The notes under the pieces: generated by a model | The model's database searches: none | What the model was told of the DNA's origin: nothing | The model's input: the letters and a program-made list of their open reading frames with translations, nothing else | Shown: positions 1-64,000 of the stretch, one piece after another | Layout of the letters: each line of letters begins with the position of its first letter | Numbering within the stretch: the stretch's first letter is position 1 | Program-made: the position numbers and the translations under genes | Source: Deinococcales bacterium | GTDB taxonomy: Bacteria; Deinococcota; Deinococci; Deinococcales; JAAFIG01 | Reading direction: 5' to 3' | DNA length: 64,000 nt | Assembly (NCBI GenBank): GCA_043778225.1 | Contig: JAYWGM010000015.1 | Span: 1-64,000 of the forward strand

Positions 1-468
1 TGCGCTTACCCCTTGTACTCGTAACGCGCTACCAGCCGCAGGAGCAACAGTCCCACTTGGTTGTGGTTTGACCTCGAGACTCGAGTTAGACTCAAAAAGC
101 ACAACACCCGTCTCGTCATCCACACCAGAAATGCTAGTGGAGTACGTGCTGGGCAACATATCTTTAATCTCGAGAATCGGTGTTTCTTCGGCAGCTTGTC
201 CATTCACAGAAAGCAACCGCAACCGACTTTTAGATTTTACTGTAAACGCTCGAGTTACAGCCGCATTGGGAACTTTAGCCACAAAATCAGCATTTGGTTT
301 TACAATCACCTCAAGCGAATCCACATTCGCATCAAGGTTATCCAAAGCAATAAAAGCAGTAACCGCTTGATTAAGGTCAACAGGTGTATTCTGAGGGGAA
401 GCACAACCACTAAGCCATAGTGGAACTATAAAGGCGAAAAGAGCGTATTTTAATCTGAATGGTTTCAT
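1..468 (-). CDS. Putative lipoprotein, N-terminal part (runs off the window's left edge)
   Basis: Manual translation from ATG at 468: MKPFRLKYALFAFIVPLWLSGCASPQ..., with a hydrophobic signal and LSGC lipobox. Open to base 1, GAGG upstream. Missing from the ORF track because there is no stop in the window. Confidence 0.75.
   Translation of the reverse strand, partial: MKPFRLKYALFAFIVPLWLSGCASPQNTPVDLNQAVTAFIALDNLDANVDSLEVIVKPNADFVAKVPNAAVTRAFTVKSKSRLRLLSVNGQAAEETPILEIKDMLPSTYSTSISGVDDETGVVLFESNSSLEVKPQPSGTVAPAAGSALRVQGVSA
13..268. repeat. Direct repeat copy 1 (256 bp), partner at 1073..1328
   Basis: Ungapped manual alignment at offset 1060 gives 18 mismatches in 256 bp. Confidence 0.95.
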
Positions 469-507
469 AATGTTACCTCGGAAAGAAAGATGGAAAGGAT
501 GAATGAA

Positions 508-909
508 ATGAAGAAATACTTTTTACTGATACTTATGTTTTTACTTGTTGCTTGCGCTCCTGAATTTAGTGACGTGACATTAGAGGTTCAAATGCTGAAA
601 AAATATACAAAAGAGGAAGTTTTTGATATTGCATATGGATCAAGGTCAGGGTACAGAAATACAAGCCAGATAAATTTCCCAATTTTCAATAACTTTGAAA
701 AACATACAAATATAGTGAGAAATCGGTACCTGATAGAAAATTACTATATGTATATCTATATTCTCGAAGATATAGAGCTAAAAGTTACCTTATATAGAAG
801 TAAAATAATTTGCGGGCAATACATTCTCAAATACAAAGAGGGTAAAGTACCCGAAAGAGACCCCGGTAGGTCACGTGAGTTTATTGTTGAATGTAAACCA
901 ACCAAATAA
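508..909 (+). CDS. AT-rich hypothetical lipoprotein
   Basis: MKKYFLLILMFLLVAC is a classic lipoprotein signal. Visibly AT-rich and contains no CTCGAG. Confidence 0.7.
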   Translation: MKKYFLLILMFLLVACAPEFSDVTLEVQMLKKYTKEEVFDIAYGSRSGYRNTSQINFPIFNNFEKHTNIVRNRYLIENYYMYIYILEDIELKVTLYRSKIICGQYILKYKEGKVPERDPGRSREFIVECKPTK

Positions 910-916
910 TTTTTCA

Positions 917-1366
917 TCACCCCACCTCGAGCCTTAAATCTTTTGAGGAATCTGCAACACTTGCCGTAAAATTCAAATCCGTTGCATCTGACGGTATCGC
1001 TACGCGAACCTGAACAGCCGTAGAAGCCCGCTCGAGTTCCACCAAGCTCGTGTTCGGTGTTGCATTCCCACTTTGTACTCGTAACGCGCTACCAGAGGCA
1101 GGAGCAACAGTTCCAGTAGGTTGTGGTTTGACCTCGAGACTCGAGTTAGACTCAAAAAGCACAACACCCGTCTCGTCATCCACACCAGAAATACTTGTGG
1201 AGTACGTGCTGGGCAACATATCCTTAATCTCGAGAATCGGTGTTTCTTCAGGTGCTTGACCGTTCACTGAAAGCAAACGCATACGACTTTTAGATTTTAC
1301 TGTAAACGCTCGAGTTATAGCCGCATTGAGTATTGATTTATATTGTCGGTCACTATTTCTTTGCAT
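917..1366 (-). CDS. Truncated paralog (or pseudogene) of the 1..468 lipoprotein
   Basis: Shares about 85 aa (NAAxTRAFTVKSKSR...GSALRVQ) with the 468-start ORF but lacks the signal peptide and stops after 149 aa. Confidence 0.55.
   Translation of the reverse strand: MQRNSDRQYKSILNAAITRAFTVKSKSRMRLLSVNGQAPEETPILEIKDMLPSTYSTSISGVDDETGVVLFESNSSLEVKPQPTGTVAPASGSALRVQSGNATPNTSLVELERASTAVQVRVAIPSDATDLNFTASVADSSKDLRLEVG
1073..1328. repeat. Direct repeat copy 2 (256 bp), partner at 13..268
   Basis: See copy 1. Confidence 0.95.
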
Positions 1367-1661
1367 GAATTCCTTTTGGCAGACTTTAGTTTGTGCATTG
1401 AGGCACTAACTCGGCTAGTGTACTCGAGCGAAGTTTGTGTTTTGGGTATTTCGTCACACCGGTTACTTTTTTGATGTAGGATTTGGAAATAATGCCATTA
1501 TTTGTGCCAACCAAGTTGTTACTGGCTGCTGGATTGTAACTTGTTTTGTATACGCTACTGACCAAACCTAGACCGACAGGAACTGGCGGGACGAAAAAAG
1601 TTTAAGCACCGACCTTAAAACACGACTTGGCAACTTGGTCACAGATGTCGCCAACGGTACT

Positions 1662-2618
1662 TCAGAGCAGTTTATTGCTTTTGTACCATTCCAGCGTCTT
1701 GGCAAATCCAGTCTCGAGACCCGTACTACAGACCACCCCTAAATCTGATTCAATCTCCGAAACATCGCAGACCCAACCGGGAGAAAGTAAATCCTTTTGG
1801 CGCGATTTATTGATCAATCCAACCTGTCCAAAAAACCGCCCCAGTTCTCCAGCCCTGGCAGCCACCTCGAGTAAACCATTGGGCAATTTAACTGGATTAA
1901 ACGGCTTTTGAAAAAGTTTTGCCAGTGTCTCGAGAATTTTGTTGTACGAAACTGGCTCGGAATGACCAGCAAAGTACGTTTGACCAACAGCTTTGGGGTG
2001 TTGACCACAAGCGATGATGGCTGATACCAAATCGTGAACATAGACCAGCGTGTATGCCCTTGTTGGATTGCCCAAAATCGGAAAGAACCCGCGATTGGCA
2101 GCCTGAAAAGCAAATAAAAAATCTTTATCGCGCTCACCATAAACCCCCGGTGGGCGTAAAATACACCACTCAAGATTTGGCGTTTCTCGCACCCGAATTT
2201 CGCCCTCGAGTTTACTCTGCCCATAGATCGTGATTGGTGCGGGGGTATCCGAAATTTTGCGTGGGGATAAAACAGTACCCGTGCCAGCCGCCGCCAGACT
2301 CGAGACATAGACCAGCCTTGCCCCAGTCTGCGCCGCGCCAATTGCTGCGACTCTTGTTCCTTCGGCATTTGCCCACATAAATTCGGCTTCGGTATTGCCT
2401 CGAGTAATTCCCGCCAGATGGTAAACCACACTGCAACCTTGGGCGGCTCGAGTCAGTCCTTGGGCGGTTAATGGGGCGGCAAAAACTTCTAGGTTTGCTC
2501 GAGGCTTGGGTTTACCGCCGTTGGGACGTGCCAGCACCCGTACACGTTGCCCGCTTGCCAGCAGAGTATCTACAAGGTGTGAGCCGATAAAACCAGTTGC
2601 GCCAGTGATTAAATTCAT
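1662..2618 (-). CDS. NAD-dependent epimerase/dehydratase (extended SDR)
   Basis: ITGATGFIG Rossmann motif, YGQSK (YxxxK), VYHLAG. Confidence 0.9.
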   Translation of the reverse strand: MNLITGATGFIGSHLVDTLLASGQRVRVLARPNGGKPKPRANLEVFAAPLTAQGLTRAAQGCSVVYHLAGITRGNTEAEFMWANAEGTRVAAIGAAQTGARLVYVSSLAAAGTGTVLSPRKISDTPAPITIYGQSKLEGEIRVRETPNLEWCILRPPGVYGERDKDFLFAFQAANRGFFPILGNPTRAYTLVYVHDLVSAIIACGQHPKAVGQTYFAGHSEPVSYNKILETLAKLFQKPFNPVKLPNGLLEVAARAGELGRFFGQVGLINKSRQKDLLSPGWVCDVSEIESDLGVVCSTGLETGFAKTLEWYKSNKLL

Positions 2619-2622
2619 GGGG

Positions 2623-2844
2623 TTACTCTACCGCATTGCTAAAAATAATCTTGTGCTGCATAAATTGTTTTGGGAATTCCTCGAGATACAATATTGTGGC
2701 TTCTTTTAGGTTGGCAACCGCTTCTTGCACAGTTTCGCCTTGGGTTGTCGTACCTGTTTCTGGATTAAAAGCGATAAAGCCACCTTCTTCGGCGGGAGTT
2801 AAAACTGCTGTGAGTAACACAAAAACCTCGCTTTTTTTTATCAT
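2623..2844 (-). CDS. HicB-family (UPF0150) small protein
   Basis: EEGGFIAFNPETGTTTQGETVQEAVANLKEA matches the HicB N-terminal pattern. No adjacent hicA seen. Confidence 0.8.
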   Translation of the reverse strand: MIKKSEVFVLLTAVLTPAEEGGFIAFNPETGTTTQGETVQEAVANLKEATILYLEEFPKQFMQHKIIFSNAVE

Positions 2845-3455
2845 TGCCTTGAGACGACTGAAACTTGGAAGCCGATAAACTCTTTCATGATTTGTGCCGC
2901 CATAAGCTCAATCGATTTAATATTGAAATTATACTGACCTAGAACGGTAGCATCCGGAGTGAATCGAAGATATGTTTGGTTGGTTTGTTCACTAGAAATG
3001 ATCTCAAAAGCGCCAATTTGGTGTCCTTGATGAAACAATACTTGGCTACATTGACTATTCCATATTGTTTTGAGAAAAAATTCAGTTGAGAAAGCGTTCA
3101 CCACTGCAAATCCCATGTTACAAAACCGAGAAACATCCTCTGTATGCCATGTGGTTATGCGACAAACACACAATTGAGTTGTAACTATTTGAGCAAGTGA
3201 TACCTCTGCTTTTGACGACTCTAAACTCAGTCCAGCATTGTATGTAATTTCGACAGTCCTTTCGGCAACACGTATGTCTAGCTTGGTACAATTCCCTTTT
3301 TTGAATTCATCAATGGCGTGCCAGAGAGTATTGAGAATGAGCCGATCATAAACGTCTTGGGATTTTGCAATATACATTCCTGACCTTTGACGCATTCCGT
3401 CTAATTGTTTAATGCTTCTTATATCTGGCAGAGGAATTGGTATTTGAACATTCAT
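2841..3455 (-). CDS. Stand-alone, degenerate GyrB/ParE N-terminal (GHKL) domain protein
   Basis: LDGMRQRSGMYI resembles LEAVRKRPGMYI; GFAVVNAFS resembles GVSVVNALS; TYLRFTPD resembles TxVxFxPD. Start placed at MNVQIP (204 aa). Confidence 0.7.
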   Translation of the reverse strand: MNVQIPIPLPDIRSIKQLDGMRQRSGMYIAKSQDVYDRLILNTLWHAIDEFKKGNCTKLDIRVAERTVEITYNAGLSLESSKAEVSLAQIVTTQLCVCRITTWHTEDVSRFCNMGFAVVNAFSTEFFLKTIWNSQCSQVLFHQGHQIGAFEIISSEQTNQTYLRFTPDATVLGQYNFNIKSIELMAAQIMKEFIGFQVSVVSRQ

Positions 3456-3495
3456 AAAAAAGTATATCGTTTTTGAGTTTAACTTTTTGTTAAAT

Positions 3496-3885
3496 CTAGC
3501 GCGTCTCGAGACCAAGTAAAACTCGAGCATGAAGCCTTAAAACTGTAGCTGCATTTTGAACGGCTTCGGCTTCTTCAATGGTTGGGTCGTCCAGCTCACT
3601 TGGGTATCGGGCTGGAATCGAAACCGCATTAATGAGACGTGCAGCTTTTATTTCAGGGCTACTAGAAAGTATTTGCGGTGAAACCATTTGTACCAACTCA
3701 CGCAGATTATGCGAAAGCGGCGGGTCAATTCCTTGAAAAAACAAGACGGCTTTCAAATACTTTTCGCTGGATTGTTGCAACAAGTACACAGCCGTATGAG
3801 GTGAATCTTTCATTAACGTTCCAGCAGCCACAAATTCTTCCTCGGCAAAACGTACCCAACGTGTGTAATCGCCTGAATTAGCCAT
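3496..3885 (-). CDS. HEPN domain protein
   Basis: W..FAEEEF, LLQQSSEKYLKA, SHNL, ARYP pattern of MNT-associated HEPN. Start overlaps the MNT stop. Confidence 0.85.
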   Translation of the reverse strand: MANSGDYTRWVRFAEEEFVAAGTLMKDSPHTAVYLLQQSSEKYLKAVLFFQGIDPPLSHNLRELVQMVSPQILSSSPEIKAARLINAVSIPARYPSELDDPTIEEAEAVQNAATVLRLHARVLLGLETR

Positions 3886-4216
3886 ATAAAACAATGCCTT
3901 CTTGGGCTACTCGCCGTGCCAGAACAGAATCTCCTGCTTGGTAATGCTCGAGACTCATGGGAACAAGGTCAACCGAATATGGTGCATTCCAAAAAACGCC
4001 GTCAGCCTCAATGGCAGCATTTAATAAAACTTGGCGTTCTGTGGTTGGTAAAAGCAATAGTAAATCCAAATCGCTGTTTGGAGTTTGTGTTCCTCGAGCC
4101 ACACTGCCAAATACCATAATTTTACTTGCACCACTGACCAAAGCAACTTTAGCAGCAATCGAACGCAATTCCTCGAGACGACTCGGAGGTGCAATTCGAT
4201 GCAATACTTGGTTCAT
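3878..4216 (-). CDS. Minimal nucleotidyltransferase (MNT)
   Basis: FGSVARG...SDLDLL...VDLV motifs. TAGACT 7 nt upstream of the ATG. Confidence 0.9.
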   Translation of the reverse strand: MNQVLHRIAPPSRLEELRSIAAKVALVSGASKIMVFGSVARGTQTPNSDLDLLLLLPTTERQVLLNAAIEADGVFWNAPYSVDLVPMSLEHYQAGDSVLARRVAQEGIVLYG

Positions 4217-4281
4217 GCTTTCGAGTCTACAAGATTTTGTCTAGCCTAGCGAATCTCGAGTTATGGCAGTAACATATCTAT

Positions 4282-7200
4282 ATGTCCGATAACCCCGCAA
4301 CCTTAACCCATAATCTCGAGCAATCCTTAAAACCTAGGCGCTTTGCCCATTTGCACCAGCACACGCAGTACAGCTTACTAGACGGGGCGGCTCGAGTTAA
4401 AGACCTGCTCAAATGGGTCGCTAAAACCAGCCCAGATAATCCAGCCCTTGCCATGACCGACCACGGCAATATGCACGGCGCAGTCCAGTTTTTTAAGTAT
4501 GCCAAGGAGGCTGGAGTCAAACCAATCATTGGTTACGAAGCCTATGTTTCGGCTGGCTCGAGGTTTGACCGTATTCAGCGCCGTGATGTGGATGGTGGCT
4601 ACTATCATTTAACGCTGCTGGCAAAGGATTTTAAGGGTTATCAGAATTTGTGTAAGCTTGCCAGTATTGCCTATCTCGAGGGGTTTTACCAAAAACCACG
4701 TATTGACCGCGAAGTGCTGGCTTTGCACCGTGAAGGGATTATCGCCATGAGCGGTTGCCTTGGCGCAGAAGTGCCAAATATGATTCTCCACGACCGACTC
4801 GAGGATGCCGAAGCGCGATTACAGTGGTACTTGGCGACTTTTGGCGATGATTACTACATTGAAATCCAGAACCATGGGCTGCCCGAGCAGCAAAAAGTCA
4901 ATCCAGTCCTGAAAGCATGGGCAGCCAAATACGGAATCGGAATGGTTGCTACCAACGATGGACATTATGTGCGCCATGAAGATGCGTATGCCCATGAGGT
5001 GCTGCTGGCAATTCAAACCAAAGCGCTGATGTCCGAAGAAAAACGCTTTAAGTTTAGCTGCGAAGAGTTCTATGTCAAAACTCAAGCCGAGATGGAAAAT
5101 CTGCTTCCCTCAAGTCAATGGGGCGACGAAATTTATGACAACAGTTTTTCAATTGCCGAAAAATGCAATCTCGAGTTACCGATTGGTTCAAAGCGCGTTT
5201 ATCAAATGCCAGCCCTGCCGATTCCAGACGGGCGCAGCATGGCAGAAGAACTGCGGGTACAAGTTTACCGAGGCACAATGCAGCGCTATCCTAAGGAATT
5301 CACGCTCGAGTTGCTGCAAGAATACGCCACCCTATCGCTGGAGAAACTAGACCCTGCAACTTGTGAAAATGTCCTGTCCCGAACCGTAGGGGCGGGCGAC
5401 CCTGCCCGTGAGGTGCGTGTATTGGGTCAAGACAGGCTTGCCTCGCCTTTGCCCGAAACGTTGTCTGCCTCGCCTAATACGCCAATGCTCGAGGCTGGTG
5501 CAAATCAGGGCGACCACAAGGGTCGCCCCTACGAAAAACAGGTTCAAAACCTGAATCTCGAGCAAATTATTTTATTGCTGGCTTTTGTTGGCGAAATTTG
5601 GCTCGAGCAGTCCAAAGACCGAAAATACACCCAATATCTGGCGCTTGACCAACTCGAGGCAGACCCCGAAATGGTGGCAAAACTCGGGCAGAGTTTGGTG
5701 GTTTTGCGCCGTGCCGAGTACGAACTTGGTGTGATTATCCGCATGGGTTTTCCAGATTACTTTTTGATTGTGGCAGACTTTATTAACTGGGCAAAAGACC
5801 ACGGCATTCGCGTCGGTCCTGGGCGTGGTTCGGGGGCGGGTAGCCTTGTGGCGTATGCGCTCAAAATCACCAATCTTGACCCCATCGGTTACGGCTTGTT
5901 GTTCGAGCGTTTTTTGAACCCCGACCGTGTCTCGATGCCAGATTTCGATGTGGACTTTTCGGATTCACGGCGCAACGAAGTGATTAATTATGTGCGCGAT
6001 AAATACGGCGACGACAAAGTGGCGATGATTGCGACCTACGGAACAATGTCCAGCCGTGCTTGTTTTAAGGACGTGGCTCGAGTCTTGGAGTTGCCGTATG
6101 CCGAAGCTGATAAACTCAGTAAACTTGTGCCAGTTGTCTTTGGCAGGGCGCTCAGTTTAGAAGATGCCGAAGAAGCTGTACCGGACATCAAAGCAATGCT
6201 CGAGGCAAACCCAGCCACCCGTAAAGTCTATGAAATCGCCAAGAATTTGGAAGGTCTAACCCGCCACTCGAGTATCCACGCTTCGGGTGTGGTGATTGGG
6301 CGCGAACGGCTCGATAACATTGTGCCACTGATGCGTGGTGGCTCGGACGAAGGCGTGGTCTGTCAGTACGACATGAACAGTGTCGAGGACATTGGTTTGA
6401 TCAAAATGGATTTTTTAGGCTTGCGGACGCTTTCTTTTCTCGAGGAAGCAGTGCGGATTATTAAAGAATCTAAAGGGGTCAGCCTTGAGCCAGATGATTT
6501 TCCGTTGGATGATGCCAAGACTTACGATTTGGTCTCGAGAGGCGAAACCAAAGGGGTTTTTCAACTCGAGGGCGGTGGCATTACCGATGCGGCGCGTAAA
6601 CTCAAACCGCGTCGGATTGAGGATATAAATGCCCTCTCGGCGCTCTATCGTCCGGGTCCAATGGATAACATTCCAGCTTACATCGAGCGCCACCACGGGC
6701 GCGAACAAGTGCGCTATGACCAAGGCGAGTTTAACTTGCCAAAATCAGAGCCACTATTGCGCCCGATTCTCGAGGAAACTTACGGCATTCCAGTCTACCA
6801 AGAGCAAATCATGCAGATTGCCTCGGCTGTGGCTGGTTATACGCTTGGACAAGCTGATTTGCTTCGCCGGGCGATGGGCAAAAAAAAGCTCGATGAGATG
6901 GAAAAAGAACGGGTTAAATTTGTGGCTGGCGCTAAAGCTGTTCATTCCATTCCTGAAGACGAATCAGCCCGCCTTTTTGGTATTCTCGAGAAGTTTGCCA
7001 ATTATGGATTTAATAAATCTCACAGCGCCTCTTACGCATTACTTTCATTTCAGACAGCCTACATCAAAGCCCATTTCCCAGTCGAGTTTATGGCGGCGCT
7101 TTTAACCATTGAGCGCCGAAACTCCGATAAAGTCGCCGAATACATCGCCGACGCACGGCAAATTAAACTCGAGGATGGGCAACTGATGCAAGTCTTGCCG

Positions 7201-8340
7201 CCAGACATTAACCGCTCGAGTACCGATTTTAAGGTTGTGGGCGAACAAATTTTGTTTGGCTTGTTTGGGGTCAAATCGCTTGGCGAAGAAACCGCCATCG
7301 CCATTCTCGAGGAACGCGAACGGGCTGGAGTGTTTAAGTCCTTAGCCCATTTTTGCTCGAGAATGCAAGCCACTGGCTTAAATAAGCGCTGGGTCGAATT
7401 TTTGGTCAAGTGTGGTGCGTTTGATGTCTTTGGCACTCGAGAAGCGCTGCTCGAAAGCGTTGAGGAAGCAATTGAATACGCCAATGGGCAAGCCGACATG
7501 AATTCCCAAGGCATGGACAGTTTATTTGGCATGGCAACGATTGCCCCTGAGCCAAAATTAAAAGTTATCCCACAACCCACTGACGACGAAGAATCTCGTT
7601 CTCGAGCCATTGCCCGTTTACAATTTGAGAAAGAAGCGGTTGGCTTGTACATCTCGGGGCATCCGCTTGAGCATTACCCCGGAATGCTCGAGGCGGCTTC
7701 TTGTAAGGTCGCGCACTGCGAAGTCTGGTTTCACACCTCGAGCGCCGCAGTGGGCTATCGTGGGCGCAAACGGGCGGTCTTGGCGGGCATGATTAGCGGC
7801 GTGCAGCGTAAACCGACCAAATCTGGCGGCATGATGGCGCGGTTTATTCTGACCGACGATGCTGGGGCTGCCGAACTGGTGGCGTTTAGCAGGGCTTACG
7901 ATAAAATTAACGACAAGTTAATCGAGGATTCGCCGGCGCTGGTGGTGGTCGAAATCGAACCCGACGGTGAAGACGGTGTGCGCGTCACAGTCGAGGAATT
8001 GCTGCATTACTCTGAAGCCAAAGAAATGCCAAAAACCCTAGCCCTCGAGATGAATTTAGATTCCCTCGAGCCAAGTATGTTGGCGCATCTGGACGAAATG
8101 CTCCAGATGCAGGATGGAATCGCCAATATCCCGATTCATTTGCGCTTACTTGGCAACGATGCTTTTGAGATTTGGGAACTGACCCATAAAGCCTCGGATG
8201 CAACTTTGCAGCGCCTAAAACTCGAGTGTCCGTGGCTCAAAGTCGGCATGGGCATCAGCGGCGAAGCGGTGTTGGCTAAAACCATGCCACCAAAAAAAGT
8301 ATGGGAAGGAAAGCCTAAAATGGCTCGAGTGGAGAACTAA
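4282..8340 (+). CDS. dnaE: DNA polymerase III subunit alpha
   Basis: PHP domain HLHQHTQYSLLDG, GPGRGSGAGS, SMPDFDVDF, KMDFLGL, C-terminal OB fold. Confidence 0.98.
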   Translation: MSDNPATLTHNLEQSLKPRRFAHLHQHTQYSLLDGAARVKDLLKWVAKTSPDNPALAMTDHGNMHGAVQFFKYAKEAGVKPIIGYEAYVSAGSRFDRIQRRDVDGGYYHLTLLAKDFKGYQNLCKLASIAYLEGFYQKPRIDREVLALHREGIIAMSGCLGAEVPNMILHDRLEDAEARLQWYLATFGDDYYIEIQNHGLPEQQKVNPVLKAWAAKYGIGMVATNDGHYVRHEDAYAHEVLLAIQTKALMSEEKRFKFSCEEFYVKTQAEMENLLPSSQWGDEIYDNSFSIAEKCNLELPIGSKRVYQMPALPIPDGRSMAEELRVQVYRGTMQRYPKEFTLELLQEYATLSLEKLDPATCENVLSRTVGAGDPAREVRVLGQDRLASPLPETLSASPNTPMLEAGANQGDHKGRPYEKQVQNLNLEQIILLLAFVGEIWLEQSKDRKYTQYLALDQLEADPEMVAKLGQSLVVLRRAEYELGVIIRMGFPDYFLIVADFINWAKDHGIRVGPGRGSGAGSLVAYALKITNLDPIGYGLLFERFLNPDRVSMPDFDVDFSDSRRNEVINYVRDKYGDDKVAMIATYGTMSSRACFKDVARVLELPYAEADKLSKLVPVVFGRALSLEDAEEAVPDIKAMLEANPATRKVYEIAKNLEGLTRHSSIHASGVVIGRERLDNIVPLMRGGSDEGVVCQYDMNSVEDIGLIKMDFLGLRTLSFLEEAVRIIKESKGVSLEPDDFPLDDAKTYDLVSRGETKGVFQLEGGGITDAARKLKPRRIEDINALSALYRPGPMDNIPAYIERHHGREQVRYDQGEFNLPKSEPLLRPILEETYGIPVYQEQIMQIASAVAGYTLGQADLLRRAMGKKKLDEMEKERVKFVAGAKAVHSIPEDESARLFGILEKFANYGFNKSHSASYALLSFQTAYIKAHFPVEFMAALLTIERRNSDKVAEYIADARQIKLEDGQLMQVLPPDINRSSTDFKVVGEQILFGLFGVKSLGEETAIAILEERERAGVFKSLAHFCSRMQATGLNKRWVEFLVKCGAFDVFGTREALLESVEEAIEYANGQADMNSQGMDSLFGMATIAPEPKLKVIPQPTDDEESRSRAIARLQFEKEAVGLYISGHPLEHYPGMLEAASCKVAHCEVWFHTSSAAVGYRGRKRAVLAGMISGVQRKPTKSGGMMARFILTDDAGAAELVAFSRAYDKINDKLIEDSPALVVVEIEPDGEDGVRVTVEELLHYSEAKEMPKTLALEMNLDSLEPSMLAHLDEMLQMQDGIANIPIHLRLLGNDAFEIWELTHKASDATLQRLKLECPWLKVGMGISGEAVLAKTMPPKKVWEGKPKMARVEN
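5385..5533 (+). repeat. GTAG-type REP doublet (REPIN-like) in frame within dnaE
   Basis: Terminal inverted repeat CGTAGGGGCG...CGCCCCTACG. Right hairpin GGGCGACC-ACAAG-GGTCGCCC; the left hairpin is interrupted by a 39-bp element. Confidence 0.85.
5397..5435 (+). mobile_element. 39-bp mini-element, single copy inside the REP in dnaE
   Basis: CGACCCTGCCCGTGAGGTGCGTGTATTGGGTCAAGACAG, 37/39 identical to the reverse complement of 34909..34947. Confidence 0.85.
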
Positions 8341-9375
8341 ATGAAGCCACCTCGAGCCAGCCTGAGTTTACGAACCGTACTGGTGTTGTTTTTGACTGCC
8401 CTGACGCTATTCCCAACAGTCGGTGTGGCTTTTTCGTTGATATATTCTGGACAACTTCGCTTTGAGCCTTGGCTGCTGATTTGGGTGGTTGCCCTGACCG
8501 TTTTTTCGGTGGTGGTTGGTCTGATTGCCGCCAGTACCCTGCTTAAACCACTTTTTGTGTTGCGTGATGAACTTAAAAAACTTGCCAATCGTCAAGAGCG
8601 GCTTGCCAGTCTCGAGATTGATGCAAGCAGCGAGCATCCAGTCGAGGTGCGAACCCTACGCCAAGCCTTTGCTAATCTGCTCGAGGCGCTGCGGACCGAA
8701 AACCATAAGCGCGGTGCATTTATGGCAACGCTGGTGCATGACCTCAAAACCCCGATTATTGCTGCCAATCATGCTTTAAGTGCGATCGAACACAACGATA
8801 ATTTATCTCGAGCCGAGCGGGTTACTTTGGTCAAGAGCATTCAACTCGAGAACCAAGCCCTGCTGACTTTGGTACAAAAAATGGTCGATGCCAACCGTTT
8901 TGAACGCGATGATGTGGTGTTACAACTCGAGCCAGCCGATTTAAGAAGCATTGCCGAAAGTGTGGTGCAAAGACTTTTGCCACAAGCCCAAGAACGCAGC
9001 ATCGCGGTCAGTCTCGAGGGCGAAGGTATGGCATTGGTGGCACGAAAAGAATTTGAACGAGCGCTGCAAAATTTACTCGATAACGCGATTCGATATGCCC
9101 GAAGCAGCGTACAAATTCGGCTCGAGAATGCCCGAATGACAGTTTCGGACGATGGCGCTGGACTGCCAGACAGTTTAGAACAACTCTGTAAGCCGTTTAA
9201 CTCCGAGCGGGTGCTGATGGCTGGGCGCGAATACACCAGTGGTACGGGCGGCTTGGGGTTATTTATTGTTTACCGCATTGCCGAGTTGCACGGTGGGACG
9301 CTCGAGCATTTACCCACCCAATCGGGGGCTAGTCTTTCGATTAGACTGCAAAGTACAACCAGTGTTGTATCGTGA
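8341..9375 (+). CDS. Sensor histidine kinase
   Basis: Two TM helices, HAMP-like linker, LVHDLKTP H-box, QNLLDNA N-box, DDGAG, GLGL. Confidence 0.95.
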   Translation: MKPPRASLSLRTVLVLFLTALTLFPTVGVAFSLIYSGQLRFEPWLLIWVVALTVFSVVVGLIAASTLLKPLFVLRDELKKLANRQERLASLEIDASSEHPVEVRTLRQAFANLLEALRTENHKRGAFMATLVHDLKTPIIAANHALSAIEHNDNLSRAERVTLVKSIQLENQALLTLVQKMVDANRFERDDVVLQLEPADLRSIAESVVQRLLPQAQERSIAVSLEGEGMALVARKEFERALQNLLDNAIRYARSSVQIRLENARMTVSDDGAGLPDSLEQLCKPFNSERVLMAGREYTSGTGGLGLFIVYRIAELHGGTLEHLPTQSGASLSIRLQSTTSVVS

Positions 9376-9382
9376 GGGTATC

Positions 9383-9970
9383 GTGCGACCTCGAGTGATT
9401 ATTGTGGATGACCACCCGCTTTTTCGGGTCGGTTTAAGTTATGCCCTAAAAGCCCTTGATTTCCATGTGGTTGCTGAAGCCATAGATGGCGCAGATGGCG
9501 TGCGGCGTTGTCTCGAGTTGCAGCCCGATGCGGTGCTGCTGGATGCCAAAATGCCAATTATGGATGGCTTAGAAGCCTGCCGTCAAATTCATGCTGCCCA
9601 ACCCGAAATTCGGATTTTGATGTTGACCACTTTTTCCGAAGCCGCCTTGGTTCACGCGGCTCGAGTGGCTGGGGCAATTGGTTTTGTCTCCAAAGAAACC
9701 GAAGCCTTGCGCCTTGCCGATTTAATTCGTAAAGCCATCGCCGACCCAAACTTTGTGCATTTCCCAAAAATAGACCTACCTAAACTTTCAAACCGAGAAC
9801 TCGAGGTGCTAAGAAGCATGGTACTTGGGCGCAGCAACAAAGAAATTGCCAAAGAACTCGGGCTGAGTCCAGACACGATCAAAGACCACCTCGAGAATGT
9901 TTACCGAAAACTCGAGGCGCAAGACCGAGTGACCGCCAGCCAACGCGCTCGAGATTTGGGGTTTGTGTAA
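9383..9970 (+). CDS. NarL/LuxR-family response regulator
   Basis: IIVDDHP, LLDAKMP receiver domain, LSNRELEVL...SNKEIA HTH. Start reassigned to GTG at 9383. Confidence 0.93.
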   Translation: MRPRVIIVDDHPLFRVGLSYALKALDFHVVAEAIDGADGVRRCLELQPDAVLLDAKMPIMDGLEACRQIHAAQPEIRILMLTTFSEAALVHAARVAGAIGFVSKETEALRLADLIRKAIADPNFVHFPKIDLPKLSNRELEVLRSMVLGRSNKEIAKELGLSPDTIKDHLENVYRKLEAQDRVTASQRARDLGFV

Positions 9971-10055
9971 AGAGCATAGGGTTAAAAGGGAAAAGGTTAA
10001 AAGTAAAGCGGTTTTAACTTTTAACCTTTTCTACTTTTTACCTTTTTCCCCTGCT
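9971..10055. repeat. Purine/pyrimidine heptamer-type hairpin repeat between convergent genes (probable terminator)
   Basis: AGAGCATAGGGTTAAAAGGGAAAAGGTTAAAAG...CTTTTAACCTTTT...CCCCTGCT; same ends as 19668..19822. Confidence 0.7.
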
Positions 10056-10056
10056 T

Positions 10057-11553
10057 CTAGTGTTTGAAATGTCTCGAGCCAGTCAAGACCATACTGATGC
10101 CCAGTTCGTCGCAGGCAGCAATCACTTCTGGGTCTCGTTTTGCTCCTCCGGGTTGTAAGATTGCCACCACGCCAGCTTTGGCGGCTAGGCGCACAACATC
10201 ATCGAATGGAAAGAAGGCTTCGGATGCCAAGACGCTGCCGCTTGCTTTTGTACCAGCGTTGCCAATGGCGCGTTCGGCTGCCCAAATGCGGCTGACTGCA
10301 CCAGCCCCTAAACCAACCGTGACGCTATTTTTGACCAACACAACATTGTTGCTTTTGGCGTGTTTGGTGATGTAAAAAGCAAACTCGAGGTCTTGCCATT
10401 CTGCGGCGGTGGGTTGGCGCTGGGTCACGACTTCCGGACACAGGTCTGACCAAACCCTCGAGTCACGATTTTGCACCAAAAATCCACCCGCCATTTGTTT
10501 GTACTCGAGGCTTGAGAAAGCATTCTTTCCGGCTTCTAAAACCCGCAAATCTGGCTTTTTGGCTTTGAACCACTCGAGCGCGTCGGGTGTAATTTGGGGG
10601 GCAATTAAAACCTCTAAAAATGTGCCTTTGGTAGCCTGTGCCACCTCGAGTGTGACAGGGCGGTTGAGCGCTACCACACCGCCAAAAACCGAAAGTGTAT
10701 CGGCATCTCGAGCCAATTCCCACGCTGTTTGGGGGTTGTGTGCAAGTGCCACACCGCATGGATTGGCGTGTTTGACCGCCACACAAGCCGGACTCGAGAA
10801 CTCTGAAACCAGCGCCCAAGCGGCATCTGCATCGGCATAATTGTTAAATCCCATCTCTTTGCCAGACAGCACCAGCGCATCCATAACTGTGCCTTGTTCG
10901 TCACCAAAACGGTAAAGCGCGGCTTGTTGGTGCGGGTTTTCGCCGTAGCGTAAAGTTTTTAAGTGGCTTAACTCGAGTGGTTGCTGAGCGTTAAAAGTTT
11001 GGTGGCTTAAATAGTTGGCAATCGCGGCATCATAACTGCTGGTGTGGGCAAAGGCTTTTCGCGCCAAGGCTTGGCGTTCTATCAGACTTGGCTTGAGGTT
11101 CTCGAGGATGCTTGGGTAGTCTTGAGGGTCTACAACCACCAGTACATTCAAAAAGTTTTTGGCACTGGCACGAATCATCGCAGGACCACCGATGTCAATA
11201 TTCTCGAGGGCTACTTCTAAAGTCACATTTTGGCGAACAGTCTCGCGGAACGGGTACAGATTGACACAAACCAAATCAAAGCGTTCAATGCCCAGTGTTT
11301 TGAGTTCAGCATTGTGTTCGGGCGTATTTTTTGCCAGAATTCCAGCATGAATTTTTGGATGCAGTGTCTTGACTCGCCCCTCGAGAATTTCTGGGAAACC
11401 TGTTACGTCAGATACATATGTGACAGGTAGATTGGCTTTCTCTAGGACCGAAAATGTGCCGCCGGTCGAAACCAAGCTAAACCCTTGCTCGAGTAGACCA
11501 CGCGCAAAATCCAGCAAACCACTTTTATCACTGACACTCAGTAATGCTCTCAC
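10057..11553 (-). CDS. purH: Bifunctional AICAR transformylase/IMP cyclohydrolase
   Basis: RALLSVSDK, GRVKTLHP, LRYGENPHQ, KHANPCG, RHFKH end. Confidence 0.98.
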   Translation of the reverse strand: MRALLSVSDKSGLLDFARGLLEQGFSLVSTGGTFSVLEKANLPVTYVSDVTGFPEILEGRVKTLHPKIHAGILAKNTPEHNAELKTLGIERFDLVCVNLYPFRETVRQNVTLEVALENIDIGGPAMIRASAKNFLNVLVVVDPQDYPSILENLKPSLIERQALARKAFAHTSSYDAAIANYLSHQTFNAQQPLELSHLKTLRYGENPHQQAALYRFGDEQGTVMDALVLSGKEMGFNNYADADAAWALVSEFSSPACVAVKHANPCGVALAHNPQTAWELARDADTLSVFGGVVALNRPVTLEVAQATKGTFLEVLIAPQITPDALEWFKAKKPDLRVLEAGKNAFSSLEYKQMAGGFLVQNRDSRVWSDLCPEVVTQRQPTAAEWQDLEFAFYITKHAKSNNVVLVKNSVTVGLGAGAVSRIWAAERAIGNAGTKASGSVLASEAFFPFDDVVRLAAKAGVVAILQPGGAKRDPEVIAACDELGISMVLTGSRHFKH

Positions 11554-11569
11554 AAGAACTCCTTAAAAG

Positions 11570-11644
11570 TGACCCAGGCGAGCGATCTCAAAAAGTTACA
11601 GCTTCCCCACGGATTGCCCGTGTTTTTCGCCAGTTGCTGCAATT
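11570..11644 (-). ncRNA. ZMP/ZTP (pfl) riboswitch
   Basis: Minus strand reads TTGCAGC-AACTGGCGAAAAA-CACGG-GCAAT-CCGTG-GGGAA-GCTGTAA...GATCGCTCGCCTGGGTC. It has P1, CUGGCG, P2 and a 3' CGCCUGGG hairpin, directly upstream of the purH RBS. Confidence 0.88.
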
Positions 11645-11731
11645 GCTTGATTCTACTTATTTCTCGAGGGACGCTCAAGTTCTAAAGCCTAGGTCATCCA
11701 ATCCAGACTTGCGTTGCGTACACAAAGATGT

Positions 11732-12343
11732 ATGAAAAACTTAAATCGTCGGAATTTTGTCAAAGTCCTTGCTGCCGCTCTTCCTGCTGGTATCGCCTTA
11801 GACTTAGGGTCTCGAGCCGTGGCACAAAGCGTGGCTGGCGACGTTGAAATCCTCAATCTTGCACTGACAGCCGAATACCTTGCTACTGATATTTACTACA
11901 AAGTGGTTTTTTGTGGTTTTGATGGACTGGTTAAAGAGTACATAGATGCCGCCAGAGACCAAGAAAACGAACACGTCACGGCTTTGCAAAACACCATCCG
12001 TGCTTTGGGTGGTACAGTCGCCAAGCGCCCAGAATTTGTCTATCCAGTCGAGTTTAATGCTAAAACTCAAATCCCAGTCTTGCGGGTCATGAATGCACTC
12101 GAGGATGCTTTTGTTGGTGCGTACCTTGGTGCATTGCCTTTGATCCAAAATAAGGATGTCTTGGCTGCCGCTGGTGCAATCATGGGCAACGAAGCCACCC
12201 ACCGTTGCTTGATTCGCCAGAGTCGAATTAACTTGGGCGATAGCACCGTGACGGGCTTACAAGTTGGCAACGACCGTGCTTACGAAAAAGCCATTACCCC
12301 AGCCCAAGCCTTAGCAGCCGTTGGTGGCTTTGTTAAGAAATAA
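11732..12343 (+). CDS. Tat-exported ferritin-like domain protein
   Basis: NRRNFVK twin-arginine signal; ALTAEY, ENEH, LED, EATH di-iron-type ligands. Confidence 0.85.
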   Translation: MKNLNRRNFVKVLAAALPAGIALDLGSRAVAQSVAGDVEILNLALTAEYLATDIYYKVVFCGFDGLVKEYIDAARDQENEHVTALQNTIRALGGTVAKRPEFVYPVEFNAKTQIPVLRVMNALEDAFVGAYLGALPLIQNKDVLAAAGAIMGNEATHRCLIRQSRINLGDSTVTGLQVGNDRAYEKAITPAQALAAVGGFVKK

Positions 12344-12371
12344 AAACGGATGTTTGGGAGCATAAGGAGAG

Positions 12372-12402
12372 GAGAGAAAAGCGTTTTGCTTTTCTCTTTT
12401 TT
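12372..12402. terminator. Hairpin terminator between convergent genes
   Basis: AGAGAAAAGC-GTTTT-GCTTTTCTCT followed by a T run. Confidence 0.65.
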
Positions 12403-13567
12403 AGATTCCTAAAATATACGGCGTATCCTGAATTGGAGTGGTTACTCGAGCGCCATTCTCGAGCAGCAGCACATTGACTTCAGTGCGAACGCCAAGGTGT
12501 TCTAAGTACACGCCGGGTTCGATCGTCACGGCGGTGCGTGGAATCAGTAAGCGTGTATCGTGCGTCTCGAGGTTGTCGAGGTTTGCGCCGTCACCGTGGG
12601 CATGATTGCGCCCGAGGCTATGCCCAAGGCGGTGCGTAAAAGCATCTCCGTACCCAGCAGCATGGATTATATCTCGAGCCGCTTTGTCCGCCATCCAGCC
12701 CTGTAAATTATTTTGGGTGGTGAGCATTTTTATGGCAATGTCTCGAGCCTCAGCTACACACGCCCAGATTTTAAGGTATTCGCTGCTTGGCTGCCCAGCA
12801 AAGCCAACAAAAGTCACATCTGCCATCGGTCGGTCTGGAATCCCCGCCCACAAATCTATCAGCACACACTGTCCCTTCTCGAGGCTGCGGTTGGATTCGG
12901 GCGTAATTTCGTAGTGTGGGTCGCCAGCGTGACCACCAAAGCTGACATTGGCGGGATGGTCGGCGCGTAGACCATCCTCGAGAAAAAACTGCATAATTAA
13001 ATTTTGAACCTCGAGTTCGGTGATGGCTTGTTGGGCTTTTAGACGTTGGTCAATCAGGGCGAAAGCCGCATCTTTGGCGCGAATCACAGCCGTCACGGCT
13101 TTTTGATGCTCGGTTTCGTCGGTGTTGTCCCACGTCAGCCAGCCTTGCAGCATATTGGCGCTCGAGACAATTTCTACGCCATGTTCACGGACGCGCTCGA
13201 GTGTTCCCGCATCTATTCGGCTAACATAAGGCACGCTGCCGCGTGGGCTGTACTCCATCGCAATTTTTTGGCTGCCGTGCAGCATTTGACCCAGTGCTGC
13301 ATCCAGTTCTTGGTGGCTCGAGTAAACAATGCGGTTTACGTTTTCGCCGCCCAAGAGTTTCCCCCAAGTTCCAGCTTCGATGCGGTGACAAATCAGGGTT
13401 GGCGTACCGTGGCTTGGCACATATAAAAACCAGCGTCTCGAGAGAAAACTTTTGCCGTTAAAACCCAGCAGTTGCAGTGCCAAGGGGTTAATGCCACGAA
13501 AATCGTAAAGTAACCAGCCGTCAAGTCCAGCATCCAATGCTGCTAATGCAATTTTTTCTAAGGTCAT
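12401..13567 (-). CDS. M24-family Xaa-Pro aminopeptidase
   Basis: PHY, IDLW..ADVT, HRLGH, IEPGVY, RTE metal ligands. Confidence 0.92.
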   Translation of the reverse strand: MTLEKIALAALDAGLDGWLLYDFRGINPLALQLLGFNGKSFLSRRWFLYVPSHGTPTLICHRIEAGTWGKLLGGENVNRIVYSSHQELDAALGQMLHGSQKIAMEYSPRGSVPYVSRIDAGTLERVREHGVEIVSSANMLQGWLTWDNTDETEHQKAVTAVIRAKDAAFALIDQRLKAQQAITELEVQNLIMQFFLEDGLRADHPANVSFGGHAGDPHYEITPESNRSLEKGQCVLIDLWAGIPDRPMADVTFVGFAGQPSSEYLKIWACVAEARDIAIKMLTTQNNLQGWMADKAARDIIHAAGYGDAFTHRLGHSLGRNHAHGDGANLDNLETHDTRLLIPRTAVTIEPGVYLEHLGVRTEVNVLLLENGARVTTPIQDTPYILGI

Positions 13568-13622
13568 GGCAATAGTTTACCGCAATTTCGTTTTCAAGGC
13601 TGGCTCGCGTATACTCGAGCCA

Positions 13623-15572
13623 ATGAACATTGACATTGCGCTCAGTAAGGTTTTTCGCCTGACAAGTTTTCGTGTCGGGCAGCGTGAGGTCATCCAAGCG
13701 GCGGTGGCGGGTCGGGATGTGCTTGGCGTGATGCCAACCGGCGCGGGCAAAAGCCTGACCTATCAGCTTCCGGCAGTGGTGGCGACGGGTCTGACCGTCG
13801 TAGTCAGCCCGTTAATCGCTTTAATGCGCGACCAAGTGGCATCACTCGAGAAATTGGGTATTAAAGCTGTGGCACTGCATTCTGGATTATCCGAAGAAGA
13901 CCAAGAAAAAGCCTTGCGCTTGGCAAACAGTGTCAAGATGCTTTACCTTGCGCCCGAGCGATTGCGCTCCAAAGCGGTACTCGAGCGTTTACAGCAAGTC
14001 AACATCTCGAGGTTGGTGATCGACGAAGCCCACTGTGTAAGTCAGTGGGGTCATGATTTTCGCCCCGATTACCAACTGATGTCCGAGGCTCGAGTCGCTT
14101 TGGGCAATCCGCCCGTTACGGCGGTTACCGCTACTGCCACCCAAGAAGTGCAGCGCGATATTGCCGAATCCTTAAAACTCGAGAATCCGTACAAGTTGGT
14201 GACTGGTTTTGACCGTCCAAATCTGGCATACCGTGTCTGGGAGGTGCTGGGCGATGCCAGTAAACTCGAGGCGCTGCGTGAATTGGTGTTGCGCCTGCCC
14301 AAGCCCGGTTTGGTCTATGCTGGCACGCGCCGCGAAGCCGAGGAGTTGGCGCTCGATTTACAAAGTCTGGGAATTCGCGCCAGTGCCTACCATGCAGCCC
14401 TCGAGACCAGTGTCAGAAATGCAGTGCAGGATGCTTTTAAGCACGGTAAAATCGAGGTCGTGATTGCCACCAATGCCTTTGGTATGGGGGTGGACAAAAA
14501 AGATGTCCGTTTTGTGATTCATCACCGAATTCCGGGGACGTTAGAAGCCTATTACCAAGAAGCTGGGCGAGCCGGCAGAGATGGCAAGCCCGCTCAGTGT
14601 TGGTTGTTGTTTGACCCCAAAGACCGCGATTTGCAGGCGCATTTTATCGAAAACAGCACCCCCAGCCAACACGAATTAAAGCGCCTTTGGGCGTATTTTC
14701 ATGCGGCTCGAGACGAACAAAATCAGGTTTCGATTCGGATTTTTGACCTTGAGCGCAATTTACAAATCCCGAGCAATAAAATTCGGGTTGGCTATAATCA
14801 TCTCGAGACGGTTGGCGCATTAGAACGCTTGGCGGCACAGGGTGGTTTTTTACGTGCCAGAATTGCCGAAACTGCGCCTAACTTTAAGGTTAAAGCACTC
14901 GAAGACTTAAAACGCCATAAAAGCCAAATGCTCGAACAAATAATGAACTACGCGGCGGGCAAGACTTGCCGTGCCAAAGCGATTCTCGACTATTTTGGCG
15001 AGACCAAAGATTTTACAGTTTGTGGGCAATGCGACCTTGAAATTCCCAACCCAATGCCAATTTGGACTCGTCGGACTTTGGAGCATCTGCGTGGGGTCAA
15101 ATCCGATTTTTTCAAAAAACCTAACCTGATACGAATTGCCAAAGAAGTCAATCCCGCTTTTAGCAATCCAGAAGTCGAACGTTTGCTCGACCAACTGCGT
15201 TTTGATGGCTACTTGGATGGGACACAACTCTTGACCGCCAATGCTTTACAAGCGCTCGAGCAAACCCCGGAAATCAGTAAGCCGATGCTGCTTGAAGCCG
15301 CAGACAGCATTCTCGAGGATTTTAGGGCTGGGCTGACCTTGCCACAAATTGCCACGAAAAATGGTCTCAAAGAAACAATCATCGAAAAACGCCTAGAACG
15401 CGCTCTCGAGAAAGGCGAACTCGAGCCAAGCCAGTGTATTTCTAACCCTCGGCTCGAGCAAGTGCGGGTTATCGCCGAAGAAATTGGCTTTTCGCCGCTC
15501 GCTAAACTCAGTGCTGCCTTGCCAGCATTTTCCTTACTCGAGCTAAAAGCGGCTCGGAGGTTGCTCGAGTAG
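13623..15572 (+). CDS. recQ: RecQ-family ATP-dependent DNA helicase
   Basis: MPTGAGKS, DEAHCVSQWGHDFRP, YYQEAGRAGRDG, zinc motif. No HRDC domain evident. TATACT-N7-ATG supports the 13623 start. Confidence 0.9.
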   Translation: MNIDIALSKVFRLTSFRVGQREVIQAAVAGRDVLGVMPTGAGKSLTYQLPAVVATGLTVVVSPLIALMRDQVASLEKLGIKAVALHSGLSEEDQEKALRLANSVKMLYLAPERLRSKAVLERLQQVNISRLVIDEAHCVSQWGHDFRPDYQLMSEARVALGNPPVTAVTATATQEVQRDIAESLKLENPYKLVTGFDRPNLAYRVWEVLGDASKLEALRELVLRLPKPGLVYAGTRREAEELALDLQSLGIRASAYHAALETSVRNAVQDAFKHGKIEVVIATNAFGMGVDKKDVRFVIHHRIPGTLEAYYQEAGRAGRDGKPAQCWLLFDPKDRDLQAHFIENSTPSQHELKRLWAYFHAARDEQNQVSIRIFDLERNLQIPSNKIRVGYNHLETVGALERLAAQGGFLRARIAETAPNFKVKALEDLKRHKSQMLEQIMNYAAGKTCRAKAILDYFGETKDFTVCGQCDLEIPNPMPIWTRRTLEHLRGVKSDFFKKPNLIRIAKEVNPAFSNPEVERLLDQLRFDGYLDGTQLLTANALQALEQTPEISKPMLLEAADSILEDFRAGLTLPQIATKNGLKETIIEKRLERALEKGELEPSQCISNPRLEQVRVIAEEIGFSPLAKLSAALPAFSLLELKAARRLLE

Positions 15573-15573
15573 T

Positions 15574-16998
15574 TTATGCCAGCATGGTGGGCATCCGAAT
15601 GACGTTGGGTTGCCAATCCACCAGACTTTGCACTTCGCCATAAAGGTCGTACTCGTCGGCATCCTCGATTCGCACCCTCACCAAATCGCCAATTTTGATT
15701 TGCCCAGCGAACGTACCTGCGGCAATCAGCACTGTGCCATCAATTCCGGGGGCATCGCCTTTTGAGCGCCCAATCAATTTTGTGCCAGCAATTTCGTCGT
15801 CCTCGTCGTCGTTGTACTCATCTATAATGCACTCGAGAACCGTGCCAATTTTGGCTTGGCTTTTTTCAAAAGAAATTTGTTGCTGGACTGCCATCAGCTT
15901 TTCTTGCCGCTCGAGTTTGACGTTTTCGGGGACATGATGCTCGAGCAGGTTGGCATCTGCGCCATCCACTTGTGAGTAAGTAAAGCAGCCCACACGGTCA
16001 AGCCGAGCCTCGCGGATAAACTCGAGCAGCAGTTCAAAATCTTCCTCGGTTTCGCCGGGAAACCCAACAATAAAGGTGCTGCGTAGCACAATGTCTGGGC
16101 AGATTTCACGCCAACGCAGAATGGTGTCTAACTGCGTAGACCCGTACTCGCCGTCGGTACGTTTGCCAGCCCCCGGACGGCGCATCGCTTTGAGGATTTT
16201 TGGACTGGCGTGCTGCAACGGCACATCCAAGTACGGCAGAATTTTACCAGCCGCCATCAGCTTAACAATGTTTTCGATGTGCGGGTATGGATAAACATAA
16301 TGCAGCCGCACCCACGCGCCAAGTTCGCCAAGTTTGCTGCATAAGTCCACCAGATGCGCCACCACATTTGCGCCTTGGTACTCCGATTCACGGTGGCGAA
16401 TGTCCACCCCATATGCACTCGAGTCTTGGGAGATAATCAAAATTTCTTTGGTGCCACTCGAGACCAAGCGGTAAGATTCATACAAAATTTCGGCGGCATC
16501 TCGAGATTTTTGTAAGCCACGCAATTTGGGAATGATACAAAAACTACAGGTATGGTTGCAGCCTTCGGCAATTTTGACATAGGCATAATGCTTGGGAGTC
16601 AGTTTCACGCCAACTGGCAAAAGCTGGGTGAACGGGTTCTGGTCTGGTGGGATTTCTTGGTGCAGCGCCTTCATTACCCCTTCGATGTCGCCAGCCCCCG
16701 TGACGGCTAAAACATTGGGATGTCGGGCTTTTATCGTTTCGGGGCGCTCACCAAGGCAACCCGTGACTATCACTTTGCCCGTTTTCTCGAGTGCTTCACC
16801 AATGGCGCTTAGGCTTTCTTCGATGGCTGGGGTAATAAAACCACAAGTATTGACCACGACCACATCGGCATCTTCGTAGGTACTCGAGACCTCATAACCC
16901 TCTGCCCGAATCTGGGTTAAAATTCGCTCTGAGTCCACAAGGGCTTTGGGACAACCTAAACTGACAAATCCAACTTTTTTTGCAACTGCCATTTCCAT
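15574..16998 (-). CDS. rimO: Ribosomal protein S12 methylthiotransferase
   Basis: [26 protein letters not shown] radical-SAM motif, TRAM domain. Confidence 0.96.
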
Positions 16999-17074
16999 AA
17001 AAACCTCAATAAAAAGAGCTACTAGCTCAAATGGCTACCAGCTTACCTTAAAAATTTGGTGTGTTGTTTTCAAT

Positions 17075-18052
17075 TTATGGCAAATTGACGGTAATCGGGC
17101 TGCTGCCGCCTAAACGTTCTCGAGTCTGACCACCGACCACGGCGCTGACCAGACTTGGCTGACCAAGCCGAACCACAATTGGTGGCGTAAACTCGAGTTT
17201 ATCGCCGGGGCGTGGTTGCCCCTCGTAGAGCAATTTACCCGTGGCATCACGGACTCGAGTCCATGAACTGCCCCGATAAATCAGTTGGACTTTGCCCGTG
17301 CTGGCAGTTGCGCCTGCCACCGAAGGCAAGCGCTCGAGAACCACACTGAGGTTGCTGTCTATCAGCAAATCTCGGGTCGTGACATAGGGCTTAAAGCCCG
17401 CCTTCACGACCCGCAATTCACGACTGCCACGGCTCGAGACCAGTGCGTCTTTGAGTGGTGTTGTGCCAATGTTGTATTTATCGAGTTGTACCGTTGCACC
17501 ATTTGGGGTGCTGAGGACACTCAAGCGCACCATTCCTTCTTGTTGAACTGGAGGTTCGGGAATTGTGACTGTTTGGGTGGCTGGTCTGGCTTGACTGGTG
17601 CGAATCGGTAAACGCCCCGACTGGGAAAGAAAGTATGCCAAAACGCCAATCACGATTAAACCCACAAAACCCAAAATCCAAGGTACAAAATTGGTTCGTG
17701 GAAGGTCTTCTTGGCGAATCACGGGGGCAGATTCAATCACCGTGCGGACAGCACTTCGGGCAAGGGTTGGCGAACTGGCATTGGCAGCGATTCGTTCGTA
17801 AGCGGTCACAAAAGGTTCGGGGGCAAGCCCAACCACTTGGGCAAATTTTTGAATATACGAACGGGTATAAATCATCTCGGGCAAGGATTCATAACGCCCA
17901 GCCTCGATTTGCTCGAGTAAACTCGGACGCACCTTTAAGCGGTCTGCAACTTCTTCTAAGCTCATTCCTTTGGCTTCTCGAGCCTCTTTTAAGAGCGGTG
18001 CGAGATTCTCGCGGGTGATGTTCAAACGACCAACCAAATTATCTTCTTTCAT
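17075..18052 (-). CDS. RodZ-like HTH membrane protein with a PEGA domain
   Basis: N-terminal HTH (LKEAREAKGMSLEEVA...YTRSYI), single TM helix, STPNGATV...GTTP PEGA, SWTRVRD C-terminal domain. Confidence 0.8.
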   Translation of the reverse strand: MKEDNLVGRLNITRENLAPLLKEAREAKGMSLEEVADRLKVRPSLLEQIEAGRYESLPEMIYTRSYIQKFAQVVGLAPEPFVTAYERIAANASSPTLARSAVRTVIESAPVIRQEDLPRTNFVPWILGFVGLIVIGVLAYFLSQSGRLPIRTSQARPATQTVTIPEPPVQQEGMVRLSVLSTPNGATVQLDKYNIGTTPLKDALVSSRGSRELRVVKAGFKPYVTTRDLLIDSNLSVVLERLPSVAGATASTGKVQLIYRGSSWTRVRDATGKLLYEGQPRPGDKLEFTPPIVVRLGQPSLVSAVVGGQTRERLGGSSPITVNLP

Positions 18053-18948
18053 AATCCCTCGAGTCCAGCCAACGCCACGGACACCTCTCCCGCCAACCGA
18101 GCGTTATTTTGTAGCAGTCTACCGTTGACTTGCACTGTTTCGCCAGAGGATAAGCGTGCCAACTCGGCAAGTAAGAACGGAGTCAGGTGTTTGCCGTAAA
18201 CTTTTTGTTTACGCGCTTCGTGGTTGGCAGCTTCGACCCAGACTTGGACTTTTTCAAAGTCAATCCCTTGGTCTATTGGGTTGGTTACCAAAATGGCTTG
18301 GCGCATCTCGAGGTCACGGGCTGCCAGTTGGGCTTTGGCAATCTCGAGTGGCGAATCTAGTCGTGCTGCCACACTGTACGGGCTGCTTGGGGTATGAAAA
18401 GCGGGTAGAGAATCGGTTTTATAGCCAATCACGGGTACACCCAGTGTCTCGAGCCGTTCGATCGTGGCGTGTAAATTCAAAATACTTTTTGCACCAGCAC
18501 AGACCACGACAATTGGAATTCGGGCTAAAGCGGGTAAATCGGCGCTTTCGTCAAAAGCATCAAAATGTACCCCGCCAATGCCGCCAGTCGCAAAGACTTT
18601 GATGCCCGCTAAATGCGCCAGATGGGCTGTGGTCGCCACAGTTGTACCCGCACTGGCGTTTTTTGCGATGATGGCTGGCAAGTTCCACAACGAGACCTTC
18701 TCCATTTTTTCTTGGGCAAGGCGCTCGAGTTGGGCGTGCGTGCAACCGACTTGAATCTGACCATCCAAGACTGCAATCGTGGCTGGAATCGCCCCGGCTT
18801 CTCGTACCCGAGCCTCGAGTGCCAAGGCGGTCTCGAGGTTGGCTGGAAATGGCAGCCCATGGGTGATAACGGTGCTTTCAAGGGCGACAATAGGCTGTCG
18901 TTGCTCGAGGGCGGCAGCAACTTCGGGTGAAAACAAAAAATGTTTCAT
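18049..18948 (-). CDS. psuG: Pseudouridine-5'-phosphate glycosidase
   Basis: VALESTVITHG, ATGGIGGVH, DESADL, TPFLL. TAGACT-N5-ATG at 18948. Confidence 0.93.
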   Translation of the reverse strand: MKHFLFSPEVAAALEQRQPIVALESTVITHGLPFPANLETALALEARVREAGAIPATIAVLDGQIQVGCTHAQLERLAQEKMEKVSLWNLPAIIAKNASAGTTVATTAHLAHLAGIKVFATGGIGGVHFDAFDESADLPALARIPIVVVCAGAKSILNLHATIERLETLGVPVIGYKTDSLPAFHTPSSPYSVAARLDSPLEIAKAQLAARDLEMRQAILVTNPIDQGIDFEKVQVWVEAANHEARKQKVYGKHLTPFLLAELARLSSGETVQVNGRLLQNNARLAGEVSVALAGLEGL

Positions 18949-19044
18949 GCGCCAGTCTACCTTGTTTGAAGTGAGTACAAATTTAGACATGGCAATCACA
19001 CATGGACACAAATGCCCTTTTAGAAACGCGGTAGACTAACGAAT

Positions 19045-19668
19045 ATGTCAATTATTCCTTATGTGATTGAGCAAACTGGACGCGGTGAACGCGTTTACGA
19101 CATCTACTCGAGACTGCTCAAAGATCGCATTATCTTTGTCGGTACACCAATCGAAAGCCAAATGGCAAATACGGTGGTGGCACAGTTGCTGCTTTTGGAT
19201 TCACAAAACCCAGAGCGCGAAATCCAAATGTTTATTAACTGCCCCGGCGGCGAAGTCTATGCGGGTTTAGCCATTTACGACACCATGCAGTTTGTGCGTG
19301 CGCCCATCCGCACCACTTGCGTTGGCATCGCCATGAGCATGGGCAGTGTACTTTTAATGGCTGGCGAAAAAGGCAGACGCACCGCTTTACCCAACAGCCG
19401 AATCATGATTCATCAAGGCAGTGCTGGTTTTCGTGGCAATACCCCCGACCTCGAGGTACAAGCCAAAGAAGTGCTTGCCCTGCGTGACATCATGACTGGT
19501 TTATATGTCAAGCACACAGGTCAAAACACCGAAAAGCTGATGCGCGACATGGAACGCGATAACTTTATGACCCCCAACACCGCTAAAGAGTACGGCTTAA
19601 TAGACGAAGTGGTCGAAATTATGCCAAAAAGCCTTGGCGATGCGTTAAGAGGCTCAGATGAACTTTAA
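19045..19668 (+). CDS. clpP: ATP-dependent Clp protease proteolytic subunit
   Basis: [17 protein letters not shown] (catalytic Ser), MIHQ, ERD. Confidence 0.97.
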
Positions 19669-19822
19669 GAGCATGGGGTTAAACGGTCAAAAGCGACCCA
19701 GCCCGACAGGTGCATCTTTAGGGTCAAGACAGCGACCCAGCCCGACAGGTGCATCTTTAGGGTCAAGAAAGGTCAAAAGGTCAAATCCCCTCTCTTTTTA
19801 CCCTTTAACCTTTTACCCTGCT
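19668..19822. repeat. Heptamer-type hairpin repeat hosting two 39-bp elements
   Basis: AGAGCATGGGGTTAAACGGTCAAAAG[78 bp]GTCAAAAGGTCAAA...CCTTTAACCTTTTACCCTGCT. Confidence 0.75.
19694..19771 (+). mobile_element. Two tandem 39-bp mini-elements (19694..19732 and 19733..19771)
   Basis: CGACCCAGCCCGACAGGTGCATCTTTAGGGTCAAGA(C/A)AG twice, one mismatch between copies. Confidence 0.85.
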
Positions 19823-19839
19823 CCGCAGGAGCGCTTCTA

Positions 19840-21066
19840 ATGGCGCGTTGTTCTTTTTGTGGCAAAGCTGCCCACGAAGTCGAGCATTTGATTGAATCGC
19901 CACGCGGCAGTGCTTGGGTTTGTAACGAGTGTGTGGCTCAGGCGGCTTCGATGCTCAATGCCGCCAAGCCAGTTGCACCCAGTAAATCTGAGCCATTTGT
20001 ACTCGAGAATGTGCCAACCCCAAAAAGCATCAAAAAACATTTGGACGAATTTGTGATTGGGCAAGATGCCGCCAAAAAAGCCGTGGCGGTGGCGGTTTTT
20101 AATCATTACCAAAGGTTGTTGCACCCCGAAGCCGAGTTACAAAAATCAAATATCTTACTGATTGGCTCGACCGGCACAGGTAAAACCTTGATTGCCGAGA
20201 GTGTCGCACGGATGCTTGAAGTGCCATTTGCAATTGCTGATGCCACCACTTTAACCGAGGCTGGCTATGTTGGCGATGATGTCGAAAATGTCTTGGTGCG
20301 CTTACTTCATGCGGCGGGAATGGATGTCGGCAAAGCCGAGCGCGGCATTATTTATATTGACGAAATTGATAAAATTGCCCGTAAATCTGAATCGGCAAGC
20401 ATCACCCGCGATGTCTCGGGCGAAGGGGTACAACAAGCGCTCTTAAAGTTGCTCGAGGGGACAGTTGCCAATGTGCCACCGCAGGGTGGGCGCAAGCATC
20501 CCGGCGCAGAATTGGTCACAATCAACACCAAAAACATCTTGTTTATTTGTGGTGGGGCGTTCGATGGTCTTGAGACAATTGCTAAGGCACGACTTAACCA
20601 AAACATTGTGAGTTTTGCTCGAGTGGCGGCTAACCAAACCAAATTGCTCGAGTTTATTCCCGAAGACCTGATTAAATTCGGCATGATTCCAGAGTTTGTG
20701 GGGCGTTTACCGTTGGTTGTGGCATTGCAAACCCTTGATGAAGCTGCCCTGATTTCGATTTTAACCGAACCCAAAGGCGCATTGGTCAAGCAGTACAAGC
20801 AACTCTTTGGGTTGGCTGGAGTCAAACTCGAGTTTAGCCTCGAAGCCCTTAAAGAAGTGGCGGCTCGAGCCATCGGGCGTGGTACAGGAGCGCGTGGCTT
20901 ACGGGCGGTTCTCGAGCCAATGATGACCGAAATGATGTTTGAATTGCCGTCTGATGGCATCAGTAGCATCAGCATTGAGCCAAAACACTTAGATGCACCA
21001 CTTGAAGCGTTACCGACGCAGCATATGTTACAACTTGAGTCTAGTACACTCAAGAAGAGCGCTTAA
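19840..21066 (+). CDS. clpX: ATP-dependent Clp protease ATP-binding subunit
   Basis: CSFC...CNEC zinc finger, [33 protein letters not shown]. Confidence 0.97.
21034..21054. promoter_or_regulatory. HAIR (HspR-associated inverted repeat) upstream of lon
   Basis: Perfect CTTGAGT-N7-ACTCAAG, inside the clpX 3' end about 260 bp before lon. Confidence 0.8.
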
Positions 21067-21313
21067 ACGTCACTCAGGATACATATGTTTCTTAGACTCG
21101 AGGGGTAAACTTTCCGACATGAAGTTTACGGCTCGAGTTTTCGTCATTAGCTAAGGCATCAAGAATGAATGTCGGGTATTGACGCTGTTTTCTTCTGTAG
21201 TCTTGTTATAATCATTTTGGTAAAAGCATCACCAAGAAGTATGCTAAGGCGTTCGACACCGCCTAACAAGCGTGGCGGCGCATCAGAGCGTACAACCCAC
21301 AAAGGAGAAATTT

Positions 21314-23797
21314 ATGCGCTGGGAGTTACCTGTTCTTGCTTTAAGAAGTTTTGTGTACACGCCAGGCAATCCTCATAGTGTGGCGGTCGGTCGTGCTAAG
21401 TCACGGCGCAGCGTCGAGGAAGCTCAGGCTTCTGACCGACGGGTGATTTTACTGACGCAACGCGATCAGAATACCGACGACCCAAGTGTTGACGAGTTGT
21501 ACGAAATTGGTACACTCGCGGCGATTAAACAAGTCGTGCGGATGCCAGACCAGACACTCGAGGTTTTGGTCGAGCCAATCGAGCGGGTCAAAGTGACTGG
21601 CGTTTTGCCACTGCCATACTTGCGGGTGATTGCCGAAACGGTCTATCCAGTCGTGGATGCCGATGCCAATACCTTGCGGGTCTTAATAGACGAAGCCAAA
21701 TCTGGCTTTGACAAATACGTCGGGCAGAATAAAAATATGCGGCTCGATAACATTCACCTCGAGCATTTGCGCCAACTGACCGACCCCGGCGCGATTGCTG
21801 ACACGATTACGCACCATGCCACTTGGGAAGTGACCGATAAGCAAGGTATCCTCGAGCTACTCTCGATTCGCGGACGCTTAGAAAAAGTGATTGGCTTTTT
21901 GAACCGCGACCTCGAGCGCTTTGAGATGGACAAGAAAATTGCGGCTCGAGTCAAAGAACAAATGGATCAAAATCAGCGCGAGTATTATTTGCGCGAACAA
22001 ATGAAAGCCATTGGTAAAGAACTCGGTGGCGGCGAAGAAGCTGTGGTTGAAGCCGACGACTTGCGCCAAAAAATCGAAAATGCTGGAATGCCCGAAAAAG
22101 TCAAAGAAAAAGCCTTAAAAGAACTGGCGCGGCTCGAGCGCACCCCCGGAGGCAGCCCTGAAAGCAGCGTGGTACGAAATTACCTCGATTGGTTGCTCGA
22201 TGTGCCTTGGACTAAGCGCGATGATGAAATTTTAGAAATCAGCCGCACTCGAGAAATTCTTGATGCTGACCACCATGGTTTAGAAGAAGTCAAAGAACGC
22301 ATCCTCGAGTTCTTGGCGGTGCGTCAACTGACCCAAGGAATGCGCGAAAGCCTCGAGAACCAGCCAGCCCAAGACCGCGATGCCAAAGACAAAGAAGACA
22401 TGGCATTACGCGCCCCAATTTTGTGCTTGTCCGGACCTCCGGGGGTTGGTAAAACCAGCTTGGGCAAAAGCATTGCTCGAGCCTTGAATCGTCAGTTTGT
22501 GCGGATGAGCCTTGGCGGGGTGCGCGACGAAGCCGAGATTCGTGGTCATCGCCGTACCTACATCGGTTCGTTGCCCGGGCGGATTATTCAAAGCATGAAG
22601 CAAGCTGGCGTGGTCAATCCAATTATTTTGCTTGACGAAATAGACAAAATGAGCAGCGATTGGCGCGGCGACCCTTCCAGCGCGATGCTCGAGGTCTTAG
22701 ACCCAGAACAAAACCACACCTTCCAAGATCATTACTTAGAAGTCCAGTACGATTTAAGCCAAGTCATGTTTATTACCACTGCCAACAACCTTGGCAACAT
22801 CCCACGCCCATTACTTGACCGTATGGAAGTGATTGAAATTCCCGGCTATACCTTGCAAGAAAAAATTCAAATTGCCAAAGGTTTTAGGCTGCCAAGGCAA
22901 ATTAAATCGCATGGCTTAGAAAATAAACTCGAGGTTTCGGATAAAGCAATCGAGCGAATTGCACAGGAATACACCAAAGAAGCGGGCGTGCGTAACCTTG
23001 ACCGCATGATTCAAAAACTTGCCCGCAAGATTGCTCGAGAAGCCCTCGAGAAACCGTGGGAAGGTATCAAAAAGGTAGATGGAGACAACGTAGAAGATTA
23101 TCTTGGTGTGCCGATGTTCGAGATTGAATCTAAAGAAAAGAAAAGCCAGATTGGGGTCTCGACCGGGCTGTATTATTCTTCGGTTGGCGGCGGGATTCTC
23201 TTAATCGAAACCCTTGCCACACCGGGGACTGGTAAGGTCAGCTTCACGGGTTCTTTGGGCGATGTAATGAAAGAATCGGTGCAAGCCGCAATTGCCTATT
23301 TACGGGCTCATGCCACCGAATATGGAGCAGACCCAGATTTCCATAAGAACCTTGATATTCACGTTCACTTCCCAAGTGGCGGAATGCCCAAAGATGGACC
23401 GAGTGCCGGTGTTGCCATTGCCACCAGTGTGATTAGTGCCATCACTAAGCGTCCGGCTCGAGCCGATATTGCCATGACTGGCGAAATTAGTTTGCGCGGC
23501 AAGGTTTTAATCATTGGTGGCGTTAAAGAAAAACTGCTTGGCGCATATCAAGCTGGTATTCGTAAAGTCTTGATTCCCAAAGGCGACGCGCCATACCTTA
23601 AAGATGTCCCCGAAACGATTTTGCGCGAACTCGAGATTACCTTGGTCGAAGATGTCCGTGAAGTCCTTAATACCATGCTTGAGCCATTACATCCAGTTCA
23701 GGAAGCGGTTGTTCCACCCAGCAATAATCAGTTTACTGCCGATGATACCCCAGCCATTCCGCCGACCGCCGTGATTCCAACCCAGCCCGGTGCTTAA
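21314..23797 (+). CDS. lon: Lon protease
   Basis: GPPGVGKTS, DEIDK, PKDGPSAG, GGVKEK. AAGGAG RBS before ATG 21314. Confidence 0.97.
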   Translation: MRWELPVLALRSFVYTPGNPHSVAVGRAKSRRSVEEAQASDRRVILLTQRDQNTDDPSVDELYEIGTLAAIKQVVRMPDQTLEVLVEPIERVKVTGVLPLPYLRVIAETVYPVVDADANTLRVLIDEAKSGFDKYVGQNKNMRLDNIHLEHLRQLTDPGAIADTITHHATWEVTDKQGILELLSIRGRLEKVIGFLNRDLERFEMDKKIAARVKEQMDQNQREYYLREQMKAIGKELGGGEEAVVEADDLRQKIENAGMPEKVKEKALKELARLERTPGGSPESSVVRNYLDWLLDVPWTKRDDEILEISRTREILDADHHGLEEVKERILEFLAVRQLTQGMRESLENQPAQDRDAKDKEDMALRAPILCLSGPPGVGKTSLGKSIARALNRQFVRMSLGGVRDEAEIRGHRRTYIGSLPGRIIQSMKQAGVVNPIILLDEIDKMSSDWRGDPSSAMLEVLDPEQNHTFQDHYLEVQYDLSQVMFITTANNLGNIPRPLLDRMEVIEIPGYTLQEKIQIAKGFRLPRQIKSHGLENKLEVSDKAIERIAQEYTKEAGVRNLDRMIQKLARKIAREALEKPWEGIKKVDGDNVEDYLGVPMFEIESKEKKSQIGVSTGLYYSSVGGGILLIETLATPGTGKVSFTGSLGDVMKESVQAAIAYLRAHATEYGADPDFHKNLDIHVHFPSGGMPKDGPSAGVAIATSVISAITKRPARADIAMTGEISLRGKVLIIGGVKEKLLGAYQAGIRKVLIPKGDAPYLKDVPETILRELEITLVEDVREVLNTMLEPLHPVQEAVVPPSNNQFTADDTPAIPPTAVIPTQPGA

Positions 23798-23820
23798 TGT
23801 AACAAATGTCATAGACATTG

Positions 23821-23849
23821 CCCCATCCTCACCAAAGGATGGGGTTTTT
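23821..23849 (+). terminator. Rho-independent terminator of lon
   Basis: CCCCATCCT-CACCAA-AGGATGGGG-TTTTT. Confidence 0.85.
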
Positions 23850-23934
23850 CATAATAGATATAGGGTAAAGTAACTCGCGTTGCTGGTACGAATCGGCTGG
23901 CAAGTCATTTCAAACCAGATTTTTAGGAGAAAAC

Positions 23935-25113
23935 ATGAACAATAAAACCAAAGTATTCGCCGCCCTTGCCCTGTCCGCCGCTTTCGGTGTGGGTATGGCA
24001 CTTCAAGCCAAGTTCACCGATGTTCCCGCCAACCTCTGGGCAGAAGGTGCAGTCAACCGCATGGTTGCCGAAGGCATCATCAACGGCTACCCAGACAATA
24101 CCTTCCGTGGCAATAACAGCGTCAATCGTTATGAAGTGACCACCATGTTTGATCGCTTAATCTCAGGCAAGCGTTTTACCGCCCTCGAAGGTAACGCCCA
24201 AGCTGCCGCAGGTGTCAGCAGCGATATTTCTGCCTTGCGGGCTGCCAATGTCAGCAATGCCAGCACGATTGCCGCCCTGCAAGCCGATTTGGCTGCCTTA
24301 AAAGCCGCCGCCAGCAGCACGACCACCACCAGCCCCGCAGTCAATACCGAACTGAACGCAAAAATTGTTGCGATTGAAGAAAAAATCGCTGCACTTAGCA
24401 CCACCGACAGCGCTTCAAACGACCGTTTGGCAGCCCTTGAGGCTTCGTTCAAAGCTGCCCAAGACAGCGAAAAACCAACCAATTCAGAAATAGATGCCCG
24501 TTTGACTGCGCTTGAAGCCAGCAGCAGCAGCACGGCTGCCTTGACCACCCAACTCGAGGCACAAAATGCTCGAGTGACGGCACTTGAAGGTCAGGTACGC
24601 ACGTTGAACACCACTGTTGCAGCTTTACAACGCACCGTCACCGAACGCCCAACTGCACCTGTCGTGACCGAACCAACCACACCACCCGTTGTCACGACCC
24701 CAGATGCTCCAGCCACACCAGTCGCAGTCAGTACCCCAACCCTCACCTTGAGCGGCGGCATTTCGACCAACTTGATTCCAAGTGGTCCATACGTTGCTCC
24801 TTTGGGCTTGGGCGCGTTTGTGGCAGTTGGCTTAAACCTCAGCAATGACTTTAGCATTCGTTTAAGCGGCGACCTCTCGGAAATTCCAAGCGCTGGCGCA
24901 AACTTAATTTTTAACCTCGGTGGCGGCTTGTACGCTGGCGTGGGTGGCGGTTTGGTCTTTGCTGGCGGCGGTGTTTACGCTGGTGGCGTGCTTGGCTTTG
25001 GCTTTGATATTGCCCAGAACTTTGGCTTATTCTTAGAAGCCAACCCACGCTTTAACTTTGGTAACTCGAGCTTTGGGATTAAAACTGCCCTTGGCTTGCG
25101 CTTAGGTCTGTAA
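23935..25113 (+). CDS. SLH-domain envelope protein (SLH, coiled coil, P/T linker, small beta-barrel)
   Basis: Signal peptide, FTDVPANLWA...GYPDNTFRG...NRYE SLH motif, heptad repeats, amphipathic C-terminal strands. Confidence 0.85.
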   Translation: MNNKTKVFAALALSAAFGVGMALQAKFTDVPANLWAEGAVNRMVAEGIINGYPDNTFRGNNSVNRYEVTTMFDRLISGKRFTALEGNAQAAAGVSSDISALRAANVSNASTIAALQADLAALKAAASSTTTTSPAVNTELNAKIVAIEEKIAALSTTDSASNDRLAALEASFKAAQDSEKPTNSEIDARLTALEASSSSTAALTTQLEAQNARVTALEGQVRTLNTTVAALQRTVTERPTAPVVTEPTTPPVVTTPDAPATPVAVSTPTLTLSGGISTNLIPSGPYVAPLGLGAFVAVGLNLSNDFSIRLSGDLSEIPSAGANLIFNLGGGLYAGVGGGLVFAGGGVYAGGVLGFGFDIAQNFGLFLEANPRFNFGNSSFGIKTALGLRLGL

Positions 25114-25128
25114 ATTTTCTAAGCTCTC

Positions 25129-25158
25129 AACGCCTCGAGATTAGCTCGAGGCGTTTTT
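25129..25158 (+). terminator. Terminator whose stem is built from two CTCGAG sites
   Basis: AACGCCTCGAG-ATTAG-CTCGAGGCGTT-TTT. Confidence 0.8.
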
Positions 25159-25225
25159 ATTTAGACTCAAGACTTGTTATCCTGATAACGTTTACAGACC
25201 TCAAAAAAAGCATAGACTTGCGGTC

Positions 25226-26383
25226 ATGCAAAAAATTCTATTGATGATAGGTACAGGGTTAGCCCTTGCCGCCGCTACCGCCCTTGGACAAAATACGCCA
25301 CGCCCAGATGCACCGACACTGGCGGCTCGAGGCACACACCAAGTCGGCGTTCGTACCCTTCAAATCGAAGATGCCAGCCGTAAACGCCCTTTGACACTTG
25401 AGGTTTGGTATCCCGCCACATTGGCAGCCAACCAAAGCGAAAGCACCATTTATAAAGCTGCCATTGGTGCAACCAAATTTGATTTGGCTGGACGGGCTGC
25501 CCGCGATGCAACCCTCGAAACTGGCAAATTTCCATTGGTGATTGTCTCGCACGGACAGGCTGGCTCGAGATTTATCATGACCTACCTGACCGAGCATTTG
25601 GCTTCGCAGGGCTATGTGGTGGCTGCCATAGACCATACGGGCAGCACTTATGGCGATATTACTGCCCCAGCCTATATCTCGAGCATCGTAGACCGCCCTT
25701 TGGATATTTTGTACAGCATTGGTGAGGTTGCAAAAGCCATCAGCACCGCCGACGGTAACAATGTGGCTTTGATGGGCTACAGCTATGGTGGCTATTCGGT
25801 CTTAAATGCGGCTGGTGTTGGTTTGGACAAAGCCAACCTCGAGGCTTACTGCAAAGCCAGCAATAACGAAGGTCCTTGTTTTGCTCTGCCGTACTTTGAT
25901 GGCTTGACCCCAATTCGAGGCTCGAGTGTTGTCAAGCCAGACCCACGAATCAAAGCCGTCTTTGCGATGGCACCTTATGGTACGCCGTGGCTGAGTGCTA
26001 AACAACTTGCAGGGCTGCGCGTTCCACTGTTTGTGGCGTGTGGTGAAAGCGATGATGTGGCGGTCTATAAACGCGATGCTCGAGCCGCTTTTTTACGGGC
26101 TGGATCAAAAAAATACTTACTTTCCTTGCAATCAGCTTCGCACAATGCTTGGACCAATAACCCGCCCGAAGTGGCTCGAGGCAACTGGACAGACTACGAA
26201 CGTTGGTTTGAACCAGCTTGGGATCGCGAGCGCTTGAACGACATTACCAAGCATTTTGCAACTGCATTTTTAGCCCAGAACTTATCTAAAAATACCAGCG
26301 CCGACCAATACCTGACCAGCAAACTGGGTGGTTTTCGTCCACGCACCACGATTGGCATTAAACTCGAGGTCGGTAGGCAATAA
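25226..26383 (+). CDS. Secreted alpha/beta hydrolase (dienelactone hydrolase/PAF-AH-like)
   Basis: Signal peptide, VWYPA, SHG, GYSYGG nucleophile elbow. Confidence 0.85.
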   Translation: MQKILLMIGTGLALAAATALGQNTPRPDAPTLAARGTHQVGVRTLQIEDASRKRPLTLEVWYPATLAANQSESTIYKAAIGATKFDLAGRAARDATLETGKFPLVIVSHGQAGSRFIMTYLTEHLASQGYVVAAIDHTGSTYGDITAPAYISSIVDRPLDILYSIGEVAKAISTADGNNVALMGYSYGGYSVLNAAGVGLDKANLEAYCKASNNEGPCFALPYFDGLTPIRGSSVVKPDPRIKAVFAMAPYGTPWLSAKQLAGLRVPLFVACGESDDVAVYKRDARAAFLRAGSKKYLLSLQSASHNAWTNNPPEVARGNWTDYERWFEPAWDRERLNDITKHFATAFLAQNLSKNTSADQYLTSKLGGFRPRTTIGIKLEVGRQ

Positions 26384-26392
26384 TCTATACGC

Positions 26393-26433
26393 CCAATAAA
26401 AAAACGCGAATCCAAAAGGGTTCGCGTTTTTAT

Positions 26434-26436
<3 letters not shown>
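26393..26436. terminator. Bidirectional terminator
   Basis: AAAAACGCGAATCC-AAAA-GGGTTCGCGTTTTT. Confidence 0.75.
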
Positions 26437-26520
<84 letters not shown>

Positions 26521-26582
26521 GAGGGCGGAAGAGAGAATACAGATGCAAAGCGTCTTTGTCAAGCCCAATGTTAAGATGAACC

Positions 26583-27278
26583 ATGAAACCACGCATTGGG
26601 ATAACGGTCAGCAGCACTAAAGATTCTAGCTTGCAGCGCATCTGGAGTGGTACTGCCTTGGCATACTCGGCAGGGATTCTAGCGGCGGGCGGATTGCCAG
26701 TGATGTTGCCAAGTCTTGTGGGTACTGCCACAGCCCAACTCGAGGGCTTAGATGGGATTTTATTTTCGGGCGGTGTTGACCCAGACCCAGAAATTTGGGG
26801 CGCAGACCACGAAGCTGGCTTGGGCGAAGTGGACGAATTGCGCGATACTTTTGAACTCGAGTTGTATGCTGCCACTCGAGCGAGCAAAAAACCAATTATG
26901 GGCATCTGTCGTGGCTTTCAACTGATTAACGTGGCTGCTGGCGGCACATTGTTTCAGCACATCCCAAAATCAAATGGTCTTTGGGCAGACCACCGCCAAA
27001 CTGCCATCCCACCAACCCTTGGGCATAGGGTACAAATCGTGGCTGGAACAAGGTTATTGCAGGCGCATGAGGTCGAATCCCTGCGGGTCAATTCGTACCA
27101 CCATATGGGAATCGAAAAACTCGCGCCAAGCCTGACCGCCAGTGCAATTGCGCCAGATGGTCTGATTGAGGGCATCGAAGCCGAAGGGATGATTGCAGTC
27201 CAGTGGCATCCAGAATTACTTTGGCAGACACACCCAGAACACTTAGCGCCATTCAAAGCCTTTTTGGGGATGTTCTGA
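26583..27278 (+). CDS. Peptidase C26 / gamma-glutamyl-GABA hydrolase family
   Basis: GICRGFQ, VNSYHH, QWHPE. Confidence 0.92.
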   Translation: MKPRIGITVSSTKDSSLQRIWSGTALAYSAGILAAGGLPVMLPSLVGTATAQLEGLDGILFSGGVDPDPEIWGADHEAGLGEVDELRDTFELELYAATRASKKPIMGICRGFQLINVAAGGTLFQHIPKSNGLWADHRQTAIPPTLGHRVQIVAGTRLLQAHEVESLRVNSYHHMGIEKLAPSLTASAIAPDGLIEGIEAEGMIAVQWHPELLWQTHPEHLAPFKAFLGMF

Positions 27279-27766
27279 AAGCTGTTTTCTCGAGAAGTTG
27301 GACTGATGTTTTTGGCACTGCCTTTATTCACCTCGAGGGTGGTACAGGAGAACAAACCGTGCTGCTGCTTTGTCCGCTCGAGCATGGGCAGATGATTTTA
27401 GATATGCTCAAGAAATTTATATGGTTCAAAGGACGCATTACCTTAGCGGTACTCGAGCAAAACCACAGCACACTGATAGAAGCTGCCATACGTTTTCTCG
27501 AGCCAAAGAAAGTTGTTGCGCTTGATGCTGAACAGATTGTTTCAAGCAGCGATGCGTTGCACCTCGAACCACAAGTTTTTATCAGCAGCACAGGACTCGA
27601 GTACAGACATGGCGGGAATTTTGCTGCGTGGGACTCGAGTTTAGGGATTGAAGGCGTTCATGGCTCGAGTCTATTGGCAAGTGCAAGCGGCACAAATTCG
27701 GTAATTGCCTGTCATCCCCGAGAATTAAACTCGGTACTCCAAACCATTTTTACTGTTTTCGCTTAG
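27203..27766 (+). CDS. Hypothetical protein (start uncertain)
   Basis: Fills the gap between neighbouring genes; no recognisable motif. Confidence 0.5.
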   Translation: MASRITLADTPRTLSAIQSLFGDVLKAVFSRSWTDVFGTAFIHLEGGTGEQTVLLLCPLEHGQMILDMLKKFIWFKGRITLAVLEQNHSTLIEAAIRFLEPKKVVALDAEQIVSSSDALHLEPQVFISSTGLEYRHGGNFAAWDSSLGIEGVHGSSLLASASGTNSVIACHPRELNSVLQTIFTVFA

Positions 27767-29247
27767 AAACTCATCGTTCTACGAAACAACCGCGCCTCAA
27801 AAGCCCCCCAAGTTGGCAACACTCGTAAAATAGGAGCATGAGAAACACTCGAGAGTTTAATCCCCAAATTCTCGAGAACTCTATCCACGCCTTGGTCACG
27901 CCCAGTGTTAAACAGCGCGTACTCGGCATCTGGAATCATAAAATCTGGTTGGATTTTACTGGGCAACGGTGTGCCATCAGTCCAAAAAGCCCGAACTGTT
28001 GGCATTGAAGCTGCGCCTCCATTGGCAAGGGCAAAACGAAACGTATTGGTATCCCCAATTCCAGTCGTGGTTAGCCCTGTAATCGGAGCGCGTTTAGCCC
28101 GTTGCACCCGACTGACCAAATACTCGCAAGCGCTGGCACAACCACCATCCACCAACAAACCCAATGCGCCCTTGTACAAAACAGGGTTTTTGACGCTGGT
28201 GCGCCCCAATTCAACCCCTGAAAGTTTACGGAAAACATACGTGCCAGTCTCTTTTAACCAGATTTCTTCATTGGTGTTCTTATCAGGATTGTAACGCGGC
28301 ACAAACCGAATAGGCTCTGGATTATCCATAAAAGCACCCAAAGACATCAGGCTTTCAGAAGCATAACCACCTCGGCTACCACGCAAATTCAGCATAATCG
28401 CTTTGACCTCTTTATCCATTGCGATTTTGACAAGATTATGAACCTGTTGAGCGACACCCAAAACCAGAAAATCCGTAATTTGAATCATCGCAACATTATT
28501 TTCATCAATAAACATTGTCGGAAAAGGCGCAGCGTTAATAATCTCACCATTGACTTCGATGTTCACCGGTGTTTTACTCGAGCCACGCAGAAAATGAAAA
28601 ATCAGTTTTTCTCGAGCCTGAGTTTTTGAAGTCAACGCACTCAAAAAGGTTGCATAATCCGTAACAGCCGTAAAACTCGAGAAGTATGTGTTGTTGTACC
28701 CAATCCATCTATCGCCGTACCGAAAACCCGCTTTTTCGGCAGGACTTCCCGCCACGACATTTAACACCAAACGATCAAAACCCTGAAGCACCACTTCTTT
28801 CTTAGCAATTAACTCGAGTAAAGCAGGTGAAAAACCACCAATCGGAACAATTTGCTTTTGGTATTCGGCAAACGCCGCATGACTAAACCCCAAGCGCGGC
28901 GAAGGCGTTGTGACCGTACCAGTGCTTTGCTGATTTTCGGCTGCCAGCACCGCAGGACTCATGTAAAAAGCATGAAGGTCTTGGAGTTCATCCATCATCG
29001 TCGCAACAACAAATTCAACCGTTTCATAACTGCATTGCAATTGTGCCGTCGCACAAACCTTATCCACCTCGAGTTGATACTTGGCAATTAGGGACAGCAT
29101 ATTGACCTGACTAGGACCAAAATACTGAGTCTCGAGGAAAAAAGCAGCTTGGTCAAATAAATCTTGGGCTGGACTACCAATGAATTTTTGAGCAAAAACT
29201 GAACTCGAGAAGACAACAACACTTAAAGCCAAAAGAAATCTCTTCAT
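27763..29247 (-). CDS. S41-family peptidase with PDZ domain
   Basis: Signal peptide MKRFLL, GSPAEKAG PDZ, NLRGSRGG, ASACE. Confidence 0.88.
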   Translation of the reverse strand: MKRFLLALSVVVFSSSVFAQKFIGSPAQDLFDQAAFFLETQYFGPSQVNMLSLIAKYQLEVDKVCATAQLQCSYETVEFVVATMMDELQDLHAFYMSPAVLAAENQQSTGTVTTPSPRLGFSHAAFAEYQKQIVPIGGFSPALLELIAKKEVVLQGFDRLVLNVVAGSPAEKAGFRYGDRWIGYNNTYFSSFTAVTDYATFLSALTSKTQAREKLIFHFLRGSSKTPVNIEVNGEIINAAPFPTMFIDENNVAMIQITDFLVLGVAQQVHNLVKIAMDKEVKAIMLNLRGSRGGYASESLMSLGAFMDNPEPIRFVPRYNPDKNTNEEIWLKETGTYVFRKLSGVELGRTSVKNPVLYKGALGLLVDGGCASACEYLVSRVQRAKRAPITGLTTTGIGDTNTFRFALANGGAASMPTVRAFWTDGTPLPSKIQPDFMIPDAEYALFNTGRDQGVDRVLENLGIKLSSVSHAPILRVLPTWGAFEARLFRRTMSF

Positions 29248-29324
29248 AGGCATTTTATAAAAGCTAGGCAACTCAGTAAACAGACTGGTTTTTGACCTGA
29301 AACAACCTAAGAATCAAAGCAAAA

Positions 29325-32033
29325 TTAATACTGTGCCATTGGCAACAAGTCATCACGTGGAATGATAAAGCTACCTTGGGTTGTGCCTTGTGGTGCAAAT
29401 TTCTCGAGTTCACGTTGCAGGGTTTTAGCATCCATTTTACCCTCAAGCGCCTTGCGGTATGCCCGAACTGTAGCTTGCAGCGCCTCGGGGCTTTCTTGAA
29501 CAAATTCAAGGCGATAATGTCCAATTCCAGCCTTGACCCAAGTCTCGAGAAAACGCCCACCGCTTTGCGCTCGAGCCTCAAAAACCGTGTTGCGGCAACC
29601 GACATCCGCCATCACAGGATGCTCAAAGCCATTGTGGTCACGAAGTGCAATGCTGTGCGTTTCGCAAGGATGCCCACAATTGGTGTGGTCAGTGCCACTA
29701 CTCATGAACCGACAAAATACGCAGTGTTCGGTGTGAAACACGGGAAGATGATGATGCAAAATAACCTCGAGTTTACTTGCATCCACTTTTTTTGCCAACT
29801 CGAGAATCTGCGCGGCATTCAGGTCATGAGTCGGTGCAAGTCGAGACAAACCCATCTCGAGAAGATGCGATGCTGTCAGCGCATTAGCAGCATTCAGACT
29901 AAAATCGCCAAGTAGCTCTGGGCGTTTATTCGTCTCGAGCAGTGTATGCAGCAGCCCAAGCGGACGTACCAAAATCGCATCCACAGGCAAAGAGAGCAAG
30001 AAGGTGTGTATCCGCTCCTCGGCGGGTTTTAAGACCCGAGGACTGGCAACCACAGCCCGAATTCCAGACTCGAGGATTCGTTCGACGCTAGGACGCAAAC
30101 CGTATAACTCGAGGTAATCCAGTACAATTTCGTTCGGACGGGTTTCAATGGCAGCCTCGAGTTGCTCGGGTTTCCTGACGAGGACTGAAAGGAACGGAGC
30201 GGGTAAACTCCCCCCAGCGCTTCGCGCTGACCCCCTGTCTTGCCCCAGAAGCAGCACCTGTCTTGCACTTGGAGCAGCACCTTCGGGCTTTGTGCGCTTC
30301 GGGCTTTGGGCGCTCGTTGAGGAGGTTTTTGGCAATACATTTTTGTTAATGGTTCGGTGTGGTACTTCTCGGCGTAACTCGAGGAGCTTATCCACGGCTT
30401 CACGACGGGCTTTTCCTAGGCTCGAGAGTGGTAGAAAACACCCATCCTCGAGGTCTACTTCCAAGGTCTCGAGGTAGAACGGAGTCTCACCAAGTTTACC
30501 GAGTTCAACTTCGAGCGCTCGAGCATCCAAGGCGCGGCGCTCGGCGGGTTTTAGGACATCTTCAGTTTGGCTGGTGGCGGTATGTCCAACATCATCGGTC
30601 ACGGTTAGCTCGAGCGGCGCACCCATTTTACCGATTACTTTCCACTGCACAGGTTTTCTCGAGACTGCTTTGGTGGCTTGGGTAAACCCACGAAGTTCTC
30701 GTTCGATACTTGGGTCGTTTGAACGCCAAACCCAATCGCCTCGTTCAATATTCTCGAGTCGCACTGCCTTATTACCAAATCGGAGTTCGACTTCGTGCAG
30801 TCCACGTGAATCCTCGAGTCGTACCGAACCGCGCCTTGTGTATTCAAAAACTTCAAAAACCGCGCCGCCTTCTTCTCGGTTCTGCGGACTTTGGCGTTGT
30901 GCCGCATCAAAAACCAGTCCATCGCCTGGTTTAATCACGCCCACACCACCCAGCGCGTACTCTCCCTCGAGTTCAACCAGCACGGCTGTTCTCGAGACAT
31001 CCACCACTGTTCCAACTTTTGTTCCTCGATGACGTGGCGCTCGACCATGCACCACCGTCTGATGATTCACACCCTGCATAAACGCTGGCAGCAAGCCTCT
31101 CGAGTACACGCCCTCGAGCAAAAATTTAGTTTCCCGTAGGGGCGAATCTTGTATTCGCCCTGCCCCATTCACGCCCTGTGTTCGCCCTGCCCCGTCCACG
31201 CCATGTTCATTCCAAGCCGAGTCTATCGCCAACCGATACGCATTGGTTGCGGCTGCCACGTACTCGGCATCTTTGTAACGCCCTTCAATTTTGAGGCAAT
31301 CCACCCCAATCCGAATTAATTCTGGAATCTGCTCGAGGGCAAATAAATCTTGTGGCGACAGTAAATACCGAAACTCGCCAAGGTCGCGCTGCAAACCATC
31401 CACCATCAGGTCATAGGGCATTCGGCAAGCCTGAGCGCACGCGCCGCGATTTGCGCTGCGTCCGCCCCAGGCTTCGGAACTAAAGCATTGCCCAGAGTAC
31501 GAAACGCAGAGCGCTCCGTGAACAAAAACCTCGAGTTCAAGGTCAGTGGCTTTTTTAATCAGTTCAATGTCTTTGAGGCTCAGTTCTCGAGCCAGCACCG
31601 CCCTCGAGACTCCAAGGCTGCGGGCGAGTTCTGCGCCTTCAGCACTGGTGATGGTCATTTGGGTACTGGCATGAATGGGGAGTTCAGGGGCTATCTGGTG
31701 GGCTAATCGAATCGCGCCAATATCTTGCACAATAATTGCATCTGCACCAGATTCGGCTATTCCCTCAATCTCTTCTACGAACACCTCGAGTTCCGAGTCA
31801 AAGACCAAGGTATTGACTGCTACAAATGCCATCACACCACGTTCATGCAGCATTGCCACGACATCTGACAAGTTTTCGTGGTTAAAGCTCATGGCTTTGG
31901 CTCGAGCATTAAAGCCTTCTAAGCCAAAGTAGACCGCATCTGCACCTGCTTCTATGGCGGCGTGCAATTGCGGCATTCCGCCGGCTGGACTCATCAGTTC
32001 AGGTTTACGGGGTACTCGAGACATAAACGGCAT
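29325..32033 (-). CDS. U32-family peptidase-like protein, long form (RlhA-like RNA hydroxylase family)
   Basis: ELMSPAG, HASTQM, EVFVHGALCVSYSGQC, NRGACAQACR, KIEGR, second C-terminal U32 repeat. Confidence 0.9.
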   Translation of the reverse strand: MPFMSRVPRKPELMSPAGGMPQLHAAIEAGADAVYFGLEGFNARAKAMSFNHENLSDVVAMLHERGVMAFVAVNTLVFDSELEVFVEEIEGIAESGADAIIVQDIGAIRLAHQIAPELPIHASTQMTITSAEGAELARSLGVSRAVLARELSLKDIELIKKATDLELEVFVHGALCVSYSGQCFSSEAWGGRSANRGACAQACRMPYDLMVDGLQRDLGEFRYLLSPQDLFALEQIPELIRIGVDCLKIEGRYKDAEYVAAATNAYRLAIDSAWNEHGVDGAGRTQGVNGAGRIQDSPLRETKFLLEGVYSRGLLPAFMQGVNHQTVVHGRAPRHRGTKVGTVVDVSRTAVLVELEGEYALGGVGVIKPGDGLVFDAAQRQSPQNREEGGAVFEVFEYTRRGSVRLEDSRGLHEVELRFGNKAVRLENIERGDWVWRSNDPSIERELRGFTQATKAVSRKPVQWKVIGKMGAPLELTVTDDVGHTATSQTEDVLKPAERRALDARALEVELGKLGETPFYLETLEVDLEDGCFLPLSSLGKARREAVDKLLELRREVPHRTINKNVLPKTSSTSAQSPKRTKPEGAAPSARQVLLLGQDRGSARSAGGSLPAPFLSVLVRKPEQLEAAIETRPNEIVLDYLELYGLRPSVERILESGIRAVVASPRVLKPAEERIHTFLLSLPVDAILVRPLGLLHTLLETNKRPELLGDFSLNAANALTASHLLEMGLSRLAPTHDLNAAQILELAKKVDASKLEVILHHHLPVFHTEHCVFCRFMSSGTDHTNCGHPCETHSIALRDHNGFEHPVMADVGCRNTVFEARAQSGGRFLETWVKAGIGHYRLEFVQESPEALQATVRAYRKALEGKMDAKTLQRELEKFAPQGTTQGSFIIPRDDLLPMAQY
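30235..30312 (-). mobile_element. Nested pair of 39-bp mini-elements, in frame in the U32 gene (inner copy 30258..30296)
   Basis: Minus strand: CGCCCAAAGCCCGAAG[CGCACAAAGCCCGAAGGTGCTGCTCCAAGTGCAAGACAG]GTGCTGCTTCTGGGGCAAGACAG. Confidence 0.82.
31136..31205 (+). repeat. GTAG-type REP plus 27-bp tandem duplication, in frame in the U32 gene
   Basis: GTAG-GGGCGAAT-CTTGT-ATTCGCCC hairpin; encodes GVDGAGRTQ-GVNGAGRIQ-DSPLR on the minus strand. Confidence 0.75.
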
Positions 32034-32078
32034 TGTCTCATGAATCGGTGAGAGGTTAAGCGTGTAAACTGGGAATAG

Positions 32079-33170
32079 ATGACAACGTTTCTAAAAAGCA
32101 TTCAGATTGAGGGCTTTAAGTCTATCCGTTCGAGTACCCTCGAGTTACGACCTTTGAATGTGCTGATTGGGGCGAATGGGGCTGGGAAATCCAATTTTAT
32201 TTCGTTTTTTAAGATGCTTAACCAAATTGCAAATGGCGAATTTGCATTCTGGGTTCAAAAATCAGGTGGAGCAAGCAGTTTGTTACACATGGGAACTAAA
32301 GTTACAAGCAAAATTTCGGCTTTGCTGACGTACCAAATAGACGAGGCGGAGTTGAATTATCGTTTTGAGATTGACCATGTTCTTGCAGGTGATGGATTCA
32401 TTTTTGAGGACGAGCATTCTTGGTATAAAACCCAAGAGCGACCATACATAATGGCTACTTCAACAGAATCGCGTTTGCTTAATGCTGCTCTGAGTAACGA
32501 CCAAGCTGGATTACAAATTCGTAAGCTATTGCTCGAGAATCGTCCTTATCAATTCCATGATACTAGCGATACTGCGTATATGAAGCTAACAGGGACATTA
32601 GATGATGATGTTTTTCTAAAGTCAGATGCTGGGAATCTGGCTGCGGTACTGTTTCGCTTGAAGAGTTTTCACCCAAAACATTACCAAAAGATTCTAAGAA
32701 CAATCCAACTGAGCGCACCTTACTTTAAGGATTTTGTACTCGAGCCGAATGGACGAAATATTCGGCTTCGTTACCTCGAGTTTGGTTCGGAAACTGTTTA
32801 TGGTGCGTATCAGCTTTCTGATGGAACATTGCGACTCATGGCACTTTTGACATTGCTTTTGCAACCATTAGAATCCTTACCAAGCACCATTTTAATAGAT
32901 GAACCCGAACTTGGCTTACATCCTCATGCCCTCGAGACAGTGCTTTCAGTGATGAGAAGTGTTGGTGGTGAGAAACAAATTATTATTGCAACTCAATCTG
33001 TTTCGATTGTGGATCGGCTCGAGCCAGAGGATATTATTGTTGCCCAACGCCATGGTTCTGAAACTCAGTTTACTCGTCTTGATGCGACCAGACTTGAATC
33101 TTGGCTCGAGGAATACAGCCTTGGCGAACTCTGGGAGAAAAATGTTCTGGGTGGGAGACCATCTCGATGA
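32079..33170 (+). CDS. ABC-type (AAA_21-like) ATPase
   Basis: GANGAGKS, LSDGT signature, IDEPELGLHP, ATQS. Confidence 0.9.
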   Translation: MTTFLKSIQIEGFKSIRSSTLELRPLNVLIGANGAGKSNFISFFKMLNQIANGEFAFWVQKSGGASSLLHMGTKVTSKISALLTYQIDEAELNYRFEIDHVLAGDGFIFEDEHSWYKTQERPYIMATSTESRLLNAALSNDQAGLQIRKLLLENRPYQFHDTSDTAYMKLTGTLDDDVFLKSDAGNLAAVLFRLKSFHPKHYQKILRTIQLSAPYFKDFVLEPNGRNIRLRYLEFGSETVYGAYQLSDGTLRLMALLTLLLQPLESLPSTILIDEPELGLHPHALETVLSVMRSVGGEKQIIIATQSVSIVDRLEPEDIIVAQRHGSETQFTRLDATRLESWLEEYSLGELWEKNVLGGRPSR

Positions 33171-33865
33171 AACGCTTAAACATTTTGACGGAAGGTCAGA
33201 CTGAAGAAAAATTTGTCTGGGATTTACTTGCGCCGCATTTGGCAAACTTTGAAATCGTGGTCAATGCACGTTGCATCATTACTGGAAAAACACGTCCGTT
33301 TCAGGCAAATGGCAATCGTCAAAACAAACTTCACAAAGGCGGTCTGATAGATTTTCCGCAAGTGTCAAGAGACTTACAACGTTGGCGCAATGAAGATCCA
33401 CAAGCCACGCTGACCACAATGTTTGATTTATATGCCCTACCTGACGATTTTCCCTTGTACCAACAAAGTATAAACCAACCTCCTTCAGTAAGGGTTGAAT
33501 CACTTGAGCAAGCATTTTTAGACGAGCTTGGATTATCAAATTTCGTTCCGTATATTCAACTGCATGAATTTGAAGCCCTCTTATTTTCGGATATTCAAAC
33601 CCTTAATACCATCGTTGCTAGAGATTCAAAATACCCCGAGCAAACGTTGCGGCAACTACAAGAAATCAGTCAATCGTTTGAAAATCCAGAACTGATCAAT
33701 GACTCACCGATAACTGCTCCCTCAAAACGCCTCTACTCAATTTTTAGCGAAAAATATCAAAAGACTTCCGAAGGAAATGATGTGGCGATTCTAATCGGCT
33801 TAGAAAAAATCCGCGCCCAATGCCCACATTTTAATGCGTGGGTCACGAAGCTCGAGAATATCTAA
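33167..33865 (+). CDS. DUF4276-family (TOPRIM-like) protein
   Basis: ATGA overlap with the ATPase; [36 protein letters not shown]. Confidence 0.8.
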
Positions 33866-34818
33866 GCCAATTCTTCAAATACCCCGAGTTTACGAAACCG
33901 CTCGGCTCGAGATTCCAGCAATGCCGTATGGCTCATCCCGTTCATCTGCTCGAGATGATTTAACAACGCTTTTTTAAGTTCTTCACTCGAGCCTACAGGG
34001 TCGTTATGCGCCCCGCCTTTGGGTTCTGGAATCACCTCGTCCACAATACTGAACTGCTCGAGGTCACGCGCTGTTAAACGCAGTGCCTCGGCTGCTTTCG
34101 AGGCTTCTTTGGCATCACGCCAAACAATTGCAGCACAAGATTCTGGACTAATCACACTGTAAACCGCATTCTCGAGAATTAACACGCGGTTGCCGACCGC
34201 AATTGCCAGCGCTCCGCCGCTACCGCCCTCGCCGATGATGACACTAATTACTGGCACGCGAAGCCGAGTCATTTTTTGGATACTTTGTGCAATCAACCAA
34301 GCCTGTCCGCGTTCCTCAGCCGCAATTCCGGGGTATGCCCCGGGGGTATCCACCAAGGTAATTAAAGGCAGCCCAAACTTATCTGCCATGTCCATCAAGC
34401 GCATGGCTTTACGAAACCCTTCTGGGTGCGCCATACCAAAATTCCGTGCAATGTTCTCCTTGGTATCGCGTCCTTTTTGCTGCCCAATCAGCACCACCGC
34501 CCGACCCTCGAGCCGCGCAAGTCCACCAACTATCGCAGAATCCTCGCCGTAAGCCCGATCTCCGTGCAATTCCTGAAAATCCGTGAAAATCCGCCCAATA
34601 AAATCCAATGCCGTCGGACGACCCGGTGCTCGAGCCAACTGCACCCGTTGCCAACGCGATAACTTCTCGTAAGTCTCCGAACGAAGCCGTTCAAGGCGCT
34701 TCTCGAGCAGCGCCAATTCCTCGCTCATGTCAACATTGCTGCTGCTGCCATATGCCTTTAACTCCTCAATTCGAGTCTCGAGGTCAACAATAGGTTTTTC
34801 AAATTCAAGTGCTGGCAT
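33862..34818 (-). CDS. accA: Acetyl-CoA carboxylase carboxyltransferase alpha
   Basis: [29 protein letters not shown]. Confidence 0.97.
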
Positions 34819-34885
34819 AAAAACTCCAAGGTGAAAGGGGAAAAAGGGAAAAAGGGAAGAAGGAATGTGGTCCTAAACTTTTAAC

Positions 34886-34963
34886 CTTTCTTGACCCCAA
34901 AGATGCACCTGTCTTGAACCAATACACGCACCTCACGGGCAGGTTCGCTTGTGGGCTGGGTTG
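34886..34963 (-). mobile_element. Nested pair of 39-bp mini-elements between accD and accA (inner copy 34909..34947)
   Basis: Minus strand: CAACCCAGCCCACAAG[CGAACCTGCCCGTGAGGTGCGTGTATTGGTTCAAGACAG]GTGCATCTTTGGGGTCAAGAAAG, within heptamer repeats at about 34826..34990. Confidence 0.85.
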
Positions 34964-34989
34964 CTTTTGACCCTTTAACCCTTTCACCT

Positions 34990-35916
34990 TCATTTCCTTC
35001 TCCCAAACAAACCCGTCCGAGGTGGTGGCGGGACTTTAATCTCGAGGGTTGAGACTTCTGGTTTTGGTTGGTTTCTCAGTGCAGCGATTAAATTGGCGAG
35101 GGTTTCACGGTGTTGCCTTCTGTCTACCACCATGTCAATAAAACCTTTTTTCTCATAGAATTCTGAGCGTTGAAAACCATCGGGTAAACTCTGACGAACG
35201 GTTTGTTCAATCACGCGCTGACCTGCAAATCCAATTAGAGCATCGGGTTCACCAATAATTACATCGCCGATGGCAGCAAAACTGGCTGCCACACCGCCCG
35301 TGGTTGGGTCGGCAAGCACCGTGATGTACGGCAGCCCTTTAACGCTCAGTTGCTCGAGGGCAAAAGTGGTTTTTGCCATTTGCATCAGGCTTAACGCACC
35401 TTCCATCATCCGAGCGCCACCCGAAGCCGTGACCAAAATCATGCTGCGGTCTTCCTTGGTCGCCAGTTCTATGGCTCTGGTAATTTCCTCGCCTTCGCTG
35501 CTGCCCATGCTGCCGCCAGCAAATTCAAAATCCATGACACAAATCACAATAGGCAAACCCGCCAAGCTGCCACGCCCAGCGTAAATTGCTGATTCACGAC
35601 CCGTTTTCTTACGCGCCCGCTCGAGTTTTGCGACATAAGTATCGGTATCCACAAATTCAAGTGGGTCTTTGGCTTTGATTTTTCCACTGGTGACTTGGAA
35701 CGTACCCGCATCCAGCAGCCCTTCAACGCGGCGCTTGACTGGAATTCGGTGATGGTAGCCACACTTTGGGCAAACCCGCAAATTCTGCTCGAGTTCTTTG
35801 TTGTAGACCTGAGCGTTGCACTTTGGACATTTACCCCACAAATCGGGCAAATCATCATTAACCGTATTTTCTTTTAGTTGCGGAGGTCGCCGCCGAAAAA
35901 AACGCTCGAGGGTCAT
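34990..35916 (-). CDS. accD: Acetyl-CoA carboxylase carboxyltransferase beta
   Basis: LWGKCPKC...CPKC zinc ribbon, GGSMGS, SGGARMMEG, PTTGGV, IGFAG. Confidence 0.97.
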   Translation of the reverse strand: MTLERFFRRRPPQLKENTVNDDLPDLWGKCPKCNAQVYNKELEQNLRVCPKCGYHHRIPVKRRVEGLLDAGTFQVTSGKIKAKDPLEFVDTDTYVAKLERARKKTGRESAIYAGRGSLAGLPIVICVMDFEFAGGSMGSSEGEEITRAIELATKEDRSMILVTASGGARMMEGALSLMQMAKTTFALEQLSVKGLPYITVLADPTTGGVAASFAAIGDVIIGEPDALIGFAGQRVIEQTVRQSLPDGFQRSEFYEKKGFIDMVVDRRQHRETLANLIAALRNQPKPEVSTLEIKVPPPPRTGLFGRRK

Positions 35917-36102
35917 AAGGTCACTCGGCTCGAGGGTACAAGAATCGCTTTCACAATTTTATTCTACAATCTAAACCACATGAGTTGCTTGGACTGTGTT
36001 CAAAAAGAATGGAATCGAGAGGTGGACAGCCAATTTCTGGCTCCGCAGATTTGATTTAAGGCTCAAGGTTAGTGTACGACACAAACAAGGTTTTCGTTCC
36101 CG

Positions 36103-36393
36103 TTAATGCACTCGAGTAACGAATACGTTTTCCATTCGAGCAATCAGTCGTGCTGGGTCGGGCTGCATGGTTTTTCGTTCAGGCGAATCAAAATAGGCTT
36201 GGTCGGCGCTTTCCCAGTTCTCACCTTCAAACGCCATCAGCCACACAAATTGATTGGTGCTGGGAATGGTGTACGCCTCGAGTACCTTAAAGCCCTGTTT
36301 TTCTCGCAATGGCACAAGTTGAGTCCGCCACTCTTCTGTCCATTCCGAAAGCGCACCTTTGTTAATTGTGTAAGTACGAAGTTGCAGTTTCAT
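36103..36393 (-). CDS. NIPSNAP family protein
   Basis: QLRTYTI...FVWL pattern; 96 aa; ATGA-coupled to the aldo/keto reductase. Confidence 0.8.
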   Translation of the reverse strand: MKLQLRTYTINKGALSEWTEEWRTQLVPLREKQGFKVLEAYTIPSTNQFVWLMAFEGENWESADQAYFDSPERKTMQPDPARLIARMENVFVTRVH

Positions 36394-37373
36394 TGATGTC
36401 CTGAAATACCATGAGGTTCGTAAGCCCGCTCGAGTTGCTGTATTTCCTCAGGGCTGAGTTTGAATTCCACAGCAGCCAGCGCATCCTCGAGATGCTGCAT
36501 TTTGCTCGCACCGATTATCGGCGCACTTACAAAAGGCTTTCCTAGCATCCAAGCCAGTGCAACCGTGGCAGCAGGGACTTCTCGAGCCAAAGCAAGGGCA
36601 TTTAGGTTCTCGATCACTGCCCAGTCACTCGAGTGGGTGTACAGCGCATCGCTAATCGAATCGGTTTCGGCGCGTTTGGTTAATTTCTGACCATCCTTGC
36701 TGCGGTTTCCAGCCAGCATTCCTCGAGCCAATGGACTCCAAGGAATTACGCCAACCCCCATATCCAAGCACTGCGGCATCATTTCGCGTTCTTCTTCGCG
36801 GTAAATCAGGTTGTAATGATTCTGCATCGAAATAAATTTGGTCAAGCCGTGCAATTGTGCTACACCTTGCGCTTTGGCAAATTGCCAAGCGTACATACTC
36901 GAAGCACCAAGATACCGCACTCGCCCTGAACGTACTAGGTCATGCAGTGCCTGCATGGTTTCTTCGATAGGCGTGTTGTTATCCCACCGATGAATTTGAT
37001 ACAAGTCTAAGTAATCCGTACCGAGGCGCTTTAAGCTGGCATCCACGGCTTCAAAAATGTGTTTCCTCGAGAGACCTTGCTGGTTTGGGGCAGATTCGCC
37101 AACACCAAAAAAGACTTTACTGGCAAGCACGTACTCTTCGCGTTTGGCAAATTTCTTGAGTAAAATCCCCGTGTATTCCTCCGAAGTCCCCCTCGAGTAG
37201 GCATTGGCGGTGTCAAAAAAATTGATTCCAGCCTCAAAAGCTCGACGCACAAACGGTTCGGAATCCGTTAGATTAAGCGCCCACGGACGGAACTGCGGGT
37301 CGCCGTAAGTCATCATGCCAAGACAGAGTTTTGAGACGCTAAGACCGGAATTTCCAAGGCGCGTATATTGCAT
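36390..37373 (-). CDS. Aldo/keto reductase
   Basis: LCLGMM, FDTANAY, DLYQIHRWD, PWSPLARG. Confidence 0.95.
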   Translation of the reverse strand: MQYTRLGNSGLSVSKLCLGMMTYGDPQFRPWALNLTDSEPFVRRAFEAGINFFDTANAYSRGTSEEYTGILLKKFAKREEYVLASKVFFGVGESAPNQQGLSRKHIFEAVDASLKRLGTDYLDLYQIHRWDNNTPIEETMQALHDLVRSGRVRYLGASSMYAWQFAKAQGVAQLHGLTKFISMQNHYNLIYREEEREMMPQCLDMGVGVIPWSPLARGMLAGNRSKDGQKLTKRAETDSISDALYTHSSDWAVIENLNALALAREVPAATVALAWMLGKPFVSAPIIGASKMQHLEDALAAVEFKLSPEEIQQLERAYEPHGISGHQ

Positions 37374-37442
37374 AAGCATAGTTTAACGTTGCTCGAGTCA
37401 ATGCGCTCGTGGTCTGGGCTACCACCATATCTATTTACGGCT

Positions 37443-38039
37443 TTAGAGCGCAATATGCTCGAGAATACCAAAGATTTTTTCTGGATTTTGGATTGAGTAT
37501 TCTGCACTGTCCACGGTTGCGTTTTTTTGCTCAAGGGCTAAAAACCGCCATTGTATACCTGTCGTGACTACACCATAGATGCGTTCTCGAGGTTTGTTCT
37601 GTTCGATGTTAAATTGCTGTGCGGCAATCATCTCAGCGAGGCATTGCCCAAATCCACCAATAATGTTTTCGTTCTTGGCTTCCACCAAAACACATATTGG
37701 CGCTGTCAAAACCAATTGTTGTGGGTTACTCGAGAGGATGTAATCACAGCGTCCTTTTAAGCCCATGGCTTCGTTGACATTAAATTCTAAACCCGAGAAG
37801 ACACTGACTTTTTGGTGATGCAATAACTTAAATTCAGTTAGAAAGGGTGCAATCAAGAGTTCTGAACGGGCTTTTTCGGTATTTAGGTTCAGTGCCAATG
37901 GCAAGTACCTGTGCAGTAAATCCTCAAGGGTTTTGGGTAACTGAACAGGTATAACATTCTCGAATAAATCCTTATTTTCTTCGATGGTCACACCAAATTT
38001 TTGTTGAACTTCGAGTAACTTAAAATCAGAGTATGCCAT
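37443..38039 (-). CDS. Hypothetical PD-(D/E)XK-like protein
   Basis: G.CDYI...VEAK...GQCLAEM..AQ, YGVVTTG..WRF pattern. Confidence 0.7.
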   Translation of the reverse strand: MAYSDFKLLEVQQKFGVTIEENKDLFENVIPVQLPKTLEDLLHRYLPLALNLNTEKARSELLIAPFLTEFKLLHHQKVSVFSGLEFNVNEAMGLKGRCDYILSSNPQQLVLTAPICVLVEAKNENIIGGFGQCLAEMIAAQQFNIEQNKPRERIYGVVTTGIQWRFLALEQKNATVDSAEYSIQNPEKIFGILEHIAL

Positions 38040-38081
38040 GCGAGGACTATACGCGCTGATGCCATAACCCTTATGATAAAC

Positions 38082-38624
38082 CTATGAGTCTTGTACTTTC
38101 TCGAGCCAGTACAAACTAAGCACATTCGAGCCGTACACACGTTTCTCGAGCCTAAAACCAGTCACTTCGGGCAGTTTAATTTGAATTGGATGTTGTGAAA
38201 TTAGCACACCATCTGGCTCGAGTTTAGCCAATGCCAAGGTTTTAAGCGTGATTTTCTCGAGGTCAGCGGTGTATGGCGGGTCTATAAAAATAATGTCGTA
38301 ACTCGGTGCAGACTCAAGGAATTTTAGAGCATCGGCTTTGATAACTTTAGCTTCAACTTTTAATTCACGACGGTTCTTCTCGAGAATTTCGGTGGCTTTG
38401 GAGTCTTTCTCGACCATTGTCACCAGATATTCTCGAGAAGCCGCCTCGAGTCCAACCGCCCCAGACCCAGCACATAAATCCAACAGGCTCGAGCCAGACC
38501 CAAAATGAACTTCGAGCAAATCAAACAGGCTTTTGCGAACTCGAGCAGGAGTTGGACGGGCAGTCCTGGGAATGTTCAGAGAACGCCCTTTGGCACTGCC
38601 ACCTAGAATGCGAAGGTCTGGCAT
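38082..38624 (-). CDS. rsmD: 16S rRNA m2G966 methyltransferase
   Basis: LRILGG..KGR, RPT..RVRKSLF, DLCAGSG, DPPY. Confidence 0.9.
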   Translation of the reverse strand: MPDLRILGGSAKGRSLNIPRTARPTPARVRKSLFDLLEVHFGSGSSLLDLCAGSGAVGLEAASREYLVTMVEKDSKATEILEKNRRELKVEAKVIKADALKFLESAPSYDIIFIDPPYTADLEKITLKTLALAKLEPDGVLISQHPIQIKLPEVTGFRLEKRVYGSNVLSLYWLEKVQDS

Positions 38625-38625
38625 T

Positions 38626-39840
38626 TTATATCCAACTGACTTGCCCAAAAGTTTCGGCTCGAGATTGCCCAGTTCCAAATATCACAACTTTACAACCGAC
38701 CAATTCTTCAATTCGGGCAATGTAATGCAGGACTGTCTTTGGTAGGTCTTCGCGGCGTTCAATGCCATCTAATCTTCCCCATCCGTCCATTTCCTCGAGT
38801 ATGGCATTGCCGTTTTCATCGTGTTCTATACCAAGTTTTACTTTGTCAAAACCACTTAAAAAATCGAGCTTGGTTAGGGCAATCCCATCAAAGCCGTTGA
38901 CTTCAACGGCGTATTTGACCAGTTTGGTGTCAAACCAACCCATGCGTCTCGGTCTGCCCGTGGTCGTGCCGTACTCTGCCCCAGGCGCATCGCGTTGTCC
39001 GCGTAGGCGATGCTCGAGTTCACCAAAAACCTCGGTTGGGAAAGGTCCATGTCCGACACGGCTGGTAAAGGCTTTGGCGACACCATAAACCTTGTTAATG
39101 TGCTTATGGTTCACGCCTGTCCCCACGAGGATTCCACCTACAGTGGGGTGGCTCGAGGTCACAAATGGGTATGTGCCGTAATTCAAATCGAGCAGTGTGG
39201 CTTGAGCGCCTTCAAAAAGTACATTCTGATTTTGATTGAGTGCATCGCGCAGCATCGAACCCGTGTCGGCAATAAATGGTGCAAGGATTTCTCGAGCTTG
39301 GAGCATATGCGGCAATGCGTCCTGAACAGTTTTCCAACCCACTTCGGCGGTGCTGTTGGGTTTGGCTTCGATTAAGCGCGTCAGTCGTTCGTGCAGCACT
39401 GCATCCGAAGCCAAATCGCCAGCCCGAATTCCAATCCGCCGAGCGCGGTCAGCATAGGCGGGTCCAATGCCACGTCCGGTTGTACCAACAAAGTCGTTCT
39501 TGCCATCTACGTGTTTATGGTGTGGCAGTACCAAATGGGCGCGGTCAGAAACGTAGACTTCGGGGTTTAAGCCATGGGTTTTAAGGTACGCCAGTTCTTC
39601 TTTGAACTTAAATGGGTCTATCACTAAGCCGTCGCCGAGAACAATTTTAACGCCCGGGCGCACTGCTCCAGCCGGAAAGAGATTCAACTTAAAAACCACA
39701 TCAGGCAGCACAATTGTATGCCCAGCATTTGCTCCGCCCGAGTAACGCACCACAAAATGCGCTTCTGGGGCAAGAAAATCCGTAACTTTACCTTTACCTT
39801 CATCGCCCCACTGAGCGCCAATAATTGCAATTCCAGGCAT
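38626..39840 (-). CDS. purA: Adenylosuccinate synthetase
   Basis: QWGDEGKGK, NAGHT, GTYPFVTSS, TTTGRPRR. Confidence 0.98.
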   Translation of the reverse strand: MPGIAIIGAQWGDEGKGKVTDFLAPEAHFVVRYSGGANAGHTIVLPDVVFKLNLFPAGAVRPGVKIVLGDGLVIDPFKFKEELAYLKTHGLNPEVYVSDRAHLVLPHHKHVDGKNDFVGTTGRGIGPAYADRARRIGIRAGDLASDAVLHERLTRLIEAKPNSTAEVGWKTVQDALPHMLQAREILAPFIADTGSMLRDALNQNQNVLFEGAQATLLDLNYGTYPFVTSSHPTVGGILVGTGVNHKHINKVYGVAKAFTSRVGHGPFPTEVFGELEHRLRGQRDAPGAEYGTTTGRPRRMGWFDTKLVKYAVEVNGFDGIALTKLDFLSGFDKVKLGIEHDENGNAILEEMDGWGRLDGIERREDLPKTVLHYIARIEELVGCKVVIFGTGQSRAETFGQVSWI

Positions 39841-39958
39841 GAATATCTCCTAATTTCAATAAAAAAACGGCGCAAAGCACCGTAGTTAAGTGTAACCCGA
39901 TTTAGCTCGAGACTCCAAACTGGGCTACACTAACAATCAGTCCTTGGAGGGGGTATTT

Positions 39959-40321
39959 ATGCACTGGTACTTGGAAGGTTTCAGAAGATACTTTGATTTT
40001 ACAGGTCGCACTCGTCGTAGAGGATACTGGATTTTTAGTTTGTTTCACATAATTGTTACGGTACTTGTTATTTTTGCTGACGCATTTACGGGAACACTTA
40101 ACCCACAAACCGGATTAGGAATTATTGGATGGCTTTATACGCTTTTTTCATTCATTCCAGGTTTAGCCATCACAGCCAGAAGACTCCAAGACACGGGGAA
40201 AGCAGGTTGGTGGCTGCTACTTATTTTCGTGCCATTTATTGGCGCTATAGCAATTTTTGGATTTACACTTCAAGACAGTGAAGCTGGCGCTAATGACTTT
40301 GGACCCAATCCAAAAACTTGA
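39959..40321 (+). CDS. DUF805 (YhaH-like) membrane protein
   Basis: YFDFTGRTRR..YW, RRLQDTGK, NDFGPNPK. Confidence 0.9.
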   Translation: MHWYLEGFRRYFDFTGRTRRRGYWIFSLFHIIVTVLVIFADAFTGTLNPQTGLGIIGWLYTLFSFIPGLAITARRLQDTGKAGWWLLLIFVPFIGAIAIFGFTLQDSEAGANDFGPNPKT

Positions 40322-40345
40322 CTAACTCGAGTTTTATTGGGTCAC

Positions 40346-40549
40346 TCATACAAGAATAAGTTCTTTGGTTGGACTCAAGTCTTTATTAAGAATCATCAGT
40401 TTAGAATCCTCGTCCATGTTGCGTTCCACTGCAAAATACAGCGACAACGCCCGTTTAACAATTTCAGCTTTTGGTACACGGCGTTTCTGGGCAAGTTGCT
40501 CGAGACGTTCATTGAATTGCTTATCACCATCTATGGTAAATCTGGACAT
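40346..40549 (-). CDS. Ribbon-helix-helix (CopG-like) small protein
   Basis: RFTID...ERLEQLA...KAEIVKRAL; AGAGG upstream. Confidence 0.75.
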   Translation of the reverse strand: MSRFTIDGDKQFNERLEQLAQKRRVPKAEIVKRALSLYFAVERNMDEDSKLMILNKDLSPTKELILV

Positions 40550-40645
40550 GAATGCACCTCTTTCTACTGCAAATCTACTGCAAATTGATACATCCGTCAA
40601 ATTGAATGAATTTGTAGACTTGTCAAGTCGAGTAGACTAGAATTT

Positions 40646-41068
40646 ATGAATCCTGTTCAAAGTATGCAAAACGCGATCGCGGCTGGTTGGCAAAAAGTGC
40701 TTGATGGTTTGCTGGCACTTAATCCAGTTCCTGAACCACTGCGCCCTTTGATTGGCTCAAGGTACTTTTGGTTTCTGATTTGGGTAGCCATTTTCTCGAG
40801 CCTCGGGCGCAATTTACTGGGCGAACGCTTTGGGGCTTGGCTTGGAGCAATTCTAGGCGGCTTGGTTTGGGCTTCGTTTATGCCACGTCCTGAACTCGAG
40901 CTTGGTGGCTTGCTTTTGTTGCTGGTGGTTGCGCCATTATTGCTGGGTTGGTTCTCGAGAACACGACTCGGGCAGCGCACCAGAGGCGCAAAAAGCTGCC
41001 CAGACTGCTTTGAGGAAGTTAAGCATCAAGCCAAGGTTTGTAAGCACTGCGGGTATCGGTTTTCGTAA
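40646..41068 (+). CDS. Membrane protein with C-terminal zinc ribbon
   Basis: Three hydrophobic segments and CPDC...CKHC. Confidence 0.8.
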   Translation: MNPVQSMQNAIAAGWQKVLDGLLALNPVPEPLRPLIGSRYFWFLIWVAIFSSLGRNLLGERFGAWLGAILGGLVWASFMPRPELELGGLLLLLVVAPLLLGWFSRTRLGQRTRGAKSCPDCFEEVKHQAKVCKHCGYRFS

Positions 41069-41097
41069 AGTGCCTTTGGATTGTCAAACCAAACGGT

Positions 41098-42006
41098 TCA
41101 GTCAGCAGCAAACAATTCGGTACTCAAATAGCGTGCGCCAGTATCGCAGGCAATCGTCACTATTCTTTTGCCAACCCCAAGTTCTTTTGCCAAAAGCACC
41201 GCACTGTAAATCATACCGCCACCACTCATGCCAACAAATAAGCCTTCCTCGCGGGCTAAACGCCGAGCAAACGGAAAAGCATCTTCCTCGAGAACCGTTA
41301 CGATACGATCTAAAATACTTCGGTCAAGGTTTTTGGGAATAAAGCCCGGACCCATGCCCTGAAAACCATGTTGTCCTCGAGTGCCGCCACTCAGGACATT
41401 GCTGCGCTGTGGTTCGACTGCCACGACTTCTATGCTCGAGTCTTGTTCTTTGAGGTATTTGCCAGTGCCACTGATTGTGCCACCCGTGCCAGTGCCGTAA
41501 ACAAACATATCCATGCGCCCCTGCATCTGCGCCCAAATTTCAGGTCCGGTTGTTTGGTAATGAATTCGTGGATTGGCAGGATTTTCAAACTGATTGGGCA
41601 TCCAAGCGTTCGGTAAACTCGAGACAATCCGCTCGGCTTCCTCGATGGCGGCGAGCATTCGCCGTTCTGGGTCGGTCAGCACAAGCTCCGCGCCATATGC
41701 CCGCAAGGTGCGTTTGCGTTCTTCGGACATTTGGGCTGGCAAAGTTAAAATTAGTTTGTAACCTCGAGCCGCCGCAATTTGTGCTAAGCCAATGCCGGTA
41801 TTGCCACTGGTTGGCTCGACAATTGTGCCACCCGGCTTTAATACGCCTCGTGCTTCGGCATCCAAAACCATACTTAAAGCGGTGCGGTCTTTGATGCTTC
41901 CGCCAGGGTTTTGCCCCTCGAGTTTGACCCAGACCTCGGCACTGTCTGGCTCGAGAACACGTTGTAACTGCAAAATCGGGGTATTGCCAATCAGCGAATC
42001 AATCAT
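41098..42006 (-). CDS. cysK: Cysteine synthase A
   Basis: NPGGSIKDR, EPTSGNTG, GTGTGGT. Confidence 0.95.
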   Translation of the reverse strand: MIDSLIGNTPILQLQRVLEPDSAEVWVKLEGQNPGGSIKDRTALSMVLDAEARGVLKPGGTIVEPTSGNTGIGLAQIAAARGYKLILTLPAQMSEERKRTLRAYGAELVLTDPERRMLAAIEEAERIVSSLPNAWMPNQFENPANPRIHYQTTGPEIWAQMQGRMDMFVYGTGTGGTISGTGKYLKEQDSSIEVVAVEPQRSNVLSGGTRGQHGFQGMGPGFIPKNLDRSILDRIVTVLEEDAFPFARRLAREEGLFVGMSGGGMIYSAVLLAKELGVGKRIVTIACDTGARYLSTELFAAD

Positions 42007-42073
42007 AGAATTAAGTTACCGCGTTTAGACCAACAAGGCAGTTCTATAGGCTACTTGCTGTTAAAATTATGGC

Positions 42074-42967
42074 ATGACCAAAAATAAATTGCTGCTTGGC
42101 ATAGATGCTGGCGCGAGCAGCACCAAATGGGCGTTGCTAAAACCAAATTTCGAGTTTGTGGCGGCTGGGCGAACACCAGCCTTGACTGGGCATATTTTTA
42201 CCCAGCAGCAGCGCCAAGAAAATCTGGCAGCCCTCGAGTTACTTTTTGCCGTTTTGCAGGAATTTGTGCCAACCGATGCGGTGGTTGGCATCACGGGTTT
42301 AAGCATTGGCGACCAAGCAGCCCAGTTTTACCAAAGCGTTTTACTCGAGCGCTTGGGTTTATCCTCAATTTCGGTGATGTCGGATATGGATTTAGCCTAT
42401 TTGGCGCATTTTGAACGCGGTCAAGGCATATTGGTTTATGCGGGTACAGGTGGCATCGCTTATCATCTTGGGGTAGACCATGCGGTCACTCGAGCCGGCG
42501 GACGCGGTTATTTGATTGCCGACCCCGGTGGCGGTTTTAGCATTGGTCAAAAAGCCCTTGAGTTGGTTACGACCCTAATGGATGTTTCAGAGACCCCGCA
42601 AACTCATCCGCTTGCAGCAGCAATTTTTTTAGAAGTTGGCTCGAGCGAGTGGGCGGTGCTGCGCCAACACGTTTACACGGGCGGAAGACTGGCTGTGGCA
42701 GCCTTTGCGCCTTTGGTTGGAAAAGTGGCGGCGCAAAACAACCCCGATGCAATCCAAATTCTCGAGCAAGCTGGGGCAGAAATAGCAATGTTGGTGCAGC
42801 GCATTATCAGCCGAGTTGGCGTTCTACCAATAGCTCTGGCGGGTGGAGCGCTTTTGGTTTCGCCAATCGTCGCCCAAGCGGCTCAAGCCAAGCTGAATGG
42901 TTTAGAGGTGCGTCTGCTAAACTTAGATTTAGCCCAAGCGGCTGCAAAAATGGCATCGAAGCCTTAG
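42074..42967 (+). CDS. BadF/BadG/BcrA/BcrD-type sugar (N-acetylglucosamine) kinase
   Basis: GIDAGASSTK, AGTG, GGRGYLIADPGGG. Confidence 0.85.
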   Translation: MTKNKLLLGIDAGASSTKWALLKPNFEFVAAGRTPALTGHIFTQQQRQENLAALELLFAVLQEFVPTDAVVGITGLSIGDQAAQFYQSVLLERLGLSSISVMSDMDLAYLAHFERGQGILVYAGTGGIAYHLGVDHAVTRAGGRGYLIADPGGGFSIGQKALELVTTLMDVSETPQTHPLAAAIFLEVGSSEWAVLRQHVYTGGRLAVAAFAPLVGKVAAQNNPDAIQILEQAGAEIAMLVQRIISRVGVLPIALAGGALLVSPIVAQAAQAKLNGLEVRLLNLDLAQAAAKMASKP

Positions 42968-43158
42968 TGTTTTTTTGCCAGTGCCATCAAGACATCTTTT
43001 TCGATAATCAAGCCGTTTGTGCCAGTTCCTTTAATGTTTGTCCAGTCGAGATGATTTTCTTCGGCAATGCGTTTTGCCAATGGTGCAATGCCAGACTGAT
43101 GTTGGGTTTCTGGTTGCGCCAGACTGTTTTGTTTGAACCAGTCTTCAAAGTCGTTCAT
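42964..43158 (-). CDS. Stand-alone E3-binding (peripheral subunit-binding) domain protein
   Basis: IAPLAKRIAEENHLDWTNIKGTGTNGLIIEKDV. Confidence 0.8.
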   Translation of the reverse strand: MNDFEDWFKQNSLAQPETQHQSGIAPLAKRIAEENHLDWTNIKGTGTNGLIIEKDVLMALAKKH

Positions 43159-43189
43159 ACATCATAGTAGCACCAATCAAGCGCAATCT

Positions 43190-43867
43190 TCATGGCTCGA
43201 GACTACTTTTTTTGGCGTGAATAATCGCAATTTTCTGCCAGATTTTCCTTGATAAACCCGTGGTCAGCACCTCGAGTTCGTTGACACTCTGGTTGGCTTC
43301 GGGGTCGTCAAATCGGGCAATGTATAAAAAGGCGATTTTTGAAATCAGCGCTAATAGTTCTGAGCAGTAATCTAGGTAGCGCCCAAGTTGTAGGTCGGTC
43401 AGTTGTGTGTTTGGATCGTTGGGGTCTTTAGAAAGCTGCTTCATGTCGACAATATGCGCCACACTGCGTAAGCGATTTAGGGCATCCACCACTCGAGTGC
43501 GTTTGACTCGAGTTTCAATCGTCATCAAAGAATAAATACCAGCTGCCAACAGCACAATTTCGCTGGTGGTTGCCTCGAGTAAGCCGACCAAATCACTGAT
43601 GTTGAGGTTACTAACGGTGATGTTTAAGCTCGAAATGGTCAGGATAAGGGCAATAAATACAACCGCTAAAAAAATACCAATCGAGAACCGCAGCCAACGA
43701 ATCGGCTTATTGATTTCGTCGGTCACTGCTGTGGTTTGTTGCGAGAAAATTATTAAATCGGCACAAGTTTCGCCCAACCCACTGCCCGGAAAGCGATGCT
43801 CGATTCGGGCATACAATTTCTCGAGCGTTTCAGTGATTTTGGTGGCTTGAAGTTCGGCATTGAGCAT
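43190..43867 (-). CDS. Hypothetical membrane protein
   Basis: Two hydrophobic segments; RIEHRFPGSGL, HIVDMKQLSKDP, RYLDYCSE look conserved. Confidence 0.75.
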   Translation of the reverse strand: MLNAELQATKITETLEKLYARIEHRFPGSGLGETCADLIIFSQQTTAVTDEINKPIRWLRFSIGIFLAVVFIALILTISSLNITVSNLNISDLVGLLEATTSEIVLLAAGIYSLMTIETRVKRTRVVDALNRLRSVAHIVDMKQLSKDPNDPNTQLTDLQLGRYLDYCSELLALISKIAFLYIARFDDPEANQSVNELEVLTTGLSRKIWQKIAIIHAKKSSLEP

Positions 43868-43875
43868 GAAGTATC

Positions 43876-44673
43876 TTAACGTTTTATCGGGATAGCAATT
43901 TCGGTGCGGTATTGGCTTGGGTCAGAGACCGATAACGGATGGTCTAAAAAGGTTTCGCGGACATCACCAATCATCTGATGCTCGGATTCGGCAAGCCACA
44001 TCAGTAACCGCTCGAGGGTTTGCGGGATATTGTTGTATTCTCCATAGTGAATTGCACAGGCGTATTCGGCAGACTCGAGTTCAAAAACGGTTGGTTCTTG
44101 GCTTGGAGTTGCAATGATCGGAATACAAGCTCGAATCTCCATTTCCCGTTTTCGCCACGGAATCGGATAGGTGCAAAAAGCCGCTCCATTGGTCACCAAA
44201 CCATGGCTACGGACAGTAGAATAAACCCTGCCAATGGTCTGTCCAATGATGGCTCGCATATCATTTTCTGCCCAAAGAACAGTTTGGGACAAACAAACCA
44301 TGCTCTGTTTTGGGATGATACGAAAAATTACCGAGAATGAATTTTTGTCGTTGCTGATGATCCTATCGAGCTTTTGTAGCATTTTTCGATGCTCGAGCAA
44401 ACGGTTTTCGATAAATTGCCGATGATCGAGCAATTGTTGGCTGGCTTCTTTTGGGTTTTGTAAAATTGCCAAGATGGTATCTAGGGGCATTTCGCATTCA
44501 CGAAGTAATTTGATTTGTTCGGCTATTTCGACTTGTTCTAAAGTGTAATAACGGTAGCCCGTGTCTGGGTCTATCAGGCGTGGCTCGAGGATGCCTTGGG
44601 TATTATAAAGTCGTAAGGCACGAATCGAAAGCCCGCTAAGTCGAGAGAATTTCCCTATTGAGATGAGGTTCAT
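43876..44673 (-). CDS. MerR-family regulator with GyrI-like effector domain
   Basis: SIGKFSRLSGLSIRALRLY...TGYRYY; HYGEY...RTEIAIPI. Confidence 0.92.
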   Translation of the reverse strand: MNLISIGKFSRLSGLSIRALRLYNTQGILEPRLIDPDTGYRYYTLEQVEIAEQIKLLRECEMPLDTILAILQNPKEASQQLLDHRQFIENRLLEHRKMLQKLDRIISNDKNSFSVIFRIIPKQSMVCLSQTVLWAENDMRAIIGQTIGRVYSTVRSHGLVTNGAAFCTYPIPWRKREMEIRACIPIIATPSQEPTVFELESAEYACAIHYGEYNNIPQTLERLLMWLAESEHQMIGDVRETFLDHPLSVSDPSQYRTEIAIPIKR

Positions 44674-44751
44674 ATGACTCCCCAGCCCACACAAAACCGC
44701 AGCGCGTCTCCCGTTATGTGGCTTTTTATAATTTAGCACGTTCTCAATAGG

Positions 44752-46680
44752 TCAGCCTAACCAAAAGTATTGGTAGGGCTTTAACCAAATCATTCCCGAT
44801 TCTATTTTTATATTTTGTTGGCTGATAAAATCCCAAACTTGGTCGGTCTCGAGCCACCAAGTTGGAATGGCTTGGCTGGTTTCGGAAAAATTAAATAGGC
44901 ACAATAAACGCCCAAGCGGATGAACCCGTTCAAAGGCAAAGACCGCAGGATTTGGCGACTCGAGAACCGTGCTTTCGATCGCGGCGTGTAAATGTGGGGT
45001 ACGGATTCGAGCGTGGATTAACCCCAGAATTCCAGCTTGAACTTGGCTTTGGGCTTTTTCTTGTAGGGTTTTTGGCTGAGTCAGCTTTGGTAGTACACCC
45101 CAAGGAAATTTTTGGCGGTGAACCCAACGGTTATCCATTGCCATTTCGGGTTGCTCGAGGTAACTCAGGTCGTTTAAGAGTGCCAATTCATCGCCCATAT
45201 AGAGCAGTGGGATTCCACCAAAAGAAAAAACCACGGCATGGGTCATCAGTAAGCGTTGTAGACTTAATTCAACTTGGCGTGGGTTTTGTTGCTCGAGGGC
45301 TAATTCTAAGCCAGCCAGACTGGCGGCACTGCCCGAGATTCGGCGGTCATGGGTTTTTGGGTTTTCTTGAAAAACCAAGCCTCTGGCGTGTGAACCAGCA
45401 AAAATTCCACTGTAAAAATCGGACAAAAAACGCCGATGGGCATAACCATCTAAGCCGACATCTCGAGCATCGGCATCCGAAATCGCCCAGCCAATGTCGT
45501 CGTGACAACGCACATAAGTATTCCAAGCGGTGTTGTTTGGCTTCTTTGGGAATTGGCGCAGTGCATGGCTCATCAGGCGGGTGTTGCGTGAAGCCAAACT
45601 CGACCAGAGTTGCACCATCAGGCTGTTATGATAGGCGCTGTCCGAAACCTTACCAAAGTGCTTACCCTGCCCAAGATAATGAATCAGGTCGTTTGGGGCA
45701 ACAATCGCTTCGGCTTTGAACAGCACGGCTGGCGCGACGATTCTTGCCACACTTCGCAGGGCTTGGGTAATCTGATGCACTTCTGGTAGGTTTTGGCAAT
45801 TTGTGCCAAGGCGCTTAAAGATAAAAGCAATCGCATCGAGCCTAAAAATATCAATGCCTTTGTTAGCAAGCCATAAAATCACGTCGACAAACTCGAAAAA
45901 AACCTCAAAATTGCCCCAGTTAAGGTCCCATTGCCAAGTGTTAAAAGTTGTCCAGACCCAGTTTTTAGATTCCAGATTGAACGTAAAATTGCCCGGTGCA
46001 AAATCTGGAAAAACCTCTGGTAAGTGCTGCTCGAGTTGGTCGGGCATGGTGCGGTCTGGGTAAAAATAAAAATAGTCTTGGTATTTGCGCTCACCACTTT
46101 GGGCGCGTACCGCCCATTCGTGTTCCATTGCCACATGGTTTAAGACCAAATCGCAGCATAAAGAAATTCCTTTTTGGTGCAGCGCTTCAGTCAGTCGCTC
46201 GAGGTCATCCATTGTGCCAAGGTCGGAACGCACTTGGCGAAAATTTTGCACCGCATAGCCACCATCGTGTGGGGCTGGGCGGGGCTGCAAAAATGGCATC
46301 AGGTGCAAATACTTAATTTTTAAGGATTCCAAATACGGTATTTTCTCGATAATGCCAGCTAAATTGCCAGCAAAACGCTCGGTGTACGCCACATAGGCAA
46401 TCATTTCGGGTTCTTGAAACCAATCTGGCGCAAGTAAGCGCTCTGAGTCAAGTTGGCGCAGACTTGTTTTGCGTTGGCTGTGGTGCGTGGTCATGACCTC
46501 GAGTAGCTGCTCGAGTTGGTCGGACGTGGGCGCATAGACCTCGAGTCCAGCCATTAAATCGGGTAAATACCTTTTGAGCCGTGCCAAAAAGACATCGCGC
46601 TCTGGCAATACAAGAGAAATCTTTGTCTCGAGGTTATCGAGCAAATGCCGTTGAGCAGGGGATAGGGGAGAGGAAAACAT
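44752..46680 (-). CDS. Amylosucrase (GH13)
   Basis: DGGYAV, DLVLNH, RLDAIAF, KAEAIV, YVRCHDDIGW, DNRWVHR. Confidence 0.9.
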   Translation of the reverse strand: MFSSPLSPAQRHLLDNLETKISLVLPERDVFLARLKRYLPDLMAGLEVYAPTSDQLEQLLEVMTTHHSQRKTSLRQLDSERLLAPDWFQEPEMIAYVAYTERFAGNLAGIIEKIPYLESLKIKYLHLMPFLQPRPAPHDGGYAVQNFRQVRSDLGTMDDLERLTEALHQKGISLCCDLVLNHVAMEHEWAVRAQSGERKYQDYFYFYPDRTMPDQLEQHLPEVFPDFAPGNFTFNLESKNWVWTTFNTWQWDLNWGNFEVFFEFVDVILWLANKGIDIFRLDAIAFIFKRLGTNCQNLPEVHQITQALRSVARIVAPAVLFKAEAIVAPNDLIHYLGQGKHFGKVSDSAYHNSLMVQLWSSLASRNTRLMSHALRQFPKKPNNTAWNTYVRCHDDIGWAISDADARDVGLDGYAHRRFLSDFYSGIFAGSHARGLVFQENPKTHDRRISGSAASLAGLELALEQQNPRQVELSLQRLLMTHAVVFSFGGIPLLYMGDELALLNDLSYLEQPEMAMDNRWVHRQKFPWGVLPKLTQPKTLQEKAQSQVQAGILGLIHARIRTPHLHAAIESTVLESPNPAVFAFERVHPLGRLLCLFNFSETSQAIPTWWLETDQVWDFISQQNIKIESGMIWLKPYQYFWLG

Positions 46681-46756
46681 ATCGTAAACGCTTACGGGTA
46701 GTTTAACATAAAAAGCCGCATTGAACCAAAATCGTTCTTGGCGCGTACACTAAGTC

Positions 46757-48154
46757 ATGATGCCCGCCTTTATTGCCAGTGTTGCGCTTGCTGCGCTCAG
46801 TCTGCTCGCCCGAGTGCTGTTTAATATCCCTTCGCCACTCGAAAAACTCTACACGACGATCACTTTTTGGCTTGGTACACCCGAAATGTTTCAATTGGTG
46901 CATAAGTTACTTGGCTTTGGTGAAGCTGGGAAAATCGCGGCCTTTCTTGGCTCGAGCCTGCTTTTTATTGGCGGTCTGACTATTTTGGGGAGGGTTGGCG
47001 TGCTGCCCGCCACGCTTGGTGTGGCTTTGCTTTCGCTTGGGCTTTTATTCTCGAGTCAAGGCTTGGCTGCTTTTATCTGGGCGGTCGCTTATGCTGGCTT
47101 GTATTTTGGCATTCGCCGTATTCTCGAGCCTTTGCAGACCGACCCTGAACGGCGTGGCACACTGCAAACCCTGACGGGGGGCGCAGTCGGGGTGCTTGGG
47201 CTTGGTGCATTTGGCTTTTTGCAACCGCTTCTGCGTGGCTCGAGTGCAGTCGCGGCTGCGCCACTGGCTGCCAACACCCCTAAATTGCCAGACGGCATTG
47301 TGTCGCAAAAAGACTTGTACTATGTTTCGATCAACAACGAATTGCTCGACCCTAAAGTCAAAGAAGAGTCCTGGACGCTTGAGTTGGCTGGGCTGGTCAA
47401 AAATCCACAAAAATTTACCCTCCAAGAACTCAAAGACCAATTTAAGCCCCAAGACCTCGAGTTCACCATGAGTTGTATTTCTAATCCAGTTGGCGGCACG
47501 TTGATTGGCAACTGTAACTGGCGCGGTTTGCGGGTTAAGGATTTACTCGAGCAAGTTGGTATACAAGCAGGCGCAAAATGGATTACATGGGAAGCCGCCG
47601 ATGGTTTTTATGAATCCTTGCCACTCGGAGAAGCGCTCGAGGATGATGTGCTGCTGGCATATTTTATCAATGGTGAGCCATTAAACAATAAGCATGGTTT
47701 TCCATTGCGTTTAATTCTGCCAGGGCATTACGGCATGAAGCAACCGCGTTGGATGACCAAAATTACGCTCAGCAGTGAAGAACGCCTTGGTTACTGGGCA
47801 AACCGTGGCTGGAGCAAAACCGCCTATATTCAGCCCCACAGCCGTATAGACGACCTCGAGAAACTGAGTGCAGGACAAGTCACAACTTTGCGCGGAATTG
47901 CCTACGCGGGTATCGAAGCAATCGAAAAAGTCGAAGTCAGCACCGATGGCGGCAAAACGTGGAACAGCGCCAGCCTCGAGAAACGCGCCCGTTATGCTTG
48001 GACTCGTTGGACATTGGCATGGACTCCAACCTCTGGGCAGCACCAGTTGGTTGTGCGCTGTTATGCGGCAGGAAAAGTACAAACCGAAGAAATGCGCGAT
48101 AGCCTGCCAGAAGCCGCCAGCGGTTGGCATAAGCTCAATGCTTTTGTGGCTTAG
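46757..48154 (+). CDS. Membrane-anchored sulfite-oxidase-family molybdoenzyme
   Basis: CISNPVGG, HGFPLRL, GHYGMKQPRW, VEVSTDGG. Confidence 0.9.
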   Translation: MMPAFIASVALAALSLLARVLFNIPSPLEKLYTTITFWLGTPEMFQLVHKLLGFGEAGKIAAFLGSSLLFIGGLTILGRVGVLPATLGVALLSLGLLFSSQGLAAFIWAVAYAGLYFGIRRILEPLQTDPERRGTLQTLTGGAVGVLGLGAFGFLQPLLRGSSAVAAAPLAANTPKLPDGIVSQKDLYYVSINNELLDPKVKEESWTLELAGLVKNPQKFTLQELKDQFKPQDLEFTMSCISNPVGGTLIGNCNWRGLRVKDLLEQVGIQAGAKWITWEAADGFYESLPLGEALEDDVLLAYFINGEPLNNKHGFPLRLILPGHYGMKQPRWMTKITLSSEERLGYWANRGWSKTAYIQPHSRIDDLEKLSAGQVTTLRGIAYAGIEAIEKVEVSTDGGKTWNSASLEKRARYAWTRWTLAWTPTSGQHQLVVRCYAAGKVQTEEMRDSLPEAASGWHKLNAFVA

Positions 48155-48683
48155 GGCAAAACTTTTATCGTGCCTTCGCCAGCCACGACCCAAAAGTGTT
48201 TGTCTAAGCTCATCACTAAGCCGCCGTTGCGTTCGGCGCAAGCAACCACCAGCGCATCGGCAAGTCCAAGTGGCAGGTTTTGGTACTTGTTGACCAAAAC
48301 TTGGGCGCGTTTAATATCTTGGTCTTGTGGTGCTAATACCAAATTATGTTAATCAGTCGCGTATTTTGACTGATTAACCGACTAAAAGGAGTGATAACAG
48401 AACCGAATTAACGCTTGAACGACAGTTTGACCGTGTTTTTTGGTCAAACGAGAGTGATTAAGTTAATTCGGTATAATTGATAAATTCCCGATTGAATGTC
48501 GTTTAGAAAAGCATTTAGGGCGTAAAGTCCAAGGCGCTGCTCGAGCAGCCAAGCAATTTCTGTGAGAATTCCTGTTGGAATCAGGTACGGAGTTGGGAAT
48601 TTCAAAACCATTTCTCGAGACCGTTTATGGTCTGGGTCTTTTTGATTCGCCAGAGCAAAAACTACACTCGTATCAAGGGTCAT
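48151..48683 (-). pseudogene. PIN/VapC toxin gene interrupted by a 134-bp insertion
   Basis: N-half MTLDTSVV...LTEIAW...GIYQ and C-half LVLAPQ...LADA...SLDKHF rejoin in frame when 48343..48476 is removed. Confidence 0.85.
48343..48476. mobile_element. 134-bp hairpin-rich non-coding insertion (MITE-like)
   Basis: Perfect stems at 48348-58/48368-78 (11 bp), 48402-12/48462-72 (11 bp) and 48425-32/48442-49 (8 bp). Confidence 0.7.
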
Positions 48684-48901
48684 TTCAATGGGTCCCAATT
48701 CTTGTACAACCATTCTTCGCTGTCTGCGCCAGTCAAATCACTTTCGCCAATGCCAAGTGACGAAAACACCAAATTATTTGGCAATAAGTAGCGCGATTCA
48801 AGGTCTTTGGTCAAAAACTGTTCAACTGTCAGACCGTGTTGGTCTGCAATAAAATGCAGCTTTTCCTCGAGTTGTGGTTTTAAGGTTAGCACTAAAGTCA
48901 T
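48680..48901 (-). CDS. Putative antitoxin of the PIN toxin
   Basis: 73 aa, RHH-like N-terminus, ATGA overlap with the PIN start. Confidence 0.75.
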   Translation of the reverse strand: MTLVLTLKPQLEEKLHFIADQHGLTVEQFLTKDLESRYLLPNNLVFSSLGIGESDLTGADSEEWLYKNWDPLK

Positions 48902-48968
48902 ACCTTAGATTGTAGCAGCAAAAAGTGAACCGAGTACAACCACAGCCACTTGTCTCGAGCCACGCTAA

Positions 48969-49481
<513 letters not shown>

Positions 49482-49601
49482 ATCTCGAGAAGAAAGTGCG
49501 TTCGGAACTTGGAACAAAGAAAAGCACTTTTTGCAAGGTATCCGTTTCCAAATCTTGCAGAACAATTTGATCCTCTACCCAAAGCCCAAAGCTAAACTTT
49601 T

Positions 49602-50321
49602 TTACTCAAGTAAATTCCGCAACCAACGCTCGGGGGTATTCAAAAACCCTTTCCAATCGCGCAGCAACTCGAGGTCGTTGGTGCTGCTTTGGCGAATACC
49701 CCAAGCCCCAAACTCGAGCAGACTGGCATTGGGCAAAGACAATAAAATTGGTGAATGGGTGGCACAAATCACTTGCGCCCCTCGAGCCGCTAAATTGTGC
49801 AGTAGCCCAAGCAAAGCCAATTGCGACCCAAAACTTAAAGCCGTTTCGGGTTCGTCCAGCAAATAAAACCCACTCGAGTCAAAATGCTCATTAAAAATAT
49901 GCAGCAAGCGCTCACCGTGCGAACGAGAACTGTAGCCGCGTTCTTTGCGCCGAGCGCGGGTGGACTCGAGGTCGGCAATTAAATCCAACAACGTACTGGC
50001 ACGAAGAAAAAAACCTTCTGGCGAAGCATTATCTGGCGTACCAAGTTTGGTATTCCAAGCCAAAGGCGCATCCTCGAGTGAAAGTTCTGTGCCAGTGCGC
50101 CGTAAATATGGCGTGGCTGCCCCAATGCGTTTGTAGCGCACCGCAATACTCTCGAGAACCGTGGTTTTACCTGAACCGTTCTCGCCCACAAAGAAAGTAA
50201 TCGGACTCGAGAACTTTAGCCCCAAATCCCGAATCTGTTGCACTGCCGCAATGTCGTATGGATGCCGTTCGAGCCAAGGCTCTGATTCATAATTGAGTGA
50301 CTGTAAATGTAGCCGTTTCAT
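49602..50321 (-). CDS. Small ABC-type AAA ATPase
   Basis: GENGSGKT, SHGE, LDEPETALS, ATHSP. Confidence 0.88.
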   Translation of the reverse strand: MKRLHLQSLNYESEPWLERHPYDIAAVQQIRDLGLKFSSPITFFVGENGSGKTTVLESIAVRYKRIGAATPYLRRTGTELSLEDAPLAWNTKLGTPDNASPEGFFLRASTLLDLIADLESTRARRKERGYSSRSHGERLLHIFNEHFDSSGFYLLDEPETALSFGSQLALLGLLHNLAARGAQVICATHSPILLSLPNASLLEFGAWGIRQSSTNDLELLRDWKGFLNTPERWLRNLLE

Positions 50322-50334
50322 GTCCGTATTCTAC

Positions 50335-50399
50335 AAAAAAGGACGAAAGCATGAAACCTTCGTCCTTTTTACCTTTTGACCTTTTGACCTTTTGACCTT
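50335..50399. terminator. Terminator hairpin followed by (CCTTTTGA)n short tandem repeats
   Basis: AAAAAGGACGAA...TTCGTCCTTTTT, then ACCTTTTG three times. Confidence 0.65.
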
Positions 50400-51657
50400 A
50401 CTTAGTGCGTCCAGCCAACAAATCTTCGGCTTGTTTCTGGGCTTTATCAAGTGCGTCTTTGGCGCTGATTTTACCAGCCACGGCTTCCTTAATCCCAGCC
50501 TCGAGAATGTTAAAGCGAATTGCTTCCCAGTCGGACAAGCGTGGTTCGTAATCGGCGAAACGAGCTTGTTTAATCACGTTGTCAAAATCTGGGTTGGCTT
50601 TGACAAAGGTTTTGTAGTCGCTTGTTTCTTGGGCAAGGTCGCTCGAGGGAACATAGCCAGTTTGGGTGGCGAAAATGGCGCTGTTGCGGGCTTGCATCGC
50701 AAAGTTCATAAATTTACCAGCCAAGTTTTGTTGGGCTTTTGAAGCATCGTTAAAAACCACTAGGTTTGTGCCTTGGATTAAAGCAATCCCCGGAACGCCA
50801 CGTTTTGCGCCCGGTAGCGTGTTAATGCCAAGATTGAACTTGGCGGCGCTTTTGTAAAATGGCATACCCGCACTGGTGTCCAGCGCAAAGCCAAAGGTGT
50901 CGTTCAGTTGGCTGTTGATAAACCCAGAAGTAATTGGACGGGCTGCTTTTTCGGCACTTAAATCTAAAAACCATTGCAAGGCTTTGACTGCAATTGGGCT
51001 GTTGAGCTTGACTTTGCCATTTTCTTCGTATTTACCGCCAAGGGTCAGGAAAATTGGGGCAAAGGTGCTGGCGGTTGGTTGAAACCAAAAGGCTGGAGCG
51101 CCTTGGGCTTTAGAAATGGCTCTGACGGTGCTGGTGAATTCCTCGAGCGTGGTTGGCACTTTGGCATTGTATTTTTTTAAGAGGTCTTTGTTGACGTACA
51201 TTAACTGTACACTTTTGTTAAACGGCAAACCGTACAGCACGCCCTTAAAGGTCGCAGCCTCGATAAAGCGTTTTTGTAAGTATTGGGTACGAACGCCAAC
51301 CGTTTTGAGGTCGGTCAGTTTATCTGCCTCGAGATACAAAGCAATGTTGTTCTCAAAGGCTTGTGCCATTGCTGGAACTTTACCAGCCGCAAAGCCAGCT
51401 TTGAGTTTGGTGGATAAATCGCCATAACCGCCCTGTGGAATTGGCAAAATACACGCACCATCCGAAGTTTTATTAAACTCGGCAGCCAGTGCATTTAAGA
51501 CATTTTGCTGCACCGCATCGCGGAAACCATGCCAAAATTCGGCAACCGTCGTGGCTTTGGCACACTGGGCTTTAACCACATCGGCGGGGGTTTGTTGCGC
51601 CCAAGTTGTGGCGGCGGCAATCACACCGAACGCACCTAAAATAGCAATCTTTTTCAT
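50398..51657 (-). CDS. ABC transporter substrate-binding protein (sugar / glycerol-phosphate family 1)
   Basis: Signal peptide MKKIAIL, EFWHG, YGLPFNKS, TGYVP. Confidence 0.9.
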   Translation of the reverse strand: MKKIAILGAFGVIAAATTWAQQTPADVVKAQCAKATTVAEFWHGFRDAVQQNVLNALAAEFNKTSDGACILPIPQGGYGDLSTKLKAGFAAGKVPAMAQAFENNIALYLEADKLTDLKTVGVRTQYLQKRFIEAATFKGVLYGLPFNKSVQLMYVNKDLLKKYNAKVPTTLEEFTSTVRAISKAQGAPAFWFQPTASTFAPIFLTLGGKYEENGKVKLNSPIAVKALQWFLDLSAEKAARPITSGFINSQLNDTFGFALDTSAGMPFYKSAAKFNLGINTLPGAKRGVPGIALIQGTNLVVFNDASKAQQNLAGKFMNFAMQARNSAIFATQTGYVPSSDLAQETSDYKTFVKANPDFDNVIKQARFADYEPRLSDWEAIRFNILEAGIKEAVAGKISAKDALDKAQKQAEDLLAGRTK

Positions 51658-51729
51658 TTTACTCCTTTTTTCTACTGGCTCGAGCCTCCTCGAGCAACAC
51701 CTGTACTCTAGCATTTGACTTAACCCTTG

Positions 51730-52356
51730 TCAGGTCTTGGTCAGATGCTCAAACTGAGCAATCAGCAGCGCACACCCAGACTCGAGGCTGACGGTTATTG
51801 CGCCAAGTGCGATGTTAGAAATCCCAAGGCTCGAGCCAACCCCCAAGCTAGATTGCTCGAGATTCCATTTTGCCCCAGACAGCCTTAAACCAACACAAGG
51901 CTCGAGTGCCAACAAACTAAAAGTCTGGTTTGGCTCGAGGGCAATTCGGTGCTGCGTGGTAATCACCCAGCCAGCTTCATTGCCACTCTCGAGCGCTATT
52001 TCAAAACCGTTTTGCGATTCTCGAGCCGCCAAAAGAGCGATTGCCAGTGCATGGTCAAAGCGTCCGCCAAATGCGCCAAGAATCATGGTGCTGGTTGCTC
52101 CAAGGCTTTTAGCGCAAATCAGGGCTAACTCGAGGTCGGTCATGTCTTTTTCTTTGGGAAAGGTCTGGCGCGGTGCATTTAAGACAATCCCATCGCTCGA
52201 GTCAAAATCGCCAACCCACTGGGTGACGGTTAAGCCTAGGGCAATCGCGTGTCGCGCTCCGCCGTCGGCGGCAATCACAAGGCTGGCGGCTTGTGCCAAG
52301 GCTTGCACTCGAGGCGTAACGCTCAGGTGTCCAGCCGCAAGGATGATGGCGTGCAT
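51730..52356 (-). CDS. thiN: Thiamine diphosphokinase
   Basis: AADGG, GDFDS, EKDMTD, GGRFDH, GISN. Confidence 0.92.
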   Translation of the reverse strand: MHAIILAAGHLSVTPRVQALAQAASLVIAADGGARHAIALGLTVTQWVGDFDSSDGIVLNAPRQTFPKEKDMTDLELALICAKSLGATSTMILGAFGGRFDHALAIALLAARESQNGFEIALESGNEAGWVITTQHRIALEPNQTFSLLALEPCVGLRLSGAKWNLEQSSLGVGSSLGISNIALGAITVSLESGCALLIAQFEHLTKT

Positions 52357-52359
52357 GAT

Positions 52360-52833
52360 TTATTTTCTTTTGATACTCGGTTTTTCGTCCTCGCCTATTT
52401 CAAGGTTTTGAATCGCCGAGACAAAATCTTGGACATTATCAAAATCCTTGTAGACGCTGGCAAAGCGAATATACGCCACATCGTCGATGCCATGTAAAAA
52501 CTTCATGGCACGACGACCAATTTCGACACTCTGGATTTCGGTATCGCCAAAACCGTCCTCGAGACTAAAGGCAAACGCCCGCAAGCGCTCGGCATCCACT
52601 GGGCGTTTTTCGCAAGCGATAATTAAACCACGCAGTAATTTGTCTGGGTCAAAAGTTTCTTTGCGCCCAGAGCGTTTCAGTACGGTTAAAGGCTCAAATT
52701 GGGCGCGTTCATAACTGGTAAAGCGATAAGCGCAATTTGGGCATTCGCGCCTGCGGCGAATACTTGCGCCTTCGTCGGATGGACGCGAATCTACCACTCG
52801 AGTATCTGGATGCTGACAACGAGGACATTTCAT
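52360..52833 (-). CDS. nrdR: Transcriptional repressor NrdR
   Basis: MKCPRC, IRRRRECPNC, AYIRFASVY. Confidence 0.97.
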   Translation of the reverse strand: MKCPRCQHPDTRVVDSRPSDEGASIRRRRECPNCAYRFTSYERAQFEPLTVLKRSGRKETFDPDKLLRGLIIACEKRPVDAERLRAFAFSLEDGFGDTEIQSVEIGRRAMKFLHGIDDVAYIRFASVYKDFDNVQDFVSAIQNLEIGEDEKPSIKRK

Positions 52834-53582
52834 TCTAAAAACTCCCGTGGAATGATTTTTTTGCGCTCAGGCAAGACCGATAATTTAACCCCGATGGTTT
52901 GACCCGTAATCCCTCTGGCGGCTGGCAGTGCTAAACTGAGCGCACTTTCGCCAAGCCGAGCATCAAAATCCACACCGCCCGAAATCCTCGAGGGGACAAG
53001 CGCATTGGTTCGCACCCCCATATCGGATAAGCCACCAACAATGCCCGATAAATACGCCCGTAAGCCTCGGGTGTGCGGTTCGTTGTTGTCCGAGGGTGGC
53101 AAGACCAAGGTTGCCCAAGCGTTGGGCGCACGGCGCATCAGGGCTTGCATCACCAAATAACTCGAGCGGGCTTGAACTTCAAACATTTCGTTAAACTCCG
53201 ATTCGGTCAGTTTCTTAAAAGGGGTGATGCTGACTCCATCGGCAATATGCACCAGTCCCGAAATACTGCCGTAAATCTCGAGAATTTTATCAAAAACTTT
53301 TTTGACCTCGAGTTGCACGGCGGTATCACCCTTGACCGGAATGGCTTCGATGCCCAAGCGCTCGAGTTCGGCAGCGGTCTGCGAAGCCGCTTCTGGGTTT
53401 GGGTCTATTGCCACCACCGTTGCCCCAGCCAAGCCCAAGGCTCGAGCAATGCTGTGTCCAAAGCCACGACCTGCACCGCTTACGGCAATAACCGTGTCTG
53501 CCAAGGGTTTGGCGGCAATTGGACTGGGAGGGAATGTTTGTATCACGCCGTTATCATACTCATATCTGTGGGTGCTTGCCAA
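52830..53582 (-). CDS. SDR-fold protein (no clear YxxxK)
   Basis: VSGAGRGFG, ITGQTI; the catalytic Tyr/Lys pair is not evident. Confidence 0.8.
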   Translation of the reverse strand: MASTHRYEYDNGVIQTFPPSPIAAKPLADTVIAVSGAGRGFGHSIARALGLAGATVVAIDPNPEAASQTAAELERLGIEAIPVKGDTAVQLEVKKVFDKILEIYGSISGLVHIADGVSITPFKKLTESEFNEMFEVQARSSYLVMQALMRRAPNAWATLVLPPSDNNEPHTRGLRAYLSGIVGGLSDMGVRTNALVPSRISGGVDFDARLGESALSLALPAARGITGQTIGVKLSVLPERKKIIPREFLE

Positions 53583-53633
53583 ACTCGAGTAAGCGTGTTA
53601 CACTCCCAAAGCTCGAGTAGAGCAATCCCAAGA

Positions 53634-53709
<76 letters not shown>

Positions 53710-53712
53710 GAG

Positions 53713-53739
53713 TAAAACCCGCTCAGAGCGGGTTTTTTT
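53713..53739 (+). terminator. Terminator after tRNA-Ala
   Basis: AAAACCCGCTC-A-GAGCGGGTTTTTTT. Confidence 0.85.
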
Positions 53740-53829
53740 ATTTTAAATTGTCCTGATACTTTATCAGGCTTTAAAAAATAACTCGTTATTAGACGCGAGA
53801 AAGTGTTTTTTCTGCAATAATGCCGAAAT

Positions 53830-55419
53830 ATGGAAACTACAGACAGGCAGTTTGAAAGTATCCTCTGGGCAGCCGCCGATAAATTACGCGGTCATATGGA
53901 TGCAGCCGAATACAAGCACGTTGTTCTCGGCTTGATATTCCTGAAATACATTTCGGATGCCTTTACAGGTCAATATGAAAAAATTAAACAAGAATTTGGC
54001 ATACAAGCAGCCGAAGATCGAGACGAATACGCAGCCGAAGGTATTTTTTGGGTTCCGCCCAAAGCTAGATGGGTTTACTTACAAGAAAATGCCAAAGACC
54101 CCAAAATAGGCGCACTGATAGACCAAGCAATGGAATTACTCGAGACCGAAAACCCAAAGCAATTAAAAGGAGTTCTGCCCAAGGATTTTGGACGACCTAC
54201 ACTAGACAAAACCAAACTAGGCGAACTGATAGACCAATTCAGCAACCTAAAAATGGCAGCCACAGAAAACAATACCAACACAGACCCCACAAAGAAAAAC
54301 TCGAGCAGCAAAGATATGCTCGGGCGAGTCTACGAATACTTCCTATCCAAATTTGCCAGTGCCGAAGGTAAACTCGGTGGGGAATTCTACACACCCACCA
54401 GCGTAGTACGGGTCATTGTCGAAATGCTCGCACCATACAAAGGACGCATCTACGACCCTGCCTGCGGCTCAGGTGGAATGTTTGTCAATAGCGAAAAATT
54501 CGTCGAAGCCCACGGTGGAAAAATAGGCGATGTCAGCATCTACGGACAAGAAAGCAACCCCACAACATGGAAACTCGCCAAAATGAACCTTGCCATTCGC
54601 GGACTAGAAGCCAACCTAGGCACACAAAACGCCGATACCTTCCACAACAACCAGCACCCAGACTTACGCGCCGATTACATCCTTGCTAATCCACCCTTTA
54701 ATATCTCCGATTGGGGCGGCGAAAACCTACGCCAAGACCAACGCTGGCAACACGGCACACCACCCAGCAGCAACGCCAATTACGCATGGATGCAGCACAT
54801 GATTTACCACCTTGCACCAAATGGCATTGCAGGATTTGTCCTTGCCAACGGTTCACTCAGCAGCAACTCGAGCGGTGAAGGCGACATTCGCCAAAAAATA
54901 ATCGAAGCTGACTTTGTAGACTGCATTGTATCCCTACCCGGACAACTCTTTTACACCACACAAATACCAGTCGCTCTTTGGTTCTTAGCCCGCAACAAGA
55001 AAAACGGACGAGGACTCGAAGGACGCACCCTCCGCGACAGAAGCCACCACACCCTATTCATAGACGCACGAAAACTCGGATACATGGAAACTCGAGTCAA
55101 CCGCAATTTTACCGACACAGACATTGCCCAAATAGCCGATACCTACCACAACTGGCGCGGCGACGGACAACAACAATACACAGACCAAGCCGGATACTGC
55201 AAAAGTGCAAACCTTGAAGAAATCAAAACCCACGGGTATGTTCTAACCCCCGGACGATACGTTGGCATAGAAGCCCAAGTACCAGACAGCGAACCATTTG
55301 AGCAAAAAATGCAACGCCTCACCCAACAACTCCAGACCCAATTTGAACAAAGCACCATTCTCGAGCAACAAATCAAAAATAATCTGGAGAAACTAGGCTA
55401 TGCCCTACAACCCAAATAA
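53830..55419 (+). CDS. hsdM: Type I RM methyltransferase subunit
   Basis: [29 protein letters not shown]. Confidence 0.96.
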
Positions 55420-55548
55420 ACACCACCAACAAGGCATCAGATGATAAAAACCACGAAATTTATAATTTGGGTTTGAATAATTTTTTTGTAACTCGAGCCA
55501 AAACAAGTGATCAACAGCGAATTGATAATTTACCCTAAGGATTCTAAT

Positions 55549-56616
55549 ATGGCGCTTACACGCAAAAAAAACACAACTAAACCAGTAACTCAGGGTTTAC
55601 AAGGTTACGAAGTATTCATTAAAGAATTAAAACATTACATTCAACAAACCCAAGTGCGTGTCGCCATGACCGTTGGGCGCGAAGTATCCCAGCTTTACTG
55701 GCAAGTAGGTCAAAAATTTGTACTTGCCCAACAACAACATCAATGGGGCGATAAGATTTTAGAACAAGTTGCGGCTGATCTAAAAACAGCTTTTCCTGGG
55801 GTACAAGGTTTTTCAAAAGCCAATTTATACCGCATGAGAGCCTTTTTTTTAGCTTATCAAGATCAGAATTCAATTGTCGCACAAGCTGTGCGACAATTGC
55901 CTTGGGGTCATAATGTTGTTTTGTTACAAAAAATTAAAAATCCTAACGAACGGTTATGGTACGCACAGCAAATTCTCGAGTTTGGAATGAGTCGTTCAAT
56001 ACTAGAATTACAAATTCAAAATGGGCTATATCACCGGCAAGGTAAAGCCCTGACTAATTTTTCGACCACATTACCACCACTTCAATCTGATTTAGCGCAA
56101 CAAATTCTGAAAGACCCCTATAATTTCGATTTTTTAACCCTAGGTCAAGATGCCCATGAATTATCACTTGAACGAGGTTTACTCGAGCATCTGAAATTAT
56201 TTTTACTTGAACTTGGTGTTGGCTTTGCTTTCGTGGGAAGTCAATATCATCTCGAGGTGGGTGCAGAAGATTTTTATATTGACTTATTATTTTATCATTT
56301 GAAATTACGGGCTTTTATTGTGATTGAACTTAAAGCCCGAGAAGTAAAACCTGCCGATATAGCCCAAGTAATGGGTTACGTGGCTGTCGTGGATGAACAA
56401 TTGCGACATGAATCGGATGCGTCTACAATTGGTTTGGTTTTAGGTAAGGGCAAAAAATCGGTTATGGCAGAGTACGTTCTAAAAAATGTTAAAGCTCCGA
56501 TTGGAATTGCTGAGTATTTTACAGCCGAGACGTTACCAAATGACCTCGAGGCGGATTTGCCAAGTGTGGAGTTGCTTGAGGCGGAATTGGCTAAGTTGGG
56601 TGGTCTGGATGAATAA
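55549..56616 (+). CDS. YhcG/DUF1016 PD-(D/E)XK nuclease family protein
   Basis: GFSKANLYRMR, LPWGHN, KDPYNFDFL, IDLLFYHLKLR..VIELK. Confidence 0.92.
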   Translation: MALTRKKNTTKPVTQGLQGYEVFIKELKHYIQQTQVRVAMTVGREVSQLYWQVGQKFVLAQQQHQWGDKILEQVAADLKTAFPGVQGFSKANLYRMRAFFLAYQDQNSIVAQAVRQLPWGHNVVLLQKIKNPNERLWYAQQILEFGMSRSILELQIQNGLYHRQGKALTNFSTTLPPLQSDLAQQILKDPYNFDFLTLGQDAHELSLERGLLEHLKLFLLELGVGFAFVGSQYHLEVGAEDFYIDLLFYHLKLRAFIVIELKAREVKPADIAQVMGYVAVVDEQLRHESDASTIGLVLGKGKKSVMAEYVLKNVKAPIGIAEYFTAETLPNDLEADLPSVELLEAELAKLGGLDE

Positions 56617-56646
56617 TTTTTTTGTGGCTCGAGCCAAGGCGAATTT

Positions 56647-57918
56647 ATGAACAATGTAACTGTATACCGTTTCTCTGATTTATTTGAGAAAATAGTTGAT
56701 AATCGAGGTAAGACAGTACCGACTGAAGATTCTGGGATGCCGCTAATCGCAACGAATTGTATTAAAAATGATTCGTTGTATCCTGTATACGAAAATGTCA
56801 GGTTTATTTCTGATGAGACGTATAAAACTTGGTTTCGTGGACATCCAGAACCTAATGATCTAATTTTTGTTTTGAAAGGCTCACCGGGGCGCGTATGTAT
56901 AGCCCCTGATCCAGTAGATTTTTGCATTGCACAGGATATGGTGGCTTTACGTCCTGACGATACGAAAGTTTATTGGAAATTTTTATTTGCTCTTTTAAGA
57001 TCATCAGAAATGCAGTCTAAGATTGGGAATATGCACGTTGGCACTTTAATTCCACATTTCAAAAAGGGTGATTTTGATAATTTGTATTTGTCTATTCCAG
57101 ATAGAAAAACTCAAGAATTTATTGGGGATTTATATTTTTTAATCTCGAGTAAAATCGAATTGAACCGTGCTACCAATGCTACGCTCGAGGCTTTGGCGCA
57201 AACCCTTTTCAAATCTTGGTTTGTGGATTTTGATATTGTGAAAGCCAAAGCGCTTGGTCTCGAGCCAAAGGGTGTGGATGCCAGTACAGCCGCATTATTT
57301 CCAAGTGCTTTTGTTAGCTCGAGCATGGGCGAAATTCCAGAAGGCTGGGAAATAAGAGGAATAGATAGTATTGCAGATTTTTTGAATGGTCTTGCGATGC
57401 AAAAATACCCTCCAAAAAGCAATTTGTCATTACCTGTTATTAAAATTGCCCAACTTCGTAAAGGTGATACTGTCGGCGCTGACCGAGCGAGTACAGAATT
57501 GCCAGAAGATTACATTATACAAGATGGAGACGTACTTTTTTCATGGTCGGGAAGTCTGGAAGTCGTGATGTGGACAGGTGGAATTGGCGCACTGAATCAG
57601 CATTTATTCAAAGTTACTTCTCAGGAATACCCAAAATGGTTTTATTACCTTTGGACGCTCGAGCATTTAGCGGAATTTAGACATATTGCCGAAAGTAAAG
57701 CAACGACAATGGGACATATCCAAAGAAAACATTTGAGCCAAGCTCGAGTGAATGTCCCGCCTCGAGAAATCCTTGATAAGCTCGGAGCAATTTTAGAACC
57801 GCTTGTTGAAAATATGTACTTAAATAACCTTGAATCTAAACGACTTACCACTACTCGAGATTCGTTGCTTCCTAAGTTGCTGTCTGGGGAAATTGAAGTT
57901 GGAGACATAATCATATGA
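56647..57918 (+). CDS. hsdS: Type I RM specificity subunit
   Basis: Two TRDs, central KIELN...LEALAQTLFKSWFVDF...IPEGW, C-terminal RDSLLPKLLSGE. Confidence 0.94.
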   Translation: MNNVTVYRFSDLFEKIVDNRGKTVPTEDSGMPLIATNCIKNDSLYPVYENVRFISDETYKTWFRGHPEPNDLIFVLKGSPGRVCIAPDPVDFCIAQDMVALRPDDTKVYWKFLFALLRSSEMQSKIGNMHVGTLIPHFKKGDFDNLYLSIPDRKTQEFIGDLYFLISSKIELNRATNATLEALAQTLFKSWFVDFDIVKAKALGLEPKGVDASTAALFPSAFVSSSMGEIPEGWEIRGIDSIADFLNGLAMQKYPPKSNLSLPVIKIAQLRKGDTVGADRASTELPEDYIIQDGDVLFSWSGSLEVVMWTGGIGALNQHLFKVTSQEYPKWFYYLWTLEHLAEFRHIAESKATTMGHIQRKHLSQARVNVPPREILDKLGAILEPLVENMYLNNLESKRLTTTRDSLLPKLLSGEIEVGDIII

Positions 57919-58961
57919 AGTTTCTTCAGGCAGAATTTGAACAAGATTTACTCGCAGAGATTGATGATAGTGGAGCAATCCGTATTGGCGAATCTTTATT
58001 TAGTCCTGTTGATATTTTGAGTAGTGACCAAGAAGCGTATGAAAACGAACTGACACTGTGGCGATCAGAGGTGTGGTTGCCACCAAAACTCGAGAAATTA
58101 AAGAAAATTCTTGAACTTGAAAATAACCAGCATCGGTTTGCAGATTTACTCGAACTCTTATTACGGAACAAAGTTGTCCCATTTGTTGGTTCTGGTATGT
58201 CCGCTTCTTCAAGTATGCCAATGTGGACAAAGTTTTTATGGCAACTTCAAACACAATCTACTTTGGCTGCAACAGATCTACAGGCTATGATTGATGCTGG
58301 GAATTATGAAGATGCGGCTTCGGCACTGATTGCTAATATGCCCAATCCACTATTTAACGAAAAGTTAGAGCAGACATTTCGAGCAAGACAATTAGATAAT
58401 GTTGTAGGTGCGGTCAAGTACCTACCACGTATTTTTGCTTCAACTGTTGTAACTACAAATTATGACAACATTTTAGAATTGGTTTTTCAGGATTTGGAAA
58501 TTGAATTTGACGAAATTTTATTTGGGAAACGAATAGAAGACCACTCAGAGTTTCGTCGTAATGAACAACGTTGCTTATTGAAATTGCATGGCGATTTTAG
58601 AAGACCATCTACTCGAGTTTTAACTAAGCCTGAGTACGACTCATGTTATCAAGAGGGTAGTGCTTTCAAAGCAGAATTATCTCTTATTTATCAGGCAAAT
58701 TCATTGTTGTTTCTTGGCTGTAGTTTACAGAATGACCGAACAGTTTCTTTGTTGGCTGAGGTTGCATCAAGAGACCCAACTATGCCACGTCATTATGCTT
58801 TTTTGGCTTCACCAGACACCCCAGAAGATAGAATAAGACGTGAACATTTTTTAACAGACCGAAAAATTTTTCCTATCTGGTATCCTGTTTTAGAACATAA
58901 TCACGATGAACCAATCGAAGCGCTTTTAATCGGTTTAATGCAAGGTTTAGGGAAAATATGA
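57915..58961 (+). CDS. SIR2-like (SIR2_2) domain protein with an acidic N-terminal extension
   Basis: VPFVGSGMS...[33 protein letters not shown] overlaps at both ends. Confidence 0.9.
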
Positions 58962-61900
58962 GTCAAAATTTTAACGAAAATACTGTTGAACAAGCCACGC
59001 TCGAGTGGTTGCGTGGTCTTGGTTACGAGTACGAATTTGGTCCGAGTATTGCGCCAGAAGAAAAACGTGCCGAACGAGCTTCTTTTCGTGAGGTGTTGCT
59101 CCTCGAGCGTTTGCGGGTTGCTTTGCAGCGTTTGAATCCCACTGCTCCTCTAGCGGCACTCGAGGAGGCGGTACGGCGTGTTTCCACACCAGAATTTCCT
59201 GCGTTAATGCAGAACAATCGGGCGTTTCATAGGTTGCTTGCCGAGGGTGTCGAAACCGAGGTGCTGCAAGATGGTGTGTTGCGTGGTGTGCTGGTGCGTT
59301 TGGTGGATTGGGATAATGTGGATGCCAATAATTGGTTGGTGGTTAATCAATTAACGGTTGTGGATGGGCAGATTAACCGTCGTCCAGATGTTGTGGTGTA
59401 CTTGAATGGGTTGCCAATTGCGGTCATTGAACTTAAAAACGCGGCGGATAAGAAAGCCACCATCGAAAATGCGTATCAGCAGCTTAGGACGTATCAAAAT
59501 CAAATTAGTCGATTGTTTGTTTTTAATGCCTTGTTGGTTATTTCCGATGGTGTGCAGGCTCGGCTTGGTTGTGTTGGGGCAGAAATGGAGCGTTTCCAAC
59601 CGTGGAAAACTGTTTCTGGTACAGAATTACTGCCCGAATCTCTGGAGACGCTGATTAAAGGTGTCTTTGACCGTTCGCGTTTACTAGCGTTCCTGCGTGG
59701 TTTTATTGTTTTTGAGGATTTTGGCTCGAGTATTCAAAAGAAAATTGCGGCGTATCATCAGTTCTTCGCGGTGCAAAAAGCCTTGCAGAGTACCGTAGTG
59801 GCTTCAAGTGCGGCTGGCGATGGCAAAGGCGGTGTGGTCTGGCATACCCAAGGAAGCGGTAAGAGTTTAACAATGGTGTTCTTCGCGGGTGGCTTGGTGC
59901 AAAGTGCAGCGCTGGCAAATCCAACCATTGTTATTTTGACAGACCGTAACGATTTAGACGATCAGTTATTTGGGACATTCTCGAGGTGTAAGGATTTGTT
60001 GCGTCAAACGCCTGTACAAGCGGGTAATCGGGCGGATTTGCGGGGGTTACTCGAGCGTGAGGCGGGTGGGGTGGTTTTTACAACCATTCAAAAGTTCTTA
60101 CCCGAGGAACGCGGTGATAAATTCCCAAGGTTATCGGCGCGGCGTAATATCGTGGTTATTGCCGATGAAGCGCATCGCAGTCAGTATGGTTTTGAAGCCA
60201 AAGTGGATTTGCAAACAGGGGATTTGCGTTATGGTTTCGCGCAGAATGTACGCGATGCGCTACCAAACGCTACTTTTCTTGGTTTTACGGGTACGCCAGT
60301 CGAAAGTACCGATAAGAACACCCGAGGTATTTTTGGTGAGTACATTGATATTTACGATGTGCAACGGGCAGTGCAGGACGGCGCGACTGTGCCTATTTAT
60401 TATGAGTCTCGGTTAGCTAAACTCGATTTGCTCGAGTCGGAAAAACCGCGTTTAGATGATGATTTTGAAGAAGTAACCGAGGGCGAAGAAGCCTTTAGTA
60501 AGGAAAAACTGAAATCTAAATGGGCGCAACTCGAGGCGCTGATTGGTACGAAAAAGCGGCTTGAGCAAATTGCAGCCGATTTGGTGCAGCATTTTGAAGC
60601 ACGGCAAGATGTGTTGCTTGGTAAGGGCATGATTGTTTGTATGAGTCGCCGTATTTGTGTGGATTTGTACAATGAACTGATTAAATTGCGTCCGACTTGG
60701 TTTGGTGCGTCTGATACAGAAGGTGTGCTTAAAGTGGTGATGACAGGTGCGGCTTCTGACCCTGACGATTGGCAACCGCATATTCGTTCTAAAGCCAGAC
60801 AGCGTGATATTGCCGAGCATTTTCGGGATGATACTTCCAATCTTAAATTGGTCATTGTGCGTGATATGTGGCTGACAGGTTTTGATGTGCCGTGTTTGCA
60901 CACCATGTACTTGGATAAACCAATGCGTGGACATGGGTTAATGCAGGCGATAGCTCGAGTCAATCGGGTTTTTAGTAATAAGCCAGGTGGTTTGGTCGTG
61001 GATTACCTTGGTTTGGCGAATAATTTGCGTGAGGCATTGGTCACGTACACCAGTAGCGGTGGGCAGGGTGCGCCGACGCTTGACCAAGAAGCGGCTTTTG
61101 CAGTGATGCAGGAAAAACTTTCGATTTGCCGTGGTTTATTTCATGGTTTTGATTACTCGGATTTTATGACTGGTTCACCATCTGATCGGGTGGCGATTCT
61201 GCCCGAAGCTCAGGATTTTATTTTGGCTCAAGATCGCGTAAAAGGTAAGGAACGCCTGATTAAAGCCTCGCTTGAACTTGCCAAAGCCTTTGCGTTGTCT
61301 GTACCACTCGAGGAAGCATTGGCTTTGCGTCAAGAAATTGTGTTTTTTCAGACTGTCCGCGCTATTTTCGAGAAACGCGAAGGTACAACCAATCAAGCTG
61401 CCAGTTCAGATTTGCACGATGCGATTCAGCGTTTGGTTGAACGGGCAGTTGCGCCCGAAGGTGTGATTGATATTTTTGCGGCGGCAGGTTTGAAAAAACC
61501 TGACATCAGTATTTTATCGGATTCTTTTCTGGCAGATGTGCAAAATATGCCGCAACGTAATTTAGCCGTAGAACTGCTCGAGCGTTTAATGAAAGACGAA
61601 GTGAAAACAGGTTCTAAACGCAATTTGGTACAATCCAAGGCTTTTTCGCAAAAACTCGAGGCTGCCTTATTAAAGTATCAGAATCGGGCAATAGAAACAG
61701 CGCAAGTTATTGAAGAACTAATTGCCTTGGCTCGAGCTTACCGTGATGTGCAAAACCGAGGCGAAAGCATGGGGCTTGCCGAAGATGAAATTGCTTTCTA
61801 CGATGCTTTACAAGTCGGCGACCCTAGTCAAATCATGGCGGATGATGTGCTGCGGACTATTGCTTTAGAAGTAGCACAAACTGTGCGGAACAACACCACA

Positions 61901-62059
61901 ATTGACTGGGCGGTGCGTGAACAAGTCCAAGCAAATTTGCGGCGATTGGTTAAACGTGTATTGCGTAAATACGGCTATCCACCTGAGCAGCAAGAAGCAG
62001 CCACAAACACGGTTTTGGAACAAGCCAAATTACTGGCACAATTGAATCAGGAGACGTGA
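58958..62059 (+). CDS. hsdR: Type I RM restriction subunit
   Basis: [12 protein letters not shown]...IELK nuclease, [21 protein letters not shown]. Confidence 0.96.
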
Positions 62060-62103
62060 CCTAAGAAGGTACGCTGTACACCTCTAAGTGCTAAAATCTG
62101 TTT

Positions 62104-64000
62104 ATGCCTTTGCAACTTTCGGTCTGCGATTACCCCGAACACCTCCCACCCGAAGAATGGGCGCAATTCCCTAAAAAAATGCGCCAACTGGGGCTAACTT
62201 TTGTGCGAATTGGCGAATTTGCATGGTCAAAGCTCGAGCCAAGCGCTGGGAATTACCAATTTGACTGGCTGGATATTGCCATCGAAGCCCTCCACGCTGA
62301 AGGGCTAAAAGTGGTACTCGGCACGCCAACCGCCACACCGCCAGCTTGGTTGGTGCGTCAATATCCGAGCATTTTGCCTGTAGATATTGAAGGGCGAACT
62401 CGAGAATTTGGCTCGAGACGGCATTATGATTTCTCGAACGATGTCTACTGGCAGCACTCAGCCCGAATTGTCGAGGTCTTGGCAAAACGCTATGGAAATC
62501 ATCCAGCCATGGCTGGCTGGCAAACCGATAACGAATATGGCTGCCATGATACGACCCGCTCGTATAGCCAACAAGCCAAAGAAAAATTTCAGGGCTGGCT
62601 CGAGCAAAAGTACGTCTCGCTCGAGGCGCTGAATACCGCTTGGGGAGCAGTTTTTTGGTCGCAGGAGTACACTGCTTGGGGACAGATTGGCTTGCCAAAT
62701 TTAACCGTTACCGAAGCCAACCCAAGCCATATTTTGGATTTTATGCGTTTCTCGAGTGACCGTGTAGCAAGCTACGACCGAATGCAGACCGAGATTATCC
62801 GCGCTCACAGCCCAAATCGTTTTGTGACCCACAATTATATGATCTTCTTTTCGGATTTTGACCATTACAAGGCTGCTGCACATCTGGATTTTGTGACTTG
62901 GGATAATTACCCGACGGGGATGCTCGAGTTTTTTGCGCCGCATGGTACATCTGAGGAAACCAAGAACAAATTTGCCCGAACTGGACATCCAGATTTGGTG
63001 GCACTTAACCACGATATTTACCGAGGCTTAAAGAATAAGCCGTTTTGGGTTATGGAGCAGCAATGCGGACAGGTCAATTGGTCGCCGTATAATCCGTTGC
63101 CCGCCCCCGGGGCAGTCCAGCTTTGGACACTCCAAGCCATGAGTCATGGGGCAAATGTGGTTTCGTATTTTCGTTGGCAGGCGGCTCGAGAAGCCCAAGA
63201 AGATTATCATTCGGGCTTGTTGCGTCACGATGGCTCAGAAGACCGTGGCTACGCTGAGGTCAAACGCCTTGCGCCGCACCTCGAGAAATTGTCCGATGAA
63301 TTAGCGCCATGCCGTGTTTGTATTTTGCACGATTACGAATCTTTGTGGGCTTACGATGTCCAAAAACACCATGCCGACAGTTCGTATTGGTCGCAGATGA
63401 TGATGTACTACACCGAACTGCGTCAAGTCGGTGTGGATGTGGATGTGCTGCACCCGATGTCAGATTTAAGCGCCTATGGTTTGATTATTGCTCCAGCCTT
63501 GATTATTGGTTCGCTCGAGTTAGCCAATCACCTCGAGCAGTACGCCCAAGCTGGCGCAACCGTGGTTTTTGGTACACGTACAGGGTTTCGTACTTCTACT
63601 GGCGCAGTCCCCAAAGAAAACCCAATGACCAAATTGGCTGGGGTTAAAGTCAAGAACTTCGATAGCCTGCGCCCCGGTTTACACTCGAGCATCGAAGCCT
63701 TTGACCAAAGTTTTGCCACCCACACTTGGAATGAATCGCTCGAGTTACTTGACCCAGACATCCGCGTTTTAGGCACATTTTTTGACGACCCACTGTACAG
63801 CCAAGCTGGCATCACTTACCGACCCATGAACACCGGCGGAATTATGTACATTGGCGTTTGGGGCGAGAAAATCGTTAAGCGCAGCCTCGAGTATGCGCTT
63901 TTTCGGGCTGGCATCAGCCATCAAGAACTCGAGCCGGGTTTGCGCCTGACACGGCGCGGCGGCTTGGTTTATGCCCAAAACTGGACTCGAGGTGGAATTT
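62104..64000 (+). CDS. Beta-galactosidase (GH42), runs off the right edge
   Basis: Manual translation: [13 protein letters not shown]...[49 protein letters not shown]. Confidence 0.93.

Follow-up and report, generated by a model that had tools for sequence, protein, structure and literature searches.

A family of short repeats dispersed through the genome of a Deinococcales bacterium (G000) consists of mobile, non-autonomous DNA elements of 37-40 nt, here called 39-mers. Guide matches show that the bridge RNA of a resident clade of IS110-family insertion sequences (ISs) recognises the 39-mer, and the most likely mechanism of movement, to which a probability of roughly 35% is assigned, would be mobilisation in trans by an IS110-type bridge recombinase. 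That a structured, self-nesting and non-autonomous element lands in hairpin repeats had been proposed in a sequence-only reading of the window (the whole 64-kb stretch of DNA analysed), a proposal that is now borne out by empty sites, covariation and an enrichment of insertions beside hairpin loops.

To our knowledge very few cases of mobile DNA this small have been described, all of unsolved mechanism, and the question posed by the Nostoc SDR elements has been open since 2008. In the 39-mer family, clean filled and empty sites and strong covariation come together with an RNA-guided recombinase to which the elements are physically linked, and the mechanism is testable, as recombinase, bridge RNA and 39-mer can be combined in E. 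coli.

Copies, fold and distribution

All seven copies first noticed from the sequence alone were relocated in the window, where the pattern AGGTGC-N11-CAAGAMAG matches seven times, compared with 0.11 +/- 0.35 times in shuffled sequence (0 of 100 shuffles reach seven). The copies and their hosts are as follows (a slash marks an insertion junction throughout):

5397..5435, + strand: 39-mer in frame in dnaE, read as ..DPAREVRVLGQD.., splitting a GTAG-type REP
5386..5447, + strand: the host GTAG-type REP hairpin, GTAGGGGCGGG / GCTTGCCTCGCC, with the 39-mer between its halves
5508..5532, + strand: second REP of the dnaE linker, empty here, with an independent 39-mer in G002
19694..19732, + strand: 39-mer, tandem copy 1, within an GGTCAAAA octamer array
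19733..19771, + strand: 39-mer, tandem copy 2
30258..30296, - strand: inner member of a nested 39-mer pair in the U32 peptidase ORF (29325-32033, -)
30235..30312, - strand: outer 39-mer of that nest (3' half 30235-30257, 5' half 30297-30312)
34909..34947, - strand: inner 39-mer of an intergenic nest
34886..34963, - strand: outer 39-mer of that nest, within an A-rich repeat array (its halves are 34886-34908 and 34948-34963)

In the U32 peptidase nest the inner copy splits the AG/GTGC site of the outer one, and the resulting 78 nt remain in frame; relatives have a GTAG REP at this position instead. Both dnaE and the U32 peptidase gene thus carry 39-mers in frame, and essential proteins such as DnaE are altered by 13-codon insertions.

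Extension of the pattern scan to the whole genome (4.03 Mb), as had been suggested from the window, yielded about 100 copies. When 18 fixed positions were scored, 32, 26, 19 and 19 sites were found at 0, 1, 2 and 3 mismatches, respectively, with background beginning at 4 mismatches (75 sites). Iterative excision gave 106 calls, comprising 90 intact elements, 14 with one nest (three of which are artefacts from 38-nt tandem pairs) and two with two nests.

The 39-mer folds as a single composite hairpin and does not have a pair of subterminal ones. A head (CGAC.., in which C1 is followed by the paired stretch G2-C6, with no GTAG or CGTC tag) leads into a covarying outer stem. This encloses a conserved inner hairpin, GCCCG-NN-AGGTGC, which contains a bulge and has a loop of the form GNNA, and the element closes with the tail CAAGA(N)AG. 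The length of exactly 39 nt reported earlier applies to all window copies, but genome-wide it ranges from 37 to 40 nt, the tail consisting of CAAGA, zero or one further nucleotide and AG; likewise, some of the positions listed as invariant stay fixed across the wider family, but fewer than the window had suggested. Covariation of the outer stem, also noticed in the window, holds throughout the genome: pair columns 3-31 to 6-28 contain 36 double-change cells and no one-sided changes, double changes occur in five of the ten pairs, and 92.1% of cells are paired versus 79.8 +/- 1.3% in shuffles. The outer-stem changes are solely double Watson-Crick changes, with no G-U intermediates in the covarying pairs. 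Co-orientation with local transcription, in contrast, does not extend to the whole genome, where 26 elements have the same orientation as transcription and 18 the opposite one, and relative to GC skew, itself weak, the ratio is 30:33; no bias was found in either comparison.

The element is carried by all 19 genomes of one family (f1) and by one genus (g36) of an adjacent family, with copy numbers in relatives of 83 (G001), 148 (G010), 8 (G018) and 12 (G197), and none was found beyond this range among the other genomes searched. In a large genus (g6), which we take to be Deinococcus, seven of 100 sampled genomes have apparent chance matches, at most two each.

Insertion sites and empty sites

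Alignment of orthologous loci, the proposed route to empty sites, uncovered three filled/empty pairs, in which exact 39-nt units (two copies at the 19694 site) are present or absent without target duplication. The first REP of dnaE contains a 39-mer in G000 and is an exact empty site in the G003 ortholog; at the second REP, G002 reads GGGCGAACACGAG, 39-mer, GTTCGCCCCTAC, and G005 has no 39-mer; and upstream of the gene at 19840, where G000 has two copies, the G006 ortholog is an uninterrupted octamer array. Different REPs of dnaE have been hit independently in two species.

Junctions and nesting were counted in 86 copies with at most two mismatches. The AG/G junction seen in the window proved general: 85 of the 86 have G at position -1, and at position -2 there are 62 with A and 16 with G. 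The 3' end of the element is AG in most copies, beyond which there is no duplication, and this right end remains AG even where the target was GG or TG. Use of the element's own AG/GTGC as a target also holds genome-wide, with 19 of the 86 nested at this site of another copy and five inserted in tandem at a copy's own 3' end, whereas non-nest targets have RG/G alone in common. Outside nests, the copies of G000 occupy 47 distinct host contexts, of which 20 lie no more than 3 nt from a strong hairpin loop, compared with 12.4% of random RGG sites. The earlier statement that every copy lies in a hairpin repeat was too broad, as many reside in A-rich octamer arrays that have no structure, or in an element of 200 bp with terminal inverted repeats (TIR). 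The favoured landing places are the flanks of hairpin loops, A-rich arrays, the AG/GTGC of other copies and the element's own 3' AG.

The IS110 association and the mechanism of movement

The sequence-only reading had found no mobilising gene. This is correct for the window. In other parts of the genome, however, there is an element of the IS110 family whose link to the 39-mers is exact to the base, and for that reason the remark of the sequence-only reading on the CT (= AG) core of IS110 elements was the most useful lead. The recombinase of the resident IS contains the Pfam domains DEDD_Tnp_IS110 (E-value 2.9e-23) and Transposase_20 (E-value 3.8e-18). In a junction survey of nine family f1 genomes and G253, the IS occupied the nest site of the 39-mer, ..GNNAG/IS/GTGC.., at 19 of 19 readable right junctions and at nine of nine left junctions caught by regular expression; C101 carries the same triple nest as the one hosting the IS, but without it. 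The RNA encoded upstream of the recombinase contains an internal loop, the sides of which correspond to the two target strands, including the CT core, and the 3' guide of this target-binding loop matches the variable loop of the host 39-mer in 8/8 copies, covarying through five guide/loop pairs. Such natural retargeting, in which the guide follows five loop variants of its target, may interest engineers of bridge recombinases. Rfam has no model for bridge RNAs of the IS110 type.

Recombinases at least 62% identical to the resident enzyme are confined to 39-mer carriers (family f1, and G253 of genus g36), and the next relatives, which come from other Deinococcota and lie in different targets, reach no more than 51% identity. 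The 39-mer-targeting clade is present in nine of the 19 family genomes and one of two g36 genomes, most of these assemblies being fragmented; it was not found in G018 (1 contig), G197 (5 contigs) or G001. The traffic also runs the other way. In seven genomes 39-mers lie within the DNA of the IS110 donor-binding loop, that is, in the bridge-RNA gene, one site of which has been occupied by three different 39-mer subfamilies.

If an IS110-type recombinase moves the 39-mers, the opposite strand of the element, CT-body-CT, would represent the IS110 core signature, the conserved ends would form a minimal donor junction, and the conserved inner hairpin is itself an IS110 target site. Copying of one strand would then yield a minute single-stranded circle of ~39 nt, its ends joined by the stem, for pasting at CT cores, and the donor copy would remain in place. 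A CT (= AG) core is indeed found on both sides of the element, with no other duplication, and the empty sites confirm these boundaries. For IS621 a 22-bp donor is reported to be enough (PMC11208160), and excision as a single-stranded circle and donor-only "half-match" recognition, said to account for off-target insertion, have been described (bioRxiv 10.64898/2026.08.31.748434), as have top-strand insertion (10.1101/2025.10.25.684509) and a target stem-loop that acts as specificity determinant (10.64898/2026.03.19.712850).

Several observations speak against the IS110 recombinase as mover. Its clade co-occurs with the 39-mer incompletely, as the genome counts above show. The RG/G target holds far less information than a bridge RNA usually specifies, and in G000 the loops of nest hosts read GTCAG, GTGAG, GAAG and GCAAG, whereas the IS guide specifies GTAAG. 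The donor loop matches the IS's own ends, and a search for a bridge RNA with a donor-binding loop matching the 39-mer ends found none; by eye, three of seven left-donor-arm bases agree between the IS end before the core and the 39-mer end. Donor loops of type B lack a second guide and hold a 39-mer, and therefore carry a copy of its end and core. The putative donor-arm bases furthest from the core differ between 39-mer subfamilies while the stem is retained, a pattern that looks like recognition of structure rather than guide pairing. On a further reading, less likely than not, no smaller RNA-guided mobile elements than the 39-mers would be known: each would be a bare self-folded IS110 donor junction with, in mid-element, the target site for which the bridge RNA is programmed. 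The system would then work in both directions, with the IS homing into 39-mers and the latter colonising its donor-binding loop and perhaps redirecting it.

Movement by an HUH/Y1-type single-strand DNA transposase (IS200/IS605- or RAYT-like "peel and paste"), or by an unrecognised enzyme of this kind, is the strongest rival reading but unlikely. Such an enzyme would bind the folded 39-mer, cleave 3' of the AG at either end and join the released element 3' of another AG that lies exposed in single-stranded DNA, with IS110 merely using the 39-mer as a safe landing site. Insertion 3' of a short motif without duplication, the constant AG right end, and targets beside hairpin loops or in unstructured A-rich arrays are in keeping with this, and conservation of structure rather than sequence, with Watson-Crick-only covariation, fits a DNA hairpin. 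The coincidence of nest site and IS110 site would, however, be due to chance, at about 1 in 6 by our own count of CT dinucleotides, and the lack of strand bias against the weak GC skew is unfavourable. Furthermore, no cognate HUH transposase or reverse transcriptase for the 39-mer turned up. The sole Y1 gene of G000 belongs to an ordinary tnpA-tnpB element with ends unrelated to the 39-mer, no RAYT gene was found in that genome, and G001, G008 and G010 have no Y1 match despite the many copies in G001 and G010. Nor does any G000 gene lie between inverted 39-mers as a candidate mover, the sole inverted pair spanning CrtC-like, TetR and ADH genes. Among 10 regions from relatives with weak Y1 matches, about seven have GTAG-REP-like repeats next to the gene or on both of its sides, forming clean inverted pairs in L211 and L213, and none has 39-mer flanks; in L210 a 39-mer is inserted into a REP. 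The repeats that flank RAYT-like genes in relatives are GTAG REPs and not 39-mers.

A mostly passive spread, in which a few old insertions have multiplied with little or no dedicated transposition today, is improbable. The routes would be hitch-hiking in GTAG REPs, the 200-bp TIR element or IS110, slippage to give tandems, and gene conversion between repeats. Vehicles of this kind do exist: a REP+39 composite of ~75 nt occurs at three G000 loci (dnaE, C30 and C33) and in relatives, and the TIR element holds one to three 39-mers and terminates many contigs. Tandem copies are often identical, and no 39-mer indel alleles were found in the source-sample contigs, which is weak evidence, assembled contigs being the sole material. 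Passive copying is nevertheless hard to reconcile with the 47 distinct contexts in one genome, with nests that mix different subfamilies whose stems still pair correctly, with the independent insertions into two REPs of one gene in two species, and with the three subfamilies at one site of the bridge-RNA gene. Least probable is an RNA intermediate, a folded 39-nt RNA reverse-spliced or reverse-transcribed into new sites as proposed for the Nostoc SDR, because, for all the RNA-like look of the GNNA loop and bulge and that precedent, the movement through an RNA form once suggested for the window copies finds no support in the unbiased gene orientation, in covarying pairs free of G-U intermediates, or in the one reverse transcriptase gene of G000, which lies beside a small unannotated gene in what we read as a defence-like context.

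Comparison with known systems

The small dispersed repeats SDR1-8 of Nostoc and cyanobacteria, reportedly 21-27 nt long, resemble the 39-mer in being very small, in keeping their structure through compensatory changes, in nesting within themselves and in occurring both in arrays of short tandem repeats and inside other repeats. The likeness is one of description, not sequence, and the 39-mer, which is longer at 37-40 nt, belongs to another phylum. Nostoc SDR elements are mentioned in PMC4390886. Unlike SDR, the 39-mer has documented exact empty sites and an IS110 associated with it. The Rickettsia palindromic elements (RPEs), in-frame selfish DNA in genes, are several times longer, and we know of no report of their self-nesting. 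RPEs, which are named in PMC3733652, share with the 39-mer the toleration of in-frame hairpin repeats in essential genes (dnaE and U32 peptidase for the 39-mer).

REP superfamilies are palindromes of 20-40 bp, one end of which carries GTAG or CGTC as an unpaired tag (PMC3733652), and REPs are reported targets of IS110-family elements (PMC1525189; PMC11208160). REP, BIME and REPIN sequences resemble the 39-mer as short hairpin repeats (20-40 bp) that in some cases lie within genes, but the 39-mer lacks both tags and flanks none of the RAYT genes found, and, unlike REPs, it parasitises GTAG REPs and nests in itself. IS110 elements of the IS621, ISPpu9 and ISPpu10 type home into REPs by bridge-RNA guidance (PMC11208160; PMC12288879; 10.64898/2026.03.19.712850). 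The resident IS likewise has both IS110 domains, a guide RNA upstream and a hairpin repeat as its home, but differs in that its target is itself mobile, a 39-nt element whose self-nesting uses the same site, and in the 39-mers within its donor-binding loop DNA. The mosaic small noncoding repeats (SNRs) of Deinococcus radiodurans (PMC1978522) share with the 39-mer the phylum and the character of small mosaic noncoding repeats, a comparison made by description, not sequence. We judge that the 39-mer family belongs with elements of the REP and SDR kind, as a variant not previously known.

Anatomy and distribution of the 39-mer

The seven 39-mers that a sequence-only reading had placed in the window all lie where it put them, and the pattern AGGTGC-N11-CAAGAMAG finds 7 matches there against 0.11 expected, with 0 of 100 shuffles giving as many as 7. 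Further copies, for which that reading had called, are plentiful in the source assembly (G000; 4.03 Mb, 107 contigs, 48.7% GC), of which the window is C15:1-64000: a scan at 18 fixed positions returned 32, 26, 19 and 19 sites at 0, 1, 2 and 3 mismatches, and the 75 sites at 4 mismatches mark the onset of background. When intact copies were cut out and the scan repeated, 106 calls resulted: 90 are intact, 14 enclose a single nested copy (3 of these being misparsed 38-nt tandem pairs) and 2 enclose two.

A 29-nt core pattern occurs in 19 of 19 family genomes, from 5 genera, at 1-152 per genome, against 0-1 for the reversed pattern in the same genomes. Within a 301-genome phylum sample, more than two core matches are confined to this family and to genus g36 of the neighbouring family (12 in G197, 41 in G253), and the 0-2 matches in each remaining genome look like chance. 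Among the matches listed, a prokaryote-wide scan, with each species represented by one genome, yielded mainly 'MAG: Deinococcales bacterium' records, together with single matches in unrelated taxa that lack the 39-mer head, stem or tail; 16 matches in viral contigs, none with head, stem or tail, were taken as chance. The host lineage is represented by MAGs only. No Rfam family covers the 39-mers, and a full-text literature search found no account of such elements in the lineage.

In 33 copies from the window and named Deinococcales MAGs (matches in other-taxon records having been removed by title, not by structure), C1, G2, C10, C11, A15-C20 and C32-A36 are invariant. An outer stem pairs 2-7 with 27-32, and an inner stem pairs 8-11 with 16-20, with T18 bulged and a GNNA loop as cap; RNAalifold recovers the same fold. 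Covariation, proposed from the window copies, holds in the larger set, in which 92.1% of cells pair as compared with 79.8 +/- 1.3% after shuffling (none of 500 shuffles is as high) and 24-42% with slid partners. Pair 3-31 is A-T in 23 of the 33 copies, C-G in 7, G-C in 3 and unpaired in 0, and two-sided changes were counted in 36 cells, one-sided changes in the listed pairs in 0. For 64 unique sequences from the source genome only, the figures are 89.4% against 82.0 +/- 0.8%. The hairpin is under selection. A second subfamily (..GAGCAAGA), judged by eye, keeps the inner hairpin, with a longer inner stem, and the tail, and is without the outer stem.

Exact insertion and host sequences

Empty orthologous sites, anticipated by the sequence-only reading, define the insertion. 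In dnaE the 39 nt stand between GTAGGGGCGGG and GCTTGCCTCGCC in the source genome, and the ortholog in G003 is identical but for lacking the insert. Another REP lies 110 nt further down the gene; neither the source genome nor G005 has an insertion in it, and G002 has a different 39-mer there, precisely at the GAG/GTT junction. For the gene at 19840, the upstream region of the source genome contains two tandem 39-mers, where G006 has an unbroken GGTCAAAA array. Boundaries are uncertain by a shared G or AG at most and there is no target duplication: the 39-mer inserts exactly, without duplication, after RG. The dnaE 39-mer and a 78-nt nest in the U32 peptidase gene are both in frame, in linkers. 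Logan contigs for two samples, the likely sources, break at the repeats, and neither indel alleles nor circle junctions were seen in them.

Host sequences and other features are as follows (a slash marks the insertion point).

Window 5380-5540 (dnaE codons ~367-420): two in-frame GTAG-type REP hairpins in a variable linker that joins the PHP and polymerase domains
Window 11565-11647, minus strand: ZMP/ZTP riboswitch (Rfam match of 49 bits, gathering score 39)
Window 19650-19835 and 34830-35000; orthologs L075, L077, L081-L084: A-rich arrays
Window 30200-30235 and 30313-30330; G000 C48:83096, C86:64105, C86:68036: second hairpin family (CCCCTCAACGAG/GGGGTCGCCG..), a frequent 39-mer host
G000 C12:1-230, C71:1-200, C98:44440-44650, ends of C55 and C60: ~200-bp element

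The REP-bearing segment of dnaE is absent entirely from G008 and varies in length in other relatives, and in the U32 peptidase gene the second hairpin family stands where relatives have a GTAG REP. The A-rich arrays, made of 7-8-mers (GGTCAAAA, GGTTAAAA, GGAAAAA) in some intergenic regions, are each followed by a complementary T-rich array, the two forming long, imperfect inverted repeats that vary from one species to the next. The ~200-bp element has terminal inverted repeats of ~20 bp (ATACCRAATTAACTTAATCA-like) and could be assigned no transposase.

Target statistics come from the 86 source-genome copies with at most 2 mismatches. The 39-mer is preceded by G in 85 of them, and the next position outward is mostly A (62 copies) or G (16); in 57 copies it is followed by G. 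The 39-mer nests in itself, 19 copies lying at another copy's AG/GTGC, and 5 stand directly behind another copy. The other 62 (54 with full flanks) represent 47 distinct contexts, and the hosts comprise GTAG-type REP loops, the second hairpin family (CCCCTCAACGAG/GGGG..), GGT(N)AAAA arrays and the ~200-bp element, which carries one to three copies at fixed sites and lies at the ends of many contigs. A hairpin with dG <= -5 and its loop at most 3 nt away accompanies 20 of the 47 contexts; for random RGG sites, drawn from the whole genome rather than from intergenic DNA, the count is 373 of 3000 (p = 3e-7). A rule placing the insertion at the 3' end of the loop was discarded, raw MFE classes giving 16/47 and 440/1500 random RGG sites, no difference. 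The co-orientation with transcription noted at the window loci does not extend to the genome, where 26 copies run with and 18 against neighbouring genes; nor is there a bias relative to local GC skew (30 versus 33), the skew itself being weak. A crude ORF test puts 11 of 65 loci within genes, 6 of them sense and 5 antisense.

The IS110 element in 39-mers and its bridge RNA

The IS110-family element of the source genome interrupts the innermost 39-mer of a triple nest, precisely at ..CCCGTAAG/IS/GTGCATC.., and the same triple nest is present, free of the IS, on contig C101. Homologues of at least 62% identity occur in 9 of the 19 family genomes and in G253, and all readable junctions abut a 39-mer half (right 19/19, left 9/9). 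The RNA upstream of the recombinase, which no Rfam family covers, forms a stem broken by an internal loop, whose 5' side, GCACC(U), and 3' side, GUCC-GNNAG, represent both strands of the 39-mer site, CT core included. The 3' guide tracks the loop of the host copy in 8 of 8 elements, through five variants (TAAG, TTAG, ATAG, CGAAG and TCAG). At the level of sequence, the IS110 guide RNA reads the conserved hairpin of the 39-mer. The guide of a ninth element, L066 (G253:C489), differs at 2 of 7 positions and mismatches the right flank; since its flanking 39-mer halves are from different subfamilies this IS is probably rearranged, which suggests recombination between IS copies.

IS relatives of at most 51% identity in other Deinococcota genomes have other targets and a plain donor loop closed by a CGAAC/GTTCG stem; donor guides were assigned by eye against these relatives. 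Compared with them, the type A donor loop (G000, G004) has an additional 10-nt segment, GTCTAAATTA on the RNA strand (L022 1947-2060, G000:C26), absent also from type B, which might be the remnant of a decayed 39-mer. Type B (G005, L029; G009, L030; G012, L027; G013, L025; G015, L028; G016, L026; G253, L066) has a whole 39-mer in the donor-loop DNA, at ACGG-CT/../CT-GCC. These inserts come from three subfamilies and are nested in G253 and tandem in G012; recombinase frames are unbroken in several copies, and the copies occupy different targets. The inner hairpin of the embedded 39-mer is changed in G013, G016, G012 and G009 (GCCCCGTCAGGTGGC) and in this form would be mismatched to the target guide of the IS itself.

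Candidate mobilisers and known systems

Of the gene classes that the sequence-only reading had proposed as co-distributed mobilisers, IS110 is the one that abuts 39-mers, RAYT genes go with GTAG REPs instead and the reverse transcriptase has a defence-like context. An IS110-type recombinase, of the same kind as that of the resident IS, may move the 39-mer, a tentative reading to which we give roughly one chance in three. It draws on the CT-[body]-CT signature, which fits the IS110 core pattern, on the nest site and IS site being one phosphodiester, on conserved blocks that map to the donor junction (ends) and target site (middle), and on the common distribution of IS clade and 39-mer. Published results, including the 22-bp donor that PMC11208160 gives as enough for IS621, dispose of the argument that a 39-bp element is unable to circularise. 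Against it, no donor guide matching the 39-mer ends was found, the IS was not found in half of the genomes, the two most contiguous included, the targets have low information content, and nest-host loops in the source genome mismatch the resident guide. Other IS110 clades (L050, L051) are without 39-mer-like ends.

Wobble intermediates are absent from the stems, weak evidence that the hairpin may matter as DNA; a single-strand transposase binding the hairpin is a somewhat unlikely mover. The sole Y1 transposase of the source genome belongs to an ordinary tnpA-tnpB element with hairpin ends unrelated to the 39-mer, the weaker Y1 matches in relatives are RAYT-like, flanked by GTAG REPs and never by 39-mers, and G001, G008 and G010 have no Y1 match. 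Inverted GTAGGGGCGCTGCTTGCTGCGCCC repeats flank RAYT-like Y1 genes in relatives (L211, G013:C257; L213, G016:C136; L205-L209) in the classic REPtron layout, none of which was detected in the source genome; a search there for inverted 39-mer pairs gave one only, around ordinary CrtC-like, TetR and ADH genes.

Hitch-hiking accounts for part of the copy number, and that spread is mainly passive is improbable. An RNA route is very unlikely, and some probability falls to none of these four readings. The single reverse transcriptase gene of the source genome (L067, G000:C65:8296-11742; 447 aa, adjoining a 201-aa gene) lies in a context that looks like a defence-associated RT pair.

The 39-mer works like REPs, yet has neither their tag nor a RAYT; it also works like the Nostoc SDRs, to which it is likened by description.

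Follow-up and report, generated by a model that had tools for sequence, protein, structure and literature searches.

A SIR2-family gene embedded in type I restriction-modification operons: a candidate PrrC-like guard whose N-terminal module resembles small acidic phage proteins

Why would a gene encoding a SIR2-domain protein sit between hsdS and hsdR of a type I restriction-modification (RM) operon, and does its product depend on the RM enzyme beside which it is made? The general idea of an RM-linked Sir2 toxin is prior art, since Makarova 2012 (PMC3506569) linked Sir2 enzymes to type I RM and proposed PrrC-like toxin coupling as a prediction; unlike the present analysis, the available text of that paper gives no family definition, NADase mechanism or N-terminal phage module. 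Here, the gene, its homologs and their neighborhoods are examined starting from one locus in a window of 64,000 nt, i.e., the whole stretch of DNA that was analyzed.

The operon and its predicted effector

ORF calls and domain matches in the window give the order hsdM-yhcG-hsdS-SIR2-hsdR (Table 1), so that the order and coordinates proposed in the initial annotation are correct, as are the ATGA overlaps that it reported at both ends of the SIR2 gene (57915-57918 and 58958-58961). The operon is a type I RM system, with hsdM, hsdS and hsdR all present and their catalytic motifs intact. Because a 28-nt direct repeat flanks yhcG, and because this gene occurs in only 1 of 29 SIR2-family loci, it is a separate insertion. 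A promoter and terminator scan returned signal at background level; a terminator-like hairpin (53714-53736) follows tRNA-Ala(GGC), just upstream of hsdM. The overlaps had also been read as translational coupling, which is no evidence for functional coupling. Overlaps are ordinary in the hsdS-hsdR slot: five operons of the same RM family that lack SIR2 show them at 7 of 12 junctions, as compared with 10 of 27 hsdS-SIR2 junctions.

Table 1. Features of the locus, in coordinates of the window
Feature	Coordinates	Strand	Remarks
tRNA-Ala(GGC)	53634..53709	+	context only
hsdM, type I methyltransferase	53830..55419	+	NPPF motif intact
28-nt direct repeat, copy 1, left of yhcG	55474..55501	+	
yhcG/DUF1016 (PADLOC PDC-S02)	55507..56616	+	independent cargo, outside the conserved SIR2 module
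28-nt direct repeat, copy 2 (93% identical), right of yhcG	56610..56637	+	
hsdS, specificity subunit	56647..57918	+	stop overlaps SIR2 start (ATGA)
SIR2_2-family protein, 348 aa, predicted NAD+ hydrolase effector	57915..58961	+	Pfam SIR2_2 E 5.5e-28
Acidic N-terminal module, aa 1-56	57915..58082	+	homologous, by profile, to small acidic phage proteins; shared core ~aa 11-52
SIR2 Rossmann domain, aa 87-344	58173..58946	+	N182 58458-58460; H225 58587-58589
hsdR, HindI-like type I restriction subunit	58958..62059	+	D144/E158/K160, GSGKS, DEAH intact

In the AF2 model of the SIR2 protein (60-sequence alignment, pLDDT 94), a small alpha-beta module at the N terminus is followed by a long helix and then by a SIR2 Rossmann fold. 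Since this fold extends through residue 344, the protein has no C-terminal sensor, as had been claimed. The four NAD-binding and catalytic motifs initially described as intact are all present (GSGMS at 92-96, TTNYD at 180-184, LHG at 224-226 and GCS at 268-270), and G92, G94, N182, D184, H225, G226 and G268 are invariant in 154/154 family proteins, a set comprising 119 of the 120 listed homolog hits and 35 full-length hits of the N-terminal domain (NTD) profile search described below. In sequence alignments, N182 and H225 are equivalent to DSR2 N133/H171 and to ThsA N112/H152, residues named as the catalytic dyad of BcThsA (PMC11263360); judged by these alignments, the active site is an intact one of the ThsA/DSR2 type. 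Homologs number 399, and among the 120 listed nearly all are 326-374 aa long. The best Foldseek matches are ThsA, DSR2 and KomC, and the closest solved relatives by sequence are the same three proteins plus FAM118B; no classical deacylase was found among the 20 sequence hits to solved structures. With its Rossmann fold and conserved N/H pair, the protein resembles the SIR2_2 defense NADases and is very probably an NADase defense effector.

The fold and catalytic N/H pair are common to ThsA, DSR2 and KomC, but the operon differs from those of other SIR2 NADases in that it contains neither a SLOG/Macro or DSR2 C-terminal sensor nor a HerA or pAgo partner. In agreement with the initial annotation, no HerA, pAgo or TIR partner was found among the five operon proteins, two window neighbors and selected cargo ORFs. 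Membership in described systems was considered and rejected in turn. ThsA models match residues 77-304 only, of a fold that ends at residue 344, and a ThsB-like TIR gene occurs in a single locus (L019) among the cargo ORFs scanned, which sets the protein apart from Thoeris. DSR1/DSR2 and Avs5, which have a long C-terminal sensor or a STAND domain, were discarded on the basis of the 348-aa length and weak, SIR2-only matches, and SIR2-HerA, SPARSA and Lamassu-Sir2, which have an adjacent HerA, pAgo or LmuB gene, on the basis of the flanks: SIR2 is adjoined by hsdS and hsdR in the window, and by hsd genes in the 29 loci. PADLOC matches, those to PDC models included, are likewise confined to the SIR2 domain (best E 1e-19).

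Linkage to type I RM operons across the family

GTDB was scanned with SIR2 motifs derived from a 20-sequence alignment, which samples part of the family and yielded 32 loci. Three of these, long fusions of SIR2 to TPR or STAND domains that lack the N-terminal module, were excluded; the same scan found no hsd genes beside them. A survey of homolog neighborhoods had been proposed, with a mostly unlinked family fixed in advance as the outcome that would speak against a guard. Instead, 29/29 GTDB loci and 3/3 plasmid copies are parts of type I RM operons, and the scan contained no unlinked full-length family copy. Embedding in type I RM is near-exclusive, and the linkage to hsd genes looks near-obligate. 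Position within the operon is also conserved: in 27/27 loci with a visible hsdS, which by record title cover about 11 phyla and an archaeon, the distance between the hsdS stop and the SIR2 start is -8 to +34 nt, and none of these 27 loci carries cargo between the two genes. Other cargo (RhuM, Schlafen, HepT, toxin-antitoxin pairs) is found in two places, the hsdM-hsdS interval and the SIR2-hsdR interval. In a divergent Photobacterium plasmid copy, one gene separates hsdS from SIR2. At a contig edge, SIR2 precedes hsdR (L022), and in L029 it follows hsdR, an intact SIR2 gene adjoining an hsdR with an in-frame stop; the apparent hsdR breaks of L004 are assembly gaps.

The reverse does not hold. 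Among plasmid records, 173 carry the HsdR family and at most 3 the SIR2 family, and six sampled HsdR plasmids include five with hsdM-S-R operons, four of these with other cargo and none with SIR2. Thus, dependence is one-way, as for PrrC: the RM family is common without SIR2, and SIR2 is tied to hsd. With the caveat, applying to linkage counts and distance correlations alike, that the loci share ancestry, SIR2 tree distances correlate with those of HsdM (Mantel rho 0.63, n=27, p 0.001) and HsdR (0.65, n=26, p 0.001), values that become 0.53 and 0.59, respectively, without three outliers; HsdM and HsdR correlate with each other at 0.92. The low correlation with HsdS (0.16, p 0.08) is partly expected because HsdS is mosaic.

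These observations bear on whether the SIR2 gene is an independent passenger, i.e., a self-contained defense gene that landed once in an hsdS-hsdR hotspot and has hitchhiked there with no tie to RM. The slot holds RhuM, Schlafen, HepT, toxin-antitoxin pairs and other genes in family loci, no other gene of the operon is as foreign as SIR2 (GC3 0.28), and the idea of a genomic sink has been put forward in Payne 2024 (10.1101/2024.01.29.577857). Four of five control operons contain other cargo, marking the slot as a general cargo hotspot, and this also counts against a guard. Nevertheless, while other cargo turns over, SIR2 stays in place across phyla in copies that are 33-48% identical to the query, and the GTDB scan yielded no unlinked full-length copy, which makes hitchhiking improbable.

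Strict linkage would fit equally well a regulator of RM rather than a toxin, one that deacylates or ADP-ribosylates Hsd subunits or DNA, or whose acidic module dampens self-restriction; ADP-ribosylating or nuclease roles were indeed proposed for RM-linked Sir2 by Makarova 2012 (PMC3506569). Against such roles stand the closest solved relatives, which are defense NADases (ThsA, DSR2, KomC) plus FAM118B, and the lack of a classical deacylase among the 20 sequence hits, and we consider regulation a very remote prospect.

The closest parallel is PrrC-EcoprrI, with which the SIR2 gene shares the slot hsdM-hsdS-X-hsdR, near-exclusive embedding in type I RM, a status that is optional for the RM enzyme and a predicted role in back-up abortive infection (PMC3014915). 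Payne 2024 (10.1101/2024.01.29.577857) singles out PrrC as almost exclusively RM-embedded, many other systems being embedded a few times. Unlike PrrC, the effector here is a predicted SIR2 NADase rather than an ABC-ATPase/HEPN anticodon nuclease, the RM system is HindI-like and the regulatory part would be a 55-aa phage-homologous module. In line with these differences, no PrrC model in PADLOC or NCBIfam hits the protein, and Pfam gives SIR2_2 only. A sharing of sequence between Stp and PrrC was not found in the available text of PMC3014915 and is not used here.

An acidic N-terminal module shared with phage proteins

The initial annotation described an acidic N-terminal extension of about 80 aa, with 12 D/E versus 2 K/R in the first 50 residues. 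The acidity and the D/E count stand, but there are 3 K/R, and the module is only ~55 aa long, residues 57-86 forming a linker helix and the first SIR2 helix, the latter aligning with ThsA. Among 1815 50-aa segments taken from 52 long ORFs in the window, 0.55% have a net charge of -9 or below; for residues 1-56, the median charge in the family is -7. In the AF2 model, the module folds as a helix, a beta-hairpin and two helices (helix 2-11, beta-hairpin 22-29, helix 31-36 and a long helix 39-66). W49 is invariant in 154/154 family proteins.

By profile comparison, these ~55 residues are homologous to small, very acidic phage proteins (PHROG 9294, 37123 and 9396, annotated as function unknown). 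A profile of 30 NTDs searched against 1.84 billion representatives gave 130 hits, 65 with a SIR2 core, 31 small stand-alone proteins and 34 others that are mostly fragments of the family. The 31 small proteins, picked by eye (E 9e-6 to 1e-3), have a median length of 93 aa and 25% D/E, and 30, 29 and 27 of them match PHROG 37123, 9294 and 9396, respectively. Correspondingly, an Atlas structure search with residues 1-70 retrieved virus-only clusters of 74, 84 and 120 aa (TM 0.63-0.68). The viral origin of the small metagenomic proteins rests on PHROG, Atlas and GenBank phage matches, the last numbering 149, 152 and 133 records for three small-protein queries, mostly rV5-like; further carriers are Autographiviridae and Vibrio, Gordonia, Microbacterium, Stenotrophomonas and Pseudomonas phages. 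The relationship to these PHROGs is seen at the level of the family, and the core recovered by profile match reads G-x-V-x-I-(A/G)-G-x-x-F-x-P-x-x-(I/V)-L-x(2-3)-D-x-x-A-Y-x-x-x-F-x-x-W.

The reciprocal search is consistent with this homology. A profile of 13 annotated GenBank phage proteins, run against 6146 ORFs, returned 118 hits of which 116 belong to the SIR2 family, with 33 real domains at E<1 versus 0 in reversed decoys, and profile-profile comparison of the phage and SIR2 families gave a probability of 95.9%, versus 0.6% for the reversed alignment. An HHalign score of 98.7% for A3 against A4 was rejected as evidence, since A4 was selected with A3 and the comparison is circular; the less circular tests just described still reach the phage proteins via two A4 members and one protein found from them. 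For the window protein itself the link is transitive, running via the family and the Atlas hits, because its own NTD has no score on the phage-only profile (-0.1 bits), although the protein reaches 70 bits on a family profile built without it. Direct searches were sparse: tblastn of its NTD against phages gave one chance hit, PHROG scans of individual NTDs gave nothing for the window protein, 1 of 60 full-length family members matches phrog_37123 (E 4.4e-5), and a word-based comparison of longer proteins with the alignment of small proteins, weak evidence in any case, gave nothing.

The module had initially been likened to acidic DNA mimics such as Ocr and ArdA. Because it is homologous to an acidic phage family, the analogy with acidic phage proteins is stronger than first supposed, but the NTD profiles showed no detectable homology to Ocr or ArdA among sequences of solved structures (E<=10 and E<=5), and the matches that did appear in the PDB are chance matches. 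Like Ocr, ArdA and sArdA, the phage homologs are small, strongly acidic and encoded in early or accessory regions; no sequence match links them to solved structures of either Ocr or ArdA. A relation of the module to sArdA was considered and is unsupported by the available text of PMC12548430. Fold searches with the NTD model were uninformative, with a best Z of 3.7 (none at Z>=5) in the PDB and a best E of 0.41 in BFVD. The module also precedes another domain in two proteins (P0246/P0247), whose label as HEPN-like rests on an RNEEFLH motif, neither having a Pfam match above cut-off.

The phage family itself likely has an anti-defense role. In phages PS3 and PM16 the module homolog is the second annotated gene, PS3 carrying two copies, and in the T7-like phage PSTCR2 it directly follows a gene matching the T3 SAM lyase (E 1.7e-15), an established anti-restriction factor (PMC8594841). 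Vequintavirinae also carry a homolog, despite being described as exceptionally susceptible to RM (PMC8594841), which speaks against an anti-RM role of the family, and it would be wrong to regard them as RM-resistant. The Bas54 homolog, bas54_0108, scores 31.2 bits on a SIR2-only profile, as compared with <=6.3 for 1000 shuffles, over a match spanning residues 53-85. This gene was reported as depleted on E. coli CFE303 after C-terminal trimming, and the peer-review file names it the sole conditionally essential Bas54 gene on that strain, with a knockout defect (PMC13716836). Summed from per-site counts, its 13 TA sites at residues 40-88 hold 87 reads on CFE303 (tab S6) versus 3050 in tab S7, taken as CFE311 by elimination, and sites from residue 95 onward show no depletion on CFE303; insertions on this strain are therefore tolerated only past the shared module. 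The untrimmed resampling table, which also counts against an anti-RM role, gives no significance (log2FC -0.52, adjusted p 1.0), so that essentiality rests on the per-site counts, the methods text and the peer-review statement (PMC13716836), whose authors describe the biology of the gene as still under study. According to the same source, CFE303 encodes two type I RM systems plus a third of the PrrC type, together with type IV RM, Druantia III, a dCTP deaminase and CRISPR I-F; CFE311, on which bas54_0108 is dispensable, also has one type I RM.

Homology carries no direction, and the phages may instead have captured a host regulatory or oligomerization domain as a dominant-negative inhibitor of this and related effectors, which would make their proteins anti-SIR2 rather than anti-RM. 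A joint, unrooted tree of 49 module columns nearly separates the SIR2 NTDs, with L028 and L029 outside and two HEPN-like and one misaligned phage sequence inside, and its 27/29 non-outlier placements are uninformative about the direction of transfer; the anti-defense behavior of bas54_0108 would suit this origin as well. However, the acidity of the phage family is far higher (median 25% D/E), as in DNA mimics, one of its members adjoins a SAM lyase and DefenseFinder, which might miss this SIR2 family, lists no SIR2 system in CFE303. Capture in this direction therefore seems doubtful, with small odds in its favor.

A candidate guard of the restriction enzyme

Given the PrrC-like genomic behavior and the intact NADase site, the account that we favor, with some reserve, is a PrrC-like, Hsd-dependent guard of the HindI-like type I RM enzyme that carries a predicted NAD+-destroying effector. 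The initial annotation had already proposed docking on the Hsd complex and release by anti-restriction proteins, an interpretation that receives partial support here. The SIR2 protein would be made together with the Hsd subunits and held latent on them, the N-terminal module serving as a dock on a site that acidic phage anti-restriction proteins can also bind, the prime candidate competitors being the phage homologs of the module. A phage anti-restriction protein would displace or reshape the module, and the freed SIR2 protein would oligomerize like ThsA, KomC or DSR2, hydrolyze NAD+ and abort infection. The specific step of competitive displacement, which is the simplest use of a phage-homologous module in a guard, is put forward tentatively. 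Only slightly more speculative is the wider proposal in which bacteria acquired an anti-restriction module from phages and joined it to an NADase that stays parked on type I RM until competed off. PHROG 9294, 37123 and 9396, including bas54_0108, would then be unrecognized inhibitors of type I RM, and other effectors would be armed with the module as well, e.g., in P0246/P0247.

Several observations bear on docking. A complex prediction for HsdM with the full SIR2 protein gave a score of 0.00 and no answer, and neither supports nor opposes it. Because the SIR2 gene of L029 is intact beside a stop-bearing hsdR, full-length HsdR may not be needed for masking. A DNA mimic bound tightly to the RM enzyme should by itself inhibit that enzyme, which counts against the favored account, as does the fusion of the module to a HEPN-like domain in P0246/P0247.

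That same fusion is what would be expected of a portable sensor, and the module could be a direct decoy that binds the phage protein itself by mimicking the surface through which that protein homo-oligomerizes, with clustering activating SIR2 and RM providing co-expression and layered logic but no contact with Hsd. Homology to a phage family and the observation that DNA mimics are often direct triggers, as listed in EVADES, agree with such sensing, which nonetheless leaves unexplained why 32/32 copies with context lie in hsd operons and why SIR2 tracks HsdM and HsdR. Moreover, two strongly acidic surfaces are presumably unlikely partners, and direct sensing is thus rated as unlikely, if less so than capture by phages.

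The Hsd-dependent guard has a further precedent in Ronin (HsdMS plus RonA), which couples a toxin to Hsd subunits and has Ocr, ArdA or Aop1 as triggers (Silas 2023). Unlike Ronin, which combines hsdMS without hsdR and a 61-aa membrane toxin, the operon has an hsdR with intact motifs and a 348-aa enzyme effector, and assignment to Ronin was rejected on these grounds. By membership, the feature is not PrrC, Ronin, Thoeris, DSR or SIR2-HerA, but it probably works like PrrC.

The phage-homologous N-terminal module is the new element, and it was not found in print in the literature searched. The term 'sir2' has 0 occurrences in the main text of Payne 2024 (10.1101/2024.01.29.577857), a survey of RM-embedded genes, and neither sir2 nor sirtuin occurs in the available text of a 2025 RM review (PMC12707154); no published characterization of the SIR2 family or of the module was found in a search outside which most subscription papers lay. 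In the sources available, characterized guards of restriction enzymes are few (PrrC, Ronin and EcoR22I), and none was found to use NAD+ depletion. The SIR2 family described here is genomically PrrC-like and spread across bacteria and an archaeon; its candidate sensor is a piece of a phage protein, and the predicted trigger, bas54_0108, already has a knockout phenotype. The link through the module suggests type I RM as a candidate target of bas54_0108, and, if this is true, screening defense effectors for fused phage domains would pair anti-defense proteins with their targets.

Base composition and borders of the operon

The hexamer CTCGAG occurs 421 times in the whole window, against 14.6 copies expected from base composition, and this abundance is a strong signature of the host. 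Only 2 copies fall in the SIR2 gene (1.9 per kb versus 6.6), whose GC3 is 0.28, most long genes lying at about 0.5. Because of this scarcity of CTCGAG and the low GC3, the SIR2 gene looks recently acquired. Third codon positions differ further within the operon, those of hsdM being A/C-rich with G at 0.09 and those of hsdR G/T-rich, and these opposite skews suggest that the operon is a mosaic whose parts have different origins. The closest plasmid HsdR comes from Deinococcus grandis (64.6%). Additionally, yhcG is flanked by a direct repeat, and a tRNA gene with a terminator-like hairpin adjoins the operon (see table); neither an integrase nor a matching right-hand repeat was seen in the window.

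Features of the window operon and of related loci
Feature	Locus	Coordinates	Remark
hsdM	window	53830-55419
hsdR	window	58958-62059
28-nt direct repeat	window	55474-55501 and 56610-56637	either side of yhcG; sequence of the hsdM-hsdS intergenic region
tRNA-Ala(GGC) and terminator-like hairpin	window	53634-53736	immediately 5' of the RM operon
PHROG 3199	L037	5339-5584	phage locus
PHROG 3199	L042	1799-2140	phage locus
ThsB-like TIR gene and 8xMP membrane protein	L019	11881-12791	between SIR2 and hsdR
hsdM-hsdS-hsdR-SIR2	L029	6735-10918	Microbacterium isolate
SIR2 gene, frameshifted	L018	3083-4130	hsdR intact
399-aa subfamily	L034	7680-8879	Photobacterium/Vibrio; between hsdS and hsdR
399-aa subfamily	L054	6001-7200	Photobacterium/Vibrio; between hsdS and hsdR

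The N-terminal module in phages and in other proteins

In one rV5-like and one T7-like phage, PHROG 3199 lies immediately 3' of the gene for the acidic N-terminal module and is possibly a partner. For bas54_0108, the homologue in E. coli phage Bas54, the rows of resampling tabs S8 and S9 are identical in supplementary file 9 of PMC13716836, although these tabs should contrast different hosts.

Among other proteins, the module is joined to a putative HEPN-like domain (RNEEFLH) in P0246, P0247 and P0233, and it occurs twice in P0163 (363 aa), which carries no other known domain. A further match in the Atlas structure search with the module, at TM 0.61, is a 141-aa cluster in which 48% of members are of Abi_C type. 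The N-terminus of the 399-aa subfamily resembles the module both by eye and in a tblastn search from L030, but scores only 1.4 bits on the module profile.

Gene integrity and possible cargo entry at hsdR in related operons

In the Microbacterium locus, in which SIR2 follows hsdR, hsdR contains an in-frame stop and SIR2 is intact. The SIR2 frameshift of L018 is either a genuine loss of the gene or an artefact of assembly.

In three related operons (L001, L004 and L016), the 5' part of hsdR is duplicated as a short piece just past the SIR2 stop, and, judging by sequence, the same piece follows SIR2 in L003, L005, L007 and L008. It is succeeded by extra cargo, often RhuM or Schlafen-like, and then by full-length hsdR where visible. 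The position of this duplicated piece ahead of the cargo suggests that cargo enters these operons through recombination at the hsdR start.
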